A DNA stretch of 64,000 nucleotides, taken from positions 1 through 64,000 of the forward strand of contig JBDRRF010000084.1 of assembly GCA_043825875.1 (NCBI GenBank), given 5' to 3'. A program made the translations under genes and the position numbers. The notes under the pieces were generated by a model. It searched no databases, was not told where the DNA came from, and saw nothing but the letters and a program-made list of their open reading frames with translations. This stretch comes from Pseudomonadota bacterium (GTDB lineage Bacteria > Desulfobacterota > Desulfobacteria > Desulfobacterales > RPRI01). Shown piece by piece: positions 1-64,000 of the stretch (position 1 is its first letter; every line of letters starts with the position of its first letter).

Positions 1-140
1 GCCAGTTTCAAAACGCCCCATTTTGGCCGATCTCTGCGTTGGGCTCAAATTTCAATCCTCGAAATACTCAATGTATTCCTGTGGTTGAAATTTTCTCCCG
101 CCTTGAGCTTGACCAAACTGAAACGTTTTGAAAGTGGCTC
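1..140 (+). mobile_element. MITE copy 1 (~142-bp non-autonomous element; first 2 nt cut by window edge)
   Basis: Near-identical to six other copies; ends (GA)GCCAGTTTCAAAACG ... CGTTTTGAAAGTGGCTC form a 17-bp imperfect terminal inverted repeat. Confidence 0.9.
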
Positions 141-189
141 ATAGGTTTGCAAATTCAATGCGTACCCAATTTCCCCTCTGATGCTTCCT

Positions 190-903
190 TTATTTGGCAA
201 GCATACCGCCAGGAAGTTCCTTTTGCCTGGATTCATAAACGGTCTTGCTTATTAAACCTTTATTGTAAAATTCTTTAAGTATACTGTCTATAAGTTCATT
301 TTGTTTGGATTCCCAAACAACCTCGCTGAAGAGACCTTGATTATAACTTTCTTGAAGCTTACTGAGGCTTTCTTCAAGATTAAGACCGTTTGTAGTTGGG
401 GTTTTCACAGTTGATACTATAGATTCGCTAAAAACTGGCTTCTCGCTGCTTAAAGGGAGTCCTGAAAGGGTTATGGCGGCTAAGGCCAGATCTGAAAGAT
501 TACATTTATGCGGATCAATTTCCAAAGTATCATGGCTGGTAATTCCCAAAAAGGAGTTCGCATAGGTAATTTTAACGGACTTTTGTAAAAGTTGAATATG
601 TTTTACTTCTGACCATTTGAAGGATTTCTTTCTTTTTAATACTAGAGGATGAGCAATAGTATCTTTCGGCACATCCATGAAGAAATTATCTTTATCTACA
701 ATGGATCTGGTTCTATACGTATCACTGGTACATATTTCTATTATTTCGGCAGCCTGGTCCTTAGTTATTTTTACATAATACTTGCTTTCGGCAACAAGCT
801 TTAAAGGATCAGGTAAAGATACAGTATCTCCATATGCAAAATTTCCCATGAAAAATATGAGAATAAACACGGTTAAACATTTGATTATAGTTAACTGTTT
901 CAT
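190..903 (-). CDS. Hypothetical exported protein with SHOCT-like C-terminal helices
   Basis: 237-aa ORF, signal peptide ending AYG, AAGGA RBS; C-terminal LxKLxExYxxGLxSExxxExKxxEL-type repeats. Confidence 0.6.
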   Translation of the reverse strand: MKQLTIIKCLTVFILIFFMGNFAYGDTVSLPDPLKLVAESKYYVKITKDQAAEIIEICTSDTYRTRSIVDKDNFFMDVPKDTIAHPLVLKRKKSFKWSEVKHIQLLQKSVKITYANSFLGITSHDTLEIDPHKCNLSDLALAAITLSGLPLSSEKPVFSESIVSTVKTPTTNGLNLEESLSKLQESYNQGLFSEVVWESKQNELIDSILKEFYNKGLISKTVYESRQKELPGGMLAK

Positions 904-1015
904 AAATTAATTTCCTTTATAGATTTAAATCGTTTAACTCCGGACTATCCTTTGTTTATTCCTCTGGGGGCAAATAAATTTTATCTTTCATTGCCGCGTT
1001 CTGGGCCTGGTATTA

Positions 1016-1228
1016 TTAATATTGCAATCTGCATCTTTCGCAAACATACATATCCCATAGCGCTTTTTCCCCATGTTTAACAAAATATTGAATATTGTAA
1101 AGAGCATTTCTGCATCTTCCACATATAAATGGAGAAACAATCATATTAATTCTCGTACACTTTTTTACTGTCCACACTTTGCCTTCTGTAGCACATTGTA
1201 ACGGACCGCTGGTAGTTGTATCTTGCAA
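1016..1228 (-). CDS. Small Cys-rich (possible zinc-ribbon) hypothetical protein
   Basis: TTG start with AAGGAG RBS; CGRC and CERC motifs. Confidence 0.4.
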   Translation of the reverse strand: MQDTTTSGPLQCATEGKVWTVKKCTRINMIVSPFICGRCRNALYNIQYFVKHGEKALWDMYVCERCRLQY

Positions 1229-1404
1229 ATTTATATTCTCCTTTAATGTCGCATTTTAAACCTGACTTTGCCTTTTTTGGCATTGTTTGATTTTAAGATC
1301 AATACCTTTTATGTGTAAGGCAATAGGAGTTAATACCAGGCCGCATTCAAATTATAGCTGCGTTGGCTTCGTCGGTTCTGTCTTTGACGTATTGCATATA
1401 CTCC

Positions 1405-1541
1405 TGTGGGAAAACTTTACGTACTGGTTGAAGTAGCAGGGAATGGAAAAGTGTTATGGAGAGCCTAAACTGGCACGAACCTGGAAACGGCATGTACAGC
1501 CAAGGCAACATCTAGGGCAACTCGCCATTCCTTGACCCTGC
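1405..1541 (+). other. Degenerate group II intron 3' remnant (part of domain V and a long domain VI)
   Basis: GGGAAAACTTTACGTAC resembles the DV loop and 3' strand; GCAGGGAATGG pairs with CCATTCCTTG(A)C with a bulged A at 1535; ends GACCCTGC (cf. GACCCTAC); the AGC triad strand and RT ORF are absent. Confidence 0.6.
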
Positions 1542-1720
1542 AATAGCTGCTGCAAGGTAGTAATGGTGACATCTATGTTTTTATGCTTTTCCCTACCTGA
1601 TTACATATGGAATTTAGCTAAATAAAGCTTGCTAAATTTACATATTATTCTTAGCATCTCTTACTATTATACAGTAATCGTGTGAGCCAGTTTCAACGAT
1701 AAAACAAAGGAGTACTTGCT

Positions 1721-2317
1721 ATGAAAAAGATGATTGTTTTGGTTTCGTTATTGGCCTCGTTGGTCCTGTTTGCAAATATCGTGTATGCAGAACCTTCCGA
1801 ATGGCAACTCGACCAGGTTCACTCCCGTATTTTTTTTGATATAAAACATATTTTCGCTATAGTAAGGGGGCAGTTTGATGATATGTCAGCTACTTTGAAA
1901 TTTGATCCGAACAATGTGAAAGATAGCAGATGTGACATGGAGGTAAGGATTAAAAGCATAAATACCAACATCCAAAAACGGGATGAGCATCTGCTGTCAG
2001 ATGATTTTTTTTCGGGTGCAAAATTTCCGGTTATGAAATTTAAAACTATGGAAGTCGGCCATATGAAGAACAACCAGTTTCAATTGAAAGGAAAACTTAC
2101 CATAAAAGATGTAACGCAGGATGTGGTGATTCCGGTTATCTATCTGGGCGAAAAAGAACATCCAGCCGATCCCAAAAAGCTTGTGTGCGGTTTTGAAGGC
2201 AAGTTTACGATAGACAGATTGCTATATCATGTTGGAACCGGTAAATACTATAAAATGGGCGCAATAGGAAAAGACGTTGATATCATAATTTCCATTGAGG
2301 CTATAAAAGACAAGTAA
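1721..2317 (+). CDS. YceI-family periplasmic lipid/polyisoprenoid-binding protein
   Basis: Signal peptide; W-x-LD-x-x-HS, SINT-x4-RDEHL-x-S-x-DFF, GKLTIKDVT motifs. Confidence 0.9.
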   Translation: MKKMIVLVSLLASLVLFANIVYAEPSEWQLDQVHSRIFFDIKHIFAIVRGQFDDMSATLKFDPNNVKDSRCDMEVRIKSINTNIQKRDEHLLSDDFFSGAKFPVMKFKTMEVGHMKNNQFQLKGKLTIKDVTQDVVIPVIYLGEKEHPADPKKLVCGFEGKFTIDRLLYHVGTGKYYKMGAIGKDVDIIISIEAIKDK

Positions 2318-2419
2318 AGGAAAAATAAACGCACATATAACCAAACAATTACAACTTGAATCAGAATATTGTTTTGGCAAACGCCATATATATCGAAACT
2401 TATTTCGGGAGGCTGATAT

Positions 2420-3535
2420 TTGATATTTTTTCTTCTTGTTTCTTCCATAATATACCTTGCATTAAACTACTATATTTATAGTCGCATCACGGGTGGTTTG
2501 AATCTCTCGAACCGTGTTTCAAAAATTCTGCTGGGTTTCTTTATTCTGGCTACCTTCTCTTTTATTCCGGCTGAAATTCTTAGTCGCCATTTTGAACAAG
2601 TGTGGATCAGACCTTTTTTATACTTAAGCTTTACCTGGCTTGGGGTGACATCAATCGCTATTGCAGTTTTTGTAATCGTAGATGTTTTAAGAATATTTAT
2701 AAGGCTAAAAAAGTTCAGATACTATGCAACCGTTAGTGCTTTGCTTCTGATCGGATTAACATCCGGCTATTGCTTATACAATCAGGCAGAAAATCCGGTG
2801 ATCAAAGAGATTATGATTCCTGTATCAAAACTGCCGCCTGCTATGAACGGATTTACGATAGTACAATTGTCGGATCTTCATTTGGATATGTCAAAATCAG
2901 AAAGCTTTCTTAAAGATCTTGTTTCACAAACGCTTGCTTTAAAACCGGATCTTATTGTAATAACAGGTGATATGATAGATACTGATATTTGCAAACTTAA
3001 TGATTTCTGCAAAATTCTAAGTGGGTTAAAGGCAAAATACGGCGTGTATGCAGTAACCGGAAATCACGAGTTTTATGCCGGTATTCCGCTTTTTATGGAA
3101 ATAGCGACAAATTCGGATATCAGGGTTCTTAGAAACACAAATGTTTTAATTGCGGATGCTATAGAACTTGTTGGTATTGATGATGCATTCTCTGTTAAGC
3201 GGTTTGAAAAAATTTCGGTGAAAGAAAGTCTTTTGAGCGCATTTAAAAAAGTTGATTTCACAAAACCGGTGATTCTTCTGTCGCATCAGCCGGATGTTTT
3301 CGATCTTGCCCGGAGTATGGGGGCGGATATACAGCTTTCAGGACATACGCATGCAGGGCAGCTCCCGCCCGTAGATTTGATGGTTCAAATTCTATTTAAA
3401 TATTCCTTCGGCTTATATAAAAAAGATGCCTCATATCTTTATACTACATGCGGTTCTGCTTTCTGGGGTCCTCCCATGCGAATGTTTTCAAAACCGGAAA
3501 TTGTCAAGGTAATCCTGATCGCAACAAAGTCATGA
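2420..3535 (+). CDS. Membrane-anchored calcineurin-like metallophosphoesterase (YkuE/YaeI-like)
   Basis: N-terminal TM helices; SDLH, TGD, GNHE, LLSHQP, SGHTHAGQ motifs. Confidence 0.9.
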   Translation: MIFFLLVSSIIYLALNYYIYSRITGGLNLSNRVSKILLGFFILATFSFIPAEILSRHFEQVWIRPFLYLSFTWLGVTSIAIAVFVIVDVLRIFIRLKKFRYYATVSALLLIGLTSGYCLYNQAENPVIKEIMIPVSKLPPAMNGFTIVQLSDLHLDMSKSESFLKDLVSQTLALKPDLIVITGDMIDTDICKLNDFCKILSGLKAKYGVYAVTGNHEFYAGIPLFMEIATNSDIRVLRNTNVLIADAIELVGIDDAFSVKRFEKISVKESLLSAFKKVDFTKPVILLSHQPDVFDLARSMGADIQLSGHTHAGQLPPVDLMVQILFKYSFGLYKKDASYLYTTCGSAFWGPPMRMFSKPEIVKVILIATKS

Positions 3536-3545
3536 CTATATTAAA

Positions 3546-4157
3546 TTAATGCCCTGCCTCATCACCCCACAGCTCCTTAAGACGCTTATCCCGACCGCAA
3601 CTGTAACGGTAGTATTTATAACGAATCGGATTTTTCTTGTAATAGTGTTGATGATAATCTTCGGCAGGGTAGAACTCGCTGACCTGGACAATCTCGGTCT
3701 CAATGCTGCCTTGAAAAGGTTTGTTCTTTTCAAGCATTCCCTTTGACTGTAACGCCAGCTTTTGTTGCTTTTCATTATGATAAAAGATTGCACTTCGATA
3801 CTGATTGCCTGTATCACAAAACTGCTTGTCTTTAACTGTCGGGTCAATATTGTGCCAAAAGACGTTTAGTAATTTTTCATATGAGATTTTTGTCGGATCA
3901 TAGATGATTTGAACCGATTCGGTATGTCCGGTTCCTCCTGCTGAGACTTCTTTGTATGTCGGGTTATTTTTATGTCCTCCGGTATAACCCGGAATTACCG
4001 AAACCACCCCGTCAAGCTGGTCGAATGGGTGCTCCATGCACCAGAAACATCCGCCTGCAAAAGTTGCTTTCTCAAAATTATTTTCTGCAGCTATACTTGC
4101 ACCGGTTGCAAAAAATATGAATGGTAATGTCAAAATTGCGATAAAGAGTACTTTCAT
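3546..4157 (-). CDS. msrA: Peptide-methionine (S)-S-oxide reductase MsrA, exported
   Basis: FAGGCFWC, GYTGG, AEDYHQHYY motifs; signal peptide. Confidence 0.95.
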   Translation of the reverse strand: MKVLFIAILTLPFIFFATGASIAAENNFEKATFAGGCFWCMEHPFDQLDGVVSVIPGYTGGHKNNPTYKEVSAGGTGHTESVQIIYDPTKISYEKLLNVFWHNIDPTVKDKQFCDTGNQYRSAIFYHNEKQQKLALQSKGMLEKNKPFQGSIETEIVQVSEFYPAEDYHQHYYKKNPIRYKYYRYSCGRDKRLKELWGDEAGH

Positions 4158-4173
4158 TAAACACCTTCCTTAT

Positions 4174-4315
4174 AAGCCAGTTTCAAAACGTCCCATTTTG
4201 GCCGATCTCTGCGTTGGGTGAAAATTTTAATCCTCGAAATACTCCATGTATTCCTGCGGTTAAAATTCCCCCCCGCCTTGACCTTGACCAAACTGAAACG
4301 TTTTGAAAGTGGCTC
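4174..4315 (+). mobile_element. MITE copy 2 between msrB and msrA
   Basis: 142 bp, TIRs, flanked by TTAT direct repeat (4170-4173 / 4316-4319). Confidence 0.9.
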
Positions 4316-4327
4316 TTATAAATACGC

Positions 4328-4885
4328 TTATTTGCCGGCTGCTACAAATTGCAATGCAGCCGAGTTCATACAGTATCTTAGCCCTGTTGGTTTGGGGCCG
4401 TCGGTGAAAACATGACCTAAATGGCTGTCGCACCTGCGGCAGAGTATCTCGGTACGTGTACTAAACAGACTGTTATCCGGTGCTTCAATTATGTTTTCCG
4501 GAGAAATGGGTGCTGTAAAGCTTGGCCAGCCTGTTTTTGAATCAAATTTGTCTTCTGATTTGTACAGATCTAAACCGCATGCGGCGCAACGGTAGATGCC
4601 GTCTTCGTAAAAATGGTCGTATTGCCCGCTAAAGGCCTGCTCTGTTCCCATTTCCCTCATTATATGGTATTGAACAGGTGTGAGCAGCTTTTTCCATTCT
4701 TCATCTGTTTTAACCACGGTTTTGCCCATAACATAATCCCCTTTTTCAGCTGAATAGACCTTGATAGCTGACGGTCCTGATATATTAGTGCCTTCTACCT
4801 GTGTTTCCGAGTTGCACGAAAGAATCATGCTGCAAAACATAAAAAATGTTATCAAGGATGCCTGAAATAATGCCGGGTATTTCAT
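4328..4885 (-). CDS. msrB: Peptide-methionine (R)-S-oxide reductase MsrB, probable lipoprotein
   Basis: GTE, CAAC, GWPSF, CRRCDSHLGHVF, RYCMNS motifs; ILSC lipobox-like segment. Confidence 0.95.
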   Translation of the reverse strand: MKYPALFQASLITFFMFCSMILSCNSETQVEGTNISGPSAIKVYSAEKGDYVMGKTVVKTDEEWKKLLTPVQYHIMREMGTEQAFSGQYDHFYEDGIYRCAACGLDLYKSEDKFDSKTGWPSFTAPISPENIIEAPDNSLFSTRTEILCRRCDSHLGHVFTDGPKPTGLRYCMNSAALQFVAAGK

Positions 4886-5150
4886 ATGATATCTCCTTTA
4901 ATGTTTAATGGATTCATCTGACTCGTCAGCTTATTAGAACTGCTTTCCCTTGTTTATGCCTTAATTAACGGATGATGCCTTCTTTCGATTAAAAGTTTAT
5001 CATGTTTGCATCTTTTGTAAATAAGGTTTATTTATTTCATCTTGACACCATTCGTAAGCAGTATATTGTTATAAATGAAGGCCGAACAGACACTTGAAAT
5101 AAAAATATCTGTTTTCTATCTAATACGAAATTGTAAAGGAGCTAACTATA

Positions 5151-5876
5151 ATGAAAGGTTTCCTGAAAAAATATTTGCGCAACAATCTTGCGCCTGATGT
5201 AAATATCCCGATAATTGCTTGCACAATAATTTTGTTTGCAGGAATATTCATGTTGTTGGCATGTGCTACTGAAAGCCATAATGTTTTGGAAACTGAATCG
5301 GTGGCAACCTATAAAACCGGTTACATCGGGCCAAAGTATCAACTGGCAGTGGGTAAATTTGCAAATCGTTCAACATATATGAACGGTATATTTTCAGATG
5401 GAACAGACAGGCTTGGGTCTCAGGCAAAAACTATTTTAAAAACACATCTTGCTCAGACAAATCGTTTTGTTACGATGGACCGCGACAACATGGATGAGAT
5501 AGCCCAGGAAGCAAAGATATTAGGGAAAAATCAGGAGCTGACGGGTGCTAAAGTAATTGTTACCGGTGAAGTAACGGAATTTGGTCGCAAGGTAACAGGG
5601 GATGCACAGCTTTTCGGTATTCTCGGCCATGGTAAAAAACAAGTTGCTTATTCAAAAGTTTCAATCAATATCGTTGATGTTCATACTTCTCAGATTGTAT
5701 ATGCTATTCAGGGTGCAGGTGAATATGCCTTGAGCAACCGGGAAATTCTTGGTTTTGGCGGAACGGCAGGATATGATTCAACCCTTACTAGTAAAGTGTT
5801 GAATTTAGCTATTATGGATGCTGTGAATAAACTTGTTGCAGGACTTGAGCGTGGTGAATGGAGCCCGGTTAAATAG
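5151..5876 (+). CDS. CsgG/HfaB-family lipoprotein
   Basis: LLAC lipobox; AVGKFANRS, VTEFGRK, GFGGTAGYDSTL pattern; first gene of a three-lipoprotein operon. Confidence 0.8.
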   Translation: MKGFLKKYLRNNLAPDVNIPIIACTIILFAGIFMLLACATESHNVLETESVATYKTGYIGPKYQLAVGKFANRSTYMNGIFSDGTDRLGSQAKTILKTHLAQTNRFVTMDRDNMDEIAQEAKILGKNQELTGAKVIVTGEVTEFGRKVTGDAQLFGILGHGKKQVAYSKVSINIVDVHTSQIVYAIQGAGEYALSNREILGFGGTAGYDSTLTSKVLNLAIMDAVNKLVAGLERGEWSPVK

Positions 5877-5881
5877 AAATC

Positions 5882-6232
5882 ATGAGACTGCTCAAAAAAT
5901 TTCTTTGCCTGGTAATTGCCTTTTTTATAGCAGGTTGTGCAGGGCATAGTACTTTATATGAATGGGGTTATTATGAAGACTCCCTTTTTGATATGTATAT
6001 TAATCCGGGCAAAACATCTCTAAGTGATGAAATCAATCGTTTTGAGGAACAAATTGAAGAAACAACTGCTTCGGACAGATTTGTTCCTCCTGGATTGCAT
6101 GCACATCTGGCATATCTCTATTTTTCTGAAGGGGATTATGCTACAGGCATGATTCATTTGCAGACCGAAAAGAAAAAATTTCCTGAATCATCACATTTCG
6201 TTGATGGAATGATAAACCGGATGAAAAAATGA
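5882..6232 (+). CDS. DUF4810-like lipoprotein
   Basis: IAGC lipobox; LYEWGYY, VPPGLHAHL, EKxxFPES. Confidence 0.75.
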   Translation: MRLLKKFLCLVIAFFIAGCAGHSTLYEWGYYEDSLFDMYINPGKTSLSDEINRFEEQIEETTASDRFVPPGLHAHLAYLYFSEGDYATGMIHLQTEKKKFPESSHFVDGMINRMKK

Positions 6233-6942
6233 AAAGAAATTTTTCTTTAACCTTTTATCTTTTTTTATTACTTTTTGCAGCTTTTTTTGTCCAGGCTTGT
6301 GGCACAGCTCCAAAACCGCATGACTATAATGCATATCTGTCTCATATGCCAGTTTCAATTCTTGTGCTGCCTCCTCGCAATGAATCCACGGAAGTCATGG
6401 CGCCGTATATTTATCTTTCCACTGTAACACGGCCTCTTGCAGAGCGCGGATATTATGTTTTCCCGGTTGCAGTAATCGATATGCTGATGAAAGAAAACGG
6501 TGTGCCTTCCCCTGATGAAATGGCACAGGTAAGCCTGAAAAAGATTCGTGAAATAATTAATCCCGATGCTGTTTTATACATGACTGTAAAAGAATGGGGA
6601 ACAAAATATAAGGTGTTAAACTCTACTACTACAGTGTGCCTGTCTGGGCAGCTTGTTGACACTGAAACAGGCATTGTTTTATGGCAGGGAGAATATCGCA
6701 CAATAAAAAACTCAAGCGATGGCCAGCAGGGGATAATTGCCATGCTGGTATCTGCGGTTATACACCAGATTGTTAATACCATTTCAGATCCTACTCGTGA
6801 TTTGGCCCAATTGAACAATGAGCGGATGTTTTTAAACGAACGTAATGGCCTTCTGCTTGGAAAACGTCACAGCCAATTTGAATCTGACCAGCGCAGCCAT
6901 CGGGAAATCATGAATCGGACAGCTGCTGAAAGCAACCCCTGA
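6229..6942 (+). CDS. DUF799/GNA1162-like lipoprotein
   Basis: VQAC lipobox; SILVLPPRNES, PLAERGYYVFPV, DAVLY motifs; ATGA overlap with upstream gene. Confidence 0.8.
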   Translation: MKRNFSLTFYLFLLLFAAFFVQACGTAPKPHDYNAYLSHMPVSILVLPPRNESTEVMAPYIYLSTVTRPLAERGYYVFPVAVIDMLMKENGVPSPDEMAQVSLKKIREIINPDAVLYMTVKEWGTKYKVLNSTTTVCLSGQLVDTETGIVLWQGEYRTIKNSSDGQQGIIAMLVSAVIHQIVNTISDPTRDLAQLNNERMFLNERNGLLLGKRHSQFESDQRSHREIMNRTAAESNP

Positions 6943-7253
6943 TCAAATGCAAGCAGAAACACACTTTTGAGATAACATACCAAAGCAATTTAAACTGCCC
7001 ATCACCTGTGGAGGCAACCCACTATCATGCTCAAACAATTATAACAAGAACCGGAACATTTTTTTGACAATCGATATATTTATGTTATTTTAATAAAAGC
7101 AATATTAATTATTGTTTTAAATATGACTTAGATACTGCTGTTCATCAACCAACTCTAAATTGCTTCTAATATCATTTATCATATATTTTTATTAGTTATG
7201 CTTGGCTTTTAGTTTTTTTAACAAATATAAGAATTTTTCTTGATTATTTCTTG

Positions 7254-7295
7254 TTAGTAATTATTATCAATAAAGTATAAAAAAATAATTACTAA
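7254..7295. promoter_or_regulatory. Candidate Fur/PerR-type operator upstream of rubrerythrin operon
   Basis: TAGTAATTATTATCA (7255-7269) resembles the 7-1-7 TGATAATNATTATCA box; TTAGTAATTATT (7254-7265) and AATAATTACTAA (7284-7295) form an inverted pair. Confidence 0.45.
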
Positions 7296-7320
7296 TACTA
7301 ATTTAACAGGAGGGTAGGAA

Positions 7321-7896
7321 ATGGCGTCTATAAGAGGTACGAAAACTGAAAAGAATCTTCTTACATCATTTGCAGGTGAATCTCAGGCCCGTAATCGATA
7401 TACATATTTTGCAAGTAAAGCCAAGAAGGAAGGGTATGAGCAGATTTCTTTTATTTTTGAAGAAACGGCAAACCAGGAAAAAGAGCACGCCAAAAGGTTT
7501 TTTAAATTTCTTGAAGGTGGCGATGTCGAAGTTTGTGCTCCATTTCCATCAGGAGTAGTAGGTACAACTCTTGAAAATTTAAAGGCTGCCGCTGCCGGGG
7601 AACATCATGAACATACTGCCTTATATCCTGATGCTGCCAAAACTGCACGGGAAGAAGGGTTTGATTATATTGCCGAAGTTTTTGAGAAAATTTCTGTTGC
7701 TGAAAAGCAGCATGAAAAAAGATACAGAGATCTTATCGCCAATATAGAATCGGATCAGGTTTTTAAGAAAAAAGAGGAAACTCTTTGGCGTTGCAGGAAC
7801 TGCGGTTATCTGCACGAAGGAAAAGATGCTCCGGATGTTTGCCCGGCATGTGACCATCCGCAGGCGCACTTTGAGCTCCTTGGTGAAAATTACTGA
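7321..7896 (+). CDS. rbr: Rubrerythrin
   Basis: FAGESQARNRY, two ExxH diiron motifs, C-terminal CRNC...CPAC rubredoxin domain. Confidence 0.97.
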   Translation: MASIRGTKTEKNLLTSFAGESQARNRYTYFASKAKKEGYEQISFIFEETANQEKEHAKRFFKFLEGGDVEVCAPFPSGVVGTTLENLKAAAAGEHHEHTALYPDAAKTAREEGFDYIAEVFEKISVAEKQHEKRYRDLIANIESDQVFKKKEETLWRCRNCGYLHEGKDAPDVCPACDHPQAHFELLGENY

Positions 7897-7949
7897 TTTT
7901 AATAAACTAACTAAATTAAAAATTAATCTATCAAAAGGAGAGTAATGAC

Positions 7950-8324
7950 ATGGCTAAAAGACTTGAAGTATACAAATGTGAAGTATGTGGAAATATAGTA
8001 GAAGTGTTGCACGGCAGTAAAGGAGAACTTGTTTGTTGTGGAGCACCCATGAAACTTATGGCTGAAAATACAGTAGATGCTGCAAAAGAAAAACATGTTC
8101 CCGTTATTGAAAAAACAGCGGGAGGCATCAAAGTCAAAGTGGGAAGTGTTGCTCATCCTATGGAGGAAAAACATTATATAGAATGGATTGAAATTATTGC
8201 CGATGGCAAACTGTATCGCCAATTCTTAAATCCTGGCCAGGCACCCGAAGCTACTTTCGCCATTGATGCCAAAGAAATTGTTGCCAGAGAATATTGTAAT
8301 CTTCACGGACATTGGAAAGCATAA
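7950..8324 (+). CDS. dfx: Desulfoferrodoxin (2Fe superoxide reductase)
   Basis: YKCEVCGN...CCG desulforedoxin domain; EKHVP, HPM, HYIEWI, CNLHG. Confidence 0.97.
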
Positions 8325-8345
8325 AAAGATTAAGGAGGTAATATT

Positions 8346-8501
8346 ATGTCAAGCTGGAAATGCCAAAACTGTGGTTACATGTTTGAAGCAGATACTCCGC
8401 CCAACGAATGCCCGTCATGCAAAGAAAAGTGTGAATTTGTTGATAACTCATGCTATACGCCTGACTGCGGGACTGAAGGTATTGACCCAAGGATAAAATA
8501 A
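8346..8501 (+). CDS. Small rubredoxin-like metal-binding protein (51 aa; below ORF-track cutoff)
   Basis: [61 protein letters not shown]. Confidence 0.85.
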
Positions 8502-8564
8502 AGTATCGACACTCGGATTTAACATAATTGTTATTACATAACAAAATATTGGAGAAGGTTTATT

Positions 8565-9002
8565 ATGCCTAAAGCACTTATTGTTTTTGCTACAAGAAGC
8601 GGCGGAACAAAAAAAATTGCAGAGTTAATAGCAGAAGGGCTTCGAATTGCAGGTGCAGAAGCCGATGTCGTAAATGTAAATGAAATAAAAAACGAAAGCG
8701 CTCTTACCGGATATGACGCTTGTATATTCGGATCAGCGACATACCATGGTGATATGATGCAGGGTATGAAGACGATGCTTTTTCTTGCAGAAAAAGCAAA
8801 TCTGGATGGGAAAAAAGGAGGCTCCTTCGGAGCTTTTGGCTGGAGTGGTGAAGCACCTGACCGCATCTATGATACAATGAAAAATATTTTCAATATGGAT
8901 ATGGTTAGCGCCTCTCTTCGTCTGAAATCAAGCACTATCGAAGGAGGGATAAAGATGGCCCAGGATTACGGTCGTGAAATAGCTAAAAAACTTGGACTGT
9001 AG
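8565..9002 (+). CDS. Flavodoxin-domain protein
   Basis: ATRSGGTKKIA FMN loop, GSATYHG, FGAFGWSGEA. Confidence 0.9.
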   Translation: MPKALIVFATRSGGTKKIAELIAEGLRIAGAEADVVNVNEIKNESALTGYDACIFGSATYHGDMMQGMKTMLFLAEKANLDGKKGGSFGAFGWSGEAPDRIYDTMKNIFNMDMVSASLRLKSSTIEGGIKMAQDYGREIAKKLGL

Positions 9003-9144
9003 AGCCACTTTAAAAACGTTTCAGTTTGGTCAAGCTCAAGGCGGGAGAAAATTTCAACCACAGGAATACATTTAGTATTTCGAGGATTAAAATTTGAGAC
9101 CAACGCTTAAGATCGGCCAAAATGGGGCGTTTTGAAACAGGCTC
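9002..9144 (-). mobile_element. MITE copy 3 (inverted), inserted into the flavodoxin stop codon
   Basis: 143 bp; TGTA direct repeat (8998-9001 / 9145-9148); element supplies the G of TAG. Confidence 0.9.
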
Positions 9145-9198
9145 TGTAATATCTTAAATAATTTGACTTAACAATTCTTAATTATAAGGAGGATATCT

Positions 9199-9384
9199 AT
9201 GACTACACCCCAGCATTGCCCCGGTTTTCAAGATTTTAAACATCTTTCATCTTTTATGTGTTCATGTCCTTCCTGCGGGAAAAAATTCGAAATATTTTCC
9301 GATGAGTTTGATAAAAAGCGTAAATGTGACTCTTGCGGCGCTGAAATAGATTTTACTCAATGCACACTCGAGGGTAAAGCCTAA
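9199..9384 (+). CDS. Small zinc-ribbon protein
   Basis: AGGAGG RBS; HCPG, CPSC and CDSC motifs, EIFSDE. Confidence 0.75.
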   Translation: MTTPQHCPGFQDFKHLSSFMCSCPSCGKKFEIFSDEFDKKRKCDSCGAEIDFTQCTLEGKA

Positions 9385-9417
9385 AAATATCAATGTTCAA
9401 TGGATCGGGAGGCGGTC

Positions 9418-10719
9418 ATGGATATAGTAATGCTGTCACGTTTACAGTTTGCAACAGCAACCATATTCCATTTTTTGTTTGTGCCGGTAACACTCGGGCT
9501 TTCTCTTATTATTGCAATAATGGAAACAAAATATGTGCGAACCGGTGACAAGCTTTACCTTTCCATGACTAAATTCTGGGGAAAGCTTTTTCTCATTAAT
9601 TTTGCTCTTGGTGTAGTTACCGGAATAACTCTTGAATTTCAGTTCGGAACAAACTGGTCGAAATATTCGGCGTTTGTAGGAGATATTTTCGGTTCTCTTC
9701 TTGCCATAGAAGCTACAGCCGCTTTTTTCCTTGAATCTACTCTGATAGGAGTATGGATATTCGGCTGGAGAAAACTTTCCCCCAAAGCTCATGCCGCTGT
9801 AATGTGGCTTATTGCAGGTGCTTCAACTTTATCCGCTGTGTGGATTATTATTGCAAACGCTTGGATGCAGCATCCTGTAGGTTATGTTTTAAGAAACGGC
9901 AGAGCCGAACTTAATGACTTTCTTGCCGTTGTAACGCAAAAATTTGCCATACTGCAATTCTTGCATACAATGAGCGCGGCATATGTTATCAGCGCATTTT
10001 TTGTTATGGGAATAAGTGCTTATCATATATTAAAAAAACAGAATCTTGATTTTTTTGTAAAATCTTTCAGAATCGCTCTTGTTCTCGGCTTGATATCTTC
10101 TGTTTTTGTAGTATTTGAAGGAGACTTTCACGCAGCAGATATGGCCCAAAAACAACCAGCCAAGCTTGCAGCCATGGAATCATTATGGGAAACAACCACA
10201 AGAGCGCCAGTGTACCTTTTTGCTATTCCGGATGAAGCAAATGAAAAGAATATGATTGAAATAGGTGCATTGCCCGGAGTTTTAAGCTTTCTTGCCTATA
10301 AAGATATAAATGCCGAAGTAAAAGGTTTAAAAGATTTTCCGAGAGATGAAAGACCTCCGGTATTAATTACCAGTATGGCGTTTAAAGGAATGGTTGGCCT
10401 TGGAGCATATTTTATTTTTGTTACCGGTTATGGGTGGTTAAAAAGAAAGCGGCTTGCCGAAAACAAATTATATCTTAAGATCATGTTGTTATCCATTCCA
10501 TTGCCTTATATTGCTACGGAACTGGGCTGGGTAATGGCTGAGGTAGGCAGGCAACCCTGGATTGTTTATGGTCTTATGAAAACATCTGATGCGGTATCAC
10601 CTATTGCTTCATCGCAGGTTTTAGTTTCTCTGATAGCTTTCATTCTGGTTTACGGGCTTTTGGGGGTTGCCGGATTTTATCTGATAATAAAAAATGCCAA
10701 AAAGAATCCGGTATTATAG
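9418..10719 (+). CDS. cydA: Cytochrome bd ubiquinol oxidase subunit I
   Basis: SRLQFA, HFLFVP, EFQFGTNW, QPAKLAAME, GRQPW; GGAGG RBS precedes ATG 9418. Confidence 0.97.
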   Translation: MDIVMLSRLQFATATIFHFLFVPVTLGLSLIIAIMETKYVRTGDKLYLSMTKFWGKLFLINFALGVVTGITLEFQFGTNWSKYSAFVGDIFGSLLAIEATAAFFLESTLIGVWIFGWRKLSPKAHAAVMWLIAGASTLSAVWIIIANAWMQHPVGYVLRNGRAELNDFLAVVTQKFAILQFLHTMSAAYVISAFFVMGISAYHILKKQNLDFFVKSFRIALVLGLISSVFVVFEGDFHAADMAQKQPAKLAAMESLWETTTRAPVYLFAIPDEANEKNMIEIGALPGVLSFLAYKDINAEVKGLKDFPRDERPPVLITSMAFKGMVGLGAYFIFVTGYGWLKRKRLAENKLYLKIMLLSIPLPYIATELGWVMAEVGRQPWIVYGLMKTSDAVSPIASSQVLVSLIAFILVYGLLGVAGFYLIIKNAKKNPVL

Positions 10720-10746
10720 GCCGGGTATTTTTCCCATGGAGGTATA

Positions 10747-11775
10747 ATGGATTTACAAACTATTTGGTTTTTTCTATGGGGTTTGCTGTGGGCAGTTTTT
10801 TTCATGACTGACGGATTCGATTTTGGAATCGGGATGCTCTATCCTTTTCTTGGAAAAAACGACATCGAAAAACGTTTAATGATAAACTCCATTGGTCCTC
10901 TTTGGGATGGTAATGAAGTATGGCTGATAGCTGCAGGCGGGGTTACTTTTGCGGCTTTCCCGATTGCATACGCCGTAATGTTTTCTTCTTTATACTCAGG
11001 CCTTATGTTTATTCTTTTTGCTCTTATACTTCGCGGAGTAGCTTTTGAATTCAGAGGAAAGGTAGATAAAAAAAGCTGGAGATTAATCTGGGATATATGT
11101 ATAACTGTCGGCAGTCTGACCCCGGCGCTTTTGTTCGGGATTACTTTTGCAAATATATTTAAAGGACTTCCTTTAGATGCCAATGGAGTATTCCAGGGGT
11201 CTTTTTTTGATCTGTTAAACGTGTATGCTATTATCGGTGGAATATTGTTTCTTTTATTGTTTTTGTTTCATGGAGCTTTGTGGCTGTCTATAAAAACAGA
11301 AGGAGATCTTAATAGAAGATCGATATCAACAGCGATTTGGCTGTGGCCGTTTATGCTGATTTGTGCTGTGGTATTTTTAGCAGCCAGCTGGTTTTATACA
11401 AAGCTTTTCGATAATTTCATACAAAACCCGATACTCTTTATGGAGATTTTACTGGTTGTTGCAGCCTTAATTGCTTCAAGATATTTTATTAAAAAACTAA
11501 GTTTTTTTAAGGCCTGGTTTTCATCTTCTATTACAATAGTAGGAGCGGTTTTTTTCGGAATAATCGGATTATACCCGAATATACTTCCTTCAAGTATAAG
11601 CACTGATTTTAATGTTACGGCCTTTAATGCATCATCAAGCCCGCTTACTTTAAAAATCATGCTGGTTGTTGTAATTATTTTTATTCCGGTGATCATTGCA
11701 TATCAGGCATGGACATATAATCTTTTTAAGGGAAAAATAACTGAAGAAGATCTTTTATATGAAGAAGCTTACTAA
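10747..11775 (+). CDS. cydB: Cytochrome bd ubiquinol oxidase subunit II
   Basis: DGFDFG, PLWDGNEVWL, RGVAFEFR. Confidence 0.97.
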   Translation: MDLQTIWFFLWGLLWAVFFMTDGFDFGIGMLYPFLGKNDIEKRLMINSIGPLWDGNEVWLIAAGGVTFAAFPIAYAVMFSSLYSGLMFILFALILRGVAFEFRGKVDKKSWRLIWDICITVGSLTPALLFGITFANIFKGLPLDANGVFQGSFFDLLNVYAIIGGILFLLLFLFHGALWLSIKTEGDLNRRSISTAIWLWPFMLICAVVFLAASWFYTKLFDNFIQNPILFMEILLVVAALIASRYFIKKLSFFKAWFSSSITIVGAVFFGIIGLYPNILPSSISTDFNVTAFNASSSPLTLKIMLVVVIIFIPVIIAYQAWTYNLFKGKITEEDLLYEEAY

Positions 11776-11794
11776 CCGTTGTTATATAAAAACA

Positions 11795-11906
11795 GTAACA
11801 ACTTAGGTTCACAGTTCCAGAGTTCACGGTTCAAGGTTAGAAAGCAAGGGGTCAGGGCAATCAACTGTGAACCGTGAACCGTGAATCTGACAAGCTTAGT
11901 AGTTAT
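11795..11906. repeat. Heptamer-repeat foldback element
   Basis: Tandem GGTTCAC/AGTTCAC-type units followed by their inverse ACCGTGA units, bounded by imperfect inverted ends GTAACAACTTAG / CTTAGTAGTTAT. Confidence 0.65.
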
Positions 11907-11967
11907 AAAAAATGAATATTCGATCTGTGAATTACAGGCTTTTTAATATTAAAATGGAGAAAATAAT

Positions 11968-12933
11968 ATGCTGGCTCTTGGAATAATGGGCAGTCCCAGA
12001 AAAAATGGGAATACTGATTTTCTGCTTTCGCTTTTCATGAAAGAAATTGAAAAAGCCGGAGTCAGGACACATGTTGTTGAAGTGGGGAAGAAAAATATCA
12101 TGCCCTGCCTTGAATACAGTGTTTGTGAAAGAAAAGGAACCTGCCCCATAGACGATGATATGAATGAAGTTTATTCACTTTTGCGTGAAGCTGACATTGT
12201 AGTACTTGCAACACCGATGTTTTTTTATAATGCACCAGGTCAGACAAAAGCTCTTATAGACAGAAGCCAGACTTTATGGGCGAGAAGATACAGACTTAAG
12301 CTTTCTGATCCAGGGTGTAAAATAAAAAAAGGATTTCTTCTTGCTTTAGGTGCTACTAAAGGCAAGAATCTATTTGAAGGTATAAATCTTACTGCAAAAT
12401 ATTTTTTTGATGCTATAAGTGCATCATTTGAATCAAGTTTGACATATCGCAAGATTGAAAACCGGAAAGATATGGAAAACCATCCGACTGTCGTAGATGA
12501 TGTGAAACAGGCTGCTGAAAATTTATTAAAACCATATCTTACAAGAAAAAAAATATTGTTCGCTTGCCGTGAAAATGCATGTAGAAGCCAGATGGCAAGC
12601 GCTTTTGCCCGATATCTTGCAGGAGATAAGATTGATGCATTAAGCGGTGGCAGTACTCCTGCCGATGAAGTAAATAAAATTATGATTGAAGCCATGCATG
12701 AAAAGGGAATAGATATGGCTTTTCGCAAACCAAAATCAATTGATGAGGTTTTATCAAAGGAAAAACCGGACATCATTATTACAATGGGCTGTAAAGAAGA
12801 ATGTCCGGTTGTTCCGGGCGCTAAAGTAAAAGATTGGGAAATTCCCGACCCGGCAGGCAAACCTATAGAATTTATGCGTGATGTCCGCGATGAAATAGAA
12901 AAAAGAATTACAGATTTGATAAGTACATTATAA
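11968..12933 (+). CDS. Fusion: iron-sulfur flavoprotein/NADPH-FMN reductase domain + LMW-PTP/ArsC domain
   Basis: N-terminal [10 protein letters not shown]-x5-C-x5-C, ATPMFF; C-terminal [12 protein letters not shown]-loop, [16 protein letters not shown]. Confidence 0.85.
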
Positions 12934-12965
12934 ATAAAAAACTAACAATAAAAGGAGATGACAAA

Positions 12966-13124
12966 ATGGATAAGTATGTATGTAATGTATGTGGTTATGT
13001 TTATGATCCTGCAGCAGGAGATCCTGATAATGGTGTAAAAGCCGGAACTAAATTTCAAGATTTGCCCGATGACTGGCAGTGCCCTGTGTGCGGAGCTTCA
13101 AAATCCGATTTTGAGAAAGAATAA
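12966..13124 (+). CDS. rd: Rubredoxin (52 aa; below ORF-track cutoff)
   Basis: [61 protein letters not shown]. Confidence 0.97.
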
Positions 13125-13135
13125 AGTTAAACCTG

Positions 13136-13181
13136 ACGCCCTTTTTCATTTTAAATCTATCCATGCAAAAAGGGCGTTTTT
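13136..13181 (+). terminator. Stem-loop after rubredoxin (terminator or mRNA stabiliser)
   Basis: ACGCCCTTTT ... AAAAGGGCGT followed by a T run. Confidence 0.55.
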
Positions 13182-13209
13182 AATTTACTACCCTAAATAG
13201 AGAAAAAAA

Positions 13210-14406
13210 ATGAAACCTGTACAAATTGCAAAAGATATTTATGATGTTGGTGTGAACGACTGGAACATAAGAGATTTCCACGGCTATTCCGTGGATTTTG
13301 GAACAAGTTACAATGCTTTTTTAATAGTAGATAAAAAAATAGCCCTGATAGATACGGTTAAAGCCGAATTTGCCGATCAATTGCTTGAAAATATATCGCA
13401 AATCATAGATCCTAAAAAGATTGATTATGTTATCAGCAATCATACGGAAATGGATCATTCCGGGGGATTATCCCGGGTAATGCATAAAATCGGTGAGGAT
13501 AAACCGCTGTATTGTTCGAAAATGGGACAAAAAAATCTATCCCGCCATTTCGGGCAGAAATGGAATTATCATCCGGTGGAAAATGGCGAGGAACTTTCTC
13601 TTGGAAATAAAACTCTTACCTTTCTTGAAACAAGAATGCTTCACTGGCCTGACAGCATGTTTTCATACCTTAAAGAAGATAAAATCCTGTTTTCAAGCGA
13701 TGCTTTCGGGCAGCATTATGCGGGAAACGAGAAATTTGATGATGTTATCGGACATGTTATTATGCCGCATGCGAAAAAATATTTTGCCAATATACTTCTG
13801 CTTTATGCTCCGCTGATATTAAAGCTTGTTGAACAGGTTACCGATCTCAAACTTGAGATTAATATGATTTGCCCTGACCATGGTATATTATGGCGAAAAG
13901 ATCCGGAAAAAATTATTAATGCTTATGTTGAATGGAGCAGTCAGAAAGCAAAAAACAAAGCTGTTGTTATTTATGACACCATGTGGCACAGCACTGAAAA
14001 AATGGCAAATGCGATTGTTGCAGGTCTTGTTGAGCAGGGTGTTGCTGCAAAACCATATCATTTGAGAAAATGGAACAGAAGCGATATTATGACTCAGGTC
14101 TTAGATGCAAAAGCAATTATAGTCGGTTCGCCTACATTAAATAATGGATTGTTTCCAACACTAAGTGATTTTCTAACGTATATGAAAGGCCTTAAACCCA
14201 AAAATAAAATAGGAGCGGCTTTTGGTTCATACGGCTGGAGTGGGGAGTCTGTTAAGCTGCTTAACAATGAGCTTGAATCAATGCATATAGAACTTGTTGA
14301 TCCGGGCTTAAAGTTTCAATATGTGCCTGACAATGAATGCATTAAAGCATGTATCGAAATGGGAAAAAAGATAGGTAAATTAATAAATGAAAGCACCGGT
14401 AGTTGA
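13210..14406 (+). CDS. fprA: Flavodiiron protein FprA / rubredoxin:oxygen oxidoreductase
   Basis: HTEMDHSG, HWPDSM, SSDAFGQH, PDHG, C-terminal flavodoxin domain (FGSYGWSGE). Confidence 0.95.
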   Translation: MKPVQIAKDIYDVGVNDWNIRDFHGYSVDFGTSYNAFLIVDKKIALIDTVKAEFADQLLENISQIIDPKKIDYVISNHTEMDHSGGLSRVMHKIGEDKPLYCSKMGQKNLSRHFGQKWNYHPVENGEELSLGNKTLTFLETRMLHWPDSMFSYLKEDKILFSSDAFGQHYAGNEKFDDVIGHVIMPHAKKYFANILLLYAPLILKLVEQVTDLKLEINMICPDHGILWRKDPEKIINAYVEWSSQKAKNKAVVIYDTMWHSTEKMANAIVAGLVEQGVAAKPYHLRKWNRSDIMTQVLDAKAIIVGSPTLNNGLFPTLSDFLTYMKGLKPKNKIGAAFGSYGWSGESVKLLNNELESMHIELVDPGLKFQYVPDNECIKACIEMGKKIGKLINESTGS

Positions 14407-14581
14407 GCTTGGCGAATGTATACTGTGTGGTATTTGTGTTGATCTGGTACCTTCCGTTTTTCAACTCAGCAGTGGCGGATATGTAGAAGTTGCCGATCTT
14501 TTGGTATATCCCGAAGCTGATGTTGATGACGCAATAAAAAACTGTCCTTCAGACTGCATATCATGGAACGAGAATCAGTAA
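14387..14581 (+). CDS. Single-cluster ferredoxin
   Basis: CILCGIC ... CPSDCI. Confidence 0.85.
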   Translation: MKAPVVELGECILCGICVDLVPSVFQLSSGGYVEVADLLVYPEADVDDAIKNCPSDCISWNENQ

Positions 14582-15249
14582 AGCAATTAGGAGGAAAAAA
14601 ACTTAAAAACTACATCAAGGACTTATTGTCTGATGCAAATTTTGATCAAAGAATCAGTGAAATTCTTCTTCTGCCCGGAAGAAAGGTAGTAAACTATCTG
14701 TTTTCAAATCTTTACAGCAAAGAAGAGCTGGTAAAATGGCGGTCTGTAACAGCAATGGGAGAAGTAGTTTCGGCTATTGCCGATTCCGACATGGAGTCGG
14801 CGCGTGTTGTTATGCGCCGGCTTATCTGGAATTTAAACGATGAATCGGGCGGAATCGGCTGGGGATCTCCCGAATCAATGGCGGAAATCATAGCAAAACA
14901 TGATAAGCTCGGAAAAGAGTATAACCGTATTCTTATTTCTTATATAAATAAAAATGGAAATTTTCTTGAAAACGAAGTGCTTCAGCAGGGAGTGCTGTGG
15001 GGAATAGGAAGAATTGCGGATGAAAAACCGCAACTAGTAAAAGATTCTTTTCCTTTGCTTGAACTTTACATCAAAAGCCGGGATTCCTTATCACGCGGCC
15101 TTGCGGCAAAGGCAATGGCTGCAATAGATCATGAAAAAGCGAAACCTGCCCTTCTTTTTCTTAAAAATGATAGTTCGAAAATTATAATTTATGAAAACGG
15201 CAAACTTGCAGAATTTACGGTCAGTCAGATAGTGGGTAATATTTTATGA
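14563..15249 (+). CDS. HEAT/ARM-repeat protein (DVU0298-like family)
   Basis: RRLIWNLNDESGGIGWGSPE signature; helical repeats. Confidence 0.7.
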   Translation: MERESVKQLGGKKLKNYIKDLLSDANFDQRISEILLLPGRKVVNYLFSNLYSKEELVKWRSVTAMGEVVSAIADSDMESARVVMRRLIWNLNDESGGIGWGSPESMAEIIAKHDKLGKEYNRILISYINKNGNFLENEVLQQGVLWGIGRIADEKPQLVKDSFPLLELYIKSRDSLSRGLAAKAMAAIDHEKAKPALLFLKNDSSKIIIYENGKLAEFTVSQIVGNIL

Positions 15250-15266
15250 TAAAGGAGAACTTGGTT

Positions 15267-15641
15267 ATGAAAATAAATATCAAACTTATATTATGTATAT
15301 CTGTTTTCTTCCTTCTTTTAGCAGGAACAGCTTCTGCCAATAAATCTTCCGTTACAATTGATGCGCCTGAATCGGTTACAAAAGGCACAGAGGTAACTAT
15401 AAAATTAAATGTTAAGCATGATGGAAACAATATGTTCCATCATAGCGAATGGGTATATCTTAAAATAAATGGACAAGAAATTGCAAGATGGGATTTTTCG
15501 ATGTTTAACAGACCTGAGACGGAAAATTTTACAGAAGAAGTAAAATATACAGTAAATGAACCGGTTCAGATTGAAGCTGAAGCAAGTTGTAATGTCCATG
15601 GGAGTACAGGGCTCAAAAATGCAGCAATCAATGTAAAATAA
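15267..15641 (+). CDS. Exported superoxide-reductase-like (SORL/neelaredoxin-fold) protein
   Basis: Signal peptide ending ASA; H..., HHSEW and CNVHG motifs match SOR active-site ligands; AAGGAG RBS. Confidence 0.65.
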   Translation: MKINIKLILCISVFFLLLAGTASANKSSVTIDAPESVTKGTEVTIKLNVKHDGNNMFHHSEWVYLKINGQEIARWDFSMFNRPETENFTEEVKYTVNEPVQIEAEASCNVHGSTGLKNAAINVK

Positions 15642-15647
15642 ACATTA

Positions 15648-15789
15648 GAGCCAGTTTTAAAACGCCCGATTTTGGCCGATCTCTGCGTTGGGCTCAAATT
15701 TCACTCCTCGAAATACTAAATGTATTCCTGTAGATGAAATTTTCTCCCGCCTTGAGCTTGACCAAACTGAAACGTTTTGAAAGCGGCTC
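15648..15789 (+). mobile_element. MITE copy 4
   Basis: 142 bp with TIRs; flanks ATTA/AATA (one mismatch). Confidence 0.9.
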
Positions 15790-15811
15790 AATATTTTGGA
15801 GATACTGCCTT

Positions 15812-15994
15812 ATGACAATCGGAGGAGTTTCAATAATTCTGATTGGGGGATTGATAAATTTCGGTTTGCTTTTATTCCAGCTTTTGTCGGGTCTTCATTA
15901 TATTAAGGTGCCGATCGGAGTGCATAAAAAAACGGGTATTACTCTTGTAGTATTTGCCTTTATACATGGATTGCTCGGTATTTTGGTGCATTAA
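15812..15994 (+). CDS. Small two-TM membrane protein
   Basis: 60 aa from ATG 15812 with GGAG RBS; His residues at helix ends (VHKKTG, FIHG); upstream extension in the ORF track comes from the MITE. Confidence 0.6.
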   Translation: MTIGGVSIILIGGLINFGLLLFQLLSGLHYIKVPIGVHKKTGITLVVFAFIHGLLGILVH

Positions 15995-16573
15995 AGAAAG
16001 TCACTAATTGCTTTATCCCCCTTCCTGTTTTGTTTATTAATCAATATACCAATCTCAACAATCCCGTTCCCGAATAGATTTCAGCTTCAGAAACAAGTGT
16101 TCCGGATTCAATTCACAATGTTTTGTGCATACAGACTTATCACAGGTTTGCTGGTAGAAGAATATCTTGTTTTTACTGGAAGATATCTGGAAAGATTAGT
16201 TTTTATGGCAAGTTTTGTCGCATTAACGATTACAGTACGTTTGTACTCTTGAAAATGCTAAATTTAGCTTTTTCGTTGATTGCTTCAAGAAAGTGGAACT
16301 TCGAACAATTTCATGAAAATAGTAGATATCTAGCGCAAATCATGATAAAGAAAACTCGAAACTAATCTAAAGAAAAATACCGTTATAGAGCAGTTAACCA
16401 TCTTAGAATATAGGATGGATATTGAACGAGTTTGATAACATCAATAATATTTAAATCTTAATATTGACGGTTTCAAAACTTTTAAATGTTACCGATATAT
16501 TTGTTATTCATAAAAAAAAGAATCTCGCCCGAAGATGTGCATCGTCCATAGCGGACATACAAAGAGAGAATAA

Positions 16574-18142
16574 ATGGCAAAGGCTACAGCAAAGAAGCAA
16601 AAATCTGTTGAAGAAACCCTCTGGGATTCCGCCAATAAACTACGTGGCTCTGTTGAGCCTTCCGAATATAAACATGTTGTGCTTGGATTAATCTTCTTGA
16701 AATTCGCAAGCGATAAGTACGAAAAACGCCGCAAAGAACTTGTTGCCGAGGATAAAGAGAAATATGCCGAAATGGTTGAGTTCTATACAATGAAAAATGT
16801 ATTTTATTTGCCTGAAATTTCTCGATGGACTTATCTGATCAAAAATGCAAAACAAGATGATATTGCACTAAAAATCGACACGGCTTTGTTTACAGTTGAG
16901 AAAAACAACCCTGTTTTAAAAGGTGCATTGCCGGACAACTACTATTCCCGGATAAATTTGGAAGTCAACAAACTTGCTGCTTTGCTCGATACAATCAACA
17001 ATATTGATACACTACGAGATAAAGAAAATGATATTGTCGGTCGGGTTTATGAATACTTTTTAAGCAAGTTTGCCATTGCCGAGGGAAAAGGAAAAGGAGA
17101 ATACTATACACCCAAAAGTATTGTAAATCTTATTGCAGAAATGATTGAGCCTTACAAAGGCATAATTTATGATCCTTGCTGTGGTTCAGGTGGTATGTTT
17201 GTCCAATCAATGAAATTTGTTGAAAGCCACCAGGGAAACAAAAAAGACATTTCGGTTTACGGACAGGAATATACCAACACGACTTATAAACTGGCAAAGA
17301 TGAACCTTGCGATACGTGGAATTTCCGCCAATTTAGGTGAAAAAGCATCAAGCACATTTTCCGATGACCAGCATAAAGATTTGAAAGCCGATTACATAAT
17401 GGCAAACCCGCCATTTAACCAAAAAGATTGGCGTGCATCGGATGAACTTCTAAACGACCCTCGTTGGAATGGTTACGACGTGCCGCCGATAAGCAATGCC
17501 AATTATGGCTGGATTTTGAACATGGCTTCAAAACTCTCAGTTAATGGTGTTGCCGGTTTCTTACTTGCAAACGGAGCGCTTGGCGATTCCGACACATTAT
17601 CTATTCGAAGACAGCTAATCAAAAACAAAATTGTAGAAACTATTGTAATCCTTCCCCGTGATATGTTTTACAGTACCGATATTAGCGTTACCCTGTGGAT
17701 ACTCAACAATAATAAAAAAGCCCGTACTATTGAGCAAAACGGGAAGATAATAAAATATCGTGACCGCCAAAATGAAATTCTTTTTATGGATTTACGCAGA
17801 TGGGGTTCGGAGTATGAAAAGAAATATATACAGCTTACTGAAAACGATATAGAAAGAGTTGCAACAAACTACCACAATTGGCAACGGGTCGGACACGAAC
17901 AAACATACAGAAACATACCTGAATTCTGCTATGCTGCAAATATTGAAGAAATTGAAAACAACGGATTCTCTCTTATTCCAAGCAAGTATATAGAGTTTAT
18001 TGACAGAGACAGTAATATTGATTTCGATACGGAAATGAAACGCATACAAAATGAATTTCAAACGTTACTTGCCGAAGAAGTGGAATCTCAAAAAGAATTA
18101 ATAAACGCTTTTAAAGGGCTGGGATATGAAATCAAACTTTAA
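16574..18142 (+). CDS. hsdM: Type I restriction-modification methyltransferase subunit
   Basis: LWDSANKLRG, GEYYTP, YDPCCGSGGMF (motif I), NPPF (motif IV). Confidence 0.97.
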   Translation: MAKATAKKQKSVEETLWDSANKLRGSVEPSEYKHVVLGLIFLKFASDKYEKRRKELVAEDKEKYAEMVEFYTMKNVFYLPEISRWTYLIKNAKQDDIALKIDTALFTVEKNNPVLKGALPDNYYSRINLEVNKLAALLDTINNIDTLRDKENDIVGRVYEYFLSKFAIAEGKGKGEYYTPKSIVNLIAEMIEPYKGIIYDPCCGSGGMFVQSMKFVESHQGNKKDISVYGQEYTNTTYKLAKMNLAIRGISANLGEKASSTFSDDQHKDLKADYIMANPPFNQKDWRASDELLNDPRWNGYDVPPISNANYGWILNMASKLSVNGVAGFLLANGALGDSDTLSIRRQLIKNKIVETIVILPRDMFYSTDISVTLWILNNNKKARTIEQNGKIIKYRDRQNEILFMDLRRWGSEYEKKYIQLTENDIERVATNYHNWQRVGHEQTYRNIPEFCYAANIEEIENNGFSLIPSKYIEFIDRDSNIDFDTEMKRIQNEFQTLLAEEVESQKELINAFKGLGYEIKL

Positions 18143-19289
18143 GCGTTTAGGCGATTATATTCAGTTGGTAGATACAAGAAATACGGATTTTAAAATTGAC
18201 CGGCTTTTAGGAATGAATATTTCAAAAAATTTCATACCATCGGTTGCTAATGTTTCAGAGACAGATTTATCAAAGTACAAAGTAATCCGTAAAGATCAAT
18301 TTGCTTATAGCGCCATGCAGGTTGGGCGGGATGAGACAGTTCGGGTTGCACTATTCACCGAACAAGAACCAGCGATCATTTCACCCGCATACCTTGTATT
18401 TGAAGTAATAGATTCAAATATTGTTCTACCCGAATTTTTGATGATGTGGTTTCAACGACCTGAATCAGACAGGTACGGTTGGTTTATTAGTGATGGCAGT
18501 GTTCGTTCAAGTTTGGAATGGGAACGCTTTTGCGAAATTCTTGTTCCAATACCTGACGATATTGAAGAACAAAAAAATTGTGTTTCCATTTACAACGGAT
18601 TATTGAGTAATCAGCAGTGTTACGAACGCAGTTTAAATGACTTGCAATTAATTTGTGATTCTTACATGGAAACTTTAGCCCTTAAAGAAGGAACAAAAGT
18701 TTTAGGTGATTATATTCAACCTGTTGATATTCGAAATTCTGATTTGAAAGTAAAACACTTACGAGGCGTTTCGACTTCTAAACAATTAATCGAATTTGTT
18801 GCAAATACTAATGGATTGGATTTTTCTAAATATAAAATAGTTAACAGCGGTCAGTTTGTTTATGTTGCAGACACCTCACGTAGAGGAGATAAGATCGCAC
18901 TGGCTATGAATGAACTTGAACCTTGTATTGTTTCAAGTATATACACAGTTTTTGAACTCAAAGAACAATCTGATTTATTCCCTGAATTTCTATTTTTATG
19001 GTTCAAACGCAAAGAATTTGACCGGTATGCCCGTTTTCACTCGTGGGGAAGTGCAAGGGAAACTTTTGATTGGAACGATATGTGCGAGGTAAAACTTCCA
19101 ATTCCAGATATTGATGTTCAAAAATCAATAGTTGCAATTCATCACACTTTAGAAACCCGTAAAAGAATAAATGAGCGCTTGAAAAGCCTTGTAACGCCTT
19201 TATGTCTTGTTTTGATAAAAGGTGTTGTGAATAAAATCAATGATGCCGTGAAAGAAAAAGGTGTTGTTTTGGAGGTGGGAAGCAATTGA
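18126..19289 (+). CDS. hsdS: Type I restriction-modification specificity subunit
   Basis: Two homologous TRD halves each starting LGDYIQ; P-x-P-x3-Q conserved regions; overlaps hsdM. Confidence 0.92.
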   Translation: MKSNFKRLGDYIQLVDTRNTDFKIDRLLGMNISKNFIPSVANVSETDLSKYKVIRKDQFAYSAMQVGRDETVRVALFTEQEPAIISPAYLVFEVIDSNIVLPEFLMMWFQRPESDRYGWFISDGSVRSSLEWERFCEILVPIPDDIEEQKNCVSIYNGLLSNQQCYERSLNDLQLICDSYMETLALKEGTKVLGDYIQPVDIRNSDLKVKHLRGVSTSKQLIEFVANTNGLDFSKYKIVNSGQFVYVADTSRRGDKIALAMNELEPCIVSSIYTVFELKEQSDLFPEFLFLWFKRKEFDRYARFHSWGSARETFDWNDMCEVKLPIPDIDVQKSIVAIHHTLETRKRINERLKSLVTPLCLVLIKGVVNKINDAVKEKGVVLEVGSN

Positions 19290-19412
19290 GCTTTACCGGA
19301 TAAATTTAAATAAGCAGTAATAGAAATTTTAAAGCTGAAAAATATCTATACTGAAAGAAAATTATCCGAAGCAGCAACTTGTAAGAAATACTTACAAGTT
19401 CAAGTGAAAGGG
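19286..19412 (+). pseudogene. Degenerate hsdR 5' end joined to a RhuM-like fragment
   Basis: 19286-19346 resembles hsdR start (20534-); then a frame reading KNIYTERKLSEAATCKKYLQVQVKGNK, which resembles RhuM-family KNIYxEGELxxxATCKKFLQV. Confidence 0.55.
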
Positions 19413-19430
19413 AATAAAGTGAGTATATAA

Positions 19431-20537
19431 ATGAAAAGCAAACACCTAAAAGACTTTCAACACCTTGTCGATACTATTCAAAAAATTAGCGCTGAGTTCG
19501 CCAGACAGGCAAACCGTGCAGTAAATGTAAGCCTGACTTTAAGAAACTGGTGCATCGGCGGTTATATTCATGAATATGAACTGGGCGGAAGTGACCGGGC
19601 GCAGTATGGTGATAAACTTATTGAAAAGTTATCTGAATCATTAAAGGGGGTTCCAAGAACACATCAAAGGGAATTAAACCGCTATCGTTTGTTTTATAAA
19701 ACCTATCCACAAATTGGGGAGACACTGCCTCCCCAATTGAAAAACATTTCCAAATCACTACTGTTAAATCAGGAAGTAAAAAGGGATACAGCGTCTCCTC
19801 AATGCATAGACCCGAATGACCTGATCACCAGTCTCTCATTCAGTCATTTTGATTTGCTTTTGCCTATCGAAGATGAAATCAAACGAATTTTTTATGAAAT
19901 AGAAGCCATTCGAGGCAACTGGTCGGTCAGAGAATTGAAACGACAAATAAACAGCTTATACTATGAAAGATCAGGCCTTTCACTTGATAAAGAAAAACTC
20001 TCGGAACTTACCTCTACCGGGGCACATCAACAGACTCCATTCTTAAATATCAGAGACCCTTATGTGTTTGAGTTTCTCGGTTTGAAATCAAAAGAAGTAA
20101 TGAGCGAATCACATTTGGAGGATGAACTTCTGGATAAACTGGAAGAATTTCTATTGGAGCTTGGTCATGGATTCTGTTTTGAGGCCCGTCAAAAACGTAT
20201 TCTTATAGGCAATACATATAACTTTATAGACCTGGTTTTTTATCATCGAATATTGAAATGCCATGTGCTGGTGGAACTTAAGCTGGCGGGTTTTAACCAT
20301 GAGAATATAGGGCAGCTCAATACTTATCTTGCCTGGTATAAAAAAAATGTTATGAGAACAGGAGATAATCCTCCAATCGGTATTTTACTCTGCACGGATA
20401 AAGACCACGCGCTTGTCGAGTATGCTCTGGCGGGAATGGATGCCAATTTATTTGTTTCCAAATATCAGCTTGAACTCCCGAAAAAAGAAGAGATGCAGCG
20501 CTTTATTGAGGACAAATTGCGGGAAACAGCTAAATGA
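19431..20537 (+). CDS. DUF1016/YhcG PD-(D/E)XK nuclease-fold protein
   Basis: RNWCIG, LSFSHF, WSVRELKRQI, DPYVFEFL, FLLELGHGFCFEARQKR, DLVFY...VELK. Confidence 0.93.
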   Translation: MKSKHLKDFQHLVDTIQKISAEFARQANRAVNVSLTLRNWCIGGYIHEYELGGSDRAQYGDKLIEKLSESLKGVPRTHQRELNRYRLFYKTYPQIGETLPPQLKNISKSLLLNQEVKRDTASPQCIDPNDLITSLSFSHFDLLLPIEDEIKRIFYEIEAIRGNWSVRELKRQINSLYYERSGLSLDKEKLSELTSTGAHQQTPFLNIRDPYVFEFLGLKSKEVMSESHLEDELLDKLEEFLLELGHGFCFEARQKRILIGNTYNFIDLVFYHRILKCHVLVELKLAGFNHENIGQLNTYLAWYKKNVMRTGDNPPIGILLCTDKDHALVEYALAGMDANLFVSKYQLELPKKEEMQRFIEDKLRETAK

Positions 20538-23500
20538 AATTTACGGAAGAAAAACTTGAACAAGCAGTAATCGACCTCTTTAAGGCTGAAGGTTATCAAC
20601 ACTTCACCGGTGAGCAAATGCACAAAGAATTACCTGAAGTTCTGCTCCGAGATGATCTCAAACAGTATTTGTTTAACAGATATTGTGCCGAAGAGATTAC
20701 ACAGAATGAAATTAATTCAATTATAAGAAAGTTAGAACTTTATCCGTCTTCTAATCTATATGAAAGCAATAAGGAGATCATTAGACTTGTTTCAGATGGT
20801 TTTCTTCTTAAGCGGGAAGACCGCAGTAAAAAAGACCTTTACATTCAATTGATTGACTTTGGCAGATTAGCAGAAGCACGGGAGCCAAAAGCCGGTGAGG
20901 TGCCTACTATTGTAGCAGAAAAACCTGCCGAATATACTGCAAACTATAATTTATATAAAATCGTAAATCAGCTTGAAATACAGGGCTATGAAAAAAGGAT
21001 ACCGGATGCAATAGTTTATATTAACGGTTTGCCCTTAGTGGTAATTGAATTTAAAAGCGCAATCAAAGAAAATACAACTATAAAAAATGCTTATGATCAG
21101 CTAACGGTCCGTTATCGCCGGGATATACCGGAACTGCTTAAATACAATGCTTTTTGTGTTATCAGTGACGGGGTAAACAACAAAGCCGGTTCATTGTTCG
21201 CCTCATACAATTTTTTCTATGCCTGGCGTAAGACAGATGGAAACGAATTAAAAGAAGTAGATGGCATCAATTCCCTATATACGATGGTCAAAGGGATGTT
21301 CAATCAAGAGAGATTGGTTGATATTATACGCAATTTTGTTTTTTTCCCTGATACAGCTAAAGAAGATATGAAAATTGTCTGCCGTTATCCCCAATATTAT
21401 GCTGCCCGTAAACTGTTTTACTCTATAAAAAATAATATGAGACCCAAAGGTGAAGGTAAAGGTGGCACCTATTTTGGCGCAACTGGTAGTGGAAAAAGTT
21501 TTACCATGCTATATCTTACACGACTGCTGATGAAGAGCACGCATTTTTCAAGCCCGACTATTGTATTGATAACCGATCGTACCGATTTGGATGATCAACT
21601 TTCGGGTCAATTCACAAACGCCAAAAAGTTTATTGGTGATGATACAGTAATCAGTGTTGAAAGCCGGGAAGAATTACGAAAATGGCTTCAAAACAGAAAC
21701 AGCGGTGGAGTTTTTCTTACTACTATACAAAAATTTACAGAAGATTTAAAACTGCTGACTGATAGAGCAAATGTAATTTGTATTTCTGATGAGGCACATC
21801 GCTAACAGCTAAACCTTGACCAAAAAATCAAATTATCTGCAAATGGGGTAACCAAAACTTATGGCTTTGCCAAATATCTTCATGATTCCCTTCCAAACGC
21901 GACTTATGTCGGTTTTACCGGCACTCCTATAGATGCAACTCTTGATGTTTTTGGTAAAGTAGTTGATGCCTATACAATGAAAGAATCCGTACAGGATAAC
22001 ATTACTGTAAGAATTGTGTATGAAGGCAGAGCTGCTAAAGTACTTCTTGAAGAGAAAAAACTCAGGGAAATTGAAAAGTATTACAAGCAATGTGCAGAAA
22101 AGGGCACAAATGAGTATCAAATCGAAGAGAGCAAGAAAGCGGTTACCAGTATGGAGGTCATTCTTGGAGATTCTGATCGTCTCGAAGCGGTTGCCAAAGA
22201 TTTTGTAGCTCATTATGAAGAACGGCTTTCAGAAGGTGCAAGTGTTATCGGGAAAGCGATGTTTGTTTCATCGAACAGACAAATAGCCTATGATTTGTAT
22301 AAACAAATAATTGCTATCCGACCGGAATGGGCAGAGGTAAAAGAATGTGCTGATGGTTTGGAACTCACGAAAAAAGAGCGTAAAGAGATAAAACCAATTG
22401 CAAGAATCAAAATGGTAATGACCCGCAGCAAGGATGATCCTAAAGAGCTATGGAACTTGCTCGGAACTAAAGACCACCGCAAAGAGCTTGACAGACAGTT
22501 CAAGAATGCAAAATCCAATTTTAAGATAGCTGTTATCGTAGATATGTGGCTGACCGGTTTTGATGTACCTTTTCTTGATGCCATCTATATTGACAAGCCC
22601 ATCCAGCAGCACTCTCTTATTCAAACCATTTCCCGTGTAAACCGCGTATATGAAGGAAAAGAAGCAGGCCTTGTGGTTGATTACATAGGTATAAAAAGCA
22701 ATATGAATGTTGCTCTAAAGAAATACTCACAGGTGGAAGAAGATGATTTTGAGGATATTTCAAAGGCCGTTATTATCGTTAAAGATCAGTTGGACTTAAT
22801 TGGAAGAATCTTTCAAAGATTCGATTATAGTTTTTATTTTAATGGCACACCATTGGAGCAGTTAGGCTGTTTAAACAAGGCTGCGGAATATATTCAGTTA
22901 ACAGAAGAAATGGAAAAGCGGTTTATGGGAATTGTTAAAAGACTCCGTACCGCTTATAAAATAAGTACTTCAAGCGCAGAAATAACTCAAAAAGAAAGAG
23001 ACTATATACATTTTTATTTAGCAATAGCAGCTATTATTCATAAACTCACCAAGGGCGAGGCTCCGGATACTGCACAAATGAATGAGCGGGTTCGGAAGAT
23101 GATAAAAGAAGCTCTCTTAAGCGATGGTGTGGAAGAAGTCTTTAAGCTGGGCGAAAATAAAACTGATAAAGATATTGATATTTTCAGTGATGAATACATG
23201 GCAAAGATTGATAAAATTAAATTGCCTAATACCAAAATTAAACTCTTGCAGCAGCTTTTAAAAAAGGCAATTGATGAGTTTAAAAAAATAAATAAAGTCA
23301 AAGGGATTGATTTTACAAAGAAGTTTAAAGCATTGCTGGCTAAGTATAACGAAAGGAAAGAAGATCTGGCATTTGCCAATGATGTACTTGATGATATTGC
23401 CGGGAAGTTTGCAGATTTATTTAAAGAACTACAGAAAGAGAAAAACTCATTTGAAGAAATGGGGATAAATTTTGAAGAAAAAGCATTCTACGACATATTA

Positions 23501-23755
23501 AAGAGCGTAGCAGAAAAGCACCAATTCGAATACCCACACGAAAAACTAATCAAGTTATCCCAAGCTGTAAAAGTTGTGGTCGATGACAAAGCTAAATACA
23601 CCGACTGGTTACATAGAGATGATATTAAAGCAGAATTGAAAGTTGATTTAATCCTAATTCTTGCGGAACATGGTTATCCGCCAGTACCGAAAGATGAGGT
23701 TTTTAAAGAAATATTTGAACAAGCTGAAAATTTTAAGAGATACAGAGATGAATGA
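20534..23755 (+). pseudogene. hsdR: Type I restriction endonuclease subunit R, interrupted by in-frame TAA at 21803-21805
   Basis: PD...IEFK nuclease, GATGSGKS Walker A, DEAHR then stop; the frame continues QLNLDQK...GFTGTP into the 21977 ORF (same frame) with MWLTGFD and QTISRVNR. Confidence 0.9.
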
Positions 23756-23967
23756 TTTGAGAATATAAGAGTATAATTATTTACACCTTTCTTCTTCCAG
23801 CGGTTTAGGTTTAATTTGGCAGAAAAAGCTTATTAGATTACTCAACCGTTTCTCCTTTTGAGATATTTTTTACTTATCACATCTGTGTACAAACCTTTGA
23901 TAAGAAGAAAGTACCATACTTCTGAAATCATCCTGTATAGGTTTAGACCGATACTAAGGGGTGTGAG

Positions 23968-24243
23968 GTGTTTCGCCAGATTCTGACTTTACGTACCGAG
24001 GTGGAGCAGGCGGTATTGGGGCTTGGTAAACGGGCACATATAGCCCGATTGGCCCTGAACCTGTTTTACCGGAAGCCCATTGTCAATGCCGGAGATGTGG
24101 AAAAAGCGCTGGAGATCACCACACCAACAGACAATGCCCTGATCAAGGCGTTGGTAGAACTGGGCATTTTAGTAGAAATCACCGGCCAGCAACGTTGGCG
24201 GTCGTATGCCTTCGAACGTTACCTTAGCCTCTTTATAAGTTAA
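23968..24243 (+). pseudogene. C-terminal (winged-HTH) fragment of a Fic-family protein
   Basis: GC-richer; LVELGILVEITGQQRWRSYAFERYL C-terminus typical of Fic-HTH proteins; no HPFxxGNGR motif present. Confidence 0.6.
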
Positions 24244-24481
24244 AGATAAGTCGTTATCTTTAACTTAGGTCTTGGCAAGGTTAAAGACGGGGAGCCATAA
24301 ATGGGGTTATCTTAAATAAACAAACCGCTGATTTGCCAGGCGGGCTCAGCGGAAGCCTTTGCAGATTCTCCTGCCACTGGCAGAGAACATTTGTATGTAT
24401 TGATAGGAGCGGGGCAAAAGTCAAGCTTTAATTTGCCTTTTGGAAACTACTTATAGATTATCCGGAGAATGATCTAAGCGT

Positions 24482-25012
24482 TTTGAGGGAAAAACCGTTG
24501 TGCTTAAAGAACAGGTATCGGCTTTTTTTGAAGTGACTTTGCGTACGATTGAAAATTATTTGGATAAACACAGCGAAGAATTGGCTCAAAACGGGTATGA
24601 GGTTCTTAAGGGTAATCGTTTAAAAAAACTCAAATTAGCCATTTCCGAGTCCGATGTTCCCGAAACGGATTTCGGGAACATCACAATGGCTCCACAGCTT
24701 GGTGTTTTTGATTTCTGTGCTTTCCTGAATCTTGCCATGTTGATTATAGAAAGCGAACGGGCACGCTTATTACGCCAGATGATTTTAGACATTGTCATAG
24801 ATATTATCAACCAGCGAACTGGTTGTGGCACAAAGTATATAAACCAGCGGGACGATGATTTTCTGCTTTCGGCATTCCAGGAGGAAAACTACCGTAAAGA
24901 GTTTACTGATGCTCTGAAAAATTATGTTGATATGGGAAATTTCAAATACCCACTCTATACCGATAAGATATATGTGAGCATTTTCCGGGAAAAGGCTCAG
25001 GAATACCGCTAA
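24482..25012 (+). pseudogene. Internal fragment of a putative DNA-binding protein of RM-associated loci
   Basis: Frame opens FEGKTVVLKEQVSAFFEVTLRTIENY (HTH-like) without an obvious start or RBS and stops abruptly at EKAQEYR. Confidence 0.5.
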
Positions 25013-25016
25013 ATAA

Positions 25017-25886
25017 TCCGAAACACTGTCTCGGATTTTTTATCAAAAAGCCAATTCCGAGAAGCCTTCTCGGAATTCGGACATCACCGGGGAGCATTCT
25101 GCTAAATCATTGCCGAATACTCTGGTAAAATTCGAAATATCCATGGTATTGCCTGAAAAATTGGTTCTAAATTTTAAACTAAGCTGGTCTCATTATGTAT
25201 GCCTGATAACAATAACCAATGAGCATGAACGTGCCTTCTATGAGGTGGAAGCCGCAAATGAAAACTGGTCGTTGCGGGAGTTAAAAAGGCAGATAGATTC
25301 CAGCTTGTATGAGCGTCTATCTCTTAGCAGAGACAAAGAAACGATTCGAAAAATGTCTAAAGAAGGCGTTATAGTAACAAAACCTCGTGATGTTATAAAA
25401 GACCCGTATGTGCTGGAGTTTCTTGGATTGGATGAAAAGACGGTATACTCTGAATCAGATTTGGAGACGGCAATTATTGATAAACTGGAGCATTTTCTCC
25501 TGGAGCTTGGCAAGGGTTTTCTTTTTGAGGCCCGGCAAAAACGCTTTACTTTTGATGAAGATCATTTCTATGTGGATTTGGTATTTTACAACAGATTACT
25601 TCGGTCTTATGTGTTAATTGATCTTAAAATCGGTGAACTTAAGCATCAGGACTTGGGGCAGATGCAAATGTATGTTAATTATTTTGATCGTTACGTAAAG
25701 CTTGATGCAGAAAATCCCACCATTGGCATTATTTTATGTAAAAAGAAAAAAAATTCTTTAGTCGAAATAACACTGCCGAAAGATGCAAATATTCATGCTT
25801 CAGCATATCAGCTATATTTACCAAGTAAAGAAGAGCTTAAAAAGCAGCTTGAACTGGCGGCAAAAGAATTGGAGGCCGGCAAATGA
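25017..25886 (+). pseudogene. 5'-truncated second DUF1016/YhcG gene
   Basis: Lacks the N-terminal W-x-IG region; open frame from 25017 (SETLSRI...) through LSWSHY, DPYVLEFL, FLLELGKGF, IDLK. Confidence 0.8.
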
Positions 25887-25984
25887 AACTGAAATTCAAA
25901 AAGCAGGCCTATCAGACTCTTGCTGTGGATGCAGTTGTGGATTGTTTCAAAGGACAACAATATCCTTTTTTTACTGCCGTATAG
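25883..25984 (+). pseudogene. N-terminal stub of a type III restriction endonuclease Res subunit
   Basis: ATGA-coupled to DUF1016; MKLKFKKQAYQTLAVDAVVDCFKGQ matches Res N-termini (Q-motif), then diverges and stops after 33 aa. Confidence 0.65.
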
Positions 25985-26045
25985 TTAGAAAAAATAATGC
26001 CTGAAAAAAAGCTAATGAATTAAAATTAATGGTTTCCGTTTTGTA

Positions 26046-26417
26046 TCAAGGGCAAGTATATTTTGCACAGGCATCATCGGATTCCCATGCGGTAACACTG
26101 GAAACCTTTACTGTAGGATCATCTAATCTATTTTCAAGCTCCTGTGCGATTCTCATGGCAATGGTTTCTGATGATGGATTAAGGTTTTTGAACCAATCGT
26201 GGTCATTTAAAAATGTATGGTCCAGTTCTGCAATTATTTCGGATACGATTTTTTTTATAATTCCGAAATCTATTATAACCCCTGCATCATTTAATTTTTC
26301 TCCTGTTACACATGCTTCGATCTTCCAGTTATGGCCGTGAAGATTTTCACATTTTTCCGTAACCATTTTTAGCTGATGAGCTGCCGCAAAACTACTTATA
26401 ACTTTAAGTTCAAACAT
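26046..26417 (-). CDS. queD: 6-carboxy-5,6,7,8-tetrahydropterin synthase
   Basis: FAAAHQL, CENLHGHNW, LDH, PSSE, WES. Confidence 0.93.
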   Translation of the reverse strand: MFELKVISSFAAAHQLKMVTEKCENLHGHNWKIEACVTGEKLNDAGVIIDFGIIKKIVSEIIAELDHTFLNDHDWFKNLNPSSETIAMRIAQELENRLDDPTVKVSSVTAWESDDACAKYTCP

Positions 26418-26433
26418 TTATACTTGATCCTTT

Positions 26434-27549
26434 TTATTTGGAATTACCTGACGATACACTATGCAAAATATTCTTTAGTTTGGTTGAAAACTTACTGGAT
26501 TCAAGTTCTGCAAATTCCTTTAAAAGTGTTTCCTGTTTTTTTGTAAGATTGGTAGGTGTTTTTAAATTCAAAATAATTATAAGATCCCCTCGCACATGGG
26601 TTCTTAGATGGGGAATACCTTCGCCATGCAAACGTATCACATCTCCGGGCTGAGTTTCTTTGGGGATCTTTATGGTTTTTTTACCGTTTAAAGTAGGAAC
26701 GGTTATTTTATCACCAAGAGCAGCCTGCACAAATGATATTGGTATCTTGCAATAAACGTCAAATTCATTTCGCTCAAAAAAATCATGCGGTGAAACCTGT
26801 ATAAATACATACAGATCTCCGCTTGCAGCTCCATATGCGCCTGATTCACCTTCACCAGTAAGGCGCAATCTTGAACCCGAATTAACTCCTGCCGGGATTT
26901 TCAAAGATACTTTCTTATTTATAATCACTTTTCCATTTCCCTGGCATTTGAGACAGGGATGCGTTATTGTTTGCCCGGAACCACTGCAAAAGTGACAAGC
27001 TGTCCTTAGTGTAAAAAAACCCTGGCTTTGTGAAAGTTGTCCTGTTCCATGACAATGGCGGCAGGTTTCAGGTTGCGTGCCGGGTTCACTTCCGCTTCCG
27101 GAACATTCAGGGCATGTTTCCGCTTTTTCAATAGTTATCTCTTTTTCTATTCCGAAAGCTGCTTCCATAAAACTAAGCGTAACATCATAACGAAGATCGG
27201 AACCTCTCTGGGATCTGCTGCGTGAGCGGCTGTTTCCGCCGAATCCAAAAAAATCTTCAAAAATATCGCCGAAACTGGAAAAGATATCTTCAAACCCGCC
27301 GAAACCCGAAAAACCGGTACCGCTTAATCCCTGATGACCATACTGGTCATAAATAGCTCTTTTTTGCGAATCATGAAGCACCTCATAGGCTTCTGCGGCT
27401 TCTTTAAAGTTTTCTTCAGATTCTTTGTCTCCGGGATTTCTGTCCGGATGATATTTTAAAGCGAGTTTTCGATACGCAGCTTTTAATTCGTTAGAATCAG
27501 CATTGCGGTCTATGCCAAGAATTTCATAGTAATCACGTTTGTTTGCCAT
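26434..27549 (-). CDS. dnaJ: Chaperone DnaJ
   Basis: HPD J-domain, G/F region, four CxxCxGxG repeats. Confidence 0.97.
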   Translation of the reverse strand: MANKRDYYEILGIDRNADSNELKAAYRKLALKYHPDRNPGDKESEENFKEAAEAYEVLHDSQKRAIYDQYGHQGLSGTGFSGFGGFEDIFSSFGDIFEDFFGFGGNSRSRSRSQRGSDLRYDVTLSFMEAAFGIEKEITIEKAETCPECSGSGSEPGTQPETCRHCHGTGQLSQSQGFFTLRTACHFCSGSGQTITHPCLKCQGNGKVIINKKVSLKIPAGVNSGSRLRLTGEGESGAYGAASGDLYVFIQVSPHDFFERNEFDVYCKIPISFVQAALGDKITVPTLNGKKTIKIPKETQPGDVIRLHGEGIPHLRTHVRGDLIIILNLKTPTNLTKKQETLLKEFAELESSKFSTKLKNILHSVSSGNSK

Positions 27550-27766
27550 TTGATATCCAGTTTAAACAGAAATAATTTGATTAAAAAATTTTACCCGAAA
27601 AAGCTATATTATTTAAAAACGGTATAGCAAAACACTTCCTAAAATAATGCCTAAAACAAAGTTGTCAACCATGTAAAAGTTTTGTTAATGCACAAAAAGT
27701 ATACAAAATTAAAATGTCTCACATAAATTTATTAATATCTTTTGCTTACTTATTAATAAACAATTA

Positions 27767-28942
27767 TTACCCCTCAGCATTTGTATTATTCGACAAAACA
27801 AGAAATAAAATTATACCAAGTATCATAATGCAGGCTCCGAAATAAAATGCGTGCCTTAGTTGCAGCATATCCGCTATCAGGCCTGCCGCAAGTGAGCCTG
27901 TAAGCATTCCGAGGCTGTGAGCTGCGGTTATTAACGAAATCACAGATCCCATACCTCCGGTATCTTTGCCTTTGATTACGGCAAGAGCCATAAGAGCCGG
28001 TATCGAAATGCCCCCTCCTATACCAAAAAGAATGCTTGCAAAAAGACAGTTATTAAAACCCGTTGATCTTCCAAAATAGAGCATGGCAAAGGTTACAATT
28101 ACCCCTCCTGCCGGTACAAGTATTCGTTTATTGAATTTATCGGCAACTATTCCCATGGGTGTGTGCATAATTCCACTGATGAAAACACCCAAAGAAACTA
28201 ATAATCCTGTATAAAAGCTTGGCAGAAAAAATTCGATATCCGCTAAAATCGGCAAAAATGCCCATATGATTCCAATTGATGTGGTGTAAGTGAACTGAAA
28301 AAGATAAAGTGCTGCTATATTTTTTTCAAAAATAAGAGATCTCCATTTTGCAGGAGTTTTTCCATAATTTTTTATATTTTCACTGGCAGTAGGAGGCAGA
28401 TAAAACAGGCATATCAAAAAAGCTGTGAAAGATAAAAACCCCATGCATAAAAAAGCTGCATTAAGATTGTAGTAATCCTTAACAAATCCTCCGATGATAG
28501 GGCCGATGCTTAATCCTAAGAACATGGACGTGTTAAACATGCCCATAGCAAAGCCTTCTTTCCCTTTAGGTGTAATATCTCCGATATAGGCCTGGCAAAC
28601 GGGCATAATCAATGCCGAAGCTATGCCCTGGATAAAACGGATTGTGATAAGAGCCCCTATATTTTTAGAAAATAAAAATCCCACAGATACAATTGAATAT
28701 GAGACAAGACCTGCGATAATAAATGGTTTTCGTCCTTTTTTATCGGATAATCTTCCAAAATACGGAACAAAAAGAGTTCTTGAAAGAGAAAAAACGCCAA
28801 ATATCAGCCCGATATAAATTCCGCTTGCTCCAATATCATGTGCATAAACAGGTAAAAGGGGGGTGACTATCCCAACACCTATTACTGCAGTTAATATTGA
28901 AAAAAACAGAATTGAGAAAATCTTTTTATTTAATTCAAGCAT
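27767..28942 (-). CDS. MFS transporter (DHA1-like)
   Basis: ~12 TM helices, GRLSDKKGRK motif A, RFIQG, GPIIGG; start placed at ATG 28942. Confidence 0.9.
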   Translation of the reverse strand: MLELNKKIFSILFFSILTAVIGVGIVTPLLPVYAHDIGASGIYIGLIFGVFSLSRTLFVPYFGRLSDKKGRKPFIIAGLVSYSIVSVGFLFSKNIGALITIRFIQGIASALIMPVCQAYIGDITPKGKEGFAMGMFNTSMFLGLSIGPIIGGFVKDYYNLNAAFLCMGFLSFTAFLICLFYLPPTASENIKNYGKTPAKWRSLIFEKNIAALYLFQFTYTTSIGIIWAFLPILADIEFFLPSFYTGLLVSLGVFISGIMHTPMGIVADKFNKRILVPAGGVIVTFAMLYFGRSTGFNNCLFASILFGIGGGISIPALMALAVIKGKDTGGMGSVISLITAAHSLGMLTGSLAAGLIADMLQLRHAFYFGACIMILGIILFLVLSNNTNAEG

Positions 28943-28973
28943 AATTGACTTTTTACTCGGCGTGATGAAACGA

Positions 28974-29050
28974 CTTGAGTAATTTGAATAACAGGTAATT
29001 TTGCTCAAGTTCAGGGAAGGAAAATTTCAACCGCTGGAACAGATTTATTC
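28974..29050 (-). repeat. Degenerate fragment related to the MITE family
   Basis: TTTGCTCAAGTTCAGGGAAGGAAAATTTCAACCGCTGGAA resembles TTTGGTCAAGCTCAAGGCGGGAGAAAATTTCAACCACAGGAA of inverted copies; no intact TIR. Confidence 0.5.
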
Positions 29051-29057
29051 TTTCATC

Positions 29058-29103
29058 AATAACAATAGCCTTTAGCAATAATATGATAAAGGCTATTGTT
29101 ATT
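29058..29103 (-). terminator. Hairpin downstream of the LbH protein gene
   Basis: Perfect 17-bp inverted repeat AATAACAATAGCCTTTA / TAAAGGCTATTGTTATT. Confidence 0.65.
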
Positions 29104-29124
29104 AAATAGTTGTAATTCTGTGAA

Positions 29125-30549
29125 TTATAAAACTATATCAATAGTAGGATATATTCCTTTTTGGGCTCCCATCGGGTATGGTTGAATAATATTATAAGCT
29201 ATGTTCTGACCTTTTTGGGCATGTCCTCTATATTTACTTCCATCGAAAAACGCTCCGTTAGCTTCAAGAATATGTTCTATCCGGTCACGGAAAGCTTTGA
29301 CGAACAAGGCTCCGTTTCCATTAAAATGCATGGCTCCCATTTTAATTTTTCCGTTTGTTGTCGAAAGTTTCTCAAGAGGCATTCCATGATGCTTAAGATC
29401 AGCCTTATTACTTATATAACCCCATACAATATAGTCTGAAGGAATAGTAACAGGCTCTTTAAGATCAATAATAGTATGAGGCATTACAATAGAACCTTTT
29501 CCTATATTGAGCAAGCATTCGGGTGTCCCGTGTAAAAAGGAATTAAAACCTACAAAAACTCTTTGGCCAAGATTTGCATTTATAATTTTAGCGCCATGTG
29601 CGGTTACATTAAAACCCTCAAGTGTGGAATTTATTATATAACAATTTTCCTGAGCGTTTGAACCTTTTCCAAGCAATGCATTTTCAAGATATGCTCTTTG
29701 AGCTACAAGTACATTTTCACTGATTTTGCTTTTACCCTTAAAAACGGAATATTGACTTATTGATGCTCCGGAAGGAACCTGCATTGGTGATTTGCGATGC
29801 ACTACGTTAAAAACTTCCTGGAAATCCTCTTTACGGGTTTCAACAAAATCCATGAAAATACCTTGCGGCATTTTACCTGTTTCAAATCTGATATACCGGT
29901 TTAGAACATTTTCTTTAAAGTGGTAACTGAAGTCGAATTCATCGGCCTTTTTTACTAAGATACTTCCCGGTTCAACCCATTGGTGTATCATTTCCCCGAC
30001 CTGGACATAGGCAAACCGGCCTATCACGCAATCATGAAGAGTGGTGAGATCAACCGTTGAAAAAGGGCCTAAAAAACATCCTTCAACCGGAGCGCCGTGA
30101 ATATTTGCATAAGAAGTTGAAGCTGTATTCTTTATGATAAATTCTTCCAGATCTTCAGGGTCATGAGAATAGTTATGGACAAGAGTTTTAATTAGAAAGC
30201 TGTCGCTGATGGATATTTTTTCATCATGATCAAGAGCTATATCAACACCCTCAAAATGAAAGATATCACCTTTTGCCTTTAATTCATCACCTCTTATATC
30301 GCTTTTATAAAGCACCGAGTTATCAATGGCACATTTTCCCAGAAAATAACTTCCGGCGAGATTTGAGTTGCTGAAATGAAATGAAAGAGGATGGTGGGAA
30401 GTTATGCCATAAAAAGCATAAAATTGAACCAGCTTTTTAATAGGCACTATTTCACGAATATAAGGCGTAACATCAAATGAGCCATGTTCTCTCAAATTGA
30501 TATTAACTCTGTAGCTTATCCTTTCTATCAGCTTTTCAAGTTGTTTCAT
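29125..30549 (-). CDS. Hexapeptide-repeat (left-handed beta-helix) transferase / gamma-carbonic-anhydrase-like protein
   Basis: Repeating LbH patterns (NIHGAPVEGCFLG, VTAHGAKIINANLGQRVFVGFNS, IGKGSIV) in two blocks; function not determinable. Confidence 0.65.
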   Translation of the reverse strand: MKQLEKLIERISYRVNINLREHGSFDVTPYIREIVPIKKLVQFYAFYGITSHHPLSFHFSNSNLAGSYFLGKCAIDNSVLYKSDIRGDELKAKGDIFHFEGVDIALDHDEKISISDSFLIKTLVHNYSHDPEDLEEFIIKNTASTSYANIHGAPVEGCFLGPFSTVDLTTLHDCVIGRFAYVQVGEMIHQWVEPGSILVKKADEFDFSYHFKENVLNRYIRFETGKMPQGIFMDFVETRKEDFQEVFNVVHRKSPMQVPSGASISQYSVFKGKSKISENVLVAQRAYLENALLGKGSNAQENCYIINSTLEGFNVTAHGAKIINANLGQRVFVGFNSFLHGTPECLLNIGKGSIVMPHTIIDLKEPVTIPSDYIVWGYISNKADLKHHGMPLEKLSTTNGKIKMGAMHFNGNGALFVKAFRDRIEHILEANGAFFDGSKYRGHAQKGQNIAYNIIQPYPMGAQKGIYPTIDIVL

Positions 30550-30915
30550 AAAATCTTTCCTTATTATTAATTTTTAACAATTAAATAAGTACCTGCATAA
30601 TTTTCTGTCAGCTTTGATAAATTGTGCAAACTTATTGAAAAGTTTATTAAGAGTCAACATAAAACATTGCTCTGTCATTGTAAATTTATATTGAAAAAAG
30701 CGTTTTCTATTTGACTTAGTTTTGTATTACATGTATTGAGAACCCGCCGTGTGTATACGCTGAGGTTATTAAACAGAAGTTTTTGATCGGAATTTGCTGG
30801 TTAGACTTTTTACAAAATTGCAAAGAAAGAGAGTATTAGTTTAACTTAAAACAAATTAAGGCGTTATTTAGTATTAGAATAAGGTAATGGTATTTAAAAT
30901 TAATTAACGAGGTAG

Positions 30916-33051
30916 GTGTTTAATATGTTGACCCGAATTTTCCCTTTTCTTGTGTGGTTTAAAAAATATAGTCTTGAAGCCTTTAAGATTGATGCAATCT
31001 CCGGATTGACAGTGGCTCTTGTACTTATTCCCCAGTCAATGGCATATGCGCAATTGGCCGGGTTACCCCCATATTACGGTTTGTATGCTTCATTCATTCC
31101 TCCCATGATTGCGGCACTTTTTGGTTCAAGCCGACAACTTGCAACAGGTCCTGTGGCTGTTGTGTCTCTTATGACATCAGCATCACTGGAACCGCTGGCT
31201 ACTTTAGGAAGTGAAGGTTTTATAGCATATGCAATCCTTCTGGCTCTTATGGTAGGTATTTTTCAGTTTTCGCTTGGAGTGTTTAGGCTAGGACTTGTTG
31301 TTAATTTCTTATCTCATCCGGTTGTAAACGGTTTCACAAATGCTGCCGCGATTATTATTGCTTCTTCCCAGCTTTCAAAGATGTTTGGGGTAAGTGTGGA
31401 TAATGCGGCGCATCATTATGAAACTATAGCAAAAGTTATTAAATTTGCCATGAATTATACGCACTGGCCAACTTTGATAATGGGGGCATCAGCATTTATT
31501 GTTATGATTGTTTTAAAACGTTTTGCGCCCAAAGTTCCCAATGTGCTTGTAGCTGTTGGCATTGCAACGGTGGTATCATGGATGATCGGATTTAACTGTG
31601 ACAAAACAGCCGACATTACGTCTATTCAATCGGAAGAAACGATAGAATTAGTTGCAAATTATAATTTAGCCGTAGAAAACTCAAAAATTCTTGGTGAAGA
31701 GCGGACTAAAGCATTGACAGCTCTTGATGAAATTATAGAAAAAGGAGACCCCATAGCAGTTATTGATGCTCAAAGAGACGTTAGTATAATTGCAGCCAAG
31801 ATAGATACTTTAAAAAAGGAAAGCCGTGTATATAAAGAAGATATAAGAAATCTTTTGTTTGCAGGAGTTAAACAGTCCGAAGAAAAGATGTTTTTTTATC
31901 TTAAGGAACAGGTTCCTGAAGGAGTTGAAACAGACGGACGCACCTGGCGTATCAAAGTGAAAAACAATACTCTGGATACAACCAAGCTTACAATGATAGG
32001 CGGAGGCGCTATTGTCGGAACAATACCGGAAGGGATCCCTAAATTTTCCATACCTGCGATAAATTTTAAAGTTATGATGAAACTTTTCCCATTTGCAGCA
32101 ATTATCTCACTACTTGGTTTCATGGAAGCTATATCAATTGCAAAAGCGATGGCGGCAAAAACAGGACAAAGGCTTGATCCCAATCAGGAACTGATAGGGC
32201 AAGGACTTGCAAATATTTTGGGTTCATTTACAAGCGGGTATCCCGTTTCAGGATCATTTTCAAGATCGGCGGTTAACCTTTCGTCCGGTGCAGTGACGGG
32301 TTTATCCAGTGTTTTCACCAGCCTGACAGTATTAATAACGCTTATGTTTTTTACCCCGCTTCTTTACTATCTTCCTCAGTCAGTTCTTGCTGCGGTTATA
32401 ATGATGGCGGTTATAGGCCTTATAAATGTTTCCGGTTTCATTCACAGTATGAAGGCAAAATGGTATGACGGTACAATTTCAATTATATCTTTTATCTGCA
32501 CATTGGCCTTTGCTCCACATCTTGACAAGGGTATTATGGTTGGTGTTGTTTTGTCTTTATGTGTTTTTCTGTATAATAGCATGAGGCCGAAAGTGGCTTC
32601 ATTATCACGACATGATGATGAAGCTTTACGCGATTCAACGGTTTTTGGACTTAAACAATGCCATCATATAGATATGGTTCGTTTCGATGGGCCGCTCTTT
32701 TTTGCAAACGCAAGTTACCTTGAAGACCAAATCACAGAACGTCTTATGAATAAAAAGGAGCTTAGACATATTGTGATAGTTTGTAATGGTATAAATGATA
32801 TTGACGCTTCGGGTGAAGAAACTTTATCATTGGTAGTTGACAGGACAAGAAGCGGAGGAGTCGACATTTCATTTTCTGGTGTTAATGAAACTGTGATGAA
32901 AGTGTTTAAAAGGACGCACCTGATAGAAAAGATAGGTGAAGATCACATATATCCTACTATGGAAAAGGCTGTATGCTCGGTTTATGATGAAACACATACT
33001 GATAATAAGGAAGATATGTGTCCACTGCAAACTGTTTGCCGTATTGCCTGA
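30916..33051 (+). CDS. sulP: SulP/SLC26 anion transporter with STAS domain
   Basis: DAISGLTVALVLIPQSMAYAQLAGLP, GSSRQLATGP, NQELIGQG, GSFSRSA; STAS GPLFFANA, DIDASG. Confidence 0.95.
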   Translation: MFNMLTRIFPFLVWFKKYSLEAFKIDAISGLTVALVLIPQSMAYAQLAGLPPYYGLYASFIPPMIAALFGSSRQLATGPVAVVSLMTSASLEPLATLGSEGFIAYAILLALMVGIFQFSLGVFRLGLVVNFLSHPVVNGFTNAAAIIIASSQLSKMFGVSVDNAAHHYETIAKVIKFAMNYTHWPTLIMGASAFIVMIVLKRFAPKVPNVLVAVGIATVVSWMIGFNCDKTADITSIQSEETIELVANYNLAVENSKILGEERTKALTALDEIIEKGDPIAVIDAQRDVSIIAAKIDTLKKESRVYKEDIRNLLFAGVKQSEEKMFFYLKEQVPEGVETDGRTWRIKVKNNTLDTTKLTMIGGGAIVGTIPEGIPKFSIPAINFKVMMKLFPFAAIISLLGFMEAISIAKAMAAKTGQRLDPNQELIGQGLANILGSFTSGYPVSGSFSRSAVNLSSGAVTGLSSVFTSLTVLITLMFFTPLLYYLPQSVLAAVIMMAVIGLINVSGFIHSMKAKWYDGTISIISFICTLAFAPHLDKGIMVGVVLSLCVFLYNSMRPKVASLSRHDDEALRDSTVFGLKQCHHIDMVRFDGPLFFANASYLEDQITERLMNKKELRHIVIVCNGINDIDASGEETLSLVVDRTRSGGVDISFSGVNETVMKVFKRTHLIEKIGEDHIYPTMEKAVCSVYDETHTDNKEDMCPLQTVCRIA

Positions 33052-33072
33052 TTATAAAAAAAGGAGGTACTT

Positions 33073-34302
33073 ATGTCTGTAATTACTATTTTTAGCGGCA
33101 CCTTCTGTGAAGAAGAATCTGTTGTTGAAAAAGTGCTTACATCAACAGGATTTAAGCTGATAACAGATGATGATATTGTTAATAAAGCAAACAGGCTTTC
33201 AGGTATAGCTGCGAACAAGCTAAAAAAAGCTTTTTTGGCCAAAGAGTCTGTTTTTAATAATTTTACGCATGAAAAAGAACTTTCTAACGCATGGCTTAAA
33301 CTTGCCGTTGCCGAAAGCATTTCCGAAGATAAGCTTCTTCTATCAGGCTTTGCAGGCCAGCTTGTTCCTAAAGTAATCAGTCATGTCTTAAAAGTATGTA
33401 TTATTGCCGAAATGAAGTTTAGAATATCTAATGCAATCATGGAGCAAAAGATTTCTGAAAAAGAAGCGGCAAGGCTTATTCATAAACAGGATGAAGACAG
33501 GCTTGTATGGATAAACACTCATTTTAAAAAAAATGACCCCTGGGATTCTTCATTATACGATTTAGTTGTTCCTATGGATAAGATGCTGCTGGAAAAGGCG
33601 GTTTCTCTTATAGTTGAAAATGCCGGAAAAGATGTTGTAAAACCTACAGAGCTTTCCCGAAAATCCGTTGTGGATTTTCTCCTTGCTTCTCAGGTTGAAG
33701 TAAAACTGGCAACGGAGGGACACAATGTTGATGCTGTTGCAAAAGACGGTGAGGTAACCATAATAGTAAATAAGCATGTTTTTCTCCAGAGTAAACTTGA
33801 GGAAGAGCTAAAAAGTATAGCCGACAAAGTACAAGGCGTAAAGTCTGTTGAAACTAAGTTTGGAGAAGGTTACTACCAGACGGATATTTACCGTAAGTAT
33901 GATTTTAAAATGCCGTCTAAAGTATTACTCGTTGATGATGAACGTGAATTTGTACAAACTTTGTCTGAACGTCTCATCATGCGTGATATGGGTTCAGTAG
34001 TGGCATATGACGGTGAATCTGCTCTAACTATGGTTTCGGAAGACGAGCCGGAAGTAATGATTTTGGATCTTAAGATGCCTGGAATAAACGGTATAGAAGT
34101 ACTGGAACGTGTAAAGAAGGATAATCCTGATATTGAAGTAATAATTCTTACAGGACATGGTACTGATGCAGACAGGGATATATGTATGAATCTTGGCGCA
34201 TTTGCATACCTACAGAAGCCAGTGGATATTGAGATATTGAGTGATACCTTGAAAAAAGCAAATGATAAGATCAGGCTAAAGAAAGCTTCTGAAGCGAAAT
34301 AG
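33073..34302 (+). CDS. Cytidylate-kinase-like + BON-like + receiver domain protein
   Basis: MSVITIFS...HVLKVCIIA...D-x2-R...YDLV N-domain with degenerate P-loop; C-terminal VLLVDDE, ILDLKMPG, LTGHG, KP. Confidence 0.8.
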   Translation: MSVITIFSGTFCEEESVVEKVLTSTGFKLITDDDIVNKANRLSGIAANKLKKAFLAKESVFNNFTHEKELSNAWLKLAVAESISEDKLLLSGFAGQLVPKVISHVLKVCIIAEMKFRISNAIMEQKISEKEAARLIHKQDEDRLVWINTHFKKNDPWDSSLYDLVVPMDKMLLEKAVSLIVENAGKDVVKPTELSRKSVVDFLLASQVEVKLATEGHNVDAVAKDGEVTIIVNKHVFLQSKLEEELKSIADKVQGVKSVETKFGEGYYQTDIYRKYDFKMPSKVLLVDDEREFVQTLSERLIMRDMGSVVAYDGESALTMVSEDEPEVMILDLKMPGINGIEVLERVKKDNPDIEVIILTGHGTDADRDICMNLGAFAYLQKPVDIEILSDTLKKANDKIRLKKASEAK

Positions 34303-34356
34303 CGAGCGTAGCCTCGTTGCTTTTGGCAAAAATTAGTGAGATAACCTAAACGATCG

Positions 34357-34387
34357 AAACTTTCCGCTGTTTTCAGCGGAAAGTTTT
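34357..34387 (+). terminator. Rho-independent terminator
   Basis: AAACTTTCCGCTG-TTTT-CAGCGGAAAGTTTT. Confidence 0.75.
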
Positions 34388-34455
34388 AATAAAATAATTG
34401 ATTTATGCTATTATATACAAAAAATACTGTTCAATAAATCAGATTTGGACATCTT

Positions 34456-36213
34456 ATGTCTATTCTTGAAAATTTAAAACCGAAATTCTGGAATTACAGT
34501 GATGTGGCCGCAGGCCCGCACAAGCATCTTTTCAACTTCAGGCGTATGTGGAAGATCGCGGTTTTGGTAATATCTATGGTAGCGATAATACCACTGGTTT
34601 CGATTACACTCATAGATTATAAAGTAACCCAGCATGCGGTAGAAACTGATTCTTTATTGCGTACAGCCCGTCTTGTTTCAAATACCTGGCGCACAGTTTC
34701 GTTTTTTCTTGTAGAGCGAAGAGCGGCCCTTGATTTTGTTGTACGGGATAATAGCTTTAATTCATTGTGTGATGCAAAAAGGCTTTCCGAAATCCTGAAT
34801 AATCTGAAAAAGGGATTTGGAGGTTTCATTGATATCGGTGTAATTGATTCAAACGGGATGCAAAGAGCCTATGCCGGACCCTATAAACTGCAAGGTATAA
34901 ATTACCGGGGCCAGAGCTGGTTTCAGGATGTAACCAACAAGGGAGTTAATATAAGCGATGTTTTCATGGGGTTCAGGCGTACCCCGCATATAGTTATTGC
35001 GGTCAGACACAACCTTTCCAAAGAGTCTTTTTTTATTCTTCGTGCAACAATAGATACCGACAAATTTAATGATCTTTTATCCCAGCTTGAGGTAAGCGGT
35101 CAGGGGGATTCTTTTCTTATAAATAAAGAAGGAGTTCTCCAGACACCTTCAAGAGATTATGGCAAGGTTTTGGATAAGATGCCTTTGCCAGTTCCTGAAT
35201 TTTTCCAACACACCCGTGTTTATGAACAAACTTACCAGGACAAAGCGCTTGTAATAGGATATGATTACATTGTTGACACTCCTTTTATCCTGATGATTGT
35301 AAAACAAAAAGCCGAACTGATGAAGCCGTGGCAAAAAACCCGACTGCAACTCATCGGGTTTCTTATTGCAAGCATAAGTGTTATAGTAGTTGTAATTTTA
35401 AGTGTTGCCACATACCTTGTAAACAGGATACTTCTTGCCGATCAGAAGCGTATTATGACTTTGCACGAGGTTGAATATTCGAATAAAATGGCTTCTATCG
35501 GAAGACTTGCCGCCGGAGTGGCGCATGAAATTAATAACCCTCTTGCGGTTATAAATGAAAAAGTCGGGCTTATTAAAGATATGCTCACATTAAAAGGCGA
35601 GCTTAAAGAAAATAAAAGATTAATTGAGCTTTCCAACTCGGCCCTTTATTCTGTAGACAGATGCGGGACAATTACAAAGCGCCTGTTAAATTTCGCTCGT
35701 CATCTTGACGTAAAAATACAAGAAGTAAATATTGGTGAAGTTATAAAAGATGTTCTAGGGTTTCTTGCCAAAGAAGCAGACTACAGGTCTATACAAGTTT
35801 CAATCCAGGTTTCCTCCGATATTCCTTTATTTGAAAGTGACAGAGGAAAACTTCAACAAATATTTCTAAACATTGTAAACAATGCATTTGCAGCCGTTAA
35901 AGACGGCGGTGAAATTGTTATTACCGCAAAGCGCGAAGGGACTGATTTGATTTCAGTAACTTTTACAGATAATGGCCAGGGTATTCCAAAATCGGATATA
36001 GAAAGAGTGTTTGAACCGTTTTTTTCGACCAAAACTAAACAGGGAGGAACGGGGCTTGGTCTTTCCATAACTTACGGGCTTGTACAGGAATTGGGCGGAA
36101 GTATAGGCGTTCAGAGTGAAGAGGGTAAAGGAACAAGTTTTGTTGTAACCCTTCCGCTTAAGATGGAGAAGAAGGAGGGAAAAGACAGTGAAAATCTTGC
36201 TAGTAGACGATGA
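34456..36213 (+). CDS. Sensor histidine kinase with periplasmic dCache-like domain
   Basis: Two TMs; AHEINNPL, N box, DNGQGI, PFFSTK, GTGLGL. Confidence 0.93.
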   Translation: MSILENLKPKFWNYSDVAAGPHKHLFNFRRMWKIAVLVISMVAIIPLVSITLIDYKVTQHAVETDSLLRTARLVSNTWRTVSFFLVERRAALDFVVRDNSFNSLCDAKRLSEILNNLKKGFGGFIDIGVIDSNGMQRAYAGPYKLQGINYRGQSWFQDVTNKGVNISDVFMGFRRTPHIVIAVRHNLSKESFFILRATIDTDKFNDLLSQLEVSGQGDSFLINKEGVLQTPSRDYGKVLDKMPLPVPEFFQHTRVYEQTYQDKALVIGYDYIVDTPFILMIVKQKAELMKPWQKTRLQLIGFLIASISVIVVVILSVATYLVNRILLADQKRIMTLHEVEYSNKMASIGRLAAGVAHEINNPLAVINEKVGLIKDMLTLKGELKENKRLIELSNSALYSVDRCGTITKRLLNFARHLDVKIQEVNIGEVIKDVLGFLAKEADYRSIQVSIQVSSDIPLFESDRGKLQQIFLNIVNNAFAAVKDGGEIVITAKREGTDLISVTFTDNGQGIPKSDIERVFEPFFSTKTKQGGTGLGLSITYGLVQELGGSIGVQSEEGKGTSFVVTLPLKMEKKEGKDSENLASRR

Positions 36214-36553
36214 GAAAGAGCTGGTATCAACTCTTGCTGAACGCCTCACTTTAAGGGATATTGAGGCGGATTGGGTTACCAGTGGAGATGCCGCTATAAA
36301 AAAATGTGAAACCAAAACATATGATATAGCTGTTCTTGATATCAAGATGCCTAAAATTGGTGGAATTGAACTTAAGAAAAAACTGGATTCAAAGAATCCC
36401 GGTTTGAAATATATTTTTATAACAGGCCACGGATCTGAAGATGATTATATGACAGCATGTGGCGAAACAGGGGCCGAATATTATCTTGTAAAACCAGTTA
36501 ATATTGATGATCTTATAGTAAAAATGAACGATGTTATGCTAAAAAAGGCGTAG
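36188..36553 (+). CDS. Single-domain response regulator
   Basis: LLVDDE, VLDIKMP, ITGHG, VKP. Confidence 0.92.
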   Translation: MKILLVDDEKELVSTLAERLTLRDIEADWVTSGDAAIKKCETKTYDIAVLDIKMPKIGGIELKKKLDSKNPGLKYIFITGHGSEDDYMTACGETGAEYYLVKPVNIDDLIVKMNDVMLKKA

Positions 36554-36561
36554 GTGTAATA

Positions 36562-37212
36562 TTGGTATCAAAAATGGGTATAAATGGTGAAAATGCCCTT
36601 AAATTTTTTGGGAATATGACGGCATCGATTTCTCATGAAGTAAAAAACGTGCTTGCGATTATCAATGAAAATGCCGGTCTTCTAGGGGATCTTTGTATAA
36701 TGGCTGAAAAGGGGCTTCCTATTGATCCGGGCCGCATTAAAGCCGCTGCGGAAAAAGTAATAAAGCAGGTTCAACGTGGCGATATAATTATAAATAGGCT
36801 TAACAAATTCGCCCACAGTGTTGATGAGCCGGATTGCGATTATAATGTTAACGATCTGCTTGTTTTTGTTTCGGAACTTTCCGAAAGAATTGCTTTGATG
36901 AGCGGGATTAAACTTGAAACCAATAGAACTACAGACCCTGTTATTATAAATACCAATCCCTTTTTATTTGAAACTCTTATATGGTTTTTTCTTGATTATG
37001 CCATGAATGTCGTTGTTGGAAAAGAAAAAACCATTTGTATTACAGCTGAAAAAAATTACGATAATGTTGTTATAACTTTTTCCAAATTAAAAGGACTTTC
37101 CGGAATTCAAGCAGATGAATTTCCAGGAGAGCGTGAAAAATCCCTTCTTACCGCCCTGAATGGAATAACAGCAATTGATGCTGATTCAGAAAAGATAATG
37201 ATAAAATTATAA
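36562..37212 (+). CDS. Soluble HisKA protein with degenerate ATPase domain (possible phosphotransferase or phosphatase)
   Basis: ASISHEVKNVL H-box retained; no recognisable N, G1 (DxGxG), F or G2 boxes. Confidence 0.7.
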   Translation: MVSKMGINGENALKFFGNMTASISHEVKNVLAIINENAGLLGDLCIMAEKGLPIDPGRIKAAAEKVIKQVQRGDIIINRLNKFAHSVDEPDCDYNVNDLLVFVSELSERIALMSGIKLETNRTTDPVIINTNPFLFETLIWFFLDYAMNVVVGKEKTICITAEKNYDNVVITFSKLKGLSGIQADEFPGEREKSLLTALNGITAIDADSEKIMIKL

Positions 37213-37295
37213 CCCCTTGTTTCAACCCCATGTCAGCCGTTTTCTAAATCATATTTTTTGGTCTAAATACAGATTTCTTATAAAATCATAAAAAC

Positions 37296-37328
37296 TACAG
37301 GCCTCCCGGTTAAAAAAGGAGACCTGTA
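37296..37328. terminator. Hairpin between convergent operons
   Basis: TACAGGCCTCC ... GGAGACCTGTA. Confidence 0.5.
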
Positions 37329-37373
37329 TTGATATTGAACAATTTAAAATATTAATTGGATGTGACGGGTTAG

Positions 37374-38060
37374 TTAGTGTTCAAGCCTTAAGCCCCAACC
37401 TTCAAACATAAACATGATACCAAAGCCATACCACATTGTGTAAATAACATAAAATACGAGGGAGAAAACGACCATACCAGCTTTTTCTGAAATCTTTTGC
37501 GGAACTATTTTATAGTAATTATAAGAGCATTCAACTCCCTTTTTTGTTATGGAAGAAACAAGTTTCATTTCCTTGAATTTTTTCTGTTTGCCAAGCTCTT
37601 CCTGCATCAGCTTTAAAGCTGAATGCCAGTTAAACATTATCTTTCTTTCATTATAGGCGTATTTTTCAGTAAGCATTTCTCCTTTGTTGTTAAACATATT
37701 ATCAGCATCTTCAAGACAGTTTCCCAAAATCTTATTCAAATTACCATTGATGCTTAATTGAGTTCCTGACACATTTGCTTCAGCGCCTCCTTTTATAAAA
37801 AGAAGGGCTGTTTCCTCTGCCTGCTTAGGTTCTTTCATTTCCAAAATCACGGAAATCGAATCATTATTGTATGTTTCGAGTTCACTTTTAAGTTTGGGTA
37901 TGTAGTAGGCCGAGCCTTTTGATATGGTATTATATAGTGAATCAAGGTAATTTAAAGCATTTTTACCTTCGAATATGGGGCAAAACATAATTGCCAGAAC
38001 AACAAAAAAGGCAACCAGCAACCCAACACCGCCGTAAAACTCTTTTTTATCTGCTATCAT
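37374..38060 (-). CDS. Membrane protein with periplasmic domain, partner of the upstream TSUP transporter
   Basis: TM at each end, ISKGSAYYIP, YTMWYGF; 1 nt from upstream stop. Confidence 0.75.
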   Translation of the reverse strand: MIADKKEFYGGVGLLVAFFVVLAIMFCPIFEGKNALNYLDSLYNTISKGSAYYIPKLKSELETYNNDSISVILEMKEPKQAEETALLFIKGGAEANVSGTQLSINGNLNKILGNCLEDADNMFNNKGEMLTEKYAYNERKIMFNWHSALKLMQEELGKQKKFKEMKLVSSITKKGVECSYNYYKIVPQKISEKAGMVVFSLVFYVIYTMWYGFGIMFMFEGWGLRLEH

Positions 38061-38061
38061 T

Positions 38062-39351
38062 TTATAAAGCCTCCTCTCCTTTGAGCTTTTTAATATTTTT
38101 GAAGAAGGTGCTTATAACCCATACAGCAAAAAAGCCGATTACAATGAAAAATAAAACATTTCCGATCATATCGAGTATTTTGCAGGTATCTTTTGACAGG
38201 GTAATAAGCTTTATATCCGCAAGTTTACCGGGAAGAGCAAAAAAACGGTTGCTAAACCCAGCCAGCACAGCCATTGCATAAAAACCTCTTATTGTTATAC
38301 CTTTTACAACTTTGGTTGCCATGGCTCCAACCTGTATTCCTAAAAGAGAGCCGAGCAGCATTCCCATTGCAAGAGTGTAGAAAATAAACCCGTAAATTGC
38401 ATACTGGCTTATTGCGGCATATCCTGCTGTAAAAATAATCTGGAAGACATCAGTTCCAACTGTTGTAAGAGAAGATACCCCAAGAACATATACGAAGACC
38501 GGAAAAGTTAAAAAACCGCCACCAACACCCATGATAGCTGCACAAAAACCTACAAGAGCTCCGCTTAATACAAGAAAAAGAGCTGATATTTTGCGCCCTC
38601 CGGGGACAAGACCTTCATCGAAAGTAATCATCGGAGGAATATTATATGACTGAATTTTCTGTGGAAGATTTCCAAGCTCCATTCCTTCGGAATCTCCTCC
38701 ACCATGGGCATCTCCTCCGGCACTTGGCGATTTTCTTGCCTGGAGAAAATCATAAAGAGAATATACCCCAAGTATACCGAGCATAAGAACATATATTATT
38801 GTGATAAAAGCGTCACTCAATATAGGATTTATATCATATATGACACGGTTTATCACACCTCCTGTTGTTGCCCCGGCAACGGCGCCTATTATAAATATCA
38901 GACCCAGAGCCACTGAAATATTGCCAAGTTTTCTGTGAATAACCGATCCCATAATTGCTTTGGCAAAGATATGAAAAAGGTCGGTTCCTACAGCAAGAAT
39001 ACCTTTTATTCCGGCGCTCATAAGTGCCGGCGCAATTATAAAGCCTCCACCTGCTCCAATACATCCTGTAATCAGGCCGGCACATATGCCTATAAGTATT
39101 GATGCGATAAAGATAGTTGGCGTGAAAAAAGCCGGGCTATAGGCGGTTTTCCCTCCCAAAAATTCCGGAAGAGCTTCTCCCAACGGTTCTGCAAATGCAA
39201 AACCGCCAAGAATAATTGGTATAATTAACAAACCCAGTATCACAAGTCTTTTTTTATCTCTTAGAATTACATTTGAGATATCAAGTTCCCATTTTGCGTG
39301 GGCTCGTGCGCCCATCATCATAAATTTTCCCCATTGCTTGAAAAAATTCAT
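38062..39351 (-). CDS. TSUP (TauE/SafE) family transporter A
   Basis: GCIGAGGGF...P, AVGTDL, GVGGGF..P, TVGTD duplicated motifs. Confidence 0.9.
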   Translation of the reverse strand: MNFFKQWGKFMMMGARAHAKWELDISNVILRDKKRLVILGLLIIPIILGGFAFAEPLGEALPEFLGGKTAYSPAFFTPTIFIASILIGICAGLITGCIGAGGGFIIAPALMSAGIKGILAVGTDLFHIFAKAIMGSVIHRKLGNISVALGLIFIIGAVAGATTGGVINRVIYDINPILSDAFITIIYVLMLGILGVYSLYDFLQARKSPSAGGDAHGGGDSEGMELGNLPQKIQSYNIPPMITFDEGLVPGGRKISALFLVLSGALVGFCAAIMGVGGGFLTFPVFVYVLGVSSLTTVGTDVFQIIFTAGYAAISQYAIYGFIFYTLAMGMLLGSLLGIQVGAMATKVVKGITIRGFYAMAVLAGFSNRFFALPGKLADIKLITLSKDTCKILDMIGNVLFFIVIGFFAVWVISTFFKNIKKLKGEEAL

Positions 39352-39514
39352 ATTCTTTATGCTCCTTTTTACTTATTATTGAATAAATCCACTAAAATTA
39401 TATAACTTTGCGTAGAAGTTGCTTTATAAAGAATTATTCAGTCTAAATATCTAATTAAGCTTAAGCTGCCCGTATTTTCTAAAAAAAAATTGTACTTAAC
39501 AATCAAAAATGAAA

Positions 39515-39530
39515 AGCAAAATGCATACCA
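39515..39530 (-). promoter_or_regulatory. Sigma-54 promoter of TSUP A operon
   Basis: Minus strand TGGTATGCATTTTGCT, exact GG-N10-GC spacing. Confidence 0.75.
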
Positions 39531-39774
39531 TAAAACTTATATGTTTATATGTTAATAAAGCCATTATGCAAATAATTACAGTACTATACAATAAAGAAAG
39601 CAAAAACGATGGAAATATATAAAAACAGGCAGTCAAACCGAGTCAATGGTTTATATATTTAAATATATAGATTAATATACATATAAATCATGAATAAAAT
39701 AACAATAAAATTATGTTTCATGTATCCGAAATGTAATCGGCAGTGCATTTGTGGATCAGTTAAGATAAAAAACA

Positions 39775-39800
39775 TGTCAGGATTTTTTACAATCTGTAAA
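39775..39800 (-). promoter_or_regulatory. Upstream activator sequence (bEBP site) 1
   Basis: Minus strand TTTACAGAT-TGTAAAAAATCCTGACA; TGT-N11-ACA; matches 45893-45918 at 22 of 26 positions. Confidence 0.7.
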
Positions 39801-40112
39801 GGATAATATTTCATATTCTATAGCAAGAGCTCTGTTTTGCAAGATAAAGTAACAGATAAAGTATGCACTCGTGAATAATATAAAATAATGTTGTTTTCTT
39901 AGCTGCTTGTTTTATATTTATAGAAAAATCATTGCTGTTTAACTCTGTTCACAGCTAAAAATCTTTAGAATTATTTAAATATATTGAATACTCTATAAGC
40001 ACAGGCATACATTTGGCATATCAAAACTTACGCAAATATTTTCGAATTGAAACATTACGCTCCATGATGTAGAGTCAAAAAACTACCATTTTAACTTTAT
40101 TATTAAAGTATT

Positions 40113-42713
40113 ATGATAAAATTTTCTGAAATTTATAATAAAATTTTTAAAAGAAATAAAATAAAATCGCCATATGATTTGCAACATCTTTTGAGTGAAT
40201 TCAAATCCCGATATCACAACTTTAAACTTCTATTAAGTTCCAACAATAAAGCGCTTGATATTATGGCTGATATCGAGTTGCTTCTTGAGGGTAAAAAACC
40301 ATTTGGCATGTCCCAGATAAAATCTCATTGTACTGCTGCATCGGTTAATGTTTATAAAATGTTAAAAAACTTTGATGAACTTGTTCCGGGAAAATACAGT
40401 GAATTGTTTTCCCGATTCAACGATATACAGCAGGACATAAATAATATTGTTTCACAAAAAAAGTCTGCAACTGATCACAGACTAGTTATACCTCTTGTTT
40501 CAGTTAATAAAGATATGGCCGACTTTATCGGAAGTAAAATGGCTAATATCGGAGAAATAAAAAACAGACTTAATATACTAGTGCCATCAGGTTTTGTTGT
40601 TACTTCTGCGGCCTATGATAAACTGATTTCACATAATGATCTCCAGGCTGAGATAGAAAGGCTTTTTCAGACAACCGACACCGATAACATGGAACAACTT
40701 TATACTTTGTCTTCAAAGATCCGGCAAATGATTATGAGATCTGAAGTGCCTGATGAACTTGAAGATTCCATTATTAAATCCGTTTACGACATAGAATATA
40801 TCAGGGGCAGGAAAATACGCTTTGCGTTAAGAAGCAGTGCTATCGGAGAGGATACTGCAAAAAACACATTTGCAGGTCTTTATCACTCAGAATTAAATGT
40901 TGGTGTCGACAATATTATTGACGCATATAAAACTGTGATAGCAGGAAAGTATTCGCTTCCAGCTATTACATACAGGCTGGAAAGAGGGTTTCGGGATGAA
41001 GATATACAAATGCCGGTTGGTTGTATGGAAATGGTGGATGCTGTTTCGGGAGGAGTATTATATTCAAGAAATCCTTTGGATATGAGTGATGATTATATTT
41101 TTATAAATTCAGCATGGGGTTTGCCCAAGTCGGTTGTTGACGGAAGTATTGATTGCGACCTTTTTGTTGTTTCAAGAAAACCACCGATTACGCTTGTACA
41201 TGAAGATATAAAAGTAAAATCAAAAAAGTTTGTCTGCTTTTACGAAGAAGGCGTATGCCGCATGGATAATACCGGAGAATCAAAAGATCTTCCCTCTTTG
41301 ACCAGGGAACAGATGTATAGTTTGTGCAACATGGCGCTTGAGATAGAAAAATATTACTGCTCGCCACAAGATATTGAATGGGCGGTTGACGGCAAAGGGT
41401 CGATTTATCTGCTTCAGTGTCGGCCATTGCAGGTATCGGAAAGATATAAAGAGATTGTGTTTCATGATCATGCAAAAAAGGATGCAACCGTTTTAGTTAA
41501 AGGAGGCATTACCGCAAGTCCCGGAGTAGCATCCGGAAAAGTTTTTCATGTTGATAAGGCAGTCGATATTTTAAAATTTCCGGAAGGAGCAGTGCTTGTA
41601 GCAAGGCAGGCGTTGCCAGCATGGGCGCCTCTTTTAAACAGAGCTTCTGCTGTTATAACTGAACAGGGAGGTTTTGCCGGTCATCTTGCAAATGTTGCCC
41701 GGGAAACGGAAGTGCCTGCTCTTTTCGGTGTCCCCATGGTTTATGATAAATTAATAGATGATGAAATTGTAACCGTTGATGCAAACTGCCTTGCCATCCA
41801 TGCCGGAATAATAAAATGTCTGTCGGATCCTTTTGTGAAACAGAATAATCTTATGCATAACAGCCCTGTTTATGATGTTCTGAAAAAAGTAAGCAGGCAC
41901 ATTGTTCCTCTTAGCCTTCTTGATCCTGATTCGCGTGGCTTTAAACCTTCAAATTGCAAATCATTGCACGATATCACTCGCTTTATACATGAAAAATCGG
42001 TGCATGAGATGTTTAACTTCGGGAAGGAACATAACTTTTCAGAGCGTTCGGGAAAACGGCTTGTGGATAAAATCCCGATGCAGTGGTGGGTTTTAAATCT
42101 GGATGACGGGTTCAGGGAAGAAGTTGAAGGAAAGTACGTAACGCTTGATAATATTATATCTATTCCAATGCTTGCAATATGGGAAGGAATCACTTCGATT
42201 AAATGGGATGGGCCTCCACCGGTTGATGGGAAAGGGCTTGCTAATGTAATGTTTGAAGCCACTTTAAATCCTGCTCTGACAACCGGTCTTCGATCCAAAT
42301 ATGCTGAAAAAAATTACTTCATGATATCTAAGTCGTTTTGCAGTCTAAGTTCAAGGCTGGGTTTTCACTTTTCCACAATAGAAAGTATTGTATGTGATCG
42401 GGAAGGAGAAAATTATATAAGTTTTCAGTTTAAAGGCGGTGCAGCTGATCATGACAGAAAACTCAAAAGAGTCCTGTTTCTTGCTGAAATACTGGAAAAG
42501 TACGGCTTCAGAGTAAACGTTAAAAAAGACAGCCTCTTTTCAAGGGTAGACAACAGGGAAAGAGTATTTATGGAACAGCGCCTTAAAATACTGGGCTATC
42601 TGACAATTCACACAAGACAGATTGATATGATAATGTCAAGAGAGTCCACTGTAAATCATTACAAAAAGAAATATTTTGCAGATATTGAGAAGATAATAGG
42701 TGCCGAAGACTAA
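40113..42713 (+). CDS. PEP-synthase/PPDK-like protein A (ATP-grasp + phospho-His domain, non-canonical C-terminus)
   Basis: GSKMANIGE, ALRSSAIGED..FAG, QDIEWA, LLQCRP; TEQGGFAGHLANVARE; no PEP/pyruvate TIM-barrel motifs. Confidence 0.85.
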   Translation: MIKFSEIYNKIFKRNKIKSPYDLQHLLSEFKSRYHNFKLLLSSNNKALDIMADIELLLEGKKPFGMSQIKSHCTAASVNVYKMLKNFDELVPGKYSELFSRFNDIQQDINNIVSQKKSATDHRLVIPLVSVNKDMADFIGSKMANIGEIKNRLNILVPSGFVVTSAAYDKLISHNDLQAEIERLFQTTDTDNMEQLYTLSSKIRQMIMRSEVPDELEDSIIKSVYDIEYIRGRKIRFALRSSAIGEDTAKNTFAGLYHSELNVGVDNIIDAYKTVIAGKYSLPAITYRLERGFRDEDIQMPVGCMEMVDAVSGGVLYSRNPLDMSDDYIFINSAWGLPKSVVDGSIDCDLFVVSRKPPITLVHEDIKVKSKKFVCFYEEGVCRMDNTGESKDLPSLTREQMYSLCNMALEIEKYYCSPQDIEWAVDGKGSIYLLQCRPLQVSERYKEIVFHDHAKKDATVLVKGGITASPGVASGKVFHVDKAVDILKFPEGAVLVARQALPAWAPLLNRASAVITEQGGFAGHLANVARETEVPALFGVPMVYDKLIDDEIVTVDANCLAIHAGIIKCLSDPFVKQNNLMHNSPVYDVLKKVSRHIVPLSLLDPDSRGFKPSNCKSLHDITRFIHEKSVHEMFNFGKEHNFSERSGKRLVDKIPMQWWVLNLDDGFREEVEGKYVTLDNIISIPMLAIWEGITSIKWDGPPPVDGKGLANVMFEATLNPALTTGLRSKYAEKNYFMISKSFCSLSSRLGFHFSTIESIVCDREGENYISFQFKGGAADHDRKLKRVLFLAEILEKYGFRVNVKKDSLFSRVDNRERVFMEQRLKILGYLTIHTRQIDMIMSRESTVNHYKKKYFADIEKIIGAED

Positions 42714-42748
42714 AGCTATGTTAAGCGCTTGTCAGTAACTTTTCGCAT

Positions 42749-43189
42749 TCATCCCATTTTTTCCTTCTTCTCGTCTTTAACCCTATTTTCTTCAAGGCGA
42801 GTTATTTTTCCTTCCTGGATTTTTTTCCTTTTGTAGGCGTCTTCGAGCTTATATAGCAATTCATCAACATCGGTTGGTTTCATCAGATAGTCAAAAGCTC
42901 CAAGTTCCATTCCCTCAACGGCAACCTCAACGTTCGCATGCCCCGTCAGCATAACTACTTCAACAAGGGGCTTTATCTTTTTGATTTCTCTTAATGTCTG
43001 TATGCCGTCCATGCCCTGCATTTTTACATCCAGAACAACAAGATCCGGTGGAGACTCTTTTAAAATTGCAAGTGCCTCTTCTCCGCTATATACTCCACTT
43101 GCCTTTACCTTTCTCTTTAACAACCTTTTTAACAACGTGTCTAAAAACTCTTTTTCATCATCTACTATAAGAACGCTGAATTCGTACAC
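42749..43189 (-). CDS. Single-domain response regulator
   Basis: LIVDDE, VLDVKM, LTGHA, MKP; GTG start at 43189 with AGGAGG RBS. Confidence 0.9.
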   Translation of the reverse strand: MYEFSVLIVDDEKEFLDTLLKRLLKRKVKASGVYSGEEALAILKESPPDLVVLDVKMQGMDGIQTLREIKKIKPLVEVVMLTGHANVEVAVEGMELGAFDYLMKPTDVDELLYKLEDAYKRKKIQEGKITRLEENRVKDEKKEKMG

Positions 43190-43190
43190 T

Positions 43191-43613
43191 TTAATTGCCT
43201 CCTGCCTTTGAGCAAACCTGTATGATCTTATTAAACAAATCTTCAAAATCACACGGCTTTGTGAGATATTCGGCTGCGCCGTAATTAACAGCTTCTTCCG
43301 ACGCAGCCTCCGATCCGTGTCCTGTCAGTATTATTACCGGAAGTTCCGGAGTCATTTTCCCGAAAATTTTCAAAACTTCGATTCCATCCATATCTTCCAT
43401 CTTAAGGTCTAGAACCGCTACATCAAAATCGGTTTTTCGCATAGCCCTGAGCGCTTCTGTTCCTGAAAAAGCTTTTGTTACATCAAAATTTCTTTTTGAA
43501 AGTCTTTTGGCAATAACATTGACAAAGTCTTTTTCATCATCCACAAACAATACCTTGATACGGTTATTATTTTTATCGGGTTCTGCTTTTATGCTTTGTT
43601 TGATTTCCGCCAT
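43191..43613 (-). CDS. Single-domain response regulator
   Basis: LFVDDE, VLDLKM, LTGHG, TKP; start uncertain (the track's 43682 start lies inside the MITE). Confidence 0.88.
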   Translation of the reverse strand: MAEIKQSIKAEPDKNNNRIKVLFVDDEKDFVNVIAKRLSKRNFDVTKAFSGTEALRAMRKTDFDVAVLDLKMEDMDGIEVLKIFGKMTPELPVIILTGHGSEAASEEAVNYGAAEYLTKPCDFEDLFNKIIQVCSKAGGN

Positions 43614-43669
43614 TTTAATTACCTGTTCTTGCTCCAGCAAAGTATCCATCGCCTGCGGCGAATCTTTAT

Positions 43670-43834
43670 GAGCCAGTTTCAAAACGCCCCATTTTGGCCG
43701 ATCTTAAGCGTTGGGCTCAAATTTCGCACGAAGTGAAGCTTTAGCGCTATCCTCGAAATACTCGATGTATTCCTGTGGTTGAAATTTTCTCCCGCCTTGA
43801 GATTGACCAAACTGAAACGTTTTGAAAGTGGCTC
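43670..43834 (+). mobile_element. MITE copy 5 with internal ~22-bp insertion
   Basis: 165 bp; TTAT direct repeat (43666-43669 / 43835-43838); extra GCACGAAGTGAAGCTTTAGCGCT. Confidence 0.9.
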
Positions 43835-43860
43835 TTATGTCTATCGAAAAAAACCGCTTA

Positions 43861-45552
43861 TTATTTTCTTCTGGTGGGAAGCCGTATATAAAATGTTGTC
43901 CCAGCATCGACTACACTTATAACGTCGATTATTCCTCCCATCTTTTTTACTATTCCGTAGCATATTGAAAGTCCCAATCCGGTTCCTTTCCCAACAGGCT
44001 TTGTTGTGAAGAAGGGGTCGAATATCCTGGCAAGATTTGATTTGGGAATTCCAGGGCCATCATCAGCTATGCTAATTACTGTTTCATTTGCTTCCAGAAA
44101 GCTTGTAAGTGTTATATTCCCACCTCTTTTTTCCAATGCATCCAAAGCATTATTCATGAGGTTCAAAAAAACCTGCTGAATTTCAGTATGTGACAGCCGT
44201 AATATCGGGAGGTTTTGCTGAAGATTGGATTTTATGCTGACATTGCTGAATTTCGCTCTTTGCGAGCAAAAACTTACCACATCATTTATTACGTCATTTA
44301 TATTGGTATCTTCCAATACAGCATCCGTTTTCCTGGCAAAACTCAAAAGCTTTTTAGTAATATCCCGGCATCTTTTTCCCTGGGTTTTTATTTGCGCAAG
44401 TGCCCTTTCAAGTTCTTTCCTGTTTTCCGTGTTGCTTAAAGGCTCATCTTCCATAAAATCGTGAACCCAACCTGCTTCTTCAACCATAATAGCAACAGGA
44501 TTATTTATCTCATGAGCTATTCCGGCTGCAAGCTCACCAAGTGAAGCCAGCTTTCCTGTTTCTAAAATCTTTTGGTTCATGGCTTCTTTTTCTTCATCCG
44601 TTTTGGCTATTTTGGCTATTATCCATTTTGAAAGCAAAAAGGCGGTTATCATGATTACTATGCCGTCTATCAGAATAATAAGAATAGTAATATGTTTAGC
44701 ATCAGTCAGCTCGGCAAAGGCATCCGATTTATCTTGCTGGCAGATAAGTACCCAGTCACCGTTTTTTATCAAAGAGGCCACATATAAATGCTTTTTCTCC
44801 GAATCATCCTCTATCTCGGAAAAATATATCTCCTCTTTTGTGCTGATCCCTTTTTTAATATTGTTGAAAATAGAATATACTTTGCTGGAAACGACTTCAG
44901 AGTTAGGTTTTGACTGAAATTCTCCTTTGCTGTTTAGTATAAATGCAAACCCGGTTTTGCCTATCCGGAGGTTTTCAACAAGAGAATTGAAAGTAGCAAA
45001 GCTTATAGTTGTTCTTAATATCCATGGAAGTCCATTGTTGTTTTGTCTAACAGCGATTATAAAATGAGGTGTGCCCCGCAGGCCAACAAATATATCGCTT
45101 ATAAAGTAATCACTGTTAATTGCCTTCTGAAACCACTGGGTTTCCGAATAATTGGCCTTTTCCAGTTTAAATGGTCCGGCATAAGTTATCTGAATGCCTT
45201 TGTCATTAATTACCCCAAGGTCTTCAAAAACAGAACCATATTCAGTTTGAAGCGAAGCAAGGCTGTTGTTCAGAAAGTCTTCATTATTAAGTTTCTCAAA
45301 AGTAAACGATTTTGCCATAAATCTTATACTGTTTAATTTTTCCAGCAAAAAACCGTCAATGTTTTGCTTATGCTTTAAAACAAGTTCGCCGAGATGGGCG
45401 TTTTGTTTTTTATGGTAGGAAGCACTGAAGCGTTCCAAAATAATTCCGCTGACTGTGACTAAAGGAACAAAAGAAAGCGCAATAATAATAAAAAGCATTT
45501 TTTTTAAAAGGGATTTATAATAAGGATCTTTTAGTTGGTTTTTCCAGGTCAT
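43861..45552 (-). CDS. Sensor histidine kinase with dCache-like domain
   Basis: AHEINNPV, DDGPGI, PFFTTK, GTGLGL; paralog of the 34456 and 46466 kinases. Confidence 0.93.
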   Translation of the reverse strand: MTWKNQLKDPYYKSLLKKMLFIIIALSFVPLVTVSGIILERFSASYHKKQNAHLGELVLKHKQNIDGFLLEKLNSIRFMAKSFTFEKLNNEDFLNNSLASLQTEYGSVFEDLGVINDKGIQITYAGPFKLEKANYSETQWFQKAINSDYFISDIFVGLRGTPHFIIAVRQNNNGLPWILRTTISFATFNSLVENLRIGKTGFAFILNSKGEFQSKPNSEVVSSKVYSIFNNIKKGISTKEEIYFSEIEDDSEKKHLYVASLIKNGDWVLICQQDKSDAFAELTDAKHITILIILIDGIVIMITAFLLSKWIIAKIAKTDEEKEAMNQKILETGKLASLGELAAGIAHEINNPVAIMVEEAGWVHDFMEDEPLSNTENRKELERALAQIKTQGKRCRDITKKLLSFARKTDAVLEDTNINDVINDVVSFCSQRAKFSNVSIKSNLQQNLPILRLSHTEIQQVFLNLMNNALDALEKRGGNITLTSFLEANETVISIADDGPGIPKSNLARIFDPFFTTKPVGKGTGLGLSICYGIVKKMGGIIDVISVVDAGTTFYIRLPTRRK

Positions 45553-45892
45553 GGTATAAAATCACAAATTATCTTTTTCAACAGTTATGCCGGTCTGCAA
45601 TTGATTAAGTTTTTTGTCTATCTTATAATCTATCGCCTGTAAAGTTGTTTTTGGCGGACATATGGATGAAAAATCAGGACGTGTTCGTGTTTTTTAAATT
45701 AATTATTGAATGAAAGGCTATATATATTTGTTTATATAGGATATAATATCAATAAGCGATGTAGAAATCAACTCAAGAAATAAGTTTTTGTTAGTTTGTT
45801 ATGTATTTTTTAAAGCAACCCCAGTTTAACTCTTTCCTTTCAAAAAAATCGGAAATCCCCATACCATATCGCGGTAGTATGACATAATGAAT

Positions 45893-45918
45893 TTTACATA
45901 TTGTAAAAAATATCGACA
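45893..45918 (+). promoter_or_regulatory. Upstream activator sequence (bEBP site) 2
   Basis: TTTACATAT-TGTAAAAAATATCGACA, ~83 bp upstream of the sigma-54 promoter. Confidence 0.7.
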
Positions 45919-46000
45919 TAGATCTTAAAAATCACAAATTGCGTGTCAAGACTTTCCCTAATAAATTAATATGTTATAAATATATTCGTTTGAGTAAAGA

Positions 46001-46016
46001 TGGCACATGTCTTGCC
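46001..46016 (+). promoter_or_regulatory. Sigma-54 promoter of the 46056 operon
   Basis: TGGCACATGTCTTGCC, exact GG-N10-GC. Confidence 0.8.
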
Positions 46017-46055
46017 TTAATATTTTTAAAATAATTTATATCGGAGAAATAGGCA

Positions 46056-46451
46056 TTGAAAAAAGAATTCAAAATACTAATTGCAGACCGAAACTCCAAT
46101 GTTAGAGATTTTTTAAAACGTGAGATGACAGACGAAGGATATGCCGTTGTTCTGGCGGAAAGCGGGAGGGAGGTTTTAAAGTTGGCATATAATCTTAATC
46201 CTGTTGATCTTTTAATACTTGATCCTGATTTGCCCGATGCTGATGAATCTTTATTGCTGATGAAACTTAATCAAAAAACCCCCTGCATTCCGGTAGTACT
46301 TCATACCTTTTTTTCAGAATATATTGCTACTTCAAAAATTATTGCTCCAACAGAGTTTGTTGAAAAAGGCGGAAACAGTATAGAACAACTTAAAAAAGTT
46401 ATTGAAACTATTTTAAACAACAAGATCAGCACAAACCTTGGAAAAGGATAG
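46056..46451 (+). CDS. Atypical single-domain response regulator
   Basis: LIADRN (acidic pair altered), LILDPDLP, VVLHT, VEK. Confidence 0.8.
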   Translation: MKKEFKILIADRNSNVRDFLKREMTDEGYAVVLAESGREVLKLAYNLNPVDLLILDPDLPDADESLLLMKLNQKTPCIPVVLHTFFSEYIATSKIIAPTEFVEKGGNSIEQLKKVIETILNNKISTNLGKG

Positions 46452-46465
46452 GTGGAGATACTGAT

Positions 46466-48127
46466 ATGAAAAGAAGGTTATATGCAAATCTTCAGAGAAG
46501 AATTATTCTCATAACCCTATTTGTTTCCTTCGTACCGCTGATCTTTCTTAGTATTACGATTTACCAACAATTTGCACATGTATTTAAAAACAAAATTGAA
46601 GAACAAATCACTTATCGGGCAAGAGTTCAGAGTAATGCTATAGAACTATTCTTAAAAGAACGCACTGCAATTCTATTGGCTATGGCCGACTCATATACAT
46701 TTGATTTTCTATCGGAAAGAAATAACCTCGAGAAAATCTTCAAGATAATGAATAACCGGGTCGGAGGATTCATTGATCTGGGAATGATAGACAGCTCCGG
46801 CCGGCATGTCGCTTACATCGGTCCTTACAACCTCCTTAATGTTAATTATTATTCGGAACCATGGTTCCGTGAGGTTGAAAGCAAGGGTGTTTATGTAAGT
46901 GATGTGTTTATGGGATACAGGCGCGTACCTCATTTTATTATCGCCCTCCAGCGTCAGGAAGCAAACAGAAGATGGATATTAAGAGCGACCATAGATTCCG
47001 ATGTTTTTGAAAGCCTCGTTCGTACCGCACAGGTTGGAAAAACAGGAGATGCTTTTATTATCAACAAAGATGGCTACTACCAAACTCGCATGCGTTTTGG
47101 AGGCGAAATTCTTTCCAAATCGAACCTGGATACTACTATTTTCGGCGAGGGAACAATGGCGCTGGAAAAGGTAAACGAACATGGGAAAAAGTTGTTATAT
47201 GCCGGTCGCTGGTTTAAAAAAAACAACTGGCTCCTTGTTATAAGCCAGGATGCTTCGGAAGAAATGACACACCTTTTCAAAACAAAACAAATGGAAATTA
47301 TTATCGTAACAATAGGCTGTCTTATGATAATTTCTACTACTATCTTTATAACTCACATGATCATAAAACGTCTGGAATATTCAGACAAGAAGATGAACGA
47401 ACTTAATGCTCAACTCGTTCATTCGGATAAACTGGCTGCCCTTGGCAAGATGGCCACAGGTGTTGCCCATGAAATAAATAATCCTCTTGCAGTCATAGCT
47501 GAAAAAACAGGTTGGATGGAAGATCTCTTAGAGGAAGAAGAGTTTCAGAACAGCCAAAATCTCGAAGAGTATAAAAAGTCGCTTTTAAAAATCGAAGAGC
47601 ATGTTGAAAGGGCAAGAAAGGTTACACATGGAATGCTCGGATTTGCGCGCAGGATGGAACCTCATCTGGAAGATGTGGATATAAATAAAGTTTTGAATGA
47701 AACTATTACTTTCTTGGAAAGTTATGCCCGTACCAACAACATCACTATATCAACTGACTTAAAACATAATCTTCCAATAATTGCAGGAGATCATTCCCAG
47801 ATACAACAAGTGTTTTTGAATCTTTTAACCAATGCGATTGATGCTGTAGGTAAAGACGGAATCGTATGGATAAGCAGCCGAATCAACAACTCGAAAATAT
47901 CAGTCAGCGTGAAAGATAATGGGCTGGGAATTCCAAAAGAATATCAGGCAAAAGTTTTTGAACCTTTTTTTACAACCAAACAAACAGGTAAAGGAACGGG
48001 ATTGGGCTTATCCGTCAGCTATAATATAGTCCGGAATATGGGTGGTACTGTTACTCTTGAAAGCGAAGAAGGTAAAGGAACAACATTTACCGTAAATTTA
48101 CCTATCGTTATTCCGGAGAAGAAGTAG
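46466..48127 (+). CDS. Sensor histidine kinase with dCache-like domain
   Basis: AHEINNPL, DNGLGI, PFFTTK, GTGLGL. Confidence 0.93.
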   Translation: MKRRLYANLQRRIILITLFVSFVPLIFLSITIYQQFAHVFKNKIEEQITYRARVQSNAIELFLKERTAILLAMADSYTFDFLSERNNLEKIFKIMNNRVGGFIDLGMIDSSGRHVAYIGPYNLLNVNYYSEPWFREVESKGVYVSDVFMGYRRVPHFIIALQRQEANRRWILRATIDSDVFESLVRTAQVGKTGDAFIINKDGYYQTRMRFGGEILSKSNLDTTIFGEGTMALEKVNEHGKKLLYAGRWFKKNNWLLVISQDASEEMTHLFKTKQMEIIIVTIGCLMIISTTIFITHMIIKRLEYSDKKMNELNAQLVHSDKLAALGKMATGVAHEINNPLAVIAEKTGWMEDLLEEEEFQNSQNLEEYKKSLLKIEEHVERARKVTHGMLGFARRMEPHLEDVDINKVLNETITFLESYARTNNITISTDLKHNLPIIAGDHSQIQQVFLNLLTNAIDAVGKDGIVWISSRINNSKISVSVKDNGLGIPKEYQAKVFEPFFTTKQTGKGTGLGLSVSYNIVRNMGGTVTLESEEGKGTTFTVNLPIVIPEKK

Positions 48128-48148
48128 AAGTGGATTTTATTAACAATA

Positions 48149-48290
48149 GAGCCACTTTCAAAACGTTTCAGTTTGGTCAAGCTCAAGGCGGGTGAAAATT
48201 TCAACCACAGGAATACATTAAGTATTTCGAGGATTGAAATTTGAGCCCAACGCAGAGATCGGCCAAAATGGGGCGTTTTGGAACTGGCTC
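48149..48290 (-). mobile_element. MITE copy 6 (inverted)
   Basis: 142 bp with TIRs; flanks AATA/CATA (one mismatch). Confidence 0.9.
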
Positions 48291-48379
48291 CATAGGTCAT
48301 TAATCGGGAGCCGGGAAACACGAAGCGGTGGCAAGATGGCCCGACACAAGATTATAAATTAATCAATTAAGGAGGTTTA

Positions 48380-48799
48380 ATGTTTAACTTCCGGGTTTTA
48401 ATAGTAGATGATGAAGCCGATTTTCTGGAAACAATAGTCAATCGTTTGAAGAAAAGAAAAATTGAAGCAACAGGAGTTCCCAGCGGCGAAGCCGCCCTGG
48501 AGCTGATTAAGGAAAAGCCCTTTGATATTGTTGTTTTAGACATCAAAATGCCGGGCGGCATAGACGGCATAGAAGTGCTGAGAGAAATCAAAAGCATACG
48601 ACCTTTAACCGAGGTTATTCTTCTTACCGGCCATGCCTCGGTTGAAACAAGTATTGAAGGATTGAAACTCGGTGCCTTCGATTATCTGTTAAAACCTGTA
48701 AAGTTTGTTGAACTTCTGGATAAAATTGCTGCGGCTTTCGAAAAGAAGAGTTCTCAGGAACAAAAGATTCGAGCAGCTAAGAATCGTGAGATAGACTGA
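48380..48799 (+). CDS. Single-domain response regulator
   Basis: LIVDDE, VLDIKMP, LTGHA, LKP. Confidence 0.92.
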   Translation: MFNFRVLIVDDEADFLETIVNRLKKRKIEATGVPSGEAALELIKEKPFDIVVLDIKMPGGIDGIEVLREIKSIRPLTEVILLTGHASVETSIEGLKLGAFDYLLKPVKFVELLDKIAAAFEKKSSQEQKIRAAKNREID

Positions 48800-48875
48800 T
48801 ATGGGAAGTATGTAAAATTGAACCATATGCCCCGTGAGGCAATAATATAACAAAATTGAAAAGGAGGGTGTCAAA

Positions 48876-49172
48876 ATGCGTAAAATTTGGATTAAGCTGA
48901 CAGGTATGATTACAATGGTGTTTCTGTTTTCAGTAGAAACAGTGCTTGCGGGAGGTGAAAAAGCTTCACTTCTCGTTATAGTGGCCGACACCCGTAAATT
49001 AAGCGGTTGGGAGGCCTGGTTTGCTAATCTTTATAATGAAAGTCATTTGTATTTCACAATTTTAACCGTAGTATCCATTCCGATTATCGGAGTAATTTTT
49101 GGTGTTCTGGCTGATCTGGTAATGTCCAGAATAGGAATAGACTTAAAATCAAGGGAATTGTCGGAACACTAG
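48876..49172 (+). CDS. Small membrane protein (DVU0150-like family)
   Basis: Signal peptide, VIVADTR, WFANLYN, GIDLKSR..EH; immediately upstream of TSUP gene. Confidence 0.75.
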   Translation: MRKIWIKLTGMITMVFLFSVETVLAGGEKASLLVIVADTRKLSGWEAWFANLYNESHLYFTILTVVSIPIIGVIFGVLADLVMSRIGIDLKSRELSEH

Positions 49173-49238
49173 TATCATCTAAACTTGTTGAGTAGATATT
49201 TCAAATTAAAATAAAGATTAACACCAGGAGGTTAAATC

Positions 49239-50294
49239 ATGGATTGGTTATATGTTCTGATGCCCATTTCGGGAGTTACGGTTTTCTGGCCCGGCCTTGT
49301 TATCCTTGGGGTCGGTGTCGGAATAATAGGTGGTTTTTTTGGTATGGGCGGAGCCTGGATGGTTACGCCAGGACTTAATATTCTAGGATTTCCAATGGCG
49401 TTTGCGATTGGAACCGATATCGCCCACATGGCAGGAAAGTCCCTTATTTCAACCATGCGACACGGCAAATTCGGAAACGTTGATTACAGGCTCGGCATGA
49501 TCATGCTGGTAGGAACTATTGTAGGATTTGAGTGCGGCGCACAGATGATCATGTGGCTTGAACGCATAGGAAAAGTAGAATTTATAGTACGATGGATGTA
49601 TGTTGTGCTTCTTATTCTTATCGCATGGATGGTTTTTGCAGATGTAGCAAAGAAGAAGAGAAAAGAGAAAGAAGCCAGGGAAAAGGGCTTGGATGATGAC
49701 AAACTTGCCACTGGTCTTGAATGGCATAAGACTTTTCACAAACTTAAAATACCCCCTATGATACATTTTAAGGCAGCAGGATTTACCTGCTCGGCATGGC
49801 TGCCTATTTTTATCAGTTTTCTAACCGGCTGGCTTGCAGGCATCCTTGGCATAGGCGGCGGACTCATACGTATGCCTGCTCTTATCTATTTCATAGGTTG
49901 TCCTACTCACATAGCTGTCGGGACCGATCTTTTCGAAGTTATGATCTCAGGTCTTTACGGAGCCGGCACTTATACTTTTAAGGGCAGAACCGAACTAGTT
50001 GCTGTTGTTATCATGCTATGCGGCGCAGCTATTGGAGCCCAGGTAGGAACTGTGGCAACTAAATACATAAAAGGTTACGGAATTCGTATCGCATTTGGAA
50101 TTGCTGTTATCGGCTGCTGTGTTTCAATTATAATGAAACTTATTCCAAGGTATGTGGCAGGAACCAAAGCTATAATGGATACTTGCTCAACAGTTCTTAT
50201 ACTAGGGCTTGTCGGCGCTTTGTCTCTGTATATTCTTGTTAAAATGATCCAGGGCGCAAAGAATGAAATTGCTATGAAGAAGGGAGGCGCTTAG
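49239..50294 (+). CDS. TSUP (TauE/SafE) family transporter B
   Basis: GFFGMGGAWMVTP, AIGTD, GIGGGLIRMP, AVGTDL. Confidence 0.9.
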   Translation: MDWLYVLMPISGVTVFWPGLVILGVGVGIIGGFFGMGGAWMVTPGLNILGFPMAFAIGTDIAHMAGKSLISTMRHGKFGNVDYRLGMIMLVGTIVGFECGAQMIMWLERIGKVEFIVRWMYVVLLILIAWMVFADVAKKKRKEKEAREKGLDDDKLATGLEWHKTFHKLKIPPMIHFKAAGFTCSAWLPIFISFLTGWLAGILGIGGGLIRMPALIYFIGCPTHIAVGTDLFEVMISGLYGAGTYTFKGRTELVAVVIMLCGAAIGAQVGTVATKYIKGYGIRIAFGIAVIGCCVSIIMKLIPRYVAGTKAIMDTCSTVLILGLVGALSLYILVKMIQGAKNEIAMKKGGA

Positions 50295-50295
50295 C

Positions 50296-50922
50296 ATGAG
50301 AAAGCATACTATGATAAAAAAACATGGCCTGTTTATTGTATTGTCTGCTTTATCATTTATTTTTATCTTTGCCTGCGGAAAATTAGGAAATGTAGATCAG
50401 GGCAGAGTTGTCGAATTTGATAAAGATAAAGCAATCGTTACACTAATAAGAGACTTTAACGCAGACCCGAAGAATCCGGACTATACACATCTTCCGCCTT
50501 ATATATATGAGATGCCGAAGAACCCTAATGAAATCGGAGCTCTTCCCAAAGCCGGTAAACGTATGCAACTGGATACCGAGAAAAACCAGATAGTCATATT
50601 TGATACAGCAACACAAAACTTCAAAGCCATAGATTACAAAGTAATCGATCAGAAAGATAATGTGGCCAAGAAAGACCCGCTGGTCTATGATGAGGAAACT
50701 GAGGAACCTAAAGCTTTTCCTATAGTAGACAAAGCAAATAAAACTATTACCCTTTATTCGGGTAGACAAAAAATTCTCATTACTTTTTCACTTCCTGAAC
50801 AATATTTTGCTCTATCGGACGATACCTGGGATTCAGGAGATGAAGTCCGCATCTATTATAAGGAGGAAGGTAAAGCAAGAAGATTTATGAATATTACACA
50901 AACCGATATTTTTAAAAAATAA
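50296..50922 (+). CDS. Lipoprotein (DUF4881-like)
   Basis: IFAC lipobox; GNVDQGRVV, WDSGDEVRIYYK, RFMNITQTDI. Confidence 0.7.
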   Translation: MRKHTMIKKHGLFIVLSALSFIFIFACGKLGNVDQGRVVEFDKDKAIVTLIRDFNADPKNPDYTHLPPYIYEMPKNPNEIGALPKAGKRMQLDTEKNQIVIFDTATQNFKAIDYKVIDQKDNVAKKDPLVYDEETEEPKAFPIVDKANKTITLYSGRQKILITFSLPEQYFALSDDTWDSGDEVRIYYKEEGKARRFMNITQTDIFKK

Positions 50923-50928
50923 TAAACC

Positions 50929-50971
50929 GATGCCTTCATAAAAACCATTTTTGGGGTTTTATGAAGGCATC
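50929..50971. terminator. Intercistronic hairpin
   Basis: GATGCCTTCATAAAA ... TTTTATGAAGGCATC perfect 15-bp stem. Confidence 0.6.
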
Positions 50972-50992
50972 TAAAATGGAGATAAAGCGGCA

Positions 50993-51781
50993 ATGAATGA
51001 TATGGAAAAAACCCTGCGGTTAAGAAGAGCTGTTGGAAAAGTTGCCGCTATACTTTGTGTTATTGTCTGTTTTTCACTCATTGATACAATAATAGCAGGG
51101 TTCAGGCAATCAGCAACCGAGTTTGATGTTCTTCCGGGAACATCGATAGAATTGAATGGGCTCACAGCAGAAAAGGTTAAAAGTGGCGATGAAATTGTCT
51201 GTAAAAGCAGCTCAGATTATATTCGAATTTCAATTGATTCACTTCAGAAAGGCCACTGGTTTGGTAATAACATGTGGCATGGACATCTTATAATAAGTCC
51301 GGACGCAAAAGCCGGCGAATACAGCATCATTGTCGGTATTAAAGATATAAATCTGCAAAAAAAACACGATAAATTTCTTGTAAGAGTATATAAGGATTAT
51401 GCAAAATATCAACAAAGCTTCAAATCTGTAATAAAACGATACATAGATATTTCGCCATGGGTTTTTGCGGCTTCTTTTTCACCATTTATTATTTTAGCTT
51501 TCGGGTATATATTTATACTATCCGGGAAAATTGAAAATCTGATGGCAAAGCAGAAAAAGGCGGTAATTTACAAAGTAAAAAAAGCTAAAGAAACATGTGA
51601 AATCTATTTTGGCTTAGGTATGGATCATGGCATTAAAGTAAGCACATGCCTTACCGTTTTCAATGATAAGGGCCAACCGGTGGGAACCGCTGTAGTTAAT
51701 AGTGCAAATGGAATAGACTCTATTGCTTGCGCGGAATCGGGTTGCCTGATTAAACCCGGCTATATTGTATCAGTCTCCTGA
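50993..51781 (+). CDS. Conserved two-TM membrane protein
   Basis: 262 aa, two TMs flanking a periplasmic domain; FGLGMDHGI C-terminal beta domain. Confidence 0.7.
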   Translation: MNDMEKTLRLRRAVGKVAAILCVIVCFSLIDTIIAGFRQSATEFDVLPGTSIELNGLTAEKVKSGDEIVCKSSSDYIRISIDSLQKGHWFGNNMWHGHLIISPDAKAGEYSIIVGIKDINLQKKHDKFLVRVYKDYAKYQQSFKSVIKRYIDISPWVFAASFSPFIILAFGYIFILSGKIENLMAKQKKAVIYKVKKAKETCEIYFGLGMDHGIKVSTCLTVFNDKGQPVGTAVVNSANGIDSIACAESGCLIKPGYIVSVS

Positions 51782-51892
51782 TAAATACAACTCATATTAT
51801 TTTATATTATTGATATATATTGATTATTAGAATAATCTTATCCTTTTTTAACTTATAAACTTTTACGATTCACATAACATGGAAATCAACAA

Positions 51893-52291
51893 ATGAATAA
51901 TATACGCCTTTTACTGGTGGATGATGAAGAAGATTTCAGAATAACACTGACAGCGAGATTAAAAAGGAGAAATATTGATGTTATCGATGTTGATAGCGGT
52001 GAAAAAGCAATAGAATTGATCAGAAATAATAAATTCGATGTAGCCATAGTTGATATCAAGATGCCTGGTATTGATGGAATAGAAACCTTAAGATATTTAA
52101 AAAGGATAGACCCGCTATTAGAGGTAATACTTCTTACCGGACATGCTTCGGTGGAGGCGGGCATAGAGGGGATAAAATTGGGAGCTTATGACTATATTGT
52201 CAAGCCGTGTAATTTAAATGATCTTTTATCCAAGGTTGAGGATGCTAATCGTCGAAGGCATATAGAGGAAGAACACATTCGGGAAAAATAA
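51893..52291 (+). CDS. Single-domain response regulator
   Basis: LLVDDE, IVDIKMPG, LTGHA, VKP. Confidence 0.92.
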   Translation: MNNIRLLLVDDEEDFRITLTARLKRRNIDVIDVDSGEKAIELIRNNKFDVAIVDIKMPGIDGIETLRYLKRIDPLLEVILLTGHASVEAGIEGIKLGAYDYIVKPCNLNDLLSKVEDANRRRHIEEEHIREK

Positions 52292-52293
52292 GA

Positions 52294-54876
52294 ATGTTTA
52301 AAAAGTTAAAATTATTTAATAAAGAAAAATCCTGTAAAAATAATGATGAAAGAGATAACATATCAGATCTCTTCAGATATAAGTATTCCTGCTTTAAAAT
52401 GCTTCTGGATTCAAACTCCGAATTTTTAAAAATAATAAGTGACATTGAGGAAAAACTTATAGGAAAGCAGGTATTCGGCATGTCGTATATAAGATCCAGG
52501 TCAGGCAAGGCAATTTTCCATGCTCTAAGGATGGTAAAAAACCTGGATGATCTTTCTGGCCATCGATATTCTTTGCTTTTTGATATAGTTGAAAAAATAA
52601 ATATAAATATTAAAGAAATTCTAAAGAAAAAAAAGGAGGATTTTCCTGCTGAATTTATTTTACCTTATTCAATGATAAATTCTGAGATGACCGACTGGGT
52701 GGGAGGCAAAAACGCCAATCTTGGCGAAGTACATAATAAAATCGGACTTCCTATACCACGCGGATTTGCCATCACCACACGGGCTTTTAAATTATTCATG
52801 CTAAAAACCGATCTATTGGATAAAATCAGCAAAAAAAAGATGGAGATCGACCCTGATGATCCTGAAACAATAAAAACCATTAGTGAGGACATTTGTAATT
52901 TGATAATATCATCTATGGTACCTCCCGAACTGGAAAAAGCTATAAATCTTGCCTATGCACAACTTGCAGAAACCGCTTCTGATACAAAATCTTTGGGGCC
53001 TTCGTTAAGGGTGGCCATGAGAAGCAGCGCAATAGGAGAAGATGGAGAACATTCATCTGCCGGTCAATATCTGTCCAAATTAAATGTGCCGGCAAGCCAG
53101 CTGATTCAGTCATACAAGGAAATCGCAGCAAGTCTTTATACACCACAGGCTATCACCTACCGCCTCAATAAAGGAATAAGAGATGAAGACATCGGAATGA
53201 GCGTAGCCTGTCTTCAGATGGTTGACTCGGTTTCAAGTGGTGTTATGTATTCAGGAAATCCGATCAATCTGCTGGAAAAAAATATTATCATCACTGCTGT
53301 ATTGGGGCTGGGACCTTATGCTGTTGGAGGAATTGTAACTCCTGACAGATACCTTGTGGATAATGATGGCCGGGTAATTGAAGCGGATATTTCTTATAAG
53401 ACCGTTAAACTAGTCAGTAATCCTGATGATGGATTAATGGAAACCGATGTTTCAGATGAACTTCGCCACAAACCCTGCCTATCACCAGAAAAAATAAGTA
53501 TACTTGCAGGATATGCCACAAAACTCGAAAAACATTTCGGGTGCTCTCAGGATATAGAGTGGGCCCTTGCTCCTGACGGTAATCTTCTTATCCTTCAAAG
53601 CCGACCATTACATGCCGAACAATATGGAAAGACTATTCCGATAACGCCTGTATTTACTCAATACCCTCTTTTGATAGAAAAAGGCATGAGCGTTTCAGGC
53701 GGGGTAGGTTCTGGGCCTGCTTTTCTTGTTGCCTCAGATGAAGATCTCTTGAATTTCCCGGATGGATCGGTTCTTATAGCAAGACATTCTTCCCCTAAGC
53801 TTGTCATGGCTATGAAAAAAACCCGGGCTATAATAACCGATATCGGCAACATAGCCGGGCATATGGCCTCTCTTGCCAGGGAATTTGGTGTTCCTACAAT
53901 TGTAAACGCCTATGATGCAACCACCAGGATACCGTCCGGCATGGAAATTACCGTAGATGCCTACTCAGGAAGGGTATATCAGGGAAGGGTCAATGAATTG
54001 GAGCCATTTCAGAATAAAGGCAAATTCCCCATGAAGGACACGCCGGTGTACAAGATTTTAAGAGAAGTAAGCGACTGGATAATTCCTCTGAATCTCACGG
54101 ATGCAAGATCGCCAAAATTTACACCTGATTCATGTAAATCTCTTCATGACATAAGTCGCCTTGCTCACGAATTCTCCTACACCGAGATGTTTCAACTCAG
54201 TGACTTTGTCTGCGATAAAAAAGGAATAGCTTTTAAACTTAAGAGCAATATTCCGCTTGATCTTTATGTTATTGATATAGGTGGCGGCTTTACCGAAACG
54301 AATACGGATCATAAGAATGTAACTCCCGACAAGATAGCTTCAATTCCTTTTAAAGCGCTGCTTGGAGGAATGATACATGAAGATTTTCAAAAAGAGCAAT
54401 TGCGCCCTGTGGAATTCAAAGGCTTTTTATCCGTGATGAAAGAACAGATGCTTTCTCCTCCTTCTCAGGTTGAAAGATTCGGTGACCGAAGCTACGCCAT
54501 AATTTCAGATAAATATCTTAATTTCAGTTCGCGTGTGGGTTATCACTATGGTGTCCTTGATTCCTATTGCTCCCAGACAGTTAATATGAACTATATTTCA
54601 TTTTCGTTTAAGGGCGGAGCCGCCGATGATATAAGGAGAAACAGACGAGCAAGGACTATCGCAATAATCCTTAAGTCAAACGATTTTGCCGTAGAAGTCA
54701 CAGGAGATAAGGTCAGCGCGCGATATCAGAAGCACGAAAGCGCTCTCATTGAACAAAAGCTTGATATAATCGGGCGTCTCTTACTGTTCACACGACAAAT
54801 GGATATGCTTATGACGAATGAGGCAAGCGTAGAAGCATTGGCCAAAAACTTTATGGCCGGAAAATATACGTATTGA
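52294..54876 (+). CDS. PEP-synthase/PPDK-like protein B (paralog of 40113)
   Basis: GGKNANLGE, AMRSSAIGED..SAG, QDIEWA, ILQSRP; TDIGNIAGHMASLARE; C-terminus SSRVGYHY, FSFKGGAAD, RQMDM shared with paralog. Confidence 0.85.
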   Translation: MFKKLKLFNKEKSCKNNDERDNISDLFRYKYSCFKMLLDSNSEFLKIISDIEEKLIGKQVFGMSYIRSRSGKAIFHALRMVKNLDDLSGHRYSLLFDIVEKININIKEILKKKKEDFPAEFILPYSMINSEMTDWVGGKNANLGEVHNKIGLPIPRGFAITTRAFKLFMLKTDLLDKISKKKMEIDPDDPETIKTISEDICNLIISSMVPPELEKAINLAYAQLAETASDTKSLGPSLRVAMRSSAIGEDGEHSSAGQYLSKLNVPASQLIQSYKEIAASLYTPQAITYRLNKGIRDEDIGMSVACLQMVDSVSSGVMYSGNPINLLEKNIIITAVLGLGPYAVGGIVTPDRYLVDNDGRVIEADISYKTVKLVSNPDDGLMETDVSDELRHKPCLSPEKISILAGYATKLEKHFGCSQDIEWALAPDGNLLILQSRPLHAEQYGKTIPITPVFTQYPLLIEKGMSVSGGVGSGPAFLVASDEDLLNFPDGSVLIARHSSPKLVMAMKKTRAIITDIGNIAGHMASLAREFGVPTIVNAYDATTRIPSGMEITVDAYSGRVYQGRVNELEPFQNKGKFPMKDTPVYKILREVSDWIIPLNLTDARSPKFTPDSCKSLHDISRLAHEFSYTEMFQLSDFVCDKKGIAFKLKSNIPLDLYVIDIGGGFTETNTDHKNVTPDKIASIPFKALLGGMIHEDFQKEQLRPVEFKGFLSVMKEQMLSPPSQVERFGDRSYAIISDKYLNFSSRVGYHYGVLDSYCSQTVNMNYISFSFKGGAADDIRRNRRARTIAIILKSNDFAVEVTGDKVSARYQKHESALIEQKLDIIGRLLLFTRQMDMLMTNEASVEALAKNFMAGKYTY

Positions 54877-55034
54877 AGGACTCTTCAATACTCCATCAAG
54901 ACTATCCCATGAAACTTAACCCAAAACCGTTTAAAAAGTACAAATCACCTTTTTGGATCAACAGGTCAGAAGGTAGTTTGTAAGTATAAACAAAGAGATA
55001 ACTTGCACCAAGTTAGCAAATAGGCAGTATGCAA

Positions 55035-56468
55035 TTAATTATCTTCCCGGGCAAAGGTTTCCATGACTATGTTGTATTTTTCAATCTTTGAATGAAGTGT
55101 GGGACGGGAAAGGCCTAAAAGTTTGGCAGCCTTTGAGCGGTTTCCATTACATATATTAAGTACTTCACTTATTAATATAGACGAGAATTCATCCATGAAG
55201 CTGTCAAAAAGATTTTCAGTATTACGGGTTTTCAATTCTTTTCTAAGCCATCGCCTCATGGCTTCATCACCCATATCCTTCTTTGATCCGTCCGAAAGAG
55301 GTTTTTCACAGATAACCTGGGAAATATCATCAGCGGATAAGGGCACTCCCCGGTTAAATATCAGAGCTTTTTGTACAGTGTTTTCAAGTTCACGAACATT
55401 ACCTGGCCATGAATATGACGAAAGTAAAGTTTTTGCCTCATCATTTATTCCGGGGTTTTTAATTCCTTTTTCATTAGAATATTTTGCGAGAAAATAATCC
55501 GTTAAAACAGGTATGTCATTTTCCCTTTCTCTTAAGGAAGGAAGCTGAATCGTAACTACTTTCAAGCGATAATAGAGATCCTCTCTAAATCTTCCGTCAA
55601 GAATCGCCTTTTCGAGGTCTCGGTTTGTAGCTGCAATGATTCGGACATCGGTATTTATATTAACAAGGCCGCCGACACGCTCAATTTTTTTTTCCTGTAT
55701 AAGTCTCAACATTTTTGCCTGAAGATTTAAAGGCATATCCCCGATTTCATCCAGAAAAATTGTTCCATTGTGAGCCTGTTCAATCTTTCCCACCTTGCGA
55801 TGAGCTGCGCCGGTAAAGGCGCCTTTCTCATAACCGAACAGTTCGCTTTCAAGCAGATTTTCCGGAATGGCAACACAGTTTATTACAAGAAAAGGTTTAT
55901 CAGCCCTCAGGCTGTGCTGATATAAAGCTCTTACAACCAATTCCTTTCCGGTTCCGGATTCACCCCGCACCAAAACAGTAGCATCGGTTGGGGATGCCCT
56001 CCCTATTGCTTTGTAGAGTTCCTGCATTACGGTGCTGCGTCCGACTATCGCATCTCTTGATGCTTTATCGGTATTTGCGTCCACATCAACAGGAGAACGC
56101 ATAAAACGGCTTGCATTTATGGCCTGTTCAATAAGAGAGAGCATTCCAGGTATGTCAAAGGGCTTAAGGATGTAGTCAAATGCTCCCAGTTTTGTTGCTT
56201 CGATAGCTGTTTCCGTTGTTCCGAAGGCGGTCATTATTATAACCGGAAGTTTTGGCTCAATTTTATGTATTGCCTTAAATGTTTCAAGTCCGTTCATGCC
56301 CGGCAGACGCATATCAAGAATTACAATATCAGGAGCCTGATTCTTGACTTCACTTAAACCGGCTTCACCGGAAGCAGCCCCAACTACACGATAGCCTTCT
56401 TCAGCCAGAAGTTTTTGAAAACTTTTGCGGAGCTGATCATCATCATCAATAATAAGAATAGAGCTCAA
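55035..56468 (-). CDS. NtrC-family sigma-54-dependent response regulator
   Basis: REC domain, GESGTGKE, ESELFGYEKGAFTGA, FLDEIGD, WPGNVREL, Fis-type HTH. Confidence 0.96.
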   Translation of the reverse strand: MSSILIIDDDDQLRKSFQKLLAEEGYRVVGAASGEAGLSEVKNQAPDIVILDMRLPGMNGLETFKAIHKIEPKLPVIIMTAFGTTETAIEATKLGAFDYILKPFDIPGMLSLIEQAINASRFMRSPVDVDANTDKASRDAIVGRSTVMQELYKAIGRASPTDATVLVRGESGTGKELVVRALYQHSLRADKPFLVINCVAIPENLLESELFGYEKGAFTGAAHRKVGKIEQAHNGTIFLDEIGDMPLNLQAKMLRLIQEKKIERVGGLVNINTDVRIIAATNRDLEKAILDGRFREDLYYRLKVVTIQLPSLRERENDIPVLTDYFLAKYSNEKGIKNPGINDEAKTLLSSYSWPGNVRELENTVQKALIFNRGVPLSADDISQVICEKPLSDGSKKDMGDEAMRRWLRKELKTRNTENLFDSFMDEFSSILISEVLNICNGNRSKAAKLLGLSRPTLHSKIEKYNIVMETFAREDN

Positions 56469-57949
56469 ATGCCTTTTCCTTTACTTTTGTCTTTTGCAGG
56501 GAGAGTAATTATAAAAGCTGCGCCCTCCCGTTCCTTTGATTCAACATCAATACGACCGCCATGTTCTTCAATTATTCTGGTTACTATACTAAGTCCAAGC
56601 CCTGTTCCCTCTTCCTTGGTTGTAAAAAAAGGCTCCATAATTTTTGCAATAAAAGATTTTGGAATCCCCGGACCATTATCACTAAATTTTAGCACGACAG
56701 CTTTCCCTATTGCAGTATCAATATCCTCATATTCATAAATTGTTATTAAACCGCCTCTTATCATTGCTTCGCAGGAATTGATCATCAGATTGACTATTAC
56801 TTCTTTTAGTTGTTCAGGATCAATATCTATTTCAGGAAGATTTTTTTCTCTTACAATTTTTACTGTAACATCATATGATTTAATACGATGTTCGAGCAGT
56901 TGTATTGCAAGATCTACTACAAGAGAGGGGCTGATTTTTTGCATCTTCAGTTTTGGCGGCCTTGAAAATTCAAGAAAGTTCTGAACTATGGTATCCATCT
57001 GGCGTATTTCATCAGATATCACCTTAATGTCATCTTGCTGTGTTTCTGTAAAGTTTTTGGAACGTTCAAGCGAAAAAAGCCGCATTTTTACAGATGTAAA
57101 AGGATTTCTTATGCTGTGCGCCATTCCCGCGGCAAGTTTTCCTACTAGGGCCATCTTCTCAGACTGCTGTAAATGTTCACGACTTTTTTCCAGTTCAAAA
57201 TGTGTAAGGTCGAAATCATTGATCAGATCTCTTACATTTTTAACAAGCACTGCGATTTCATCATGCGCACTTCCTGTATTACTTTCCCGGCCTGCTTCCA
57301 TGGCTAAACGGTAAATAGGCTTTAGAATGCCTTTAACCAGAAGAACCCCCATCATGATAATAAGAAATGTGCTCATAATAAGAGCGCTTACGGCAAAATA
57401 TCTTAATTGAATAGCTTCATTATGACTATTTTCCTTGGCAAGGGCAACCCTGTTTACATGAATAATCTTATATTCATCACAAAGTTCGATAATCTTGAAA
57501 AATTGATTTCGTACATCTTTATGAAGCTTTGCCCCTTCTTTACGCTTACCTGCAATATAATATGAGATAACACGGTCTTTCAATCCTATATAGACACCGT
57601 ATTCCTTTTCTATATTTTCGATAATCTTTTTTTGAGATTCATTTTCGGATATGAGTTTTACTTCTTCGAGTTTCTTCTTAAATATCTGTCTGTATTCACC
57701 TAACTGTTTCAGCCATTCCGGATCATTATCGAGAAAATAATAGGTTACAAAACCCTTCTGACTTATTATAGCCATTTCAAGTTCTTCAGCTGATTGCAGC
57801 GCGACTATATCTTTTTCAACCAAATGTGTTAAGGCGCTTTCTATTCTGAAAGTATACCAAAACATAACGGAACCGCCAAGAATTGTTATTATTATAAGCG
57901 ATATCAGTATTGCGTATATTCTTATACGGAGACTTAAATTATTTTTCAT
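56465..57949 (-). CDS. Sensor histidine kinase with four-helix-bundle periplasmic domain
   Basis: AHSIRNPF, DNGPGI, PFFTTK, GTGLGL; ATGA-coupled to the NtrC-type gene. Confidence 0.93.
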   Translation of the reverse strand: MKNNLSLRIRIYAILISLIIITILGGSVMFWYTFRIESALTHLVEKDIVALQSAEELEMAIISQKGFVTYYFLDNDPEWLKQLGEYRQIFKKKLEEVKLISENESQKKIIENIEKEYGVYIGLKDRVISYYIAGKRKEGAKLHKDVRNQFFKIIELCDEYKIIHVNRVALAKENSHNEAIQLRYFAVSALIMSTFLIIMMGVLLVKGILKPIYRLAMEAGRESNTGSAHDEIAVLVKNVRDLINDFDLTHFELEKSREHLQQSEKMALVGKLAAGMAHSIRNPFTSVKMRLFSLERSKNFTETQQDDIKVISDEIRQMDTIVQNFLEFSRPPKLKMQKISPSLVVDLAIQLLEHRIKSYDVTVKIVREKNLPEIDIDPEQLKEVIVNLMINSCEAMIRGGLITIYEYEDIDTAIGKAVVLKFSDNGPGIPKSFIAKIMEPFFTTKEEGTGLGLSIVTRIIEEHGGRIDVESKEREGAAFIITLPAKDKSKGKGI

Positions 57950-58100
57950 TTTGGGTATTTAAGAAGATAGTTCGTGTTTTCCTGCTATAGGACGGTTTAA
58001 ATTTTTTCTTCAGTTGCATTAGCCTTTACCTTTATATATCTTCTTATACCAATGGCGTATAATTTTACAACCTCATAAATTCTACTCTGCCTTTTTATAT

Positions 58101-58616
58101 TTGAATATCATGGAATTAAAACAAGGTTTTTCCCCCATAGCTAATAAAAAAGCTAAGGTTCTGATTTTGGGTTCGATGCCCAGCGAGGAATCTTTCAAAA
58201 AGAGCGAATATTACGGCAATCCAAGAAATTATTTTTGGAAGATTATGGCATTTTTGTTTGGATTTGATTTTTCCATAAGTTATAAGGAAAAAATAAAAAT
58301 ATTATTGGAAAACAAAATAGCGCTTTGGGATGTAGTGCAGTCTTGCGAAAGAAAAGGCAGTCTTGATACAAATATAAATAATAAAACAATAATTGAAAAT
58401 GATTTTGTTTCTTTTTTTTATAAACACCCGAACATAAAAAATGTTTATTTTAATGGTGCCAAGGCGGAGGCGGAATATTATAAAAGAGTTTTGCCAATGC
58501 TTTCAAAATCGGAGCATAAAATAAATTATGTCAGACTTTGCTCTACAAGTCCTGCTATGACCCTATTGTCGTTTGATGCCAAATTAAGGGAGTGGTTGAA
58601 AATCAAGGTTCATTAG
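58101..58616 (+). CDS. UDG-superfamily DNA glycosylase (MUG / hypoxanthine-DNA glycosylase-like)
   Basis: LILGSMP, YYGNPRNYFW, IALWDV, GSLD, FNG, STSPA. Confidence 0.85.
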   Translation: MNIMELKQGFSPIANKKAKVLILGSMPSEESFKKSEYYGNPRNYFWKIMAFLFGFDFSISYKEKIKILLENKIALWDVVQSCERKGSLDTNINNKTIIENDFVSFFYKHPNIKNVYFNGAKAEAEYYKRVLPMLSKSEHKINYVRLCSTSPAMTLLSFDAKLREWLKIKVH

Positions 58617-58669
58617 ATGTATTTTGAATGCGGAAACTGTTCTATTAAAAACACTGGGAGAAAAAAGAT

Positions 58670-59686
58670 ATGATAAAGTTTATAAAAACAATTGTACTTA
58701 TTGTAGTGACTTTTTGTATTGCTTCAAATGTTTGGGCCGCTTCTCCGGCAACCGGAACTATTACAGCAACCCAAGCCTGCCAAGCTTATGTCTCAAAAAA
58801 CAAACTAACCAACCCCGATAACACAAAGCTTGTGATCAACAAAAGTTATCCGGTTTTTGAGGCCAATAAAGCAGAAAATCCCAGTTGGTACCGGGTGCGC
58901 GTTTCCGGCGCCAATCCGGTAGAACGTTGGATTCCAAAGCATTGTGGTACGTTTGATGCCCAAACCGGAAATAGCGGAAGTTCCGGTGGACAAAGTGGTG
59001 CTCAGACTAATAAATGCCAAACTGCGGGCCTGGAAGATAGTTATGTGCTGGCGTTAAGCTGGCAACCCGCTTTTTGCGAAACGCATTGTGATAAACCTGA
59101 ATGCCGTATAGAAGATAAAAAATCTTATCAGGCGCGTAATTTTACCCTGCACGGTTTGTGGCCTAATAAAAAATCATGCGGCAAAGATTATGGCTTCTGT
59201 GGCGAGGTTCAAAACAAACCGGGCGATTTTTGCGACTATCCTGTGCTGCAATTTTTTTCTCAAACCCGGCAAGCGCTTGAACAAGTTATGCCCAGTGCCT
59301 CGGCAGGCTCCTGTCTGCAACGCCATGAATGGTTCAAGCACGGCACCTGCCAGACTAAATGGTCTATTGATGAATATTATGAAACAGCCATAGATCTGAC
59401 GCAACAATTCAATGAATCGGGTGTCGCTTATTTTATTACCCGCAATACAGGTAAAAATGTTAGCGAAGAAGAGTTTATCAGCAAAGTGGAGTGCGCACTT
59501 GGAACCGGCACGCACAATCGCATAGAGTTAAAATGTAGTAACGGAAATCTGGTTGATGTGTACATAACCTTGCCGGTTGATATTACTCCCGGCGAAAGTC
59601 TTGGTGAACTAATGGGGCAGGGGGAAAGCCGGTATAAATCAAATTGCGGCGGCAGTTTTCATATAGACCCGATAGGGTTTCAATAA
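58670..59686 (+). CDS. Exported ribonuclease T2 family protein
   Basis: Signal peptide; LALSWQPAFC, FTLHGLWP (CAS I), HEWFKHGTC (CAS II). Confidence 0.93.
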   Translation: MIKFIKTIVLIVVTFCIASNVWAASPATGTITATQACQAYVSKNKLTNPDNTKLVINKSYPVFEANKAENPSWYRVRVSGANPVERWIPKHCGTFDAQTGNSGSSGGQSGAQTNKCQTAGLEDSYVLALSWQPAFCETHCDKPECRIEDKKSYQARNFTLHGLWPNKKSCGKDYGFCGEVQNKPGDFCDYPVLQFFSQTRQALEQVMPSASAGSCLQRHEWFKHGTCQTKWSIDEYYETAIDLTQQFNESGVAYFITRNTGKNVSEEEFISKVECALGTGTHNRIELKCSNGNLVDVYITLPVDITPGESLGELMGQGESRYKSNCGGSFHIDPIGFQ

Positions 59687-59689
59687 TTG

Positions 59690-59831
59690 GAGCCAGTTTC
59701 AAAACGTCCCATTATGGCCGATCTCTGCGTTGGGTTAAAATTTTAATCCTCGAAATACTCCATGTATTCCTGCGGTTAAAATTTTAACCCGCCTTGACCT
59801 TGACCAAACTGAAACGTTTTGAAAGTGGCTC
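59690..59831 (+). mobile_element. MITE copy 7
   Basis: 142 bp; ATTG direct repeat (59686-59689 / 59832-59835); empty site seen at 62258-62261. Confidence 0.95.
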
Positions 59832-59898
59832 ATTGTACTGCTTACATGTAATTCATAAAAATTAATTTATAAAAAGTTGCCAGTTAGGATTAATTATT

Positions 59899-60582
59899 TT
59901 GAAATTACAATCCGAAGATAAAGAAATTAAGGTATTTATTTCGAACCGGGAGTCGAAGTGTGATGAGTGTGGTGAAGAACTTGGCACCAATGCCTGGATT
60001 ACGCTTGCCGGAGATAAAGGCGCCCTGTGTCTGACTTGCGCCGATCTGGACCATCTTCATTTTCTACCTTCCGGTAATGCGGCTTTGACCAGACGTGCCC
60101 GCAAGCATTCGACCCTTTGGGCAATTGTGCTGAAATGGAGCCGTTCCCGAAAGCGATATGAGCGTCAAGGGTTGATGGTTGAAATGCAGGCGCTGGAAAA
60201 AGCGGAAGAAGAATGTCTGGCCGATGAAGATATAAGGGAATGCCGCCGGGAGCGAGAAGCTATTCGCAGAAAGGAATTGGACCGCCGGTATGTAGAAGAG
60301 TTTGCTGCGCAGGTAAGAAAACTTTTTCCGAGCTGTCCCGCCAAAAGAGAAATAGAAATAGCTGAGCATGCCTGCCGCAAATATAGCGGTCGAATCGGAC
60401 GTTCCGCCTTTGCAAAAGCATTGGATGATAAAGCTATACATCTTGCAGTAATCGCTCACATCCGCCATAGGGAAACAAAATACGATGAGCTTTTAGCGAT
60501 GGGCTACGAGAGATGGGAAGCGCGTAGTAAAGTGGAAAATGCGGTTTACGATGTTTTGCGGAAGTGGGAAATATCGAAGTAA
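59899..60582 (+). CDS. DUF2293-like protein with N-terminal zinc-binding motif
   Basis: CDEC/CLTC, LPSGNAALTRRA, RYERQG, SGRIGRS, AHIRHRETKYDELL. Confidence 0.8.
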   Translation: MKLQSEDKEIKVFISNRESKCDECGEELGTNAWITLAGDKGALCLTCADLDHLHFLPSGNAALTRRARKHSTLWAIVLKWSRSRKRYERQGLMVEMQALEKAEEECLADEDIRECRREREAIRRKELDRRYVEEFAAQVRKLFPSCPAKREIEIAEHACRKYSGRIGRSAFAKALDDKAIHLAVIAHIRHRETKYDELLAMGYERWEARSKVENAVYDVLRKWEISK

Positions 60583-60602
60583 TTTTATTGGACACTATCA
60601 TT

Positions 60603-60681
60603 TTCTAACAGAGGTTTAACCCCGGGCAAAGAGCAGATCACCAAACGGCGATGGGTTGTACGGTAAATACACAAGTTATAA
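60603..60681 (-). mobile_element. attC-like integron cassette recombination site 1
   Basis: Minus strand TTATAAC-N5-TATTTACC ... GGTTAAA-N5-GTTAGAA, 79 bp, 15 nt after a stop codon; internal ATCGCC/GGTGAT stem. Confidence 0.55.
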
Positions 60682-60696
60682 ACTAAATAGCTGATA

Positions 60697-61104
60697 TTAA
60701 GTGATTTTGCTTATTCTAAGTTTGAGAATGTCTTTGATTCCCAATGGAAATATTGACTGATTTAAGATCTCTAAAGCTTCTTCCAACATTGTTGGGTCAT
60801 CAATCCGCTGTAAGGTTCTTGCACCTTTATGCACTCCGATCTTCCCATCGACAGCAGACTGTAGGCGGTTGGTTATGTTGGTAGAGAGTCCTGAATGTTT
60901 GGACCATTCAATCACCTTTTCAAAGAAAAAGAAGTGGAATTTTTCTATCTCATTATTTTCGTCTATCCATAGAAATACATACAATTCAGTATTGAGTTCT
61001 TCACTAATGAAACTCAATTTCTTTAATCTGTTTGCATCATGGGTTACAGCCCTTTTCGAGGACAATTGGTAGAAGTGGTATTTGAAAACCGGCTCTGCAT
61101 TCAT
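60697..61104 (-). CDS. Hypothetical protein (probable gene cassette)
   Basis: 135-aa ORF bounded by attC-like core sites GTTATAA and TTATAAC. Confidence 0.6.
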   Translation of the reverse strand: MNAEPVFKYHFYQLSSKRAVTHDANRLKKLSFISEELNTELYVFLWIDENNEIEKFHFFFFEKVIEWSKHSGLSTNITNRLQSAVDGKIGVHKGARTLQRIDDPTMLEEALEILNQSIFPLGIKDILKLRISKIT

Positions 61105-61140
61105 ATTATTTCCACAATCAAAAATAGACAGAATTTATAT

Positions 61141-61269
61141 TTATAACGATAAGTTAAGCCCATGGCAAGTGGAGCCTGGTTGATAATGGCAAGGCAATAA
61201 AGAAGTCAATATATTGATATGTTTAAAGCCGCCTGGCTCTGTCCGTCAATCTTCAACGTCTCGTTTAGC
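61141..61269 (-). mobile_element. attC-like integron cassette recombination site 2
   Basis: Minus strand GCTAAAC-N5-GTTGAAG ... GCTTAAC-N5-GTTATAA, 129 bp; GTT(G)AAG pairs with CTTAAC leaving an extrahelical G. Confidence 0.6.
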
Positions 61270-61485
61270 AGATCGTTCCCTGGACTCTCTAACCCCCGCA
61301 AGAATGTCTTTTGTAGTTGCTTTGGTTTGGATTCCTGGCACGTCAAATGGTGATTTTTTACTTTTCTTAAAAATTATTGAGAAGGTTTCACCTCCTCTCC
61401 TTTTAATTACAACCTCTTCATTTCTTGCGATATTGAGCACATCGGAAAGACGTTGTCTCGCTTCAGAATATGTATATACTTTCAT
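61246..61485 (-). CDS. Phd/YefM-family antitoxin
   Basis: YTYSEARQRLSDVLNIA..EEVVIKRRG pattern; downstream of PIN toxin. Confidence 0.8.
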   Translation of the reverse strand: MKVYTYSEARQRLSDVLNIARNEEVVIKRRGGETFSIIFKKSKKSPFDVPGIQTKATTKDILAGVRESRERSAKRDVED

Positions 61486-61491
61486 AATATC

Positions 61492-61881
61492 TTACTCCAA
61501 AATTGTAATTCCCATCTCCCGCGCCACCTTTTGCATTCGAAGATCAAGCGTAAGCAGCGGACTTCGGAGGTTTTTAGCGCATTCTAAAAAATAAGCATCG
61601 TATGCATACAGGTTATATTTAATCGCGATGCCTAATGCCGATTTGATGTTGGTATGCCTCAGATCAACCAGTATATGTTGAACAATCTCCCATGCTGATT
61701 CGACCTCCTCCTTTTTTAAGGCGTTTTTTTTCATCATCGCTGTTAATGCGTTCCCAATTTCAAACGGCAAAACATTAGGAGCAATTAAATCATGGCCTTC
61801 GGTAAGCCTTATAATTTTATCCTTTTCGGGCTCATTTAAGGCAACGGCTATAAATGTATTTGTATCAGCGGTTATTTTCAT
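61492..61881 (-). CDS. vapC: VapC-family PIN-domain toxin
   Basis: ADTN, FEIGNAL, YAYDAYFL, LLTLD; start placed at ATG 61881 just after promoter. Confidence 0.88.
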   Translation of the reverse strand: MKITADTNTFIAVALNEPEKDKIIRLTEGHDLIAPNVLPFEIGNALTAMMKKNALKKEEVESAWEIVQHILVDLRHTNIKSALGIAIKYNLYAYDAYFLECAKNLRSPLLTLDLRMQKVAREMGITILE

Positions 61882-61883
61882 GG

Positions 61884-61917
61884 GTACAATTGTACGTATT
61901 GTGTTTTGATTTGTCAA
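61884..61917 (-). promoter_or_regulatory. Sigma-70 promoter with overlapping palindromic operator for the TA pair
   Basis: TTGACA-17 nt-TACAAT; palindrome GTACAATTGTAC (61884-61895); ATG 7 nt after the -10. Confidence 0.75.
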
Positions 61918-61980
61918 GCCGATATTTGTCACCTTATAAATTATGGCCCTGCCCGTTTATATTTGAATATAAGGTGGCGG

Positions 61981-62269
61981 TCAATGAATCGGGCATAGCA
62001 TATTTTATTACCCGCAATACAGGTAAAGGTGTTAGCGAAGAAGAGTTTATCAGTAAAGTTGAGTGCGCGCTTGGGACCGGCACGCACAATCGCATAGAAC
62101 TAAAATGCAGTAACGGAAATCTGGTTGATGTGTACATAACCTTGCCGGTTGATATTACTCCCGGCGAAAGTCTGGGTGAACTAATGGGGCAGGGGGATAG
62201 CCGGTATAAATCAAATTGCGGCGGCTGCTTTCATATAGACCTGATAGGTTTTCAATAATTGTACTGCTT
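61981..62269 (+). pseudogene. Diverged duplicate of the RNase T2 3' end and downstream flank
   Basis: Colinear with 59409-59689 (constant offset 2572), scattered substitutions, lacks catalytic motifs and lacks the MITE. Confidence 0.9.
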
Positions 62270-62347
62270 GCATTATGCATCGCCAGCGCCGCCAATAAAC
62301 TTTTCCCGAATGGTCCCCAATTTCTATCTGCCTGGTGAATGGAACTA

Positions 62348-62656
62348 TTATGCAGCTTGATATGTTTTTACTTCTTCTGGTATACGATCAGCAAGACGGT
62401 CTTCTTCAATATCCAGGTCGTAATCCATTTGCAGACCAAGCCAGAACTGTGGAGACATTTTAAAATAATGTGCCAGGCGGAGTGCGGTTTCAGCAGTTAT
62501 TCTTCTTCTACAATTGACAATTTCATTTATACGGCGGGGTGACACACCTATATCCCTGGCAATTTTATTTTGACTAAGTTGCATAGGTGTCAAGAACTCC
62601 TCCAGCAGGATTTCTCCTGGGTGTATTGGGTTTAATTTTTTCATTTTCATAATCAC
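62348..62656 (-). CDS. higA: HigA-family antitoxin (no higB upstream)
   Basis: PIHPGEILLEEFL, RINEIV..RR.ITAETALRL..YF..SPQFWLGLQ. Confidence 0.92.
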   Translation of the reverse strand: MIMKMKKLNPIHPGEILLEEFLTPMQLSQNKIARDIGVSPRRINEIVNCRRRITAETALRLAHYFKMSPQFWLGLQMDYDLDIEEDRLADRIPEEVKTYQAA

Positions 62657-62984
62657 CTAAAACTTATTAAGTTTTTATTGTCGGCTGTGGGCGCATTTAT
62701 AGTGCTTGCATGTCTGCTGTGGATAGTAATCAAATTATGGTGGTTCATTCTCGCTATAGAGGCACTTTTTATTGCTTATAAGCTCACTTGCGAAGCCAAG
62801 GAGGAAGAAACAACATCCGAACAGCCTAAAGGAAAAGACTGAGAAATCCTATCGGTCTTTTACAAACGATTTTTATTTCGCAACTCTGGTATTTCACAAA
62901 AATATATATTCTACCTATACGCTCCTCTCTTTTCTAAGCTGATATTAGCTGTAAAGCACAAAGAGAATATGATAAAAGCCAGCG

Positions 62985-64000
62985 CTATTGTTCGCGCGCC
63001 CAGTAATAAATACTTGTTGGCTTGTCTTTCATTGAAAACTCAATGTATAGTTTTTCGCTACCGGTTATACGATATCTTGCATATTTTTGGGTTGATGATG
63101 CTCGCCAAACTCTTTCTCCATTAAAATTATCTTTTGCTTTAAATTCGTTTAAAGAAAGATAATAAATCATTGATCCAGTTGGTATAGTGCAAACAGGTGC
63201 CCATTTTCCTCTTTCTGTGAGTTCTACTTTTTTTGCCGAGCCAAATTCAGCTTCGTATTTCTTTACTGTATCTAAAAATTGTTCCTGTATAAGTTGTTCT
63301 TGTTTAGCCAGAAGCTCGGCGCTGTATTGTTTATTGGATTGATTAGCTCTTTTCAGCTCTTCAATAGCTTGCTCTGTTGTCTTTGCCTGTTTACTAAGCT
63401 CATAATGGTAATCGGAATAAGCCTTTGTGATACTCTCTTTCTGGCTAAATTTAACGGCGCTATCAATACATATGGTTTTTAAGTCTGTGGATGCGTCTGT
63501 TTTATTTCCTGCCTGAAAATAATAATCGGCAATACTTTCTTTGATGTCAGGGTTTATAGAAGAGGAAGCCATAAAATAGTTTTCTGCTATTTTATGCTGA
63601 CCTTTTTCAAAAAGGGCTTTACCCTCTGCAACCAATTCCGTTCCAATATCATTTTTAAGAGCGGGTTGATATTGAACTGCTTGCCGATACAGCCCGATGG
63701 CACGGGACATATCACCTTTTGTTAAGGCTTGGGAACCAGCTTTTTTGTATTCGGGACCGATTTTATAGCCGTAATCCGACTTTAATTGTACGGCACTTGC
63801 GAAACGCTCATTAGCGCCTGAAAGATTGCCTGTATTGATATAGCAAACGCCAAGTTGAAAATGAGCGTTGGCATCTGCCGGTTTTTCCGCAATGCGTTTA
63901 TCTAAAAGTTCAATAGCCTGAGGATACATCCCTGCCGACATAAATTCTTTGGCTTTATCAGTAGTATCTGAACATCCGGTAAAAACAATTGAAAAAAATA
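62985..64000 (-). CDS. TPR-repeat lipoprotein (5' end beyond window edge)
   Basis: Frame open to the edge with FTGC lipobox-like segment; AHFQLGVCY TPR repeats. Confidence 0.75.
   Translation of the reverse strand, partial: FFSIVFTGCSDTTDKAKEFMSAGMYPQAIELLDKRIAEKPADANAHFQLGVCYINTGNLSGANERFASAVQLKSDYGYKIGPEYKKAGSQALTKGDMSRAIGLYRQAVQYQPALKNDIGTELVAEGKALFEKGQHKIAENYFMASSSINPDIKESIADYYFQAGNKTDASTDLKTICIDSAVKFSQKESITKAYSDYHYELSKQAKTTEQAIEELKRANQSNKQYSAELLAKQEQLIQEQFLDTVKKYEAEFGSAKKVELTERGKWAPVCTIPTGSMIYYLSLNEFKAKDNFNGERVWRASSTQKYARYRITGSEKLYIEFSMKDKPTSIYYWAREQ

Follow-up and report, generated by a model that had tools for sequence, protein, structure and literature searches.

A conserved cluster of membrane sensors, receivers, PEP-synthase-like proteins, and TauE-type transporters in sulfate-reducing bacteria

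For homologs of the gene cluster analyzed here, mutant and expression phenotypes are already on record. In Desulfovibrio vulgaris, DVU0150-DVU0146 constitute a sigma-54 operon that the account in PMC4641369 files under "transmembrane transport." Earlier transcriptomes, as quoted in PMC4265775, show DVU0145-DVU0150 up-regulated in sulfate-free syntrophic co-culture and down-regulated on return to sulfate, a link to syntrophy that the preliminary description of our locus had stated correctly. The only cluster of like kind known to have mutant phenotypes is the Desulfovibrio "nitrate cluster" (DVU0251-DVU0245 / Dde_0597-0605; Korte et al. 2014, PMC4001038), in which nitrate resistance resulted from insertions in the TauE gene DVU0251, the receiver gene DVU0247, and the barrel-less dikinase gene DVU0246. 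According to unpublished data quoted in that paper, G20 mutants grew slightly worse on thiosulfate, and its authors proposed a leaky thiosulfate transporter. For Dissulfuribacter, PMC13490349 reports three proteins as up when thiosulfate is disproportionated: one of TauE type, a "transmembrane protein co-occurring with TauE," and a neighboring "PEP synthase." The locus tag of this "PEP synthase" differs between the text and the table of that source, and its likeness to the PEP-synthase-like (PPS-like) proteins described below is one of name.

We analyzed a window of 64,000 nt (the whole stretch of DNA under study; contig JBDRRF010000084.1 of GCA_043825875.1, positions 1 to 64,000, forward strand), part of which had been put forward as an uncharacterized system. 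No pathway is assigned to the cluster in any literature that could be searched. New in this analysis is a palindrome, TTTACA-N3-TGTAAA.

Gene content and conserved linkage

The window holds a real gene cluster, conserved in sulfate-reducing bacteria, that brings together membrane sensors, small receivers, PEP-synthase-like enzymes, and TauE-type anion transporters. Each gene inventoried in the preliminary description was found as a long ORF with family matches at its coordinates; the exception is the BON label given to a kinase-like/REC fusion, in which no BON match appeared even at E<=1. The block had also been taken as one system. This holds for the core (37374-57949), which is one conserved system, and not for 29125-37212, where a SulP/kinase-like-REC operon and an LbH gene are attached to the core only loosely. 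The genes of this left part are as follows.

29125..30549, minus strand: LbH, left-handed beta-helix protein of 474 aa, PDB 3C8V "putative acetyltransferase" family (Hexapep_loop 58 bits)
30916..33051, plus strand: SulP-family anion transporter with STAS (Sulfate_transp 349.8 bits; STAS 61 bits)
33073..34302, plus strand: kinase-like/REC fusion (Cytidylate_kin2, P-loop, residues 3-169; Response_reg 284-392)
34456..36213, plus strand: HK1, histidine kinase with Cache-type sensor (dCache_1 38.8 bits, below the Pfam cut-off of 45; HisKA; HATPase_c)
36188..36553, plus strand: REC1, stand-alone receiver (Response_reg 88.5 bits)
36562..37212, plus strand: HK-like, degenerate HisKA protein of 216 aa with a DHp-like His box (HisKA E 0.0024, 18.3 bits)

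The SulP gene (TIGR00815 454 bits against a cut-off of 380) comes first in an operon ordered SulP / kinase-like-REC / HK1 / REC1 / HK-like, and the identical five-gene order recurs in loci L111, L115, L117, and L118. No family match was found for the middle 110 residues of the kinase-like/REC fusion; REC1 keeps the acidic pair, Asp, Thr, and Lys in the alignment. The degenerate HisKA protein, with no HATPase_c match and no recognizable ATPase domain, is 26% identical to the DHp region of HK1 and has weak AtoS-like matches. LbH matches PDB 3C8V over residues 1-471 (E 3.8e-172); matches occur in 78 of 151 genomes of the order, and cluster-type signaling or SulP genes lie within 10 kb in 12 of 20 LbH-centered loci. 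Across 80 related loci, the SulP operon and LbH were never found within 10 kb of a PPS-like gene, and their region of the window is free of the palindrome. They are a parallel module, only sometimes a neighbor of the core, with a logic like the core's, in that receivers and a kinase-like protein accompany an anion transporter and a Cache kinase. The genes of the core are as follows.

37374..38060, minus strand: acc228, 228-aa two-pass membrane protein, partner of TSUP1 (hydrophobic N- and C-termini in the translation)
38062..39351, minus strand: TSUP1, TSUP/TauE-family permease, 429 aa (TauE 121 bits against a cut-off of 32.6)
40113..42713, plus strand: PPS-like 1, 866 aa (PPDK_N residues 138-447; PEP-utilizers 489-558)
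42749..43252, minus strand: REC2, stand-alone receiver (Response_reg 102 bits; longest ORF, true start probably later)
43191..43682, minus strand: REC3, stand-alone receiver (Response_reg 97 bits; longest ORF)
43861..45552, minus strand: HK2, histidine kinase with dCache sensor (dCache_1 71.7 bits, HisKA, HATPase_c)
46056..46451, plus strand: REC4, divergent receiver heading a sigma-54 operon (Response_reg 41.8 bits)
46466..48127, plus strand: HK3, histidine kinase with dCache sensor (dCache_1 53.8 bits, HisKA, HATPase_c)
48380..48799, plus strand: REC5, stand-alone receiver (Response_reg 103.8 bits)
48876..49172, plus strand: small membrane protein, DVU0150 family (NF040783 E 1.2e-36, 125 bits against a cut-off of 70)
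49239..50294, plus strand: TSUP2, TSUP/TauE-family permease, 351 aa (TauE 146 bits)
50296..50922, plus strand: DUF4881 lipoprotein (DUF4881 251 bits)
50993..51781, plus strand: mem262, 262-aa two-pass membrane protein after DUF4881 (no family match)
51893..52291, plus strand: REC6, stand-alone receiver (Response_reg 103 bits)
52294..54876, plus strand: PPS-like 2, 860 aa (PPDK_N residues 135-442; PEP-utilizers 488-559)
55035..56468, minus strand: NtrC-type sigma-54 activator (REC; Sigma54_activat, AAA+ with GAFTGA present; HTH_8)
56465..57949, minus strand: HK4, histidine kinase with four-helix-bundle sensor, co-transcribed with NtrC (4HB_MCP_1, HisKA, HATPase_c)

HK1, HK2, and HK3 are 32-36% identical pairwise over their full length. 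Stand-alone REC ORFs in the block number six (REC1-REC6); in alignments, REC4 is without the conserved Lys and has only one of the two paired acidic residues, and D10, D11, D54, T82, and K104 of REC6 are invariant across 16 sequences. The NtrC-type activator is, as had been noted, the sole protein of the block with a DNA-binding domain. Neither acc228 nor mem262 has a Pfam or NCBIfam match, and the DUF4881 lipoprotein was modeled as all-beta (pLDDT 87), its structure matches being only generic and OB-like (Z up to 6.8).

Conserved co-occurrence was borne out by a neighborhood survey of 80 related loci, 43 of them at least 18 kb long. These 43 hold TSUP2-like genes in 35 cases, DVU0150-family genes in 34, mem262 in 32 (in each together with TSUP2), DUF4881 in 31, stand-alone REC genes in 31, Cache-type kinases in 29, and orthologs of NtrC (at least 450 bits) and HK4 in 18 and 17, respectively; the TSUP1-acc228 pairing was found again in 11 of the 80. 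We also counted neighbors of full-length PPS-like genes in the closest set (n=72) and in a distant set from other families (n=23). Within 8 kb there is a TSUP gene in 56/72 and 20/23, a REC gene in 61/72 and 19/23, and a kinase gene in 56/72 and 20/23. Since PPS-like, TSUP, kinase, and REC genes are found linked in many genomes besides this one, chance does not account for the block, and the independent occurrence of its components, which the preliminary description had named as refuting it, was not what we found.

Dikinases, promoters, and a shared palindrome

The two PPS-like proteins are 36% identical over their full length, and databases name their genes "phosphoenolpyruvate synthase." In PPS-like 1, an N-terminal region of 130 residues is followed by an ATP-grasp domain, a swivel His domain, and an unrecognized C-terminal domain. 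The catalytic His and the ATP-grasp domain are kept (H523 of PPS-like 2 is invariant in the alignment), and the pyruvate barrel is replaced by a conserved 300-residue domain: A PEP-utilizers_C (PF02896) match is absent from both proteins, and residues 560-860 of PPS-like 2 were modeled as an alpha/beta domain, not a barrel. This domain has no recognizable fold; its relatives turn up in 150 of the 401 genomes sampled from the phylum. In an alignment of 27 sequences, R188, H192, the run G215-D219, R222, and R226 are invariant. PpsA models score the PPS-like proteins at 334.5 against a cut-off of 739.75 and at 346.2 against 598, and barrel-bearing enzymes are encoded separately in the genome (ORFs of 597 and 922 aa).

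That output-less receivers might act on the PPS-like proteins, as the preliminary description suggested, gains indirect support from gene adjacency, from the phenotype shared by nitrate-cluster mutants, and from a complex prediction. REC6 ends 2 nt before PPS-like 2 starts, and a REC gene directly adjoins the PPS-like gene in about one third of cases (24/72 and 10/23). The predicted receiver-dikinase complex scored 0.46 against 0.00 for the best control, a weak pass that returned no interface and lies at or below 0.60, where only 18 of 157 solved complexes passed and where both passing mismatches fell. Runs agreed in at least 72% of contacts, with partner pLDDT of at least 80.

Four intergenic elements bear on how the core is transcribed.

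46001..46015, plus strand: sigma-54 promoter TGGCACATGTCTTGC, 40 nt before the REC4 ORF
39516..39530, minus strand: candidate sigma-54 promoter for TSUP1-acc228, TGGTATGCATTTTGC, weaker than consensus
39786..39800, no strand: palindrome TTTACAATCTGTAAA, candidate enhancer (activator-binding) site in the divergent TSUP1/PPS-like 1 region
45893..45907, no strand: palindrome TTTACATATTGTAAA, candidate enhancer site, 94 nt upstream of the sigma-54 promoter

The promoter before REC4 is the only perfect match in the window (0.08 expected), and in 10 related loci an equivalent site stands 7-46 nt ahead of the ORF for a REC4-like protein; sigma-54 sites also precede the DVU0150-family gene in five loci and TSUP1 in four. 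The TSUP1 candidate is a poor match, with two mismatches to TGGCAC-N5-TTGC and GG and GC kept. In L008, L009, L020, and L031, better sites lie 71-140 nt upstream of TSUP1, with TTTACA-N3-TGTAAA 192-262 nt upstream. The palindrome has two exact matches in the whole window, both in intergenic regions with sigma-54-type promoter matches. In 120 related loci it has 57 exact matches, against 0 in 10 shuffles, all 57 outside recognized genes; it occurs upstream of PPS-like 2 or the DVU0150-family gene, REC4, HK3, PPS-like 1, and TSUP1. Found together with sigma-54-type promoter matches, it places the TSUP, dikinase, and Cache-kinase operons in one regulon. With the core operons joined by this conserved enhancer-like site and the sigma-54 promoters, a single protein with DNA-binding output suffices. 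The palindrome is present in 18 of 25 loci with an NtrC ortholog and in 12 of 55 without a visible one; given the latter, NtrC is only the presumed binding protein.

Possible mechanism and its alternatives

The best explanation, with about an even chance of being right, is that the genes of the core (37374-57949) make up a single regulon, which serves regulated anion transport through permeases of the TSUP (TauE) type. It builds on genes, conserved linkage, a promoter, a palindrome, intact catalytic residues, and the lack of a pyruvate barrel, all observed directly. The four-helix bundle of HK4 would sense a periplasmic signal and phosphorylate the NtrC-type activator, which would bind TTTACA-N3-TGTAAA and fire the sigma-54 promoters, driving the long operon REC4-HK3-REC5-DVU0150fam-TSUP2-DUF4881-mem262-REC6-PPS-like 2 and probably also TSUP1-acc228. 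Cache-type kinases of the regulon would then phosphorylate the output-less receivers, and the receivers would bind the PPS-like dikinases. With ATP as the source, these may phosphorylate their swivel histidine, from which the phosphate would go on to a target bound by the dikinase's own C-terminal domain; the TSUP complexes would need this step in order to work. The anion is most likely an inorganic sulfur oxyanion, perhaps thiosulfate. Who phosphorylates whom, receiver action on the dikinases, dikinase action on the transporter rather than the cargo, and the substrate are all points that we infer. The multi-input phosphorelay proposed earlier is not supported as a His-Asp-His-Asp relay; nor does anything point to carboxylate transport, the few functional hints favoring sulfur oxyanions.

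Chemical trapping of the cargo by the dikinase would give the same mutant phenotypes. In such metabolic trapping, TSUP would import the anion, which the PPS-like dikinase would phosphorylate at the enzyme's C-terminal domain, in the way that PEP synthase handles pyruvate; import would thereby be coupled to activation, and receivers would only tune the enzyme. The domains indeed follow the PEP synthase order, except that another domain stands last, in the position of the substrate barrel, the invariant Arg, His, Lys, and Asp of that domain are of the kind expected at a phosphoryl-transfer site, TSUP linkage is tight, and without trapping there would be no net accumulation either, in keeping with the phenotype that the mutants share in PMC4001038. 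We nevertheless consider trapping unlikely, although worth keeping in view: There is no known candidate substrate or product, the related loci surveyed hold no conserved downstream enzyme for a phosphorylated product, and nitrate protection by failed phosphorylation is hard to explain unless nitrate itself is trapped. It is decidedly improbable that the PPS-like protein is instead a signaling kinase, passing phosphate from its ATP-loaded His either to the receiver encoded next to it or to a DVU0151-type activator at its sensor region, as a His-to-Asp donor unrelated to classical histidine kinases that acts on transcription. To our knowledge, there is no precedent for a donor of this type; a classical kinase lies within 8 kb in most cases, so the receivers already have donors, and key receiver residues are missing from the REC4-type protein that partners PPS-like 1 in other genomes. 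What speaks for it is that receiver and dikinase genes are adjacent or translationally coupled, that the receiver keeps all phospho-acceptor residues, that the complex prediction passed weakly, and that in eight loci (L047, L071, L072, L077, L079, L123, L125, and L135) the PPS-like gene directly follows a long DVU0151-type activator gene without a receiver domain, an arrangement in which the PPS-like protein could feed transcription control, not transport.

Cache domains often bind organic acids, and one could suppose that the cluster serves syntrophy as such, for instance by carrying an organic acid or some other exchanged metabolite out of or into the cell, with no role for sulfur oxyanions. 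TSUP substrates are poorly known, as PMC5840216 puts it, and the co-culture response of DVU0145-0150 (PMC4265775) points the same way. Syntrophic cultures lack sulfate, however, so this induction may equally reflect acceptor starvation; further, the sole mutant growth defect that PMC4001038 reports for a like cluster is on thiosulfate, and a SulP gene neighbors the cluster in the window. We give this reading little weight. An accidental pile-up of unrelated two-component systems and transporters, with ordinary PEP synthases, might be suspected from the great number of two-component genes in sulfate reducers and from the database label, yet it is scarcely credible, being already contradicted by linkage conserved across families of the phylum, the shared cis-element, PpsA scores far below cut-offs, the absent barrel domain, and the separate barrel enzymes in the genome.

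Comparison with known systems

The control layer resembles NtrB/NtrC, with HK4, a REC-AAA+(GAFTGA)-HTH_8 activator, a -24/-12 promoter, and a palindrome about 94 nt upstream; it differs in the four-helix-bundle sensor of HK4 and in a regulon that adds kinases and receivers without DNA-binding output. Like PpsA (pyruvate, water dikinase; TIGR01418, NF005057; PDB 2OLS, 9DAE), the PPS-like proteins have an ATP-grasp and then a swivel phospho-histidine domain (best PDB matches at E 1.2e-66 to 1.1e-51, query residues 122-572). Unlike PpsA, they carry a conserved 300-residue alpha/beta domain in place of the PEP/pyruvate TIM barrel and an extra N-terminal region of 120-130 residues, and they reach from below half to about 58% of the curated PpsA cut-offs. 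Their N-terminal domain is similar to that of rifampicin phosphotransferase and PigC/RedH-type barrel-less dikinases (NF041857 220 bits; NF052631 187 bits), which also combine ATP-grasp with a swivel His and whose phosphorylation target is not pyruvate. Both scores fall far short of the cut-offs (999 and 1300), and the models match only in the ATP-grasp part (profile positions about 3-310). The His domain is C-terminal in those enzymes, whereas in the PPS-like proteins it is central and followed by the unrecognized C-terminal domain.

The nitrate cluster, as PMC4001038 describes it, likewise has a TauE permease with an adjoining small conserved protein, a histidine kinase, a single-domain receiver, and a dikinase with ATP-grasp, mobile His, and no annotated barrel. 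The resemblance, also for DVU0246 and DVU0250, is one of architecture only. The nitrate cluster differs from the window in encoding a PtxB-like periplasmic binding protein and a phosphatase, and its dikinase gene is shorter (2235 bp according to the strain table in PMC4001038, about 744 aa).

The core is homologous to the DVU0150-DVU0145 sigma-54 operon of D. vulgaris Hildenborough, a likeness established by NCBIfam model and by the papers' descriptions of the D. vulgaris proteins. As far as PMC4641369 and PMC4265775 describe DVU0150-DVU0146 and DVU0145 (the DVU0151 regulon), in both a small DVU0150-family protein leads on to a TauE permease plus lipoprotein/membrane proteins, both also include a receiver and a protein related to PEP synthase, and both depend on sigma-54. 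The D. vulgaris activator is of the one-component DVU0151 type, with a GAFSEA loop in place of GAFTGA, whereas the window encodes a classical response regulator of the NtrC type, paired with a kinase of its own, HK4. In the window, moreover, the operon opens with a divergent receiver and a Cache kinase, preceded by the sigma-54 promoter, and a second TSUP/dikinase pair and extra kinase/receiver sets are added.

Gene content of the signalling and transport block

The window has a G+C content of about 38%, and between positions 29125 and 57949 it holds 23 long ORFs whose family matches bear out the gene inventory of the preliminary description in all but one label: the BON domain assigned to the fusion protein at 33073-34302 finds no match there even at E ≤ 1. 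The parts of this block, and those of its genes to which coordinates are attached below, are as follows.

29125-37212: left module
33073-34302: fusion protein joining a cytidylate-kinase-like domain to a receiver (left module)
37374-57949: core
37374-38060, minus strand: acc228, accessory protein of TSUP1
38062-39351, minus strand: TSUP1, TauE/TSUP permease
40113-42713: PPS-like 1, PEP-synthase-like protein
46056-46451: REC4, stand-alone receiver
48876-49172: DVU0150-family protein
49239-50294: TSUP2, TauE/TSUP permease
50993-51781: 262-aa membrane protein
52294-54876: PPS-like 2, PEP-synthase-like protein
55035-56468, minus strand: NtrC-type activator
56465-57949, minus strand: HK4, histidine kinase

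Three paralogous full-length Cache-type histidine kinases (HK1-HK3; mutual identity 32-36%) are joined by one further kinase with a four-helix-bundle sensor (HK4), and HisKA and HATPase_c are present in all four, while a 216-aa protein has a weak His-box match only. Five of the six stand-alone receivers (REC1-REC6) keep the acidic pair, Asp, Thr/Ser and Lys, as do the receiver domains of the fusion protein and the activator; in REC4 the Lys and one residue of the acidic pair are missing. The activator matches PF00072, PF00158 (238.8 bits) and PF02954, and its receiver, its AAA+ domain with GAFTGA visible in the translation and its Fis-type helix-turn-helix identify it as a predicted enhancer-binding protein of the NtrC family. 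Both permeases match PF01925 over profile positions 1-235 of 237 (121.3 bits for TSUP1 and 146.1 for TSUP2; gathering cut-off 32.6) and are accompanied by small membrane or lipoprotein partners. Also in the block are a SulP-STAS transporter, a left-handed beta-helix (LbH) protein and the two PEP-synthase-like proteins. A fold search with the DUF4881 protein gave generic OB-like matches only (Z up to 6.8), from which no function follows, and Rfam families have no match anywhere in the window.

Unrelated genes flank the block: to its left stand those for DnaJ and an MFS transporter, to its right those for a UDG-like protein and RNase T2. Further left in the window, a type I restriction-modification locus (16574-23755) consists of HsdM, HsdS, a YhcG-like nuclease gene that has been inserted, and HsdR, which is divided between two ORFs (20534-21805 and 21977-23755), with a second YhcG-like gene at 25110-25886. 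An oxidative-stress island at 3546-15641 encodes MsrA, MsrB, rubrerythrin, desulfoferrodoxin and flavodoxin, together with subunits I and II of a cytochrome bd oxidase and a flavodiiron-type protein.

Barrel-less dikinases and their conserved neighborhood

The two PPS-like proteins (36% identical to each other) contain PPDK_N (PF01326; 279 and 290 bits) and the swivel His domain (PF00391; 64 and 65 bits), in which G522, H523 and M524 (PPS-like 2 numbering) are invariant among 16 aligned sequences. The PEP-utilizers_C/TIM barrel (PF02896) has no match in either protein, and alignments to solved PEP synthases in the PDB and to NCBIfam PpsA models stop near residues 570-585. Scores against TIGR01418 (334.5 and 316.6 bits) and NF005057 (346.2 and 331.2 bits) lie far below the curated cut-offs of 739.75 and 598, and the genome encodes barrel-bearing enzymes separately, in ORFs of 597 and 922 aa. 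Given an ATP-grasp domain and an invariant histidine, a missing barrel and sub-cut-off scores, these proteins are not PEP synthases; they look like active phospho-histidine enzymes. Another possible assignment is to the rifampicin phosphotransferase and PigC-type enzymes, but scores here reach only 220 against the 999 of NF041857 and 187 against the 1300 of NF052631. The His domain of those enzymes is C-terminal, unlike that of the PPS-like proteins, where it is central.

In place of the barrel, the AlphaFold model has a mixed alpha/beta domain over residues 560-860 (pLDDT 76.7). These final 300 residues are highly conserved, with matches at E ≤ 0.001 in 1569 of 3684 candidate proteins. In a separate count of clusters at 50% identity, about 1475 match at this threshold and 1142 at E ≤ 1e-10, and in full-length proteins the domain always occupies roughly residues 550-860. 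Of 401 genomes sampled from the phylum, 150 carry the domain, often more than once; the genome studied here has only the two PPS-like genes described. Proteins of 165-527 aa that could represent other fusions of the domain are mostly gene fragments on short contigs and reveal no new partner. Searches for a related fold found no convincing relative, from which novelty of the fold does not follow: Foldseek against the PDB returned nothing at E ≤ 0.001, the best wide VIA-align match (Z 5.7, rmsd 4.8 over 126 residues) is in the noise range of the tool itself, a profile search of PDB sequences reached E 0.85 at best, and ESM Atlas gave no usable match.

The C-terminal domain also served as the anchor for a survey of gene neighborhoods, with one genome per species, which gave at least 597 pattern matches and at least 564 confirmed relatives. 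We kept the best 80 loci of the confirmed relatives, 43 of which are at least 18 kb long. Among these 43, TSUP2-like genes occur in 35, DVU0150-family genes in 34, the 262-aa membrane protein in 32, DUF4881 in 31, a stand-alone receiver in 31, a Cache-type kinase in 29, and orthologs of the NtrC-type activator and HK4 in 18 and 17, respectively; SulP or LbH genes occur in none. Because the best 80 loci are the closest relatives, we added a more distant set of 20 matches, about 40-60% identical and drawn from other families in the phylum, and 16 of these 20 loci have TSUP genes. The preliminary description had proposed such a survey of PPS-like, TSUP, kinase and receiver genes, and their linkage proves to be conserved in both sets.

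Neighbors of full-length PPS-like genes in the closest and distant sets
TSUP within 8 kb: closest set 56/72; distant set 20/23
Receiver within 8 kb: closest set 61/72; distant set 19/23
Kinase within 8 kb: closest set 56/72; distant set 20/23
Receiver directly adjacent: closest set 24/72; distant set 10/23

In two related loci (L009 and L020) every core gene is co-directional, forming a single array, relative to which the window has inverted TSUP1-acc228 (37374-39351) and HK2-REC3-REC2 (42749-45552). Within the sigma-54 operon, HK3 and REC5 are separated by an imperfectly palindromic element about 150 bp long (48140-48295); the two ORFs overlap in L001 and L009 and are about 20 nt apart in L002. 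At least 40 further copies in the genome, with 94-98% identity and many at contig ends, make this element look like a MITE.

REC6, with all phospho-acceptor residues kept, ends 2 nt ahead of PPS-like 2, and a complex prediction from paired alignments scored 0.46 for this pair against 0.00 for the best control. The tool grades this score as weak, and at scores of 0.60 or below only 18 of 157 solved complexes passed, with both passing mismatches in the same range. Contact agreement in the complex runs was at least 72%, and partner pLDDT at least 80; the prediction yielded no interface. From gene adjacency, the shared phenotype of mutants in a related cluster (discussed below) and the weak complex score, we put the chance that the receiver binds the dikinase at somewhat better than even.

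A predicted sigma-54 regulon

The only perfect sigma-54 promoter match in the window (46001-46015; 0.08 expected) lies 40 nt before REC4, and similar sites in related loci precede REC4-like genes (10), DVU0150-family genes (5), TSUP1 (4) and HK3 (3). A comparison of words common to the two promoter regions of the window identified a palindrome, TTTACA-N3-TGTAAA, with exactly two sites in 64 kb: one at 45893-45907, 94 nt upstream of the sigma-54 site, and one at 39786-39800, in the divergent TSUP1/PPS-like 1 region. Across 120 related loci (2.05 Mb) it has 57 exact matches, against none in ten block shuffles, and all 57 fall outside recognized genes. Sites lie at most 900 nt upstream of PPS-like 2 (22) and DVU0150-family genes (22, mostly in the same divergent regions), REC4 (14), HK3 (10), PPS-like 1 (6) and TSUP1 (5). 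The palindrome is found in 18 of 25 loci with an ortholog of the NtrC-type activator and in 12 of 55 without, and in the former it typically lies between the HK4-NtrC genes, which it closely follows, and REC4. It thus behaves as a candidate enhancer site, which we infer would be bound by the NtrC-type activator. The TSUP, dikinase and Cache-kinase operons share this one cis-element along with predicted sigma-54 control, and on that basis would form a defined regulon. In its text, the paper on the sigma-54 regulome of D. vulgaris makes no mention of the palindrome. At 40003-40017, 96 nt before PPS-like 1, AGGCATACATTTGGC keeps the GG-N10-GC spacing with three consensus mismatches; its role as a sigma-54 promoter of that gene is only possible.

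The whole genome has six sites, against one for the reversed control pattern. In locus L148 (4036-8369; contig C35), TGGCATATCATTTGC, a good sigma-54 match, stands 114 nt downstream of the palindrome and ahead of an operon of a Usp gene, an 897-aa Pat-like protein with ADP-forming acyl-CoA synthetase domains and GNAT, and a tandem Usp gene; judged from these elements, the same activator is likely to target this Usp/Pat-like acetyltransferase/Usp operon as well. Two other sites, inside coding regions (the dnaX 3′ end and an NmrA-like ORF), we take as chance.

The remaining site would extend the regulon to APS reductase. In locus L147 (10154-10280; contig C100) the palindrome and a sigma-54-type site, TGGCATATGCCTTGC, stand 98 nt apart and point toward aprB-aprA-qmoABC, with Sat nearby. 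The pair lies about 800 nt upstream of aprB, and a copy of the MITE-like element intervenes. Neither element occurs within up to 1.5 kb upstream of aprB in any of 29 other genomes of the order, two of them from the same genus, so we set this arrangement aside as evidence.

The regulon palindrome is absent from the left module within the window. The logic of this module mirrors that of the core: it combines an anion transporter and a Cache kinase with receivers and a kinase-like protein. Over residues 1-471 of 474, its LbH protein resembles a "putative acetyltransferase" from structural genomics, PDB 3C8V (E 3.8e-172), a full-length family similarity; among 151 genomes of the order, 78 hold a match to the LbH protein. 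Among 20 LbH-centered loci, the operon of SulP, kinase-like-REC protein, HK1, REC1 and HK-like protein is found in four, and without SulP in one; orthologs of HK4-NtrC lie next door in three, and HK2-type kinase/receiver sets in three. Since operon or signalling genes accompany LbH in some loci and eight of the 20 have no cluster gene at all, we regard the module as associated with the core, but loosely.

A proposed model of receiver-gated transport, and related clusters

In the model that we find best supported, HK4 and the NtrC-type activator would turn the regulon on via sigma-54, while the Cache kinases would report periplasmic ligands to the output-less receivers. Those receivers would control the dikinases, which in turn would be required for TSUP-mediated movement of an anion, plausibly thiosulfate or a related sulfur oxyanion; the candidate phosphorylation targets of the dikinase are the transporter complex, the cargo and the receiver. 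A further-reaching form of this model, that the PPS-like proteins are receiver-gated phospho-histidine dikinases whose new C-terminal domain phosphorylates the TSUP complex or its inorganic oxyanion cargo, is tentative, and we would place it on the unlikely side.

If true, a receiver-gated dikinase would couple signal to transport in a way not described before and would loosely resemble a sulfur-oxyanion phosphotransferase system, wired directly to two-component sensors and bypassing transcription, and a dikinase that gates or energizes a secondary transporter would be a new mode of action for two-component systems. Homologous clusters in model sulfate reducers are tied to two unexplained phenotypes, syntrophy induction and nitrate sensitivity, the latter relevant to nitrate treatment of oil-field souring. 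The database label "PEP synthase" on these dikinase genes distorts metabolic reconstructions. The palindrome, the invariant histidine and the receiver partners provide experimental handles.

Insertions in the nitrate cluster of Desulfovibrio (DVU0251-DVU0245; Dde_0597-0605) confer nitrate resistance on D. vulgaris or D. alaskensis when they hit a TauE gene, a small neighboring gene, the gene of a periplasmic binding protein or of a receiver, or a barrel-less dikinase gene (PMC4001038). This one phenotype common to permease, receiver and dikinase mutants is the best available evidence of a single pathway and of a need for the dikinase in transport. G20 mutants in the cluster are mildly impaired on thiosulfate, and a leaky thiosulfate transporter is the suggestion of Korte et al. 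2014 (PMC4001038). During thiosulfate disproportionation by Dissulfuribacter thermophilus, a TauE protein and a "transmembrane protein co-occurring with TauE" are more abundant, as is a neighboring "PEP synthase", whose family is given by label only and whose locus tags differ between text and table (PMC13490349). A review of sulfate transporters notes many uncharacterized TSUP genes in sulfate reducers (PMC5840216), and the literature searched offers no mechanism for the DVU0145-0150, nitrate-cluster, DUF4881 or TSUP/TauE genes.

Compared by architecture (Table 3 of PMC4001038), the window shares with the nitrate cluster a TauE permease, a kinase, a single-domain receiver and a barrel-less dikinase; unlike that cluster, it has neither a PtxB-like periplasmic binding protein nor a DVU0245-type phosphatase among the 23 ORFs of the block. 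The preliminary description had also named a D. vulgaris relative linked to syntrophy, correctly: the DVU0145-0150 cluster is induced in syntrophic co-culture and goes down once sulfate returns (PMC4265775). DVU0150-0146 is a sigma-54 operon with DVU0151 as its assigned activator, filed under "transmembrane transport" (PMC4641369). As in that operon, a predicted sigma-54 promoter (46001-46015; a perfect -24/-12 sequence match) heads the window operon, and a DVU0150-family protein (48876-49172; NF040783, 125 bits, cut-off 70) is followed by TauE at 49239; as in DVU0145-0150, a receiver and a PEP-synthase-related protein are present, with REC6 and PPS-like 2 closing the window operon (PMC4265775). 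Unlike the DVU0151 regulon, the window lacks a divergent one-component activator, its only activator being of the receiver-containing NtrC type with GAFTGA. In eight related loci (L047, L071, L072, L077, L079, L123, L125 and L135) the gene directly upstream of the PPS-like gene encodes a sigma-54 activator of about 850 aa that has no receiver-length match; this activator gene is divergent from the DVU0150-family-TSUP operon, and in L125 it overlaps the PPS-like gene by 4 nt. The system described here is a variant of the published clusters, with another type of activator, a second TSUP/dikinase pair and more sensors.
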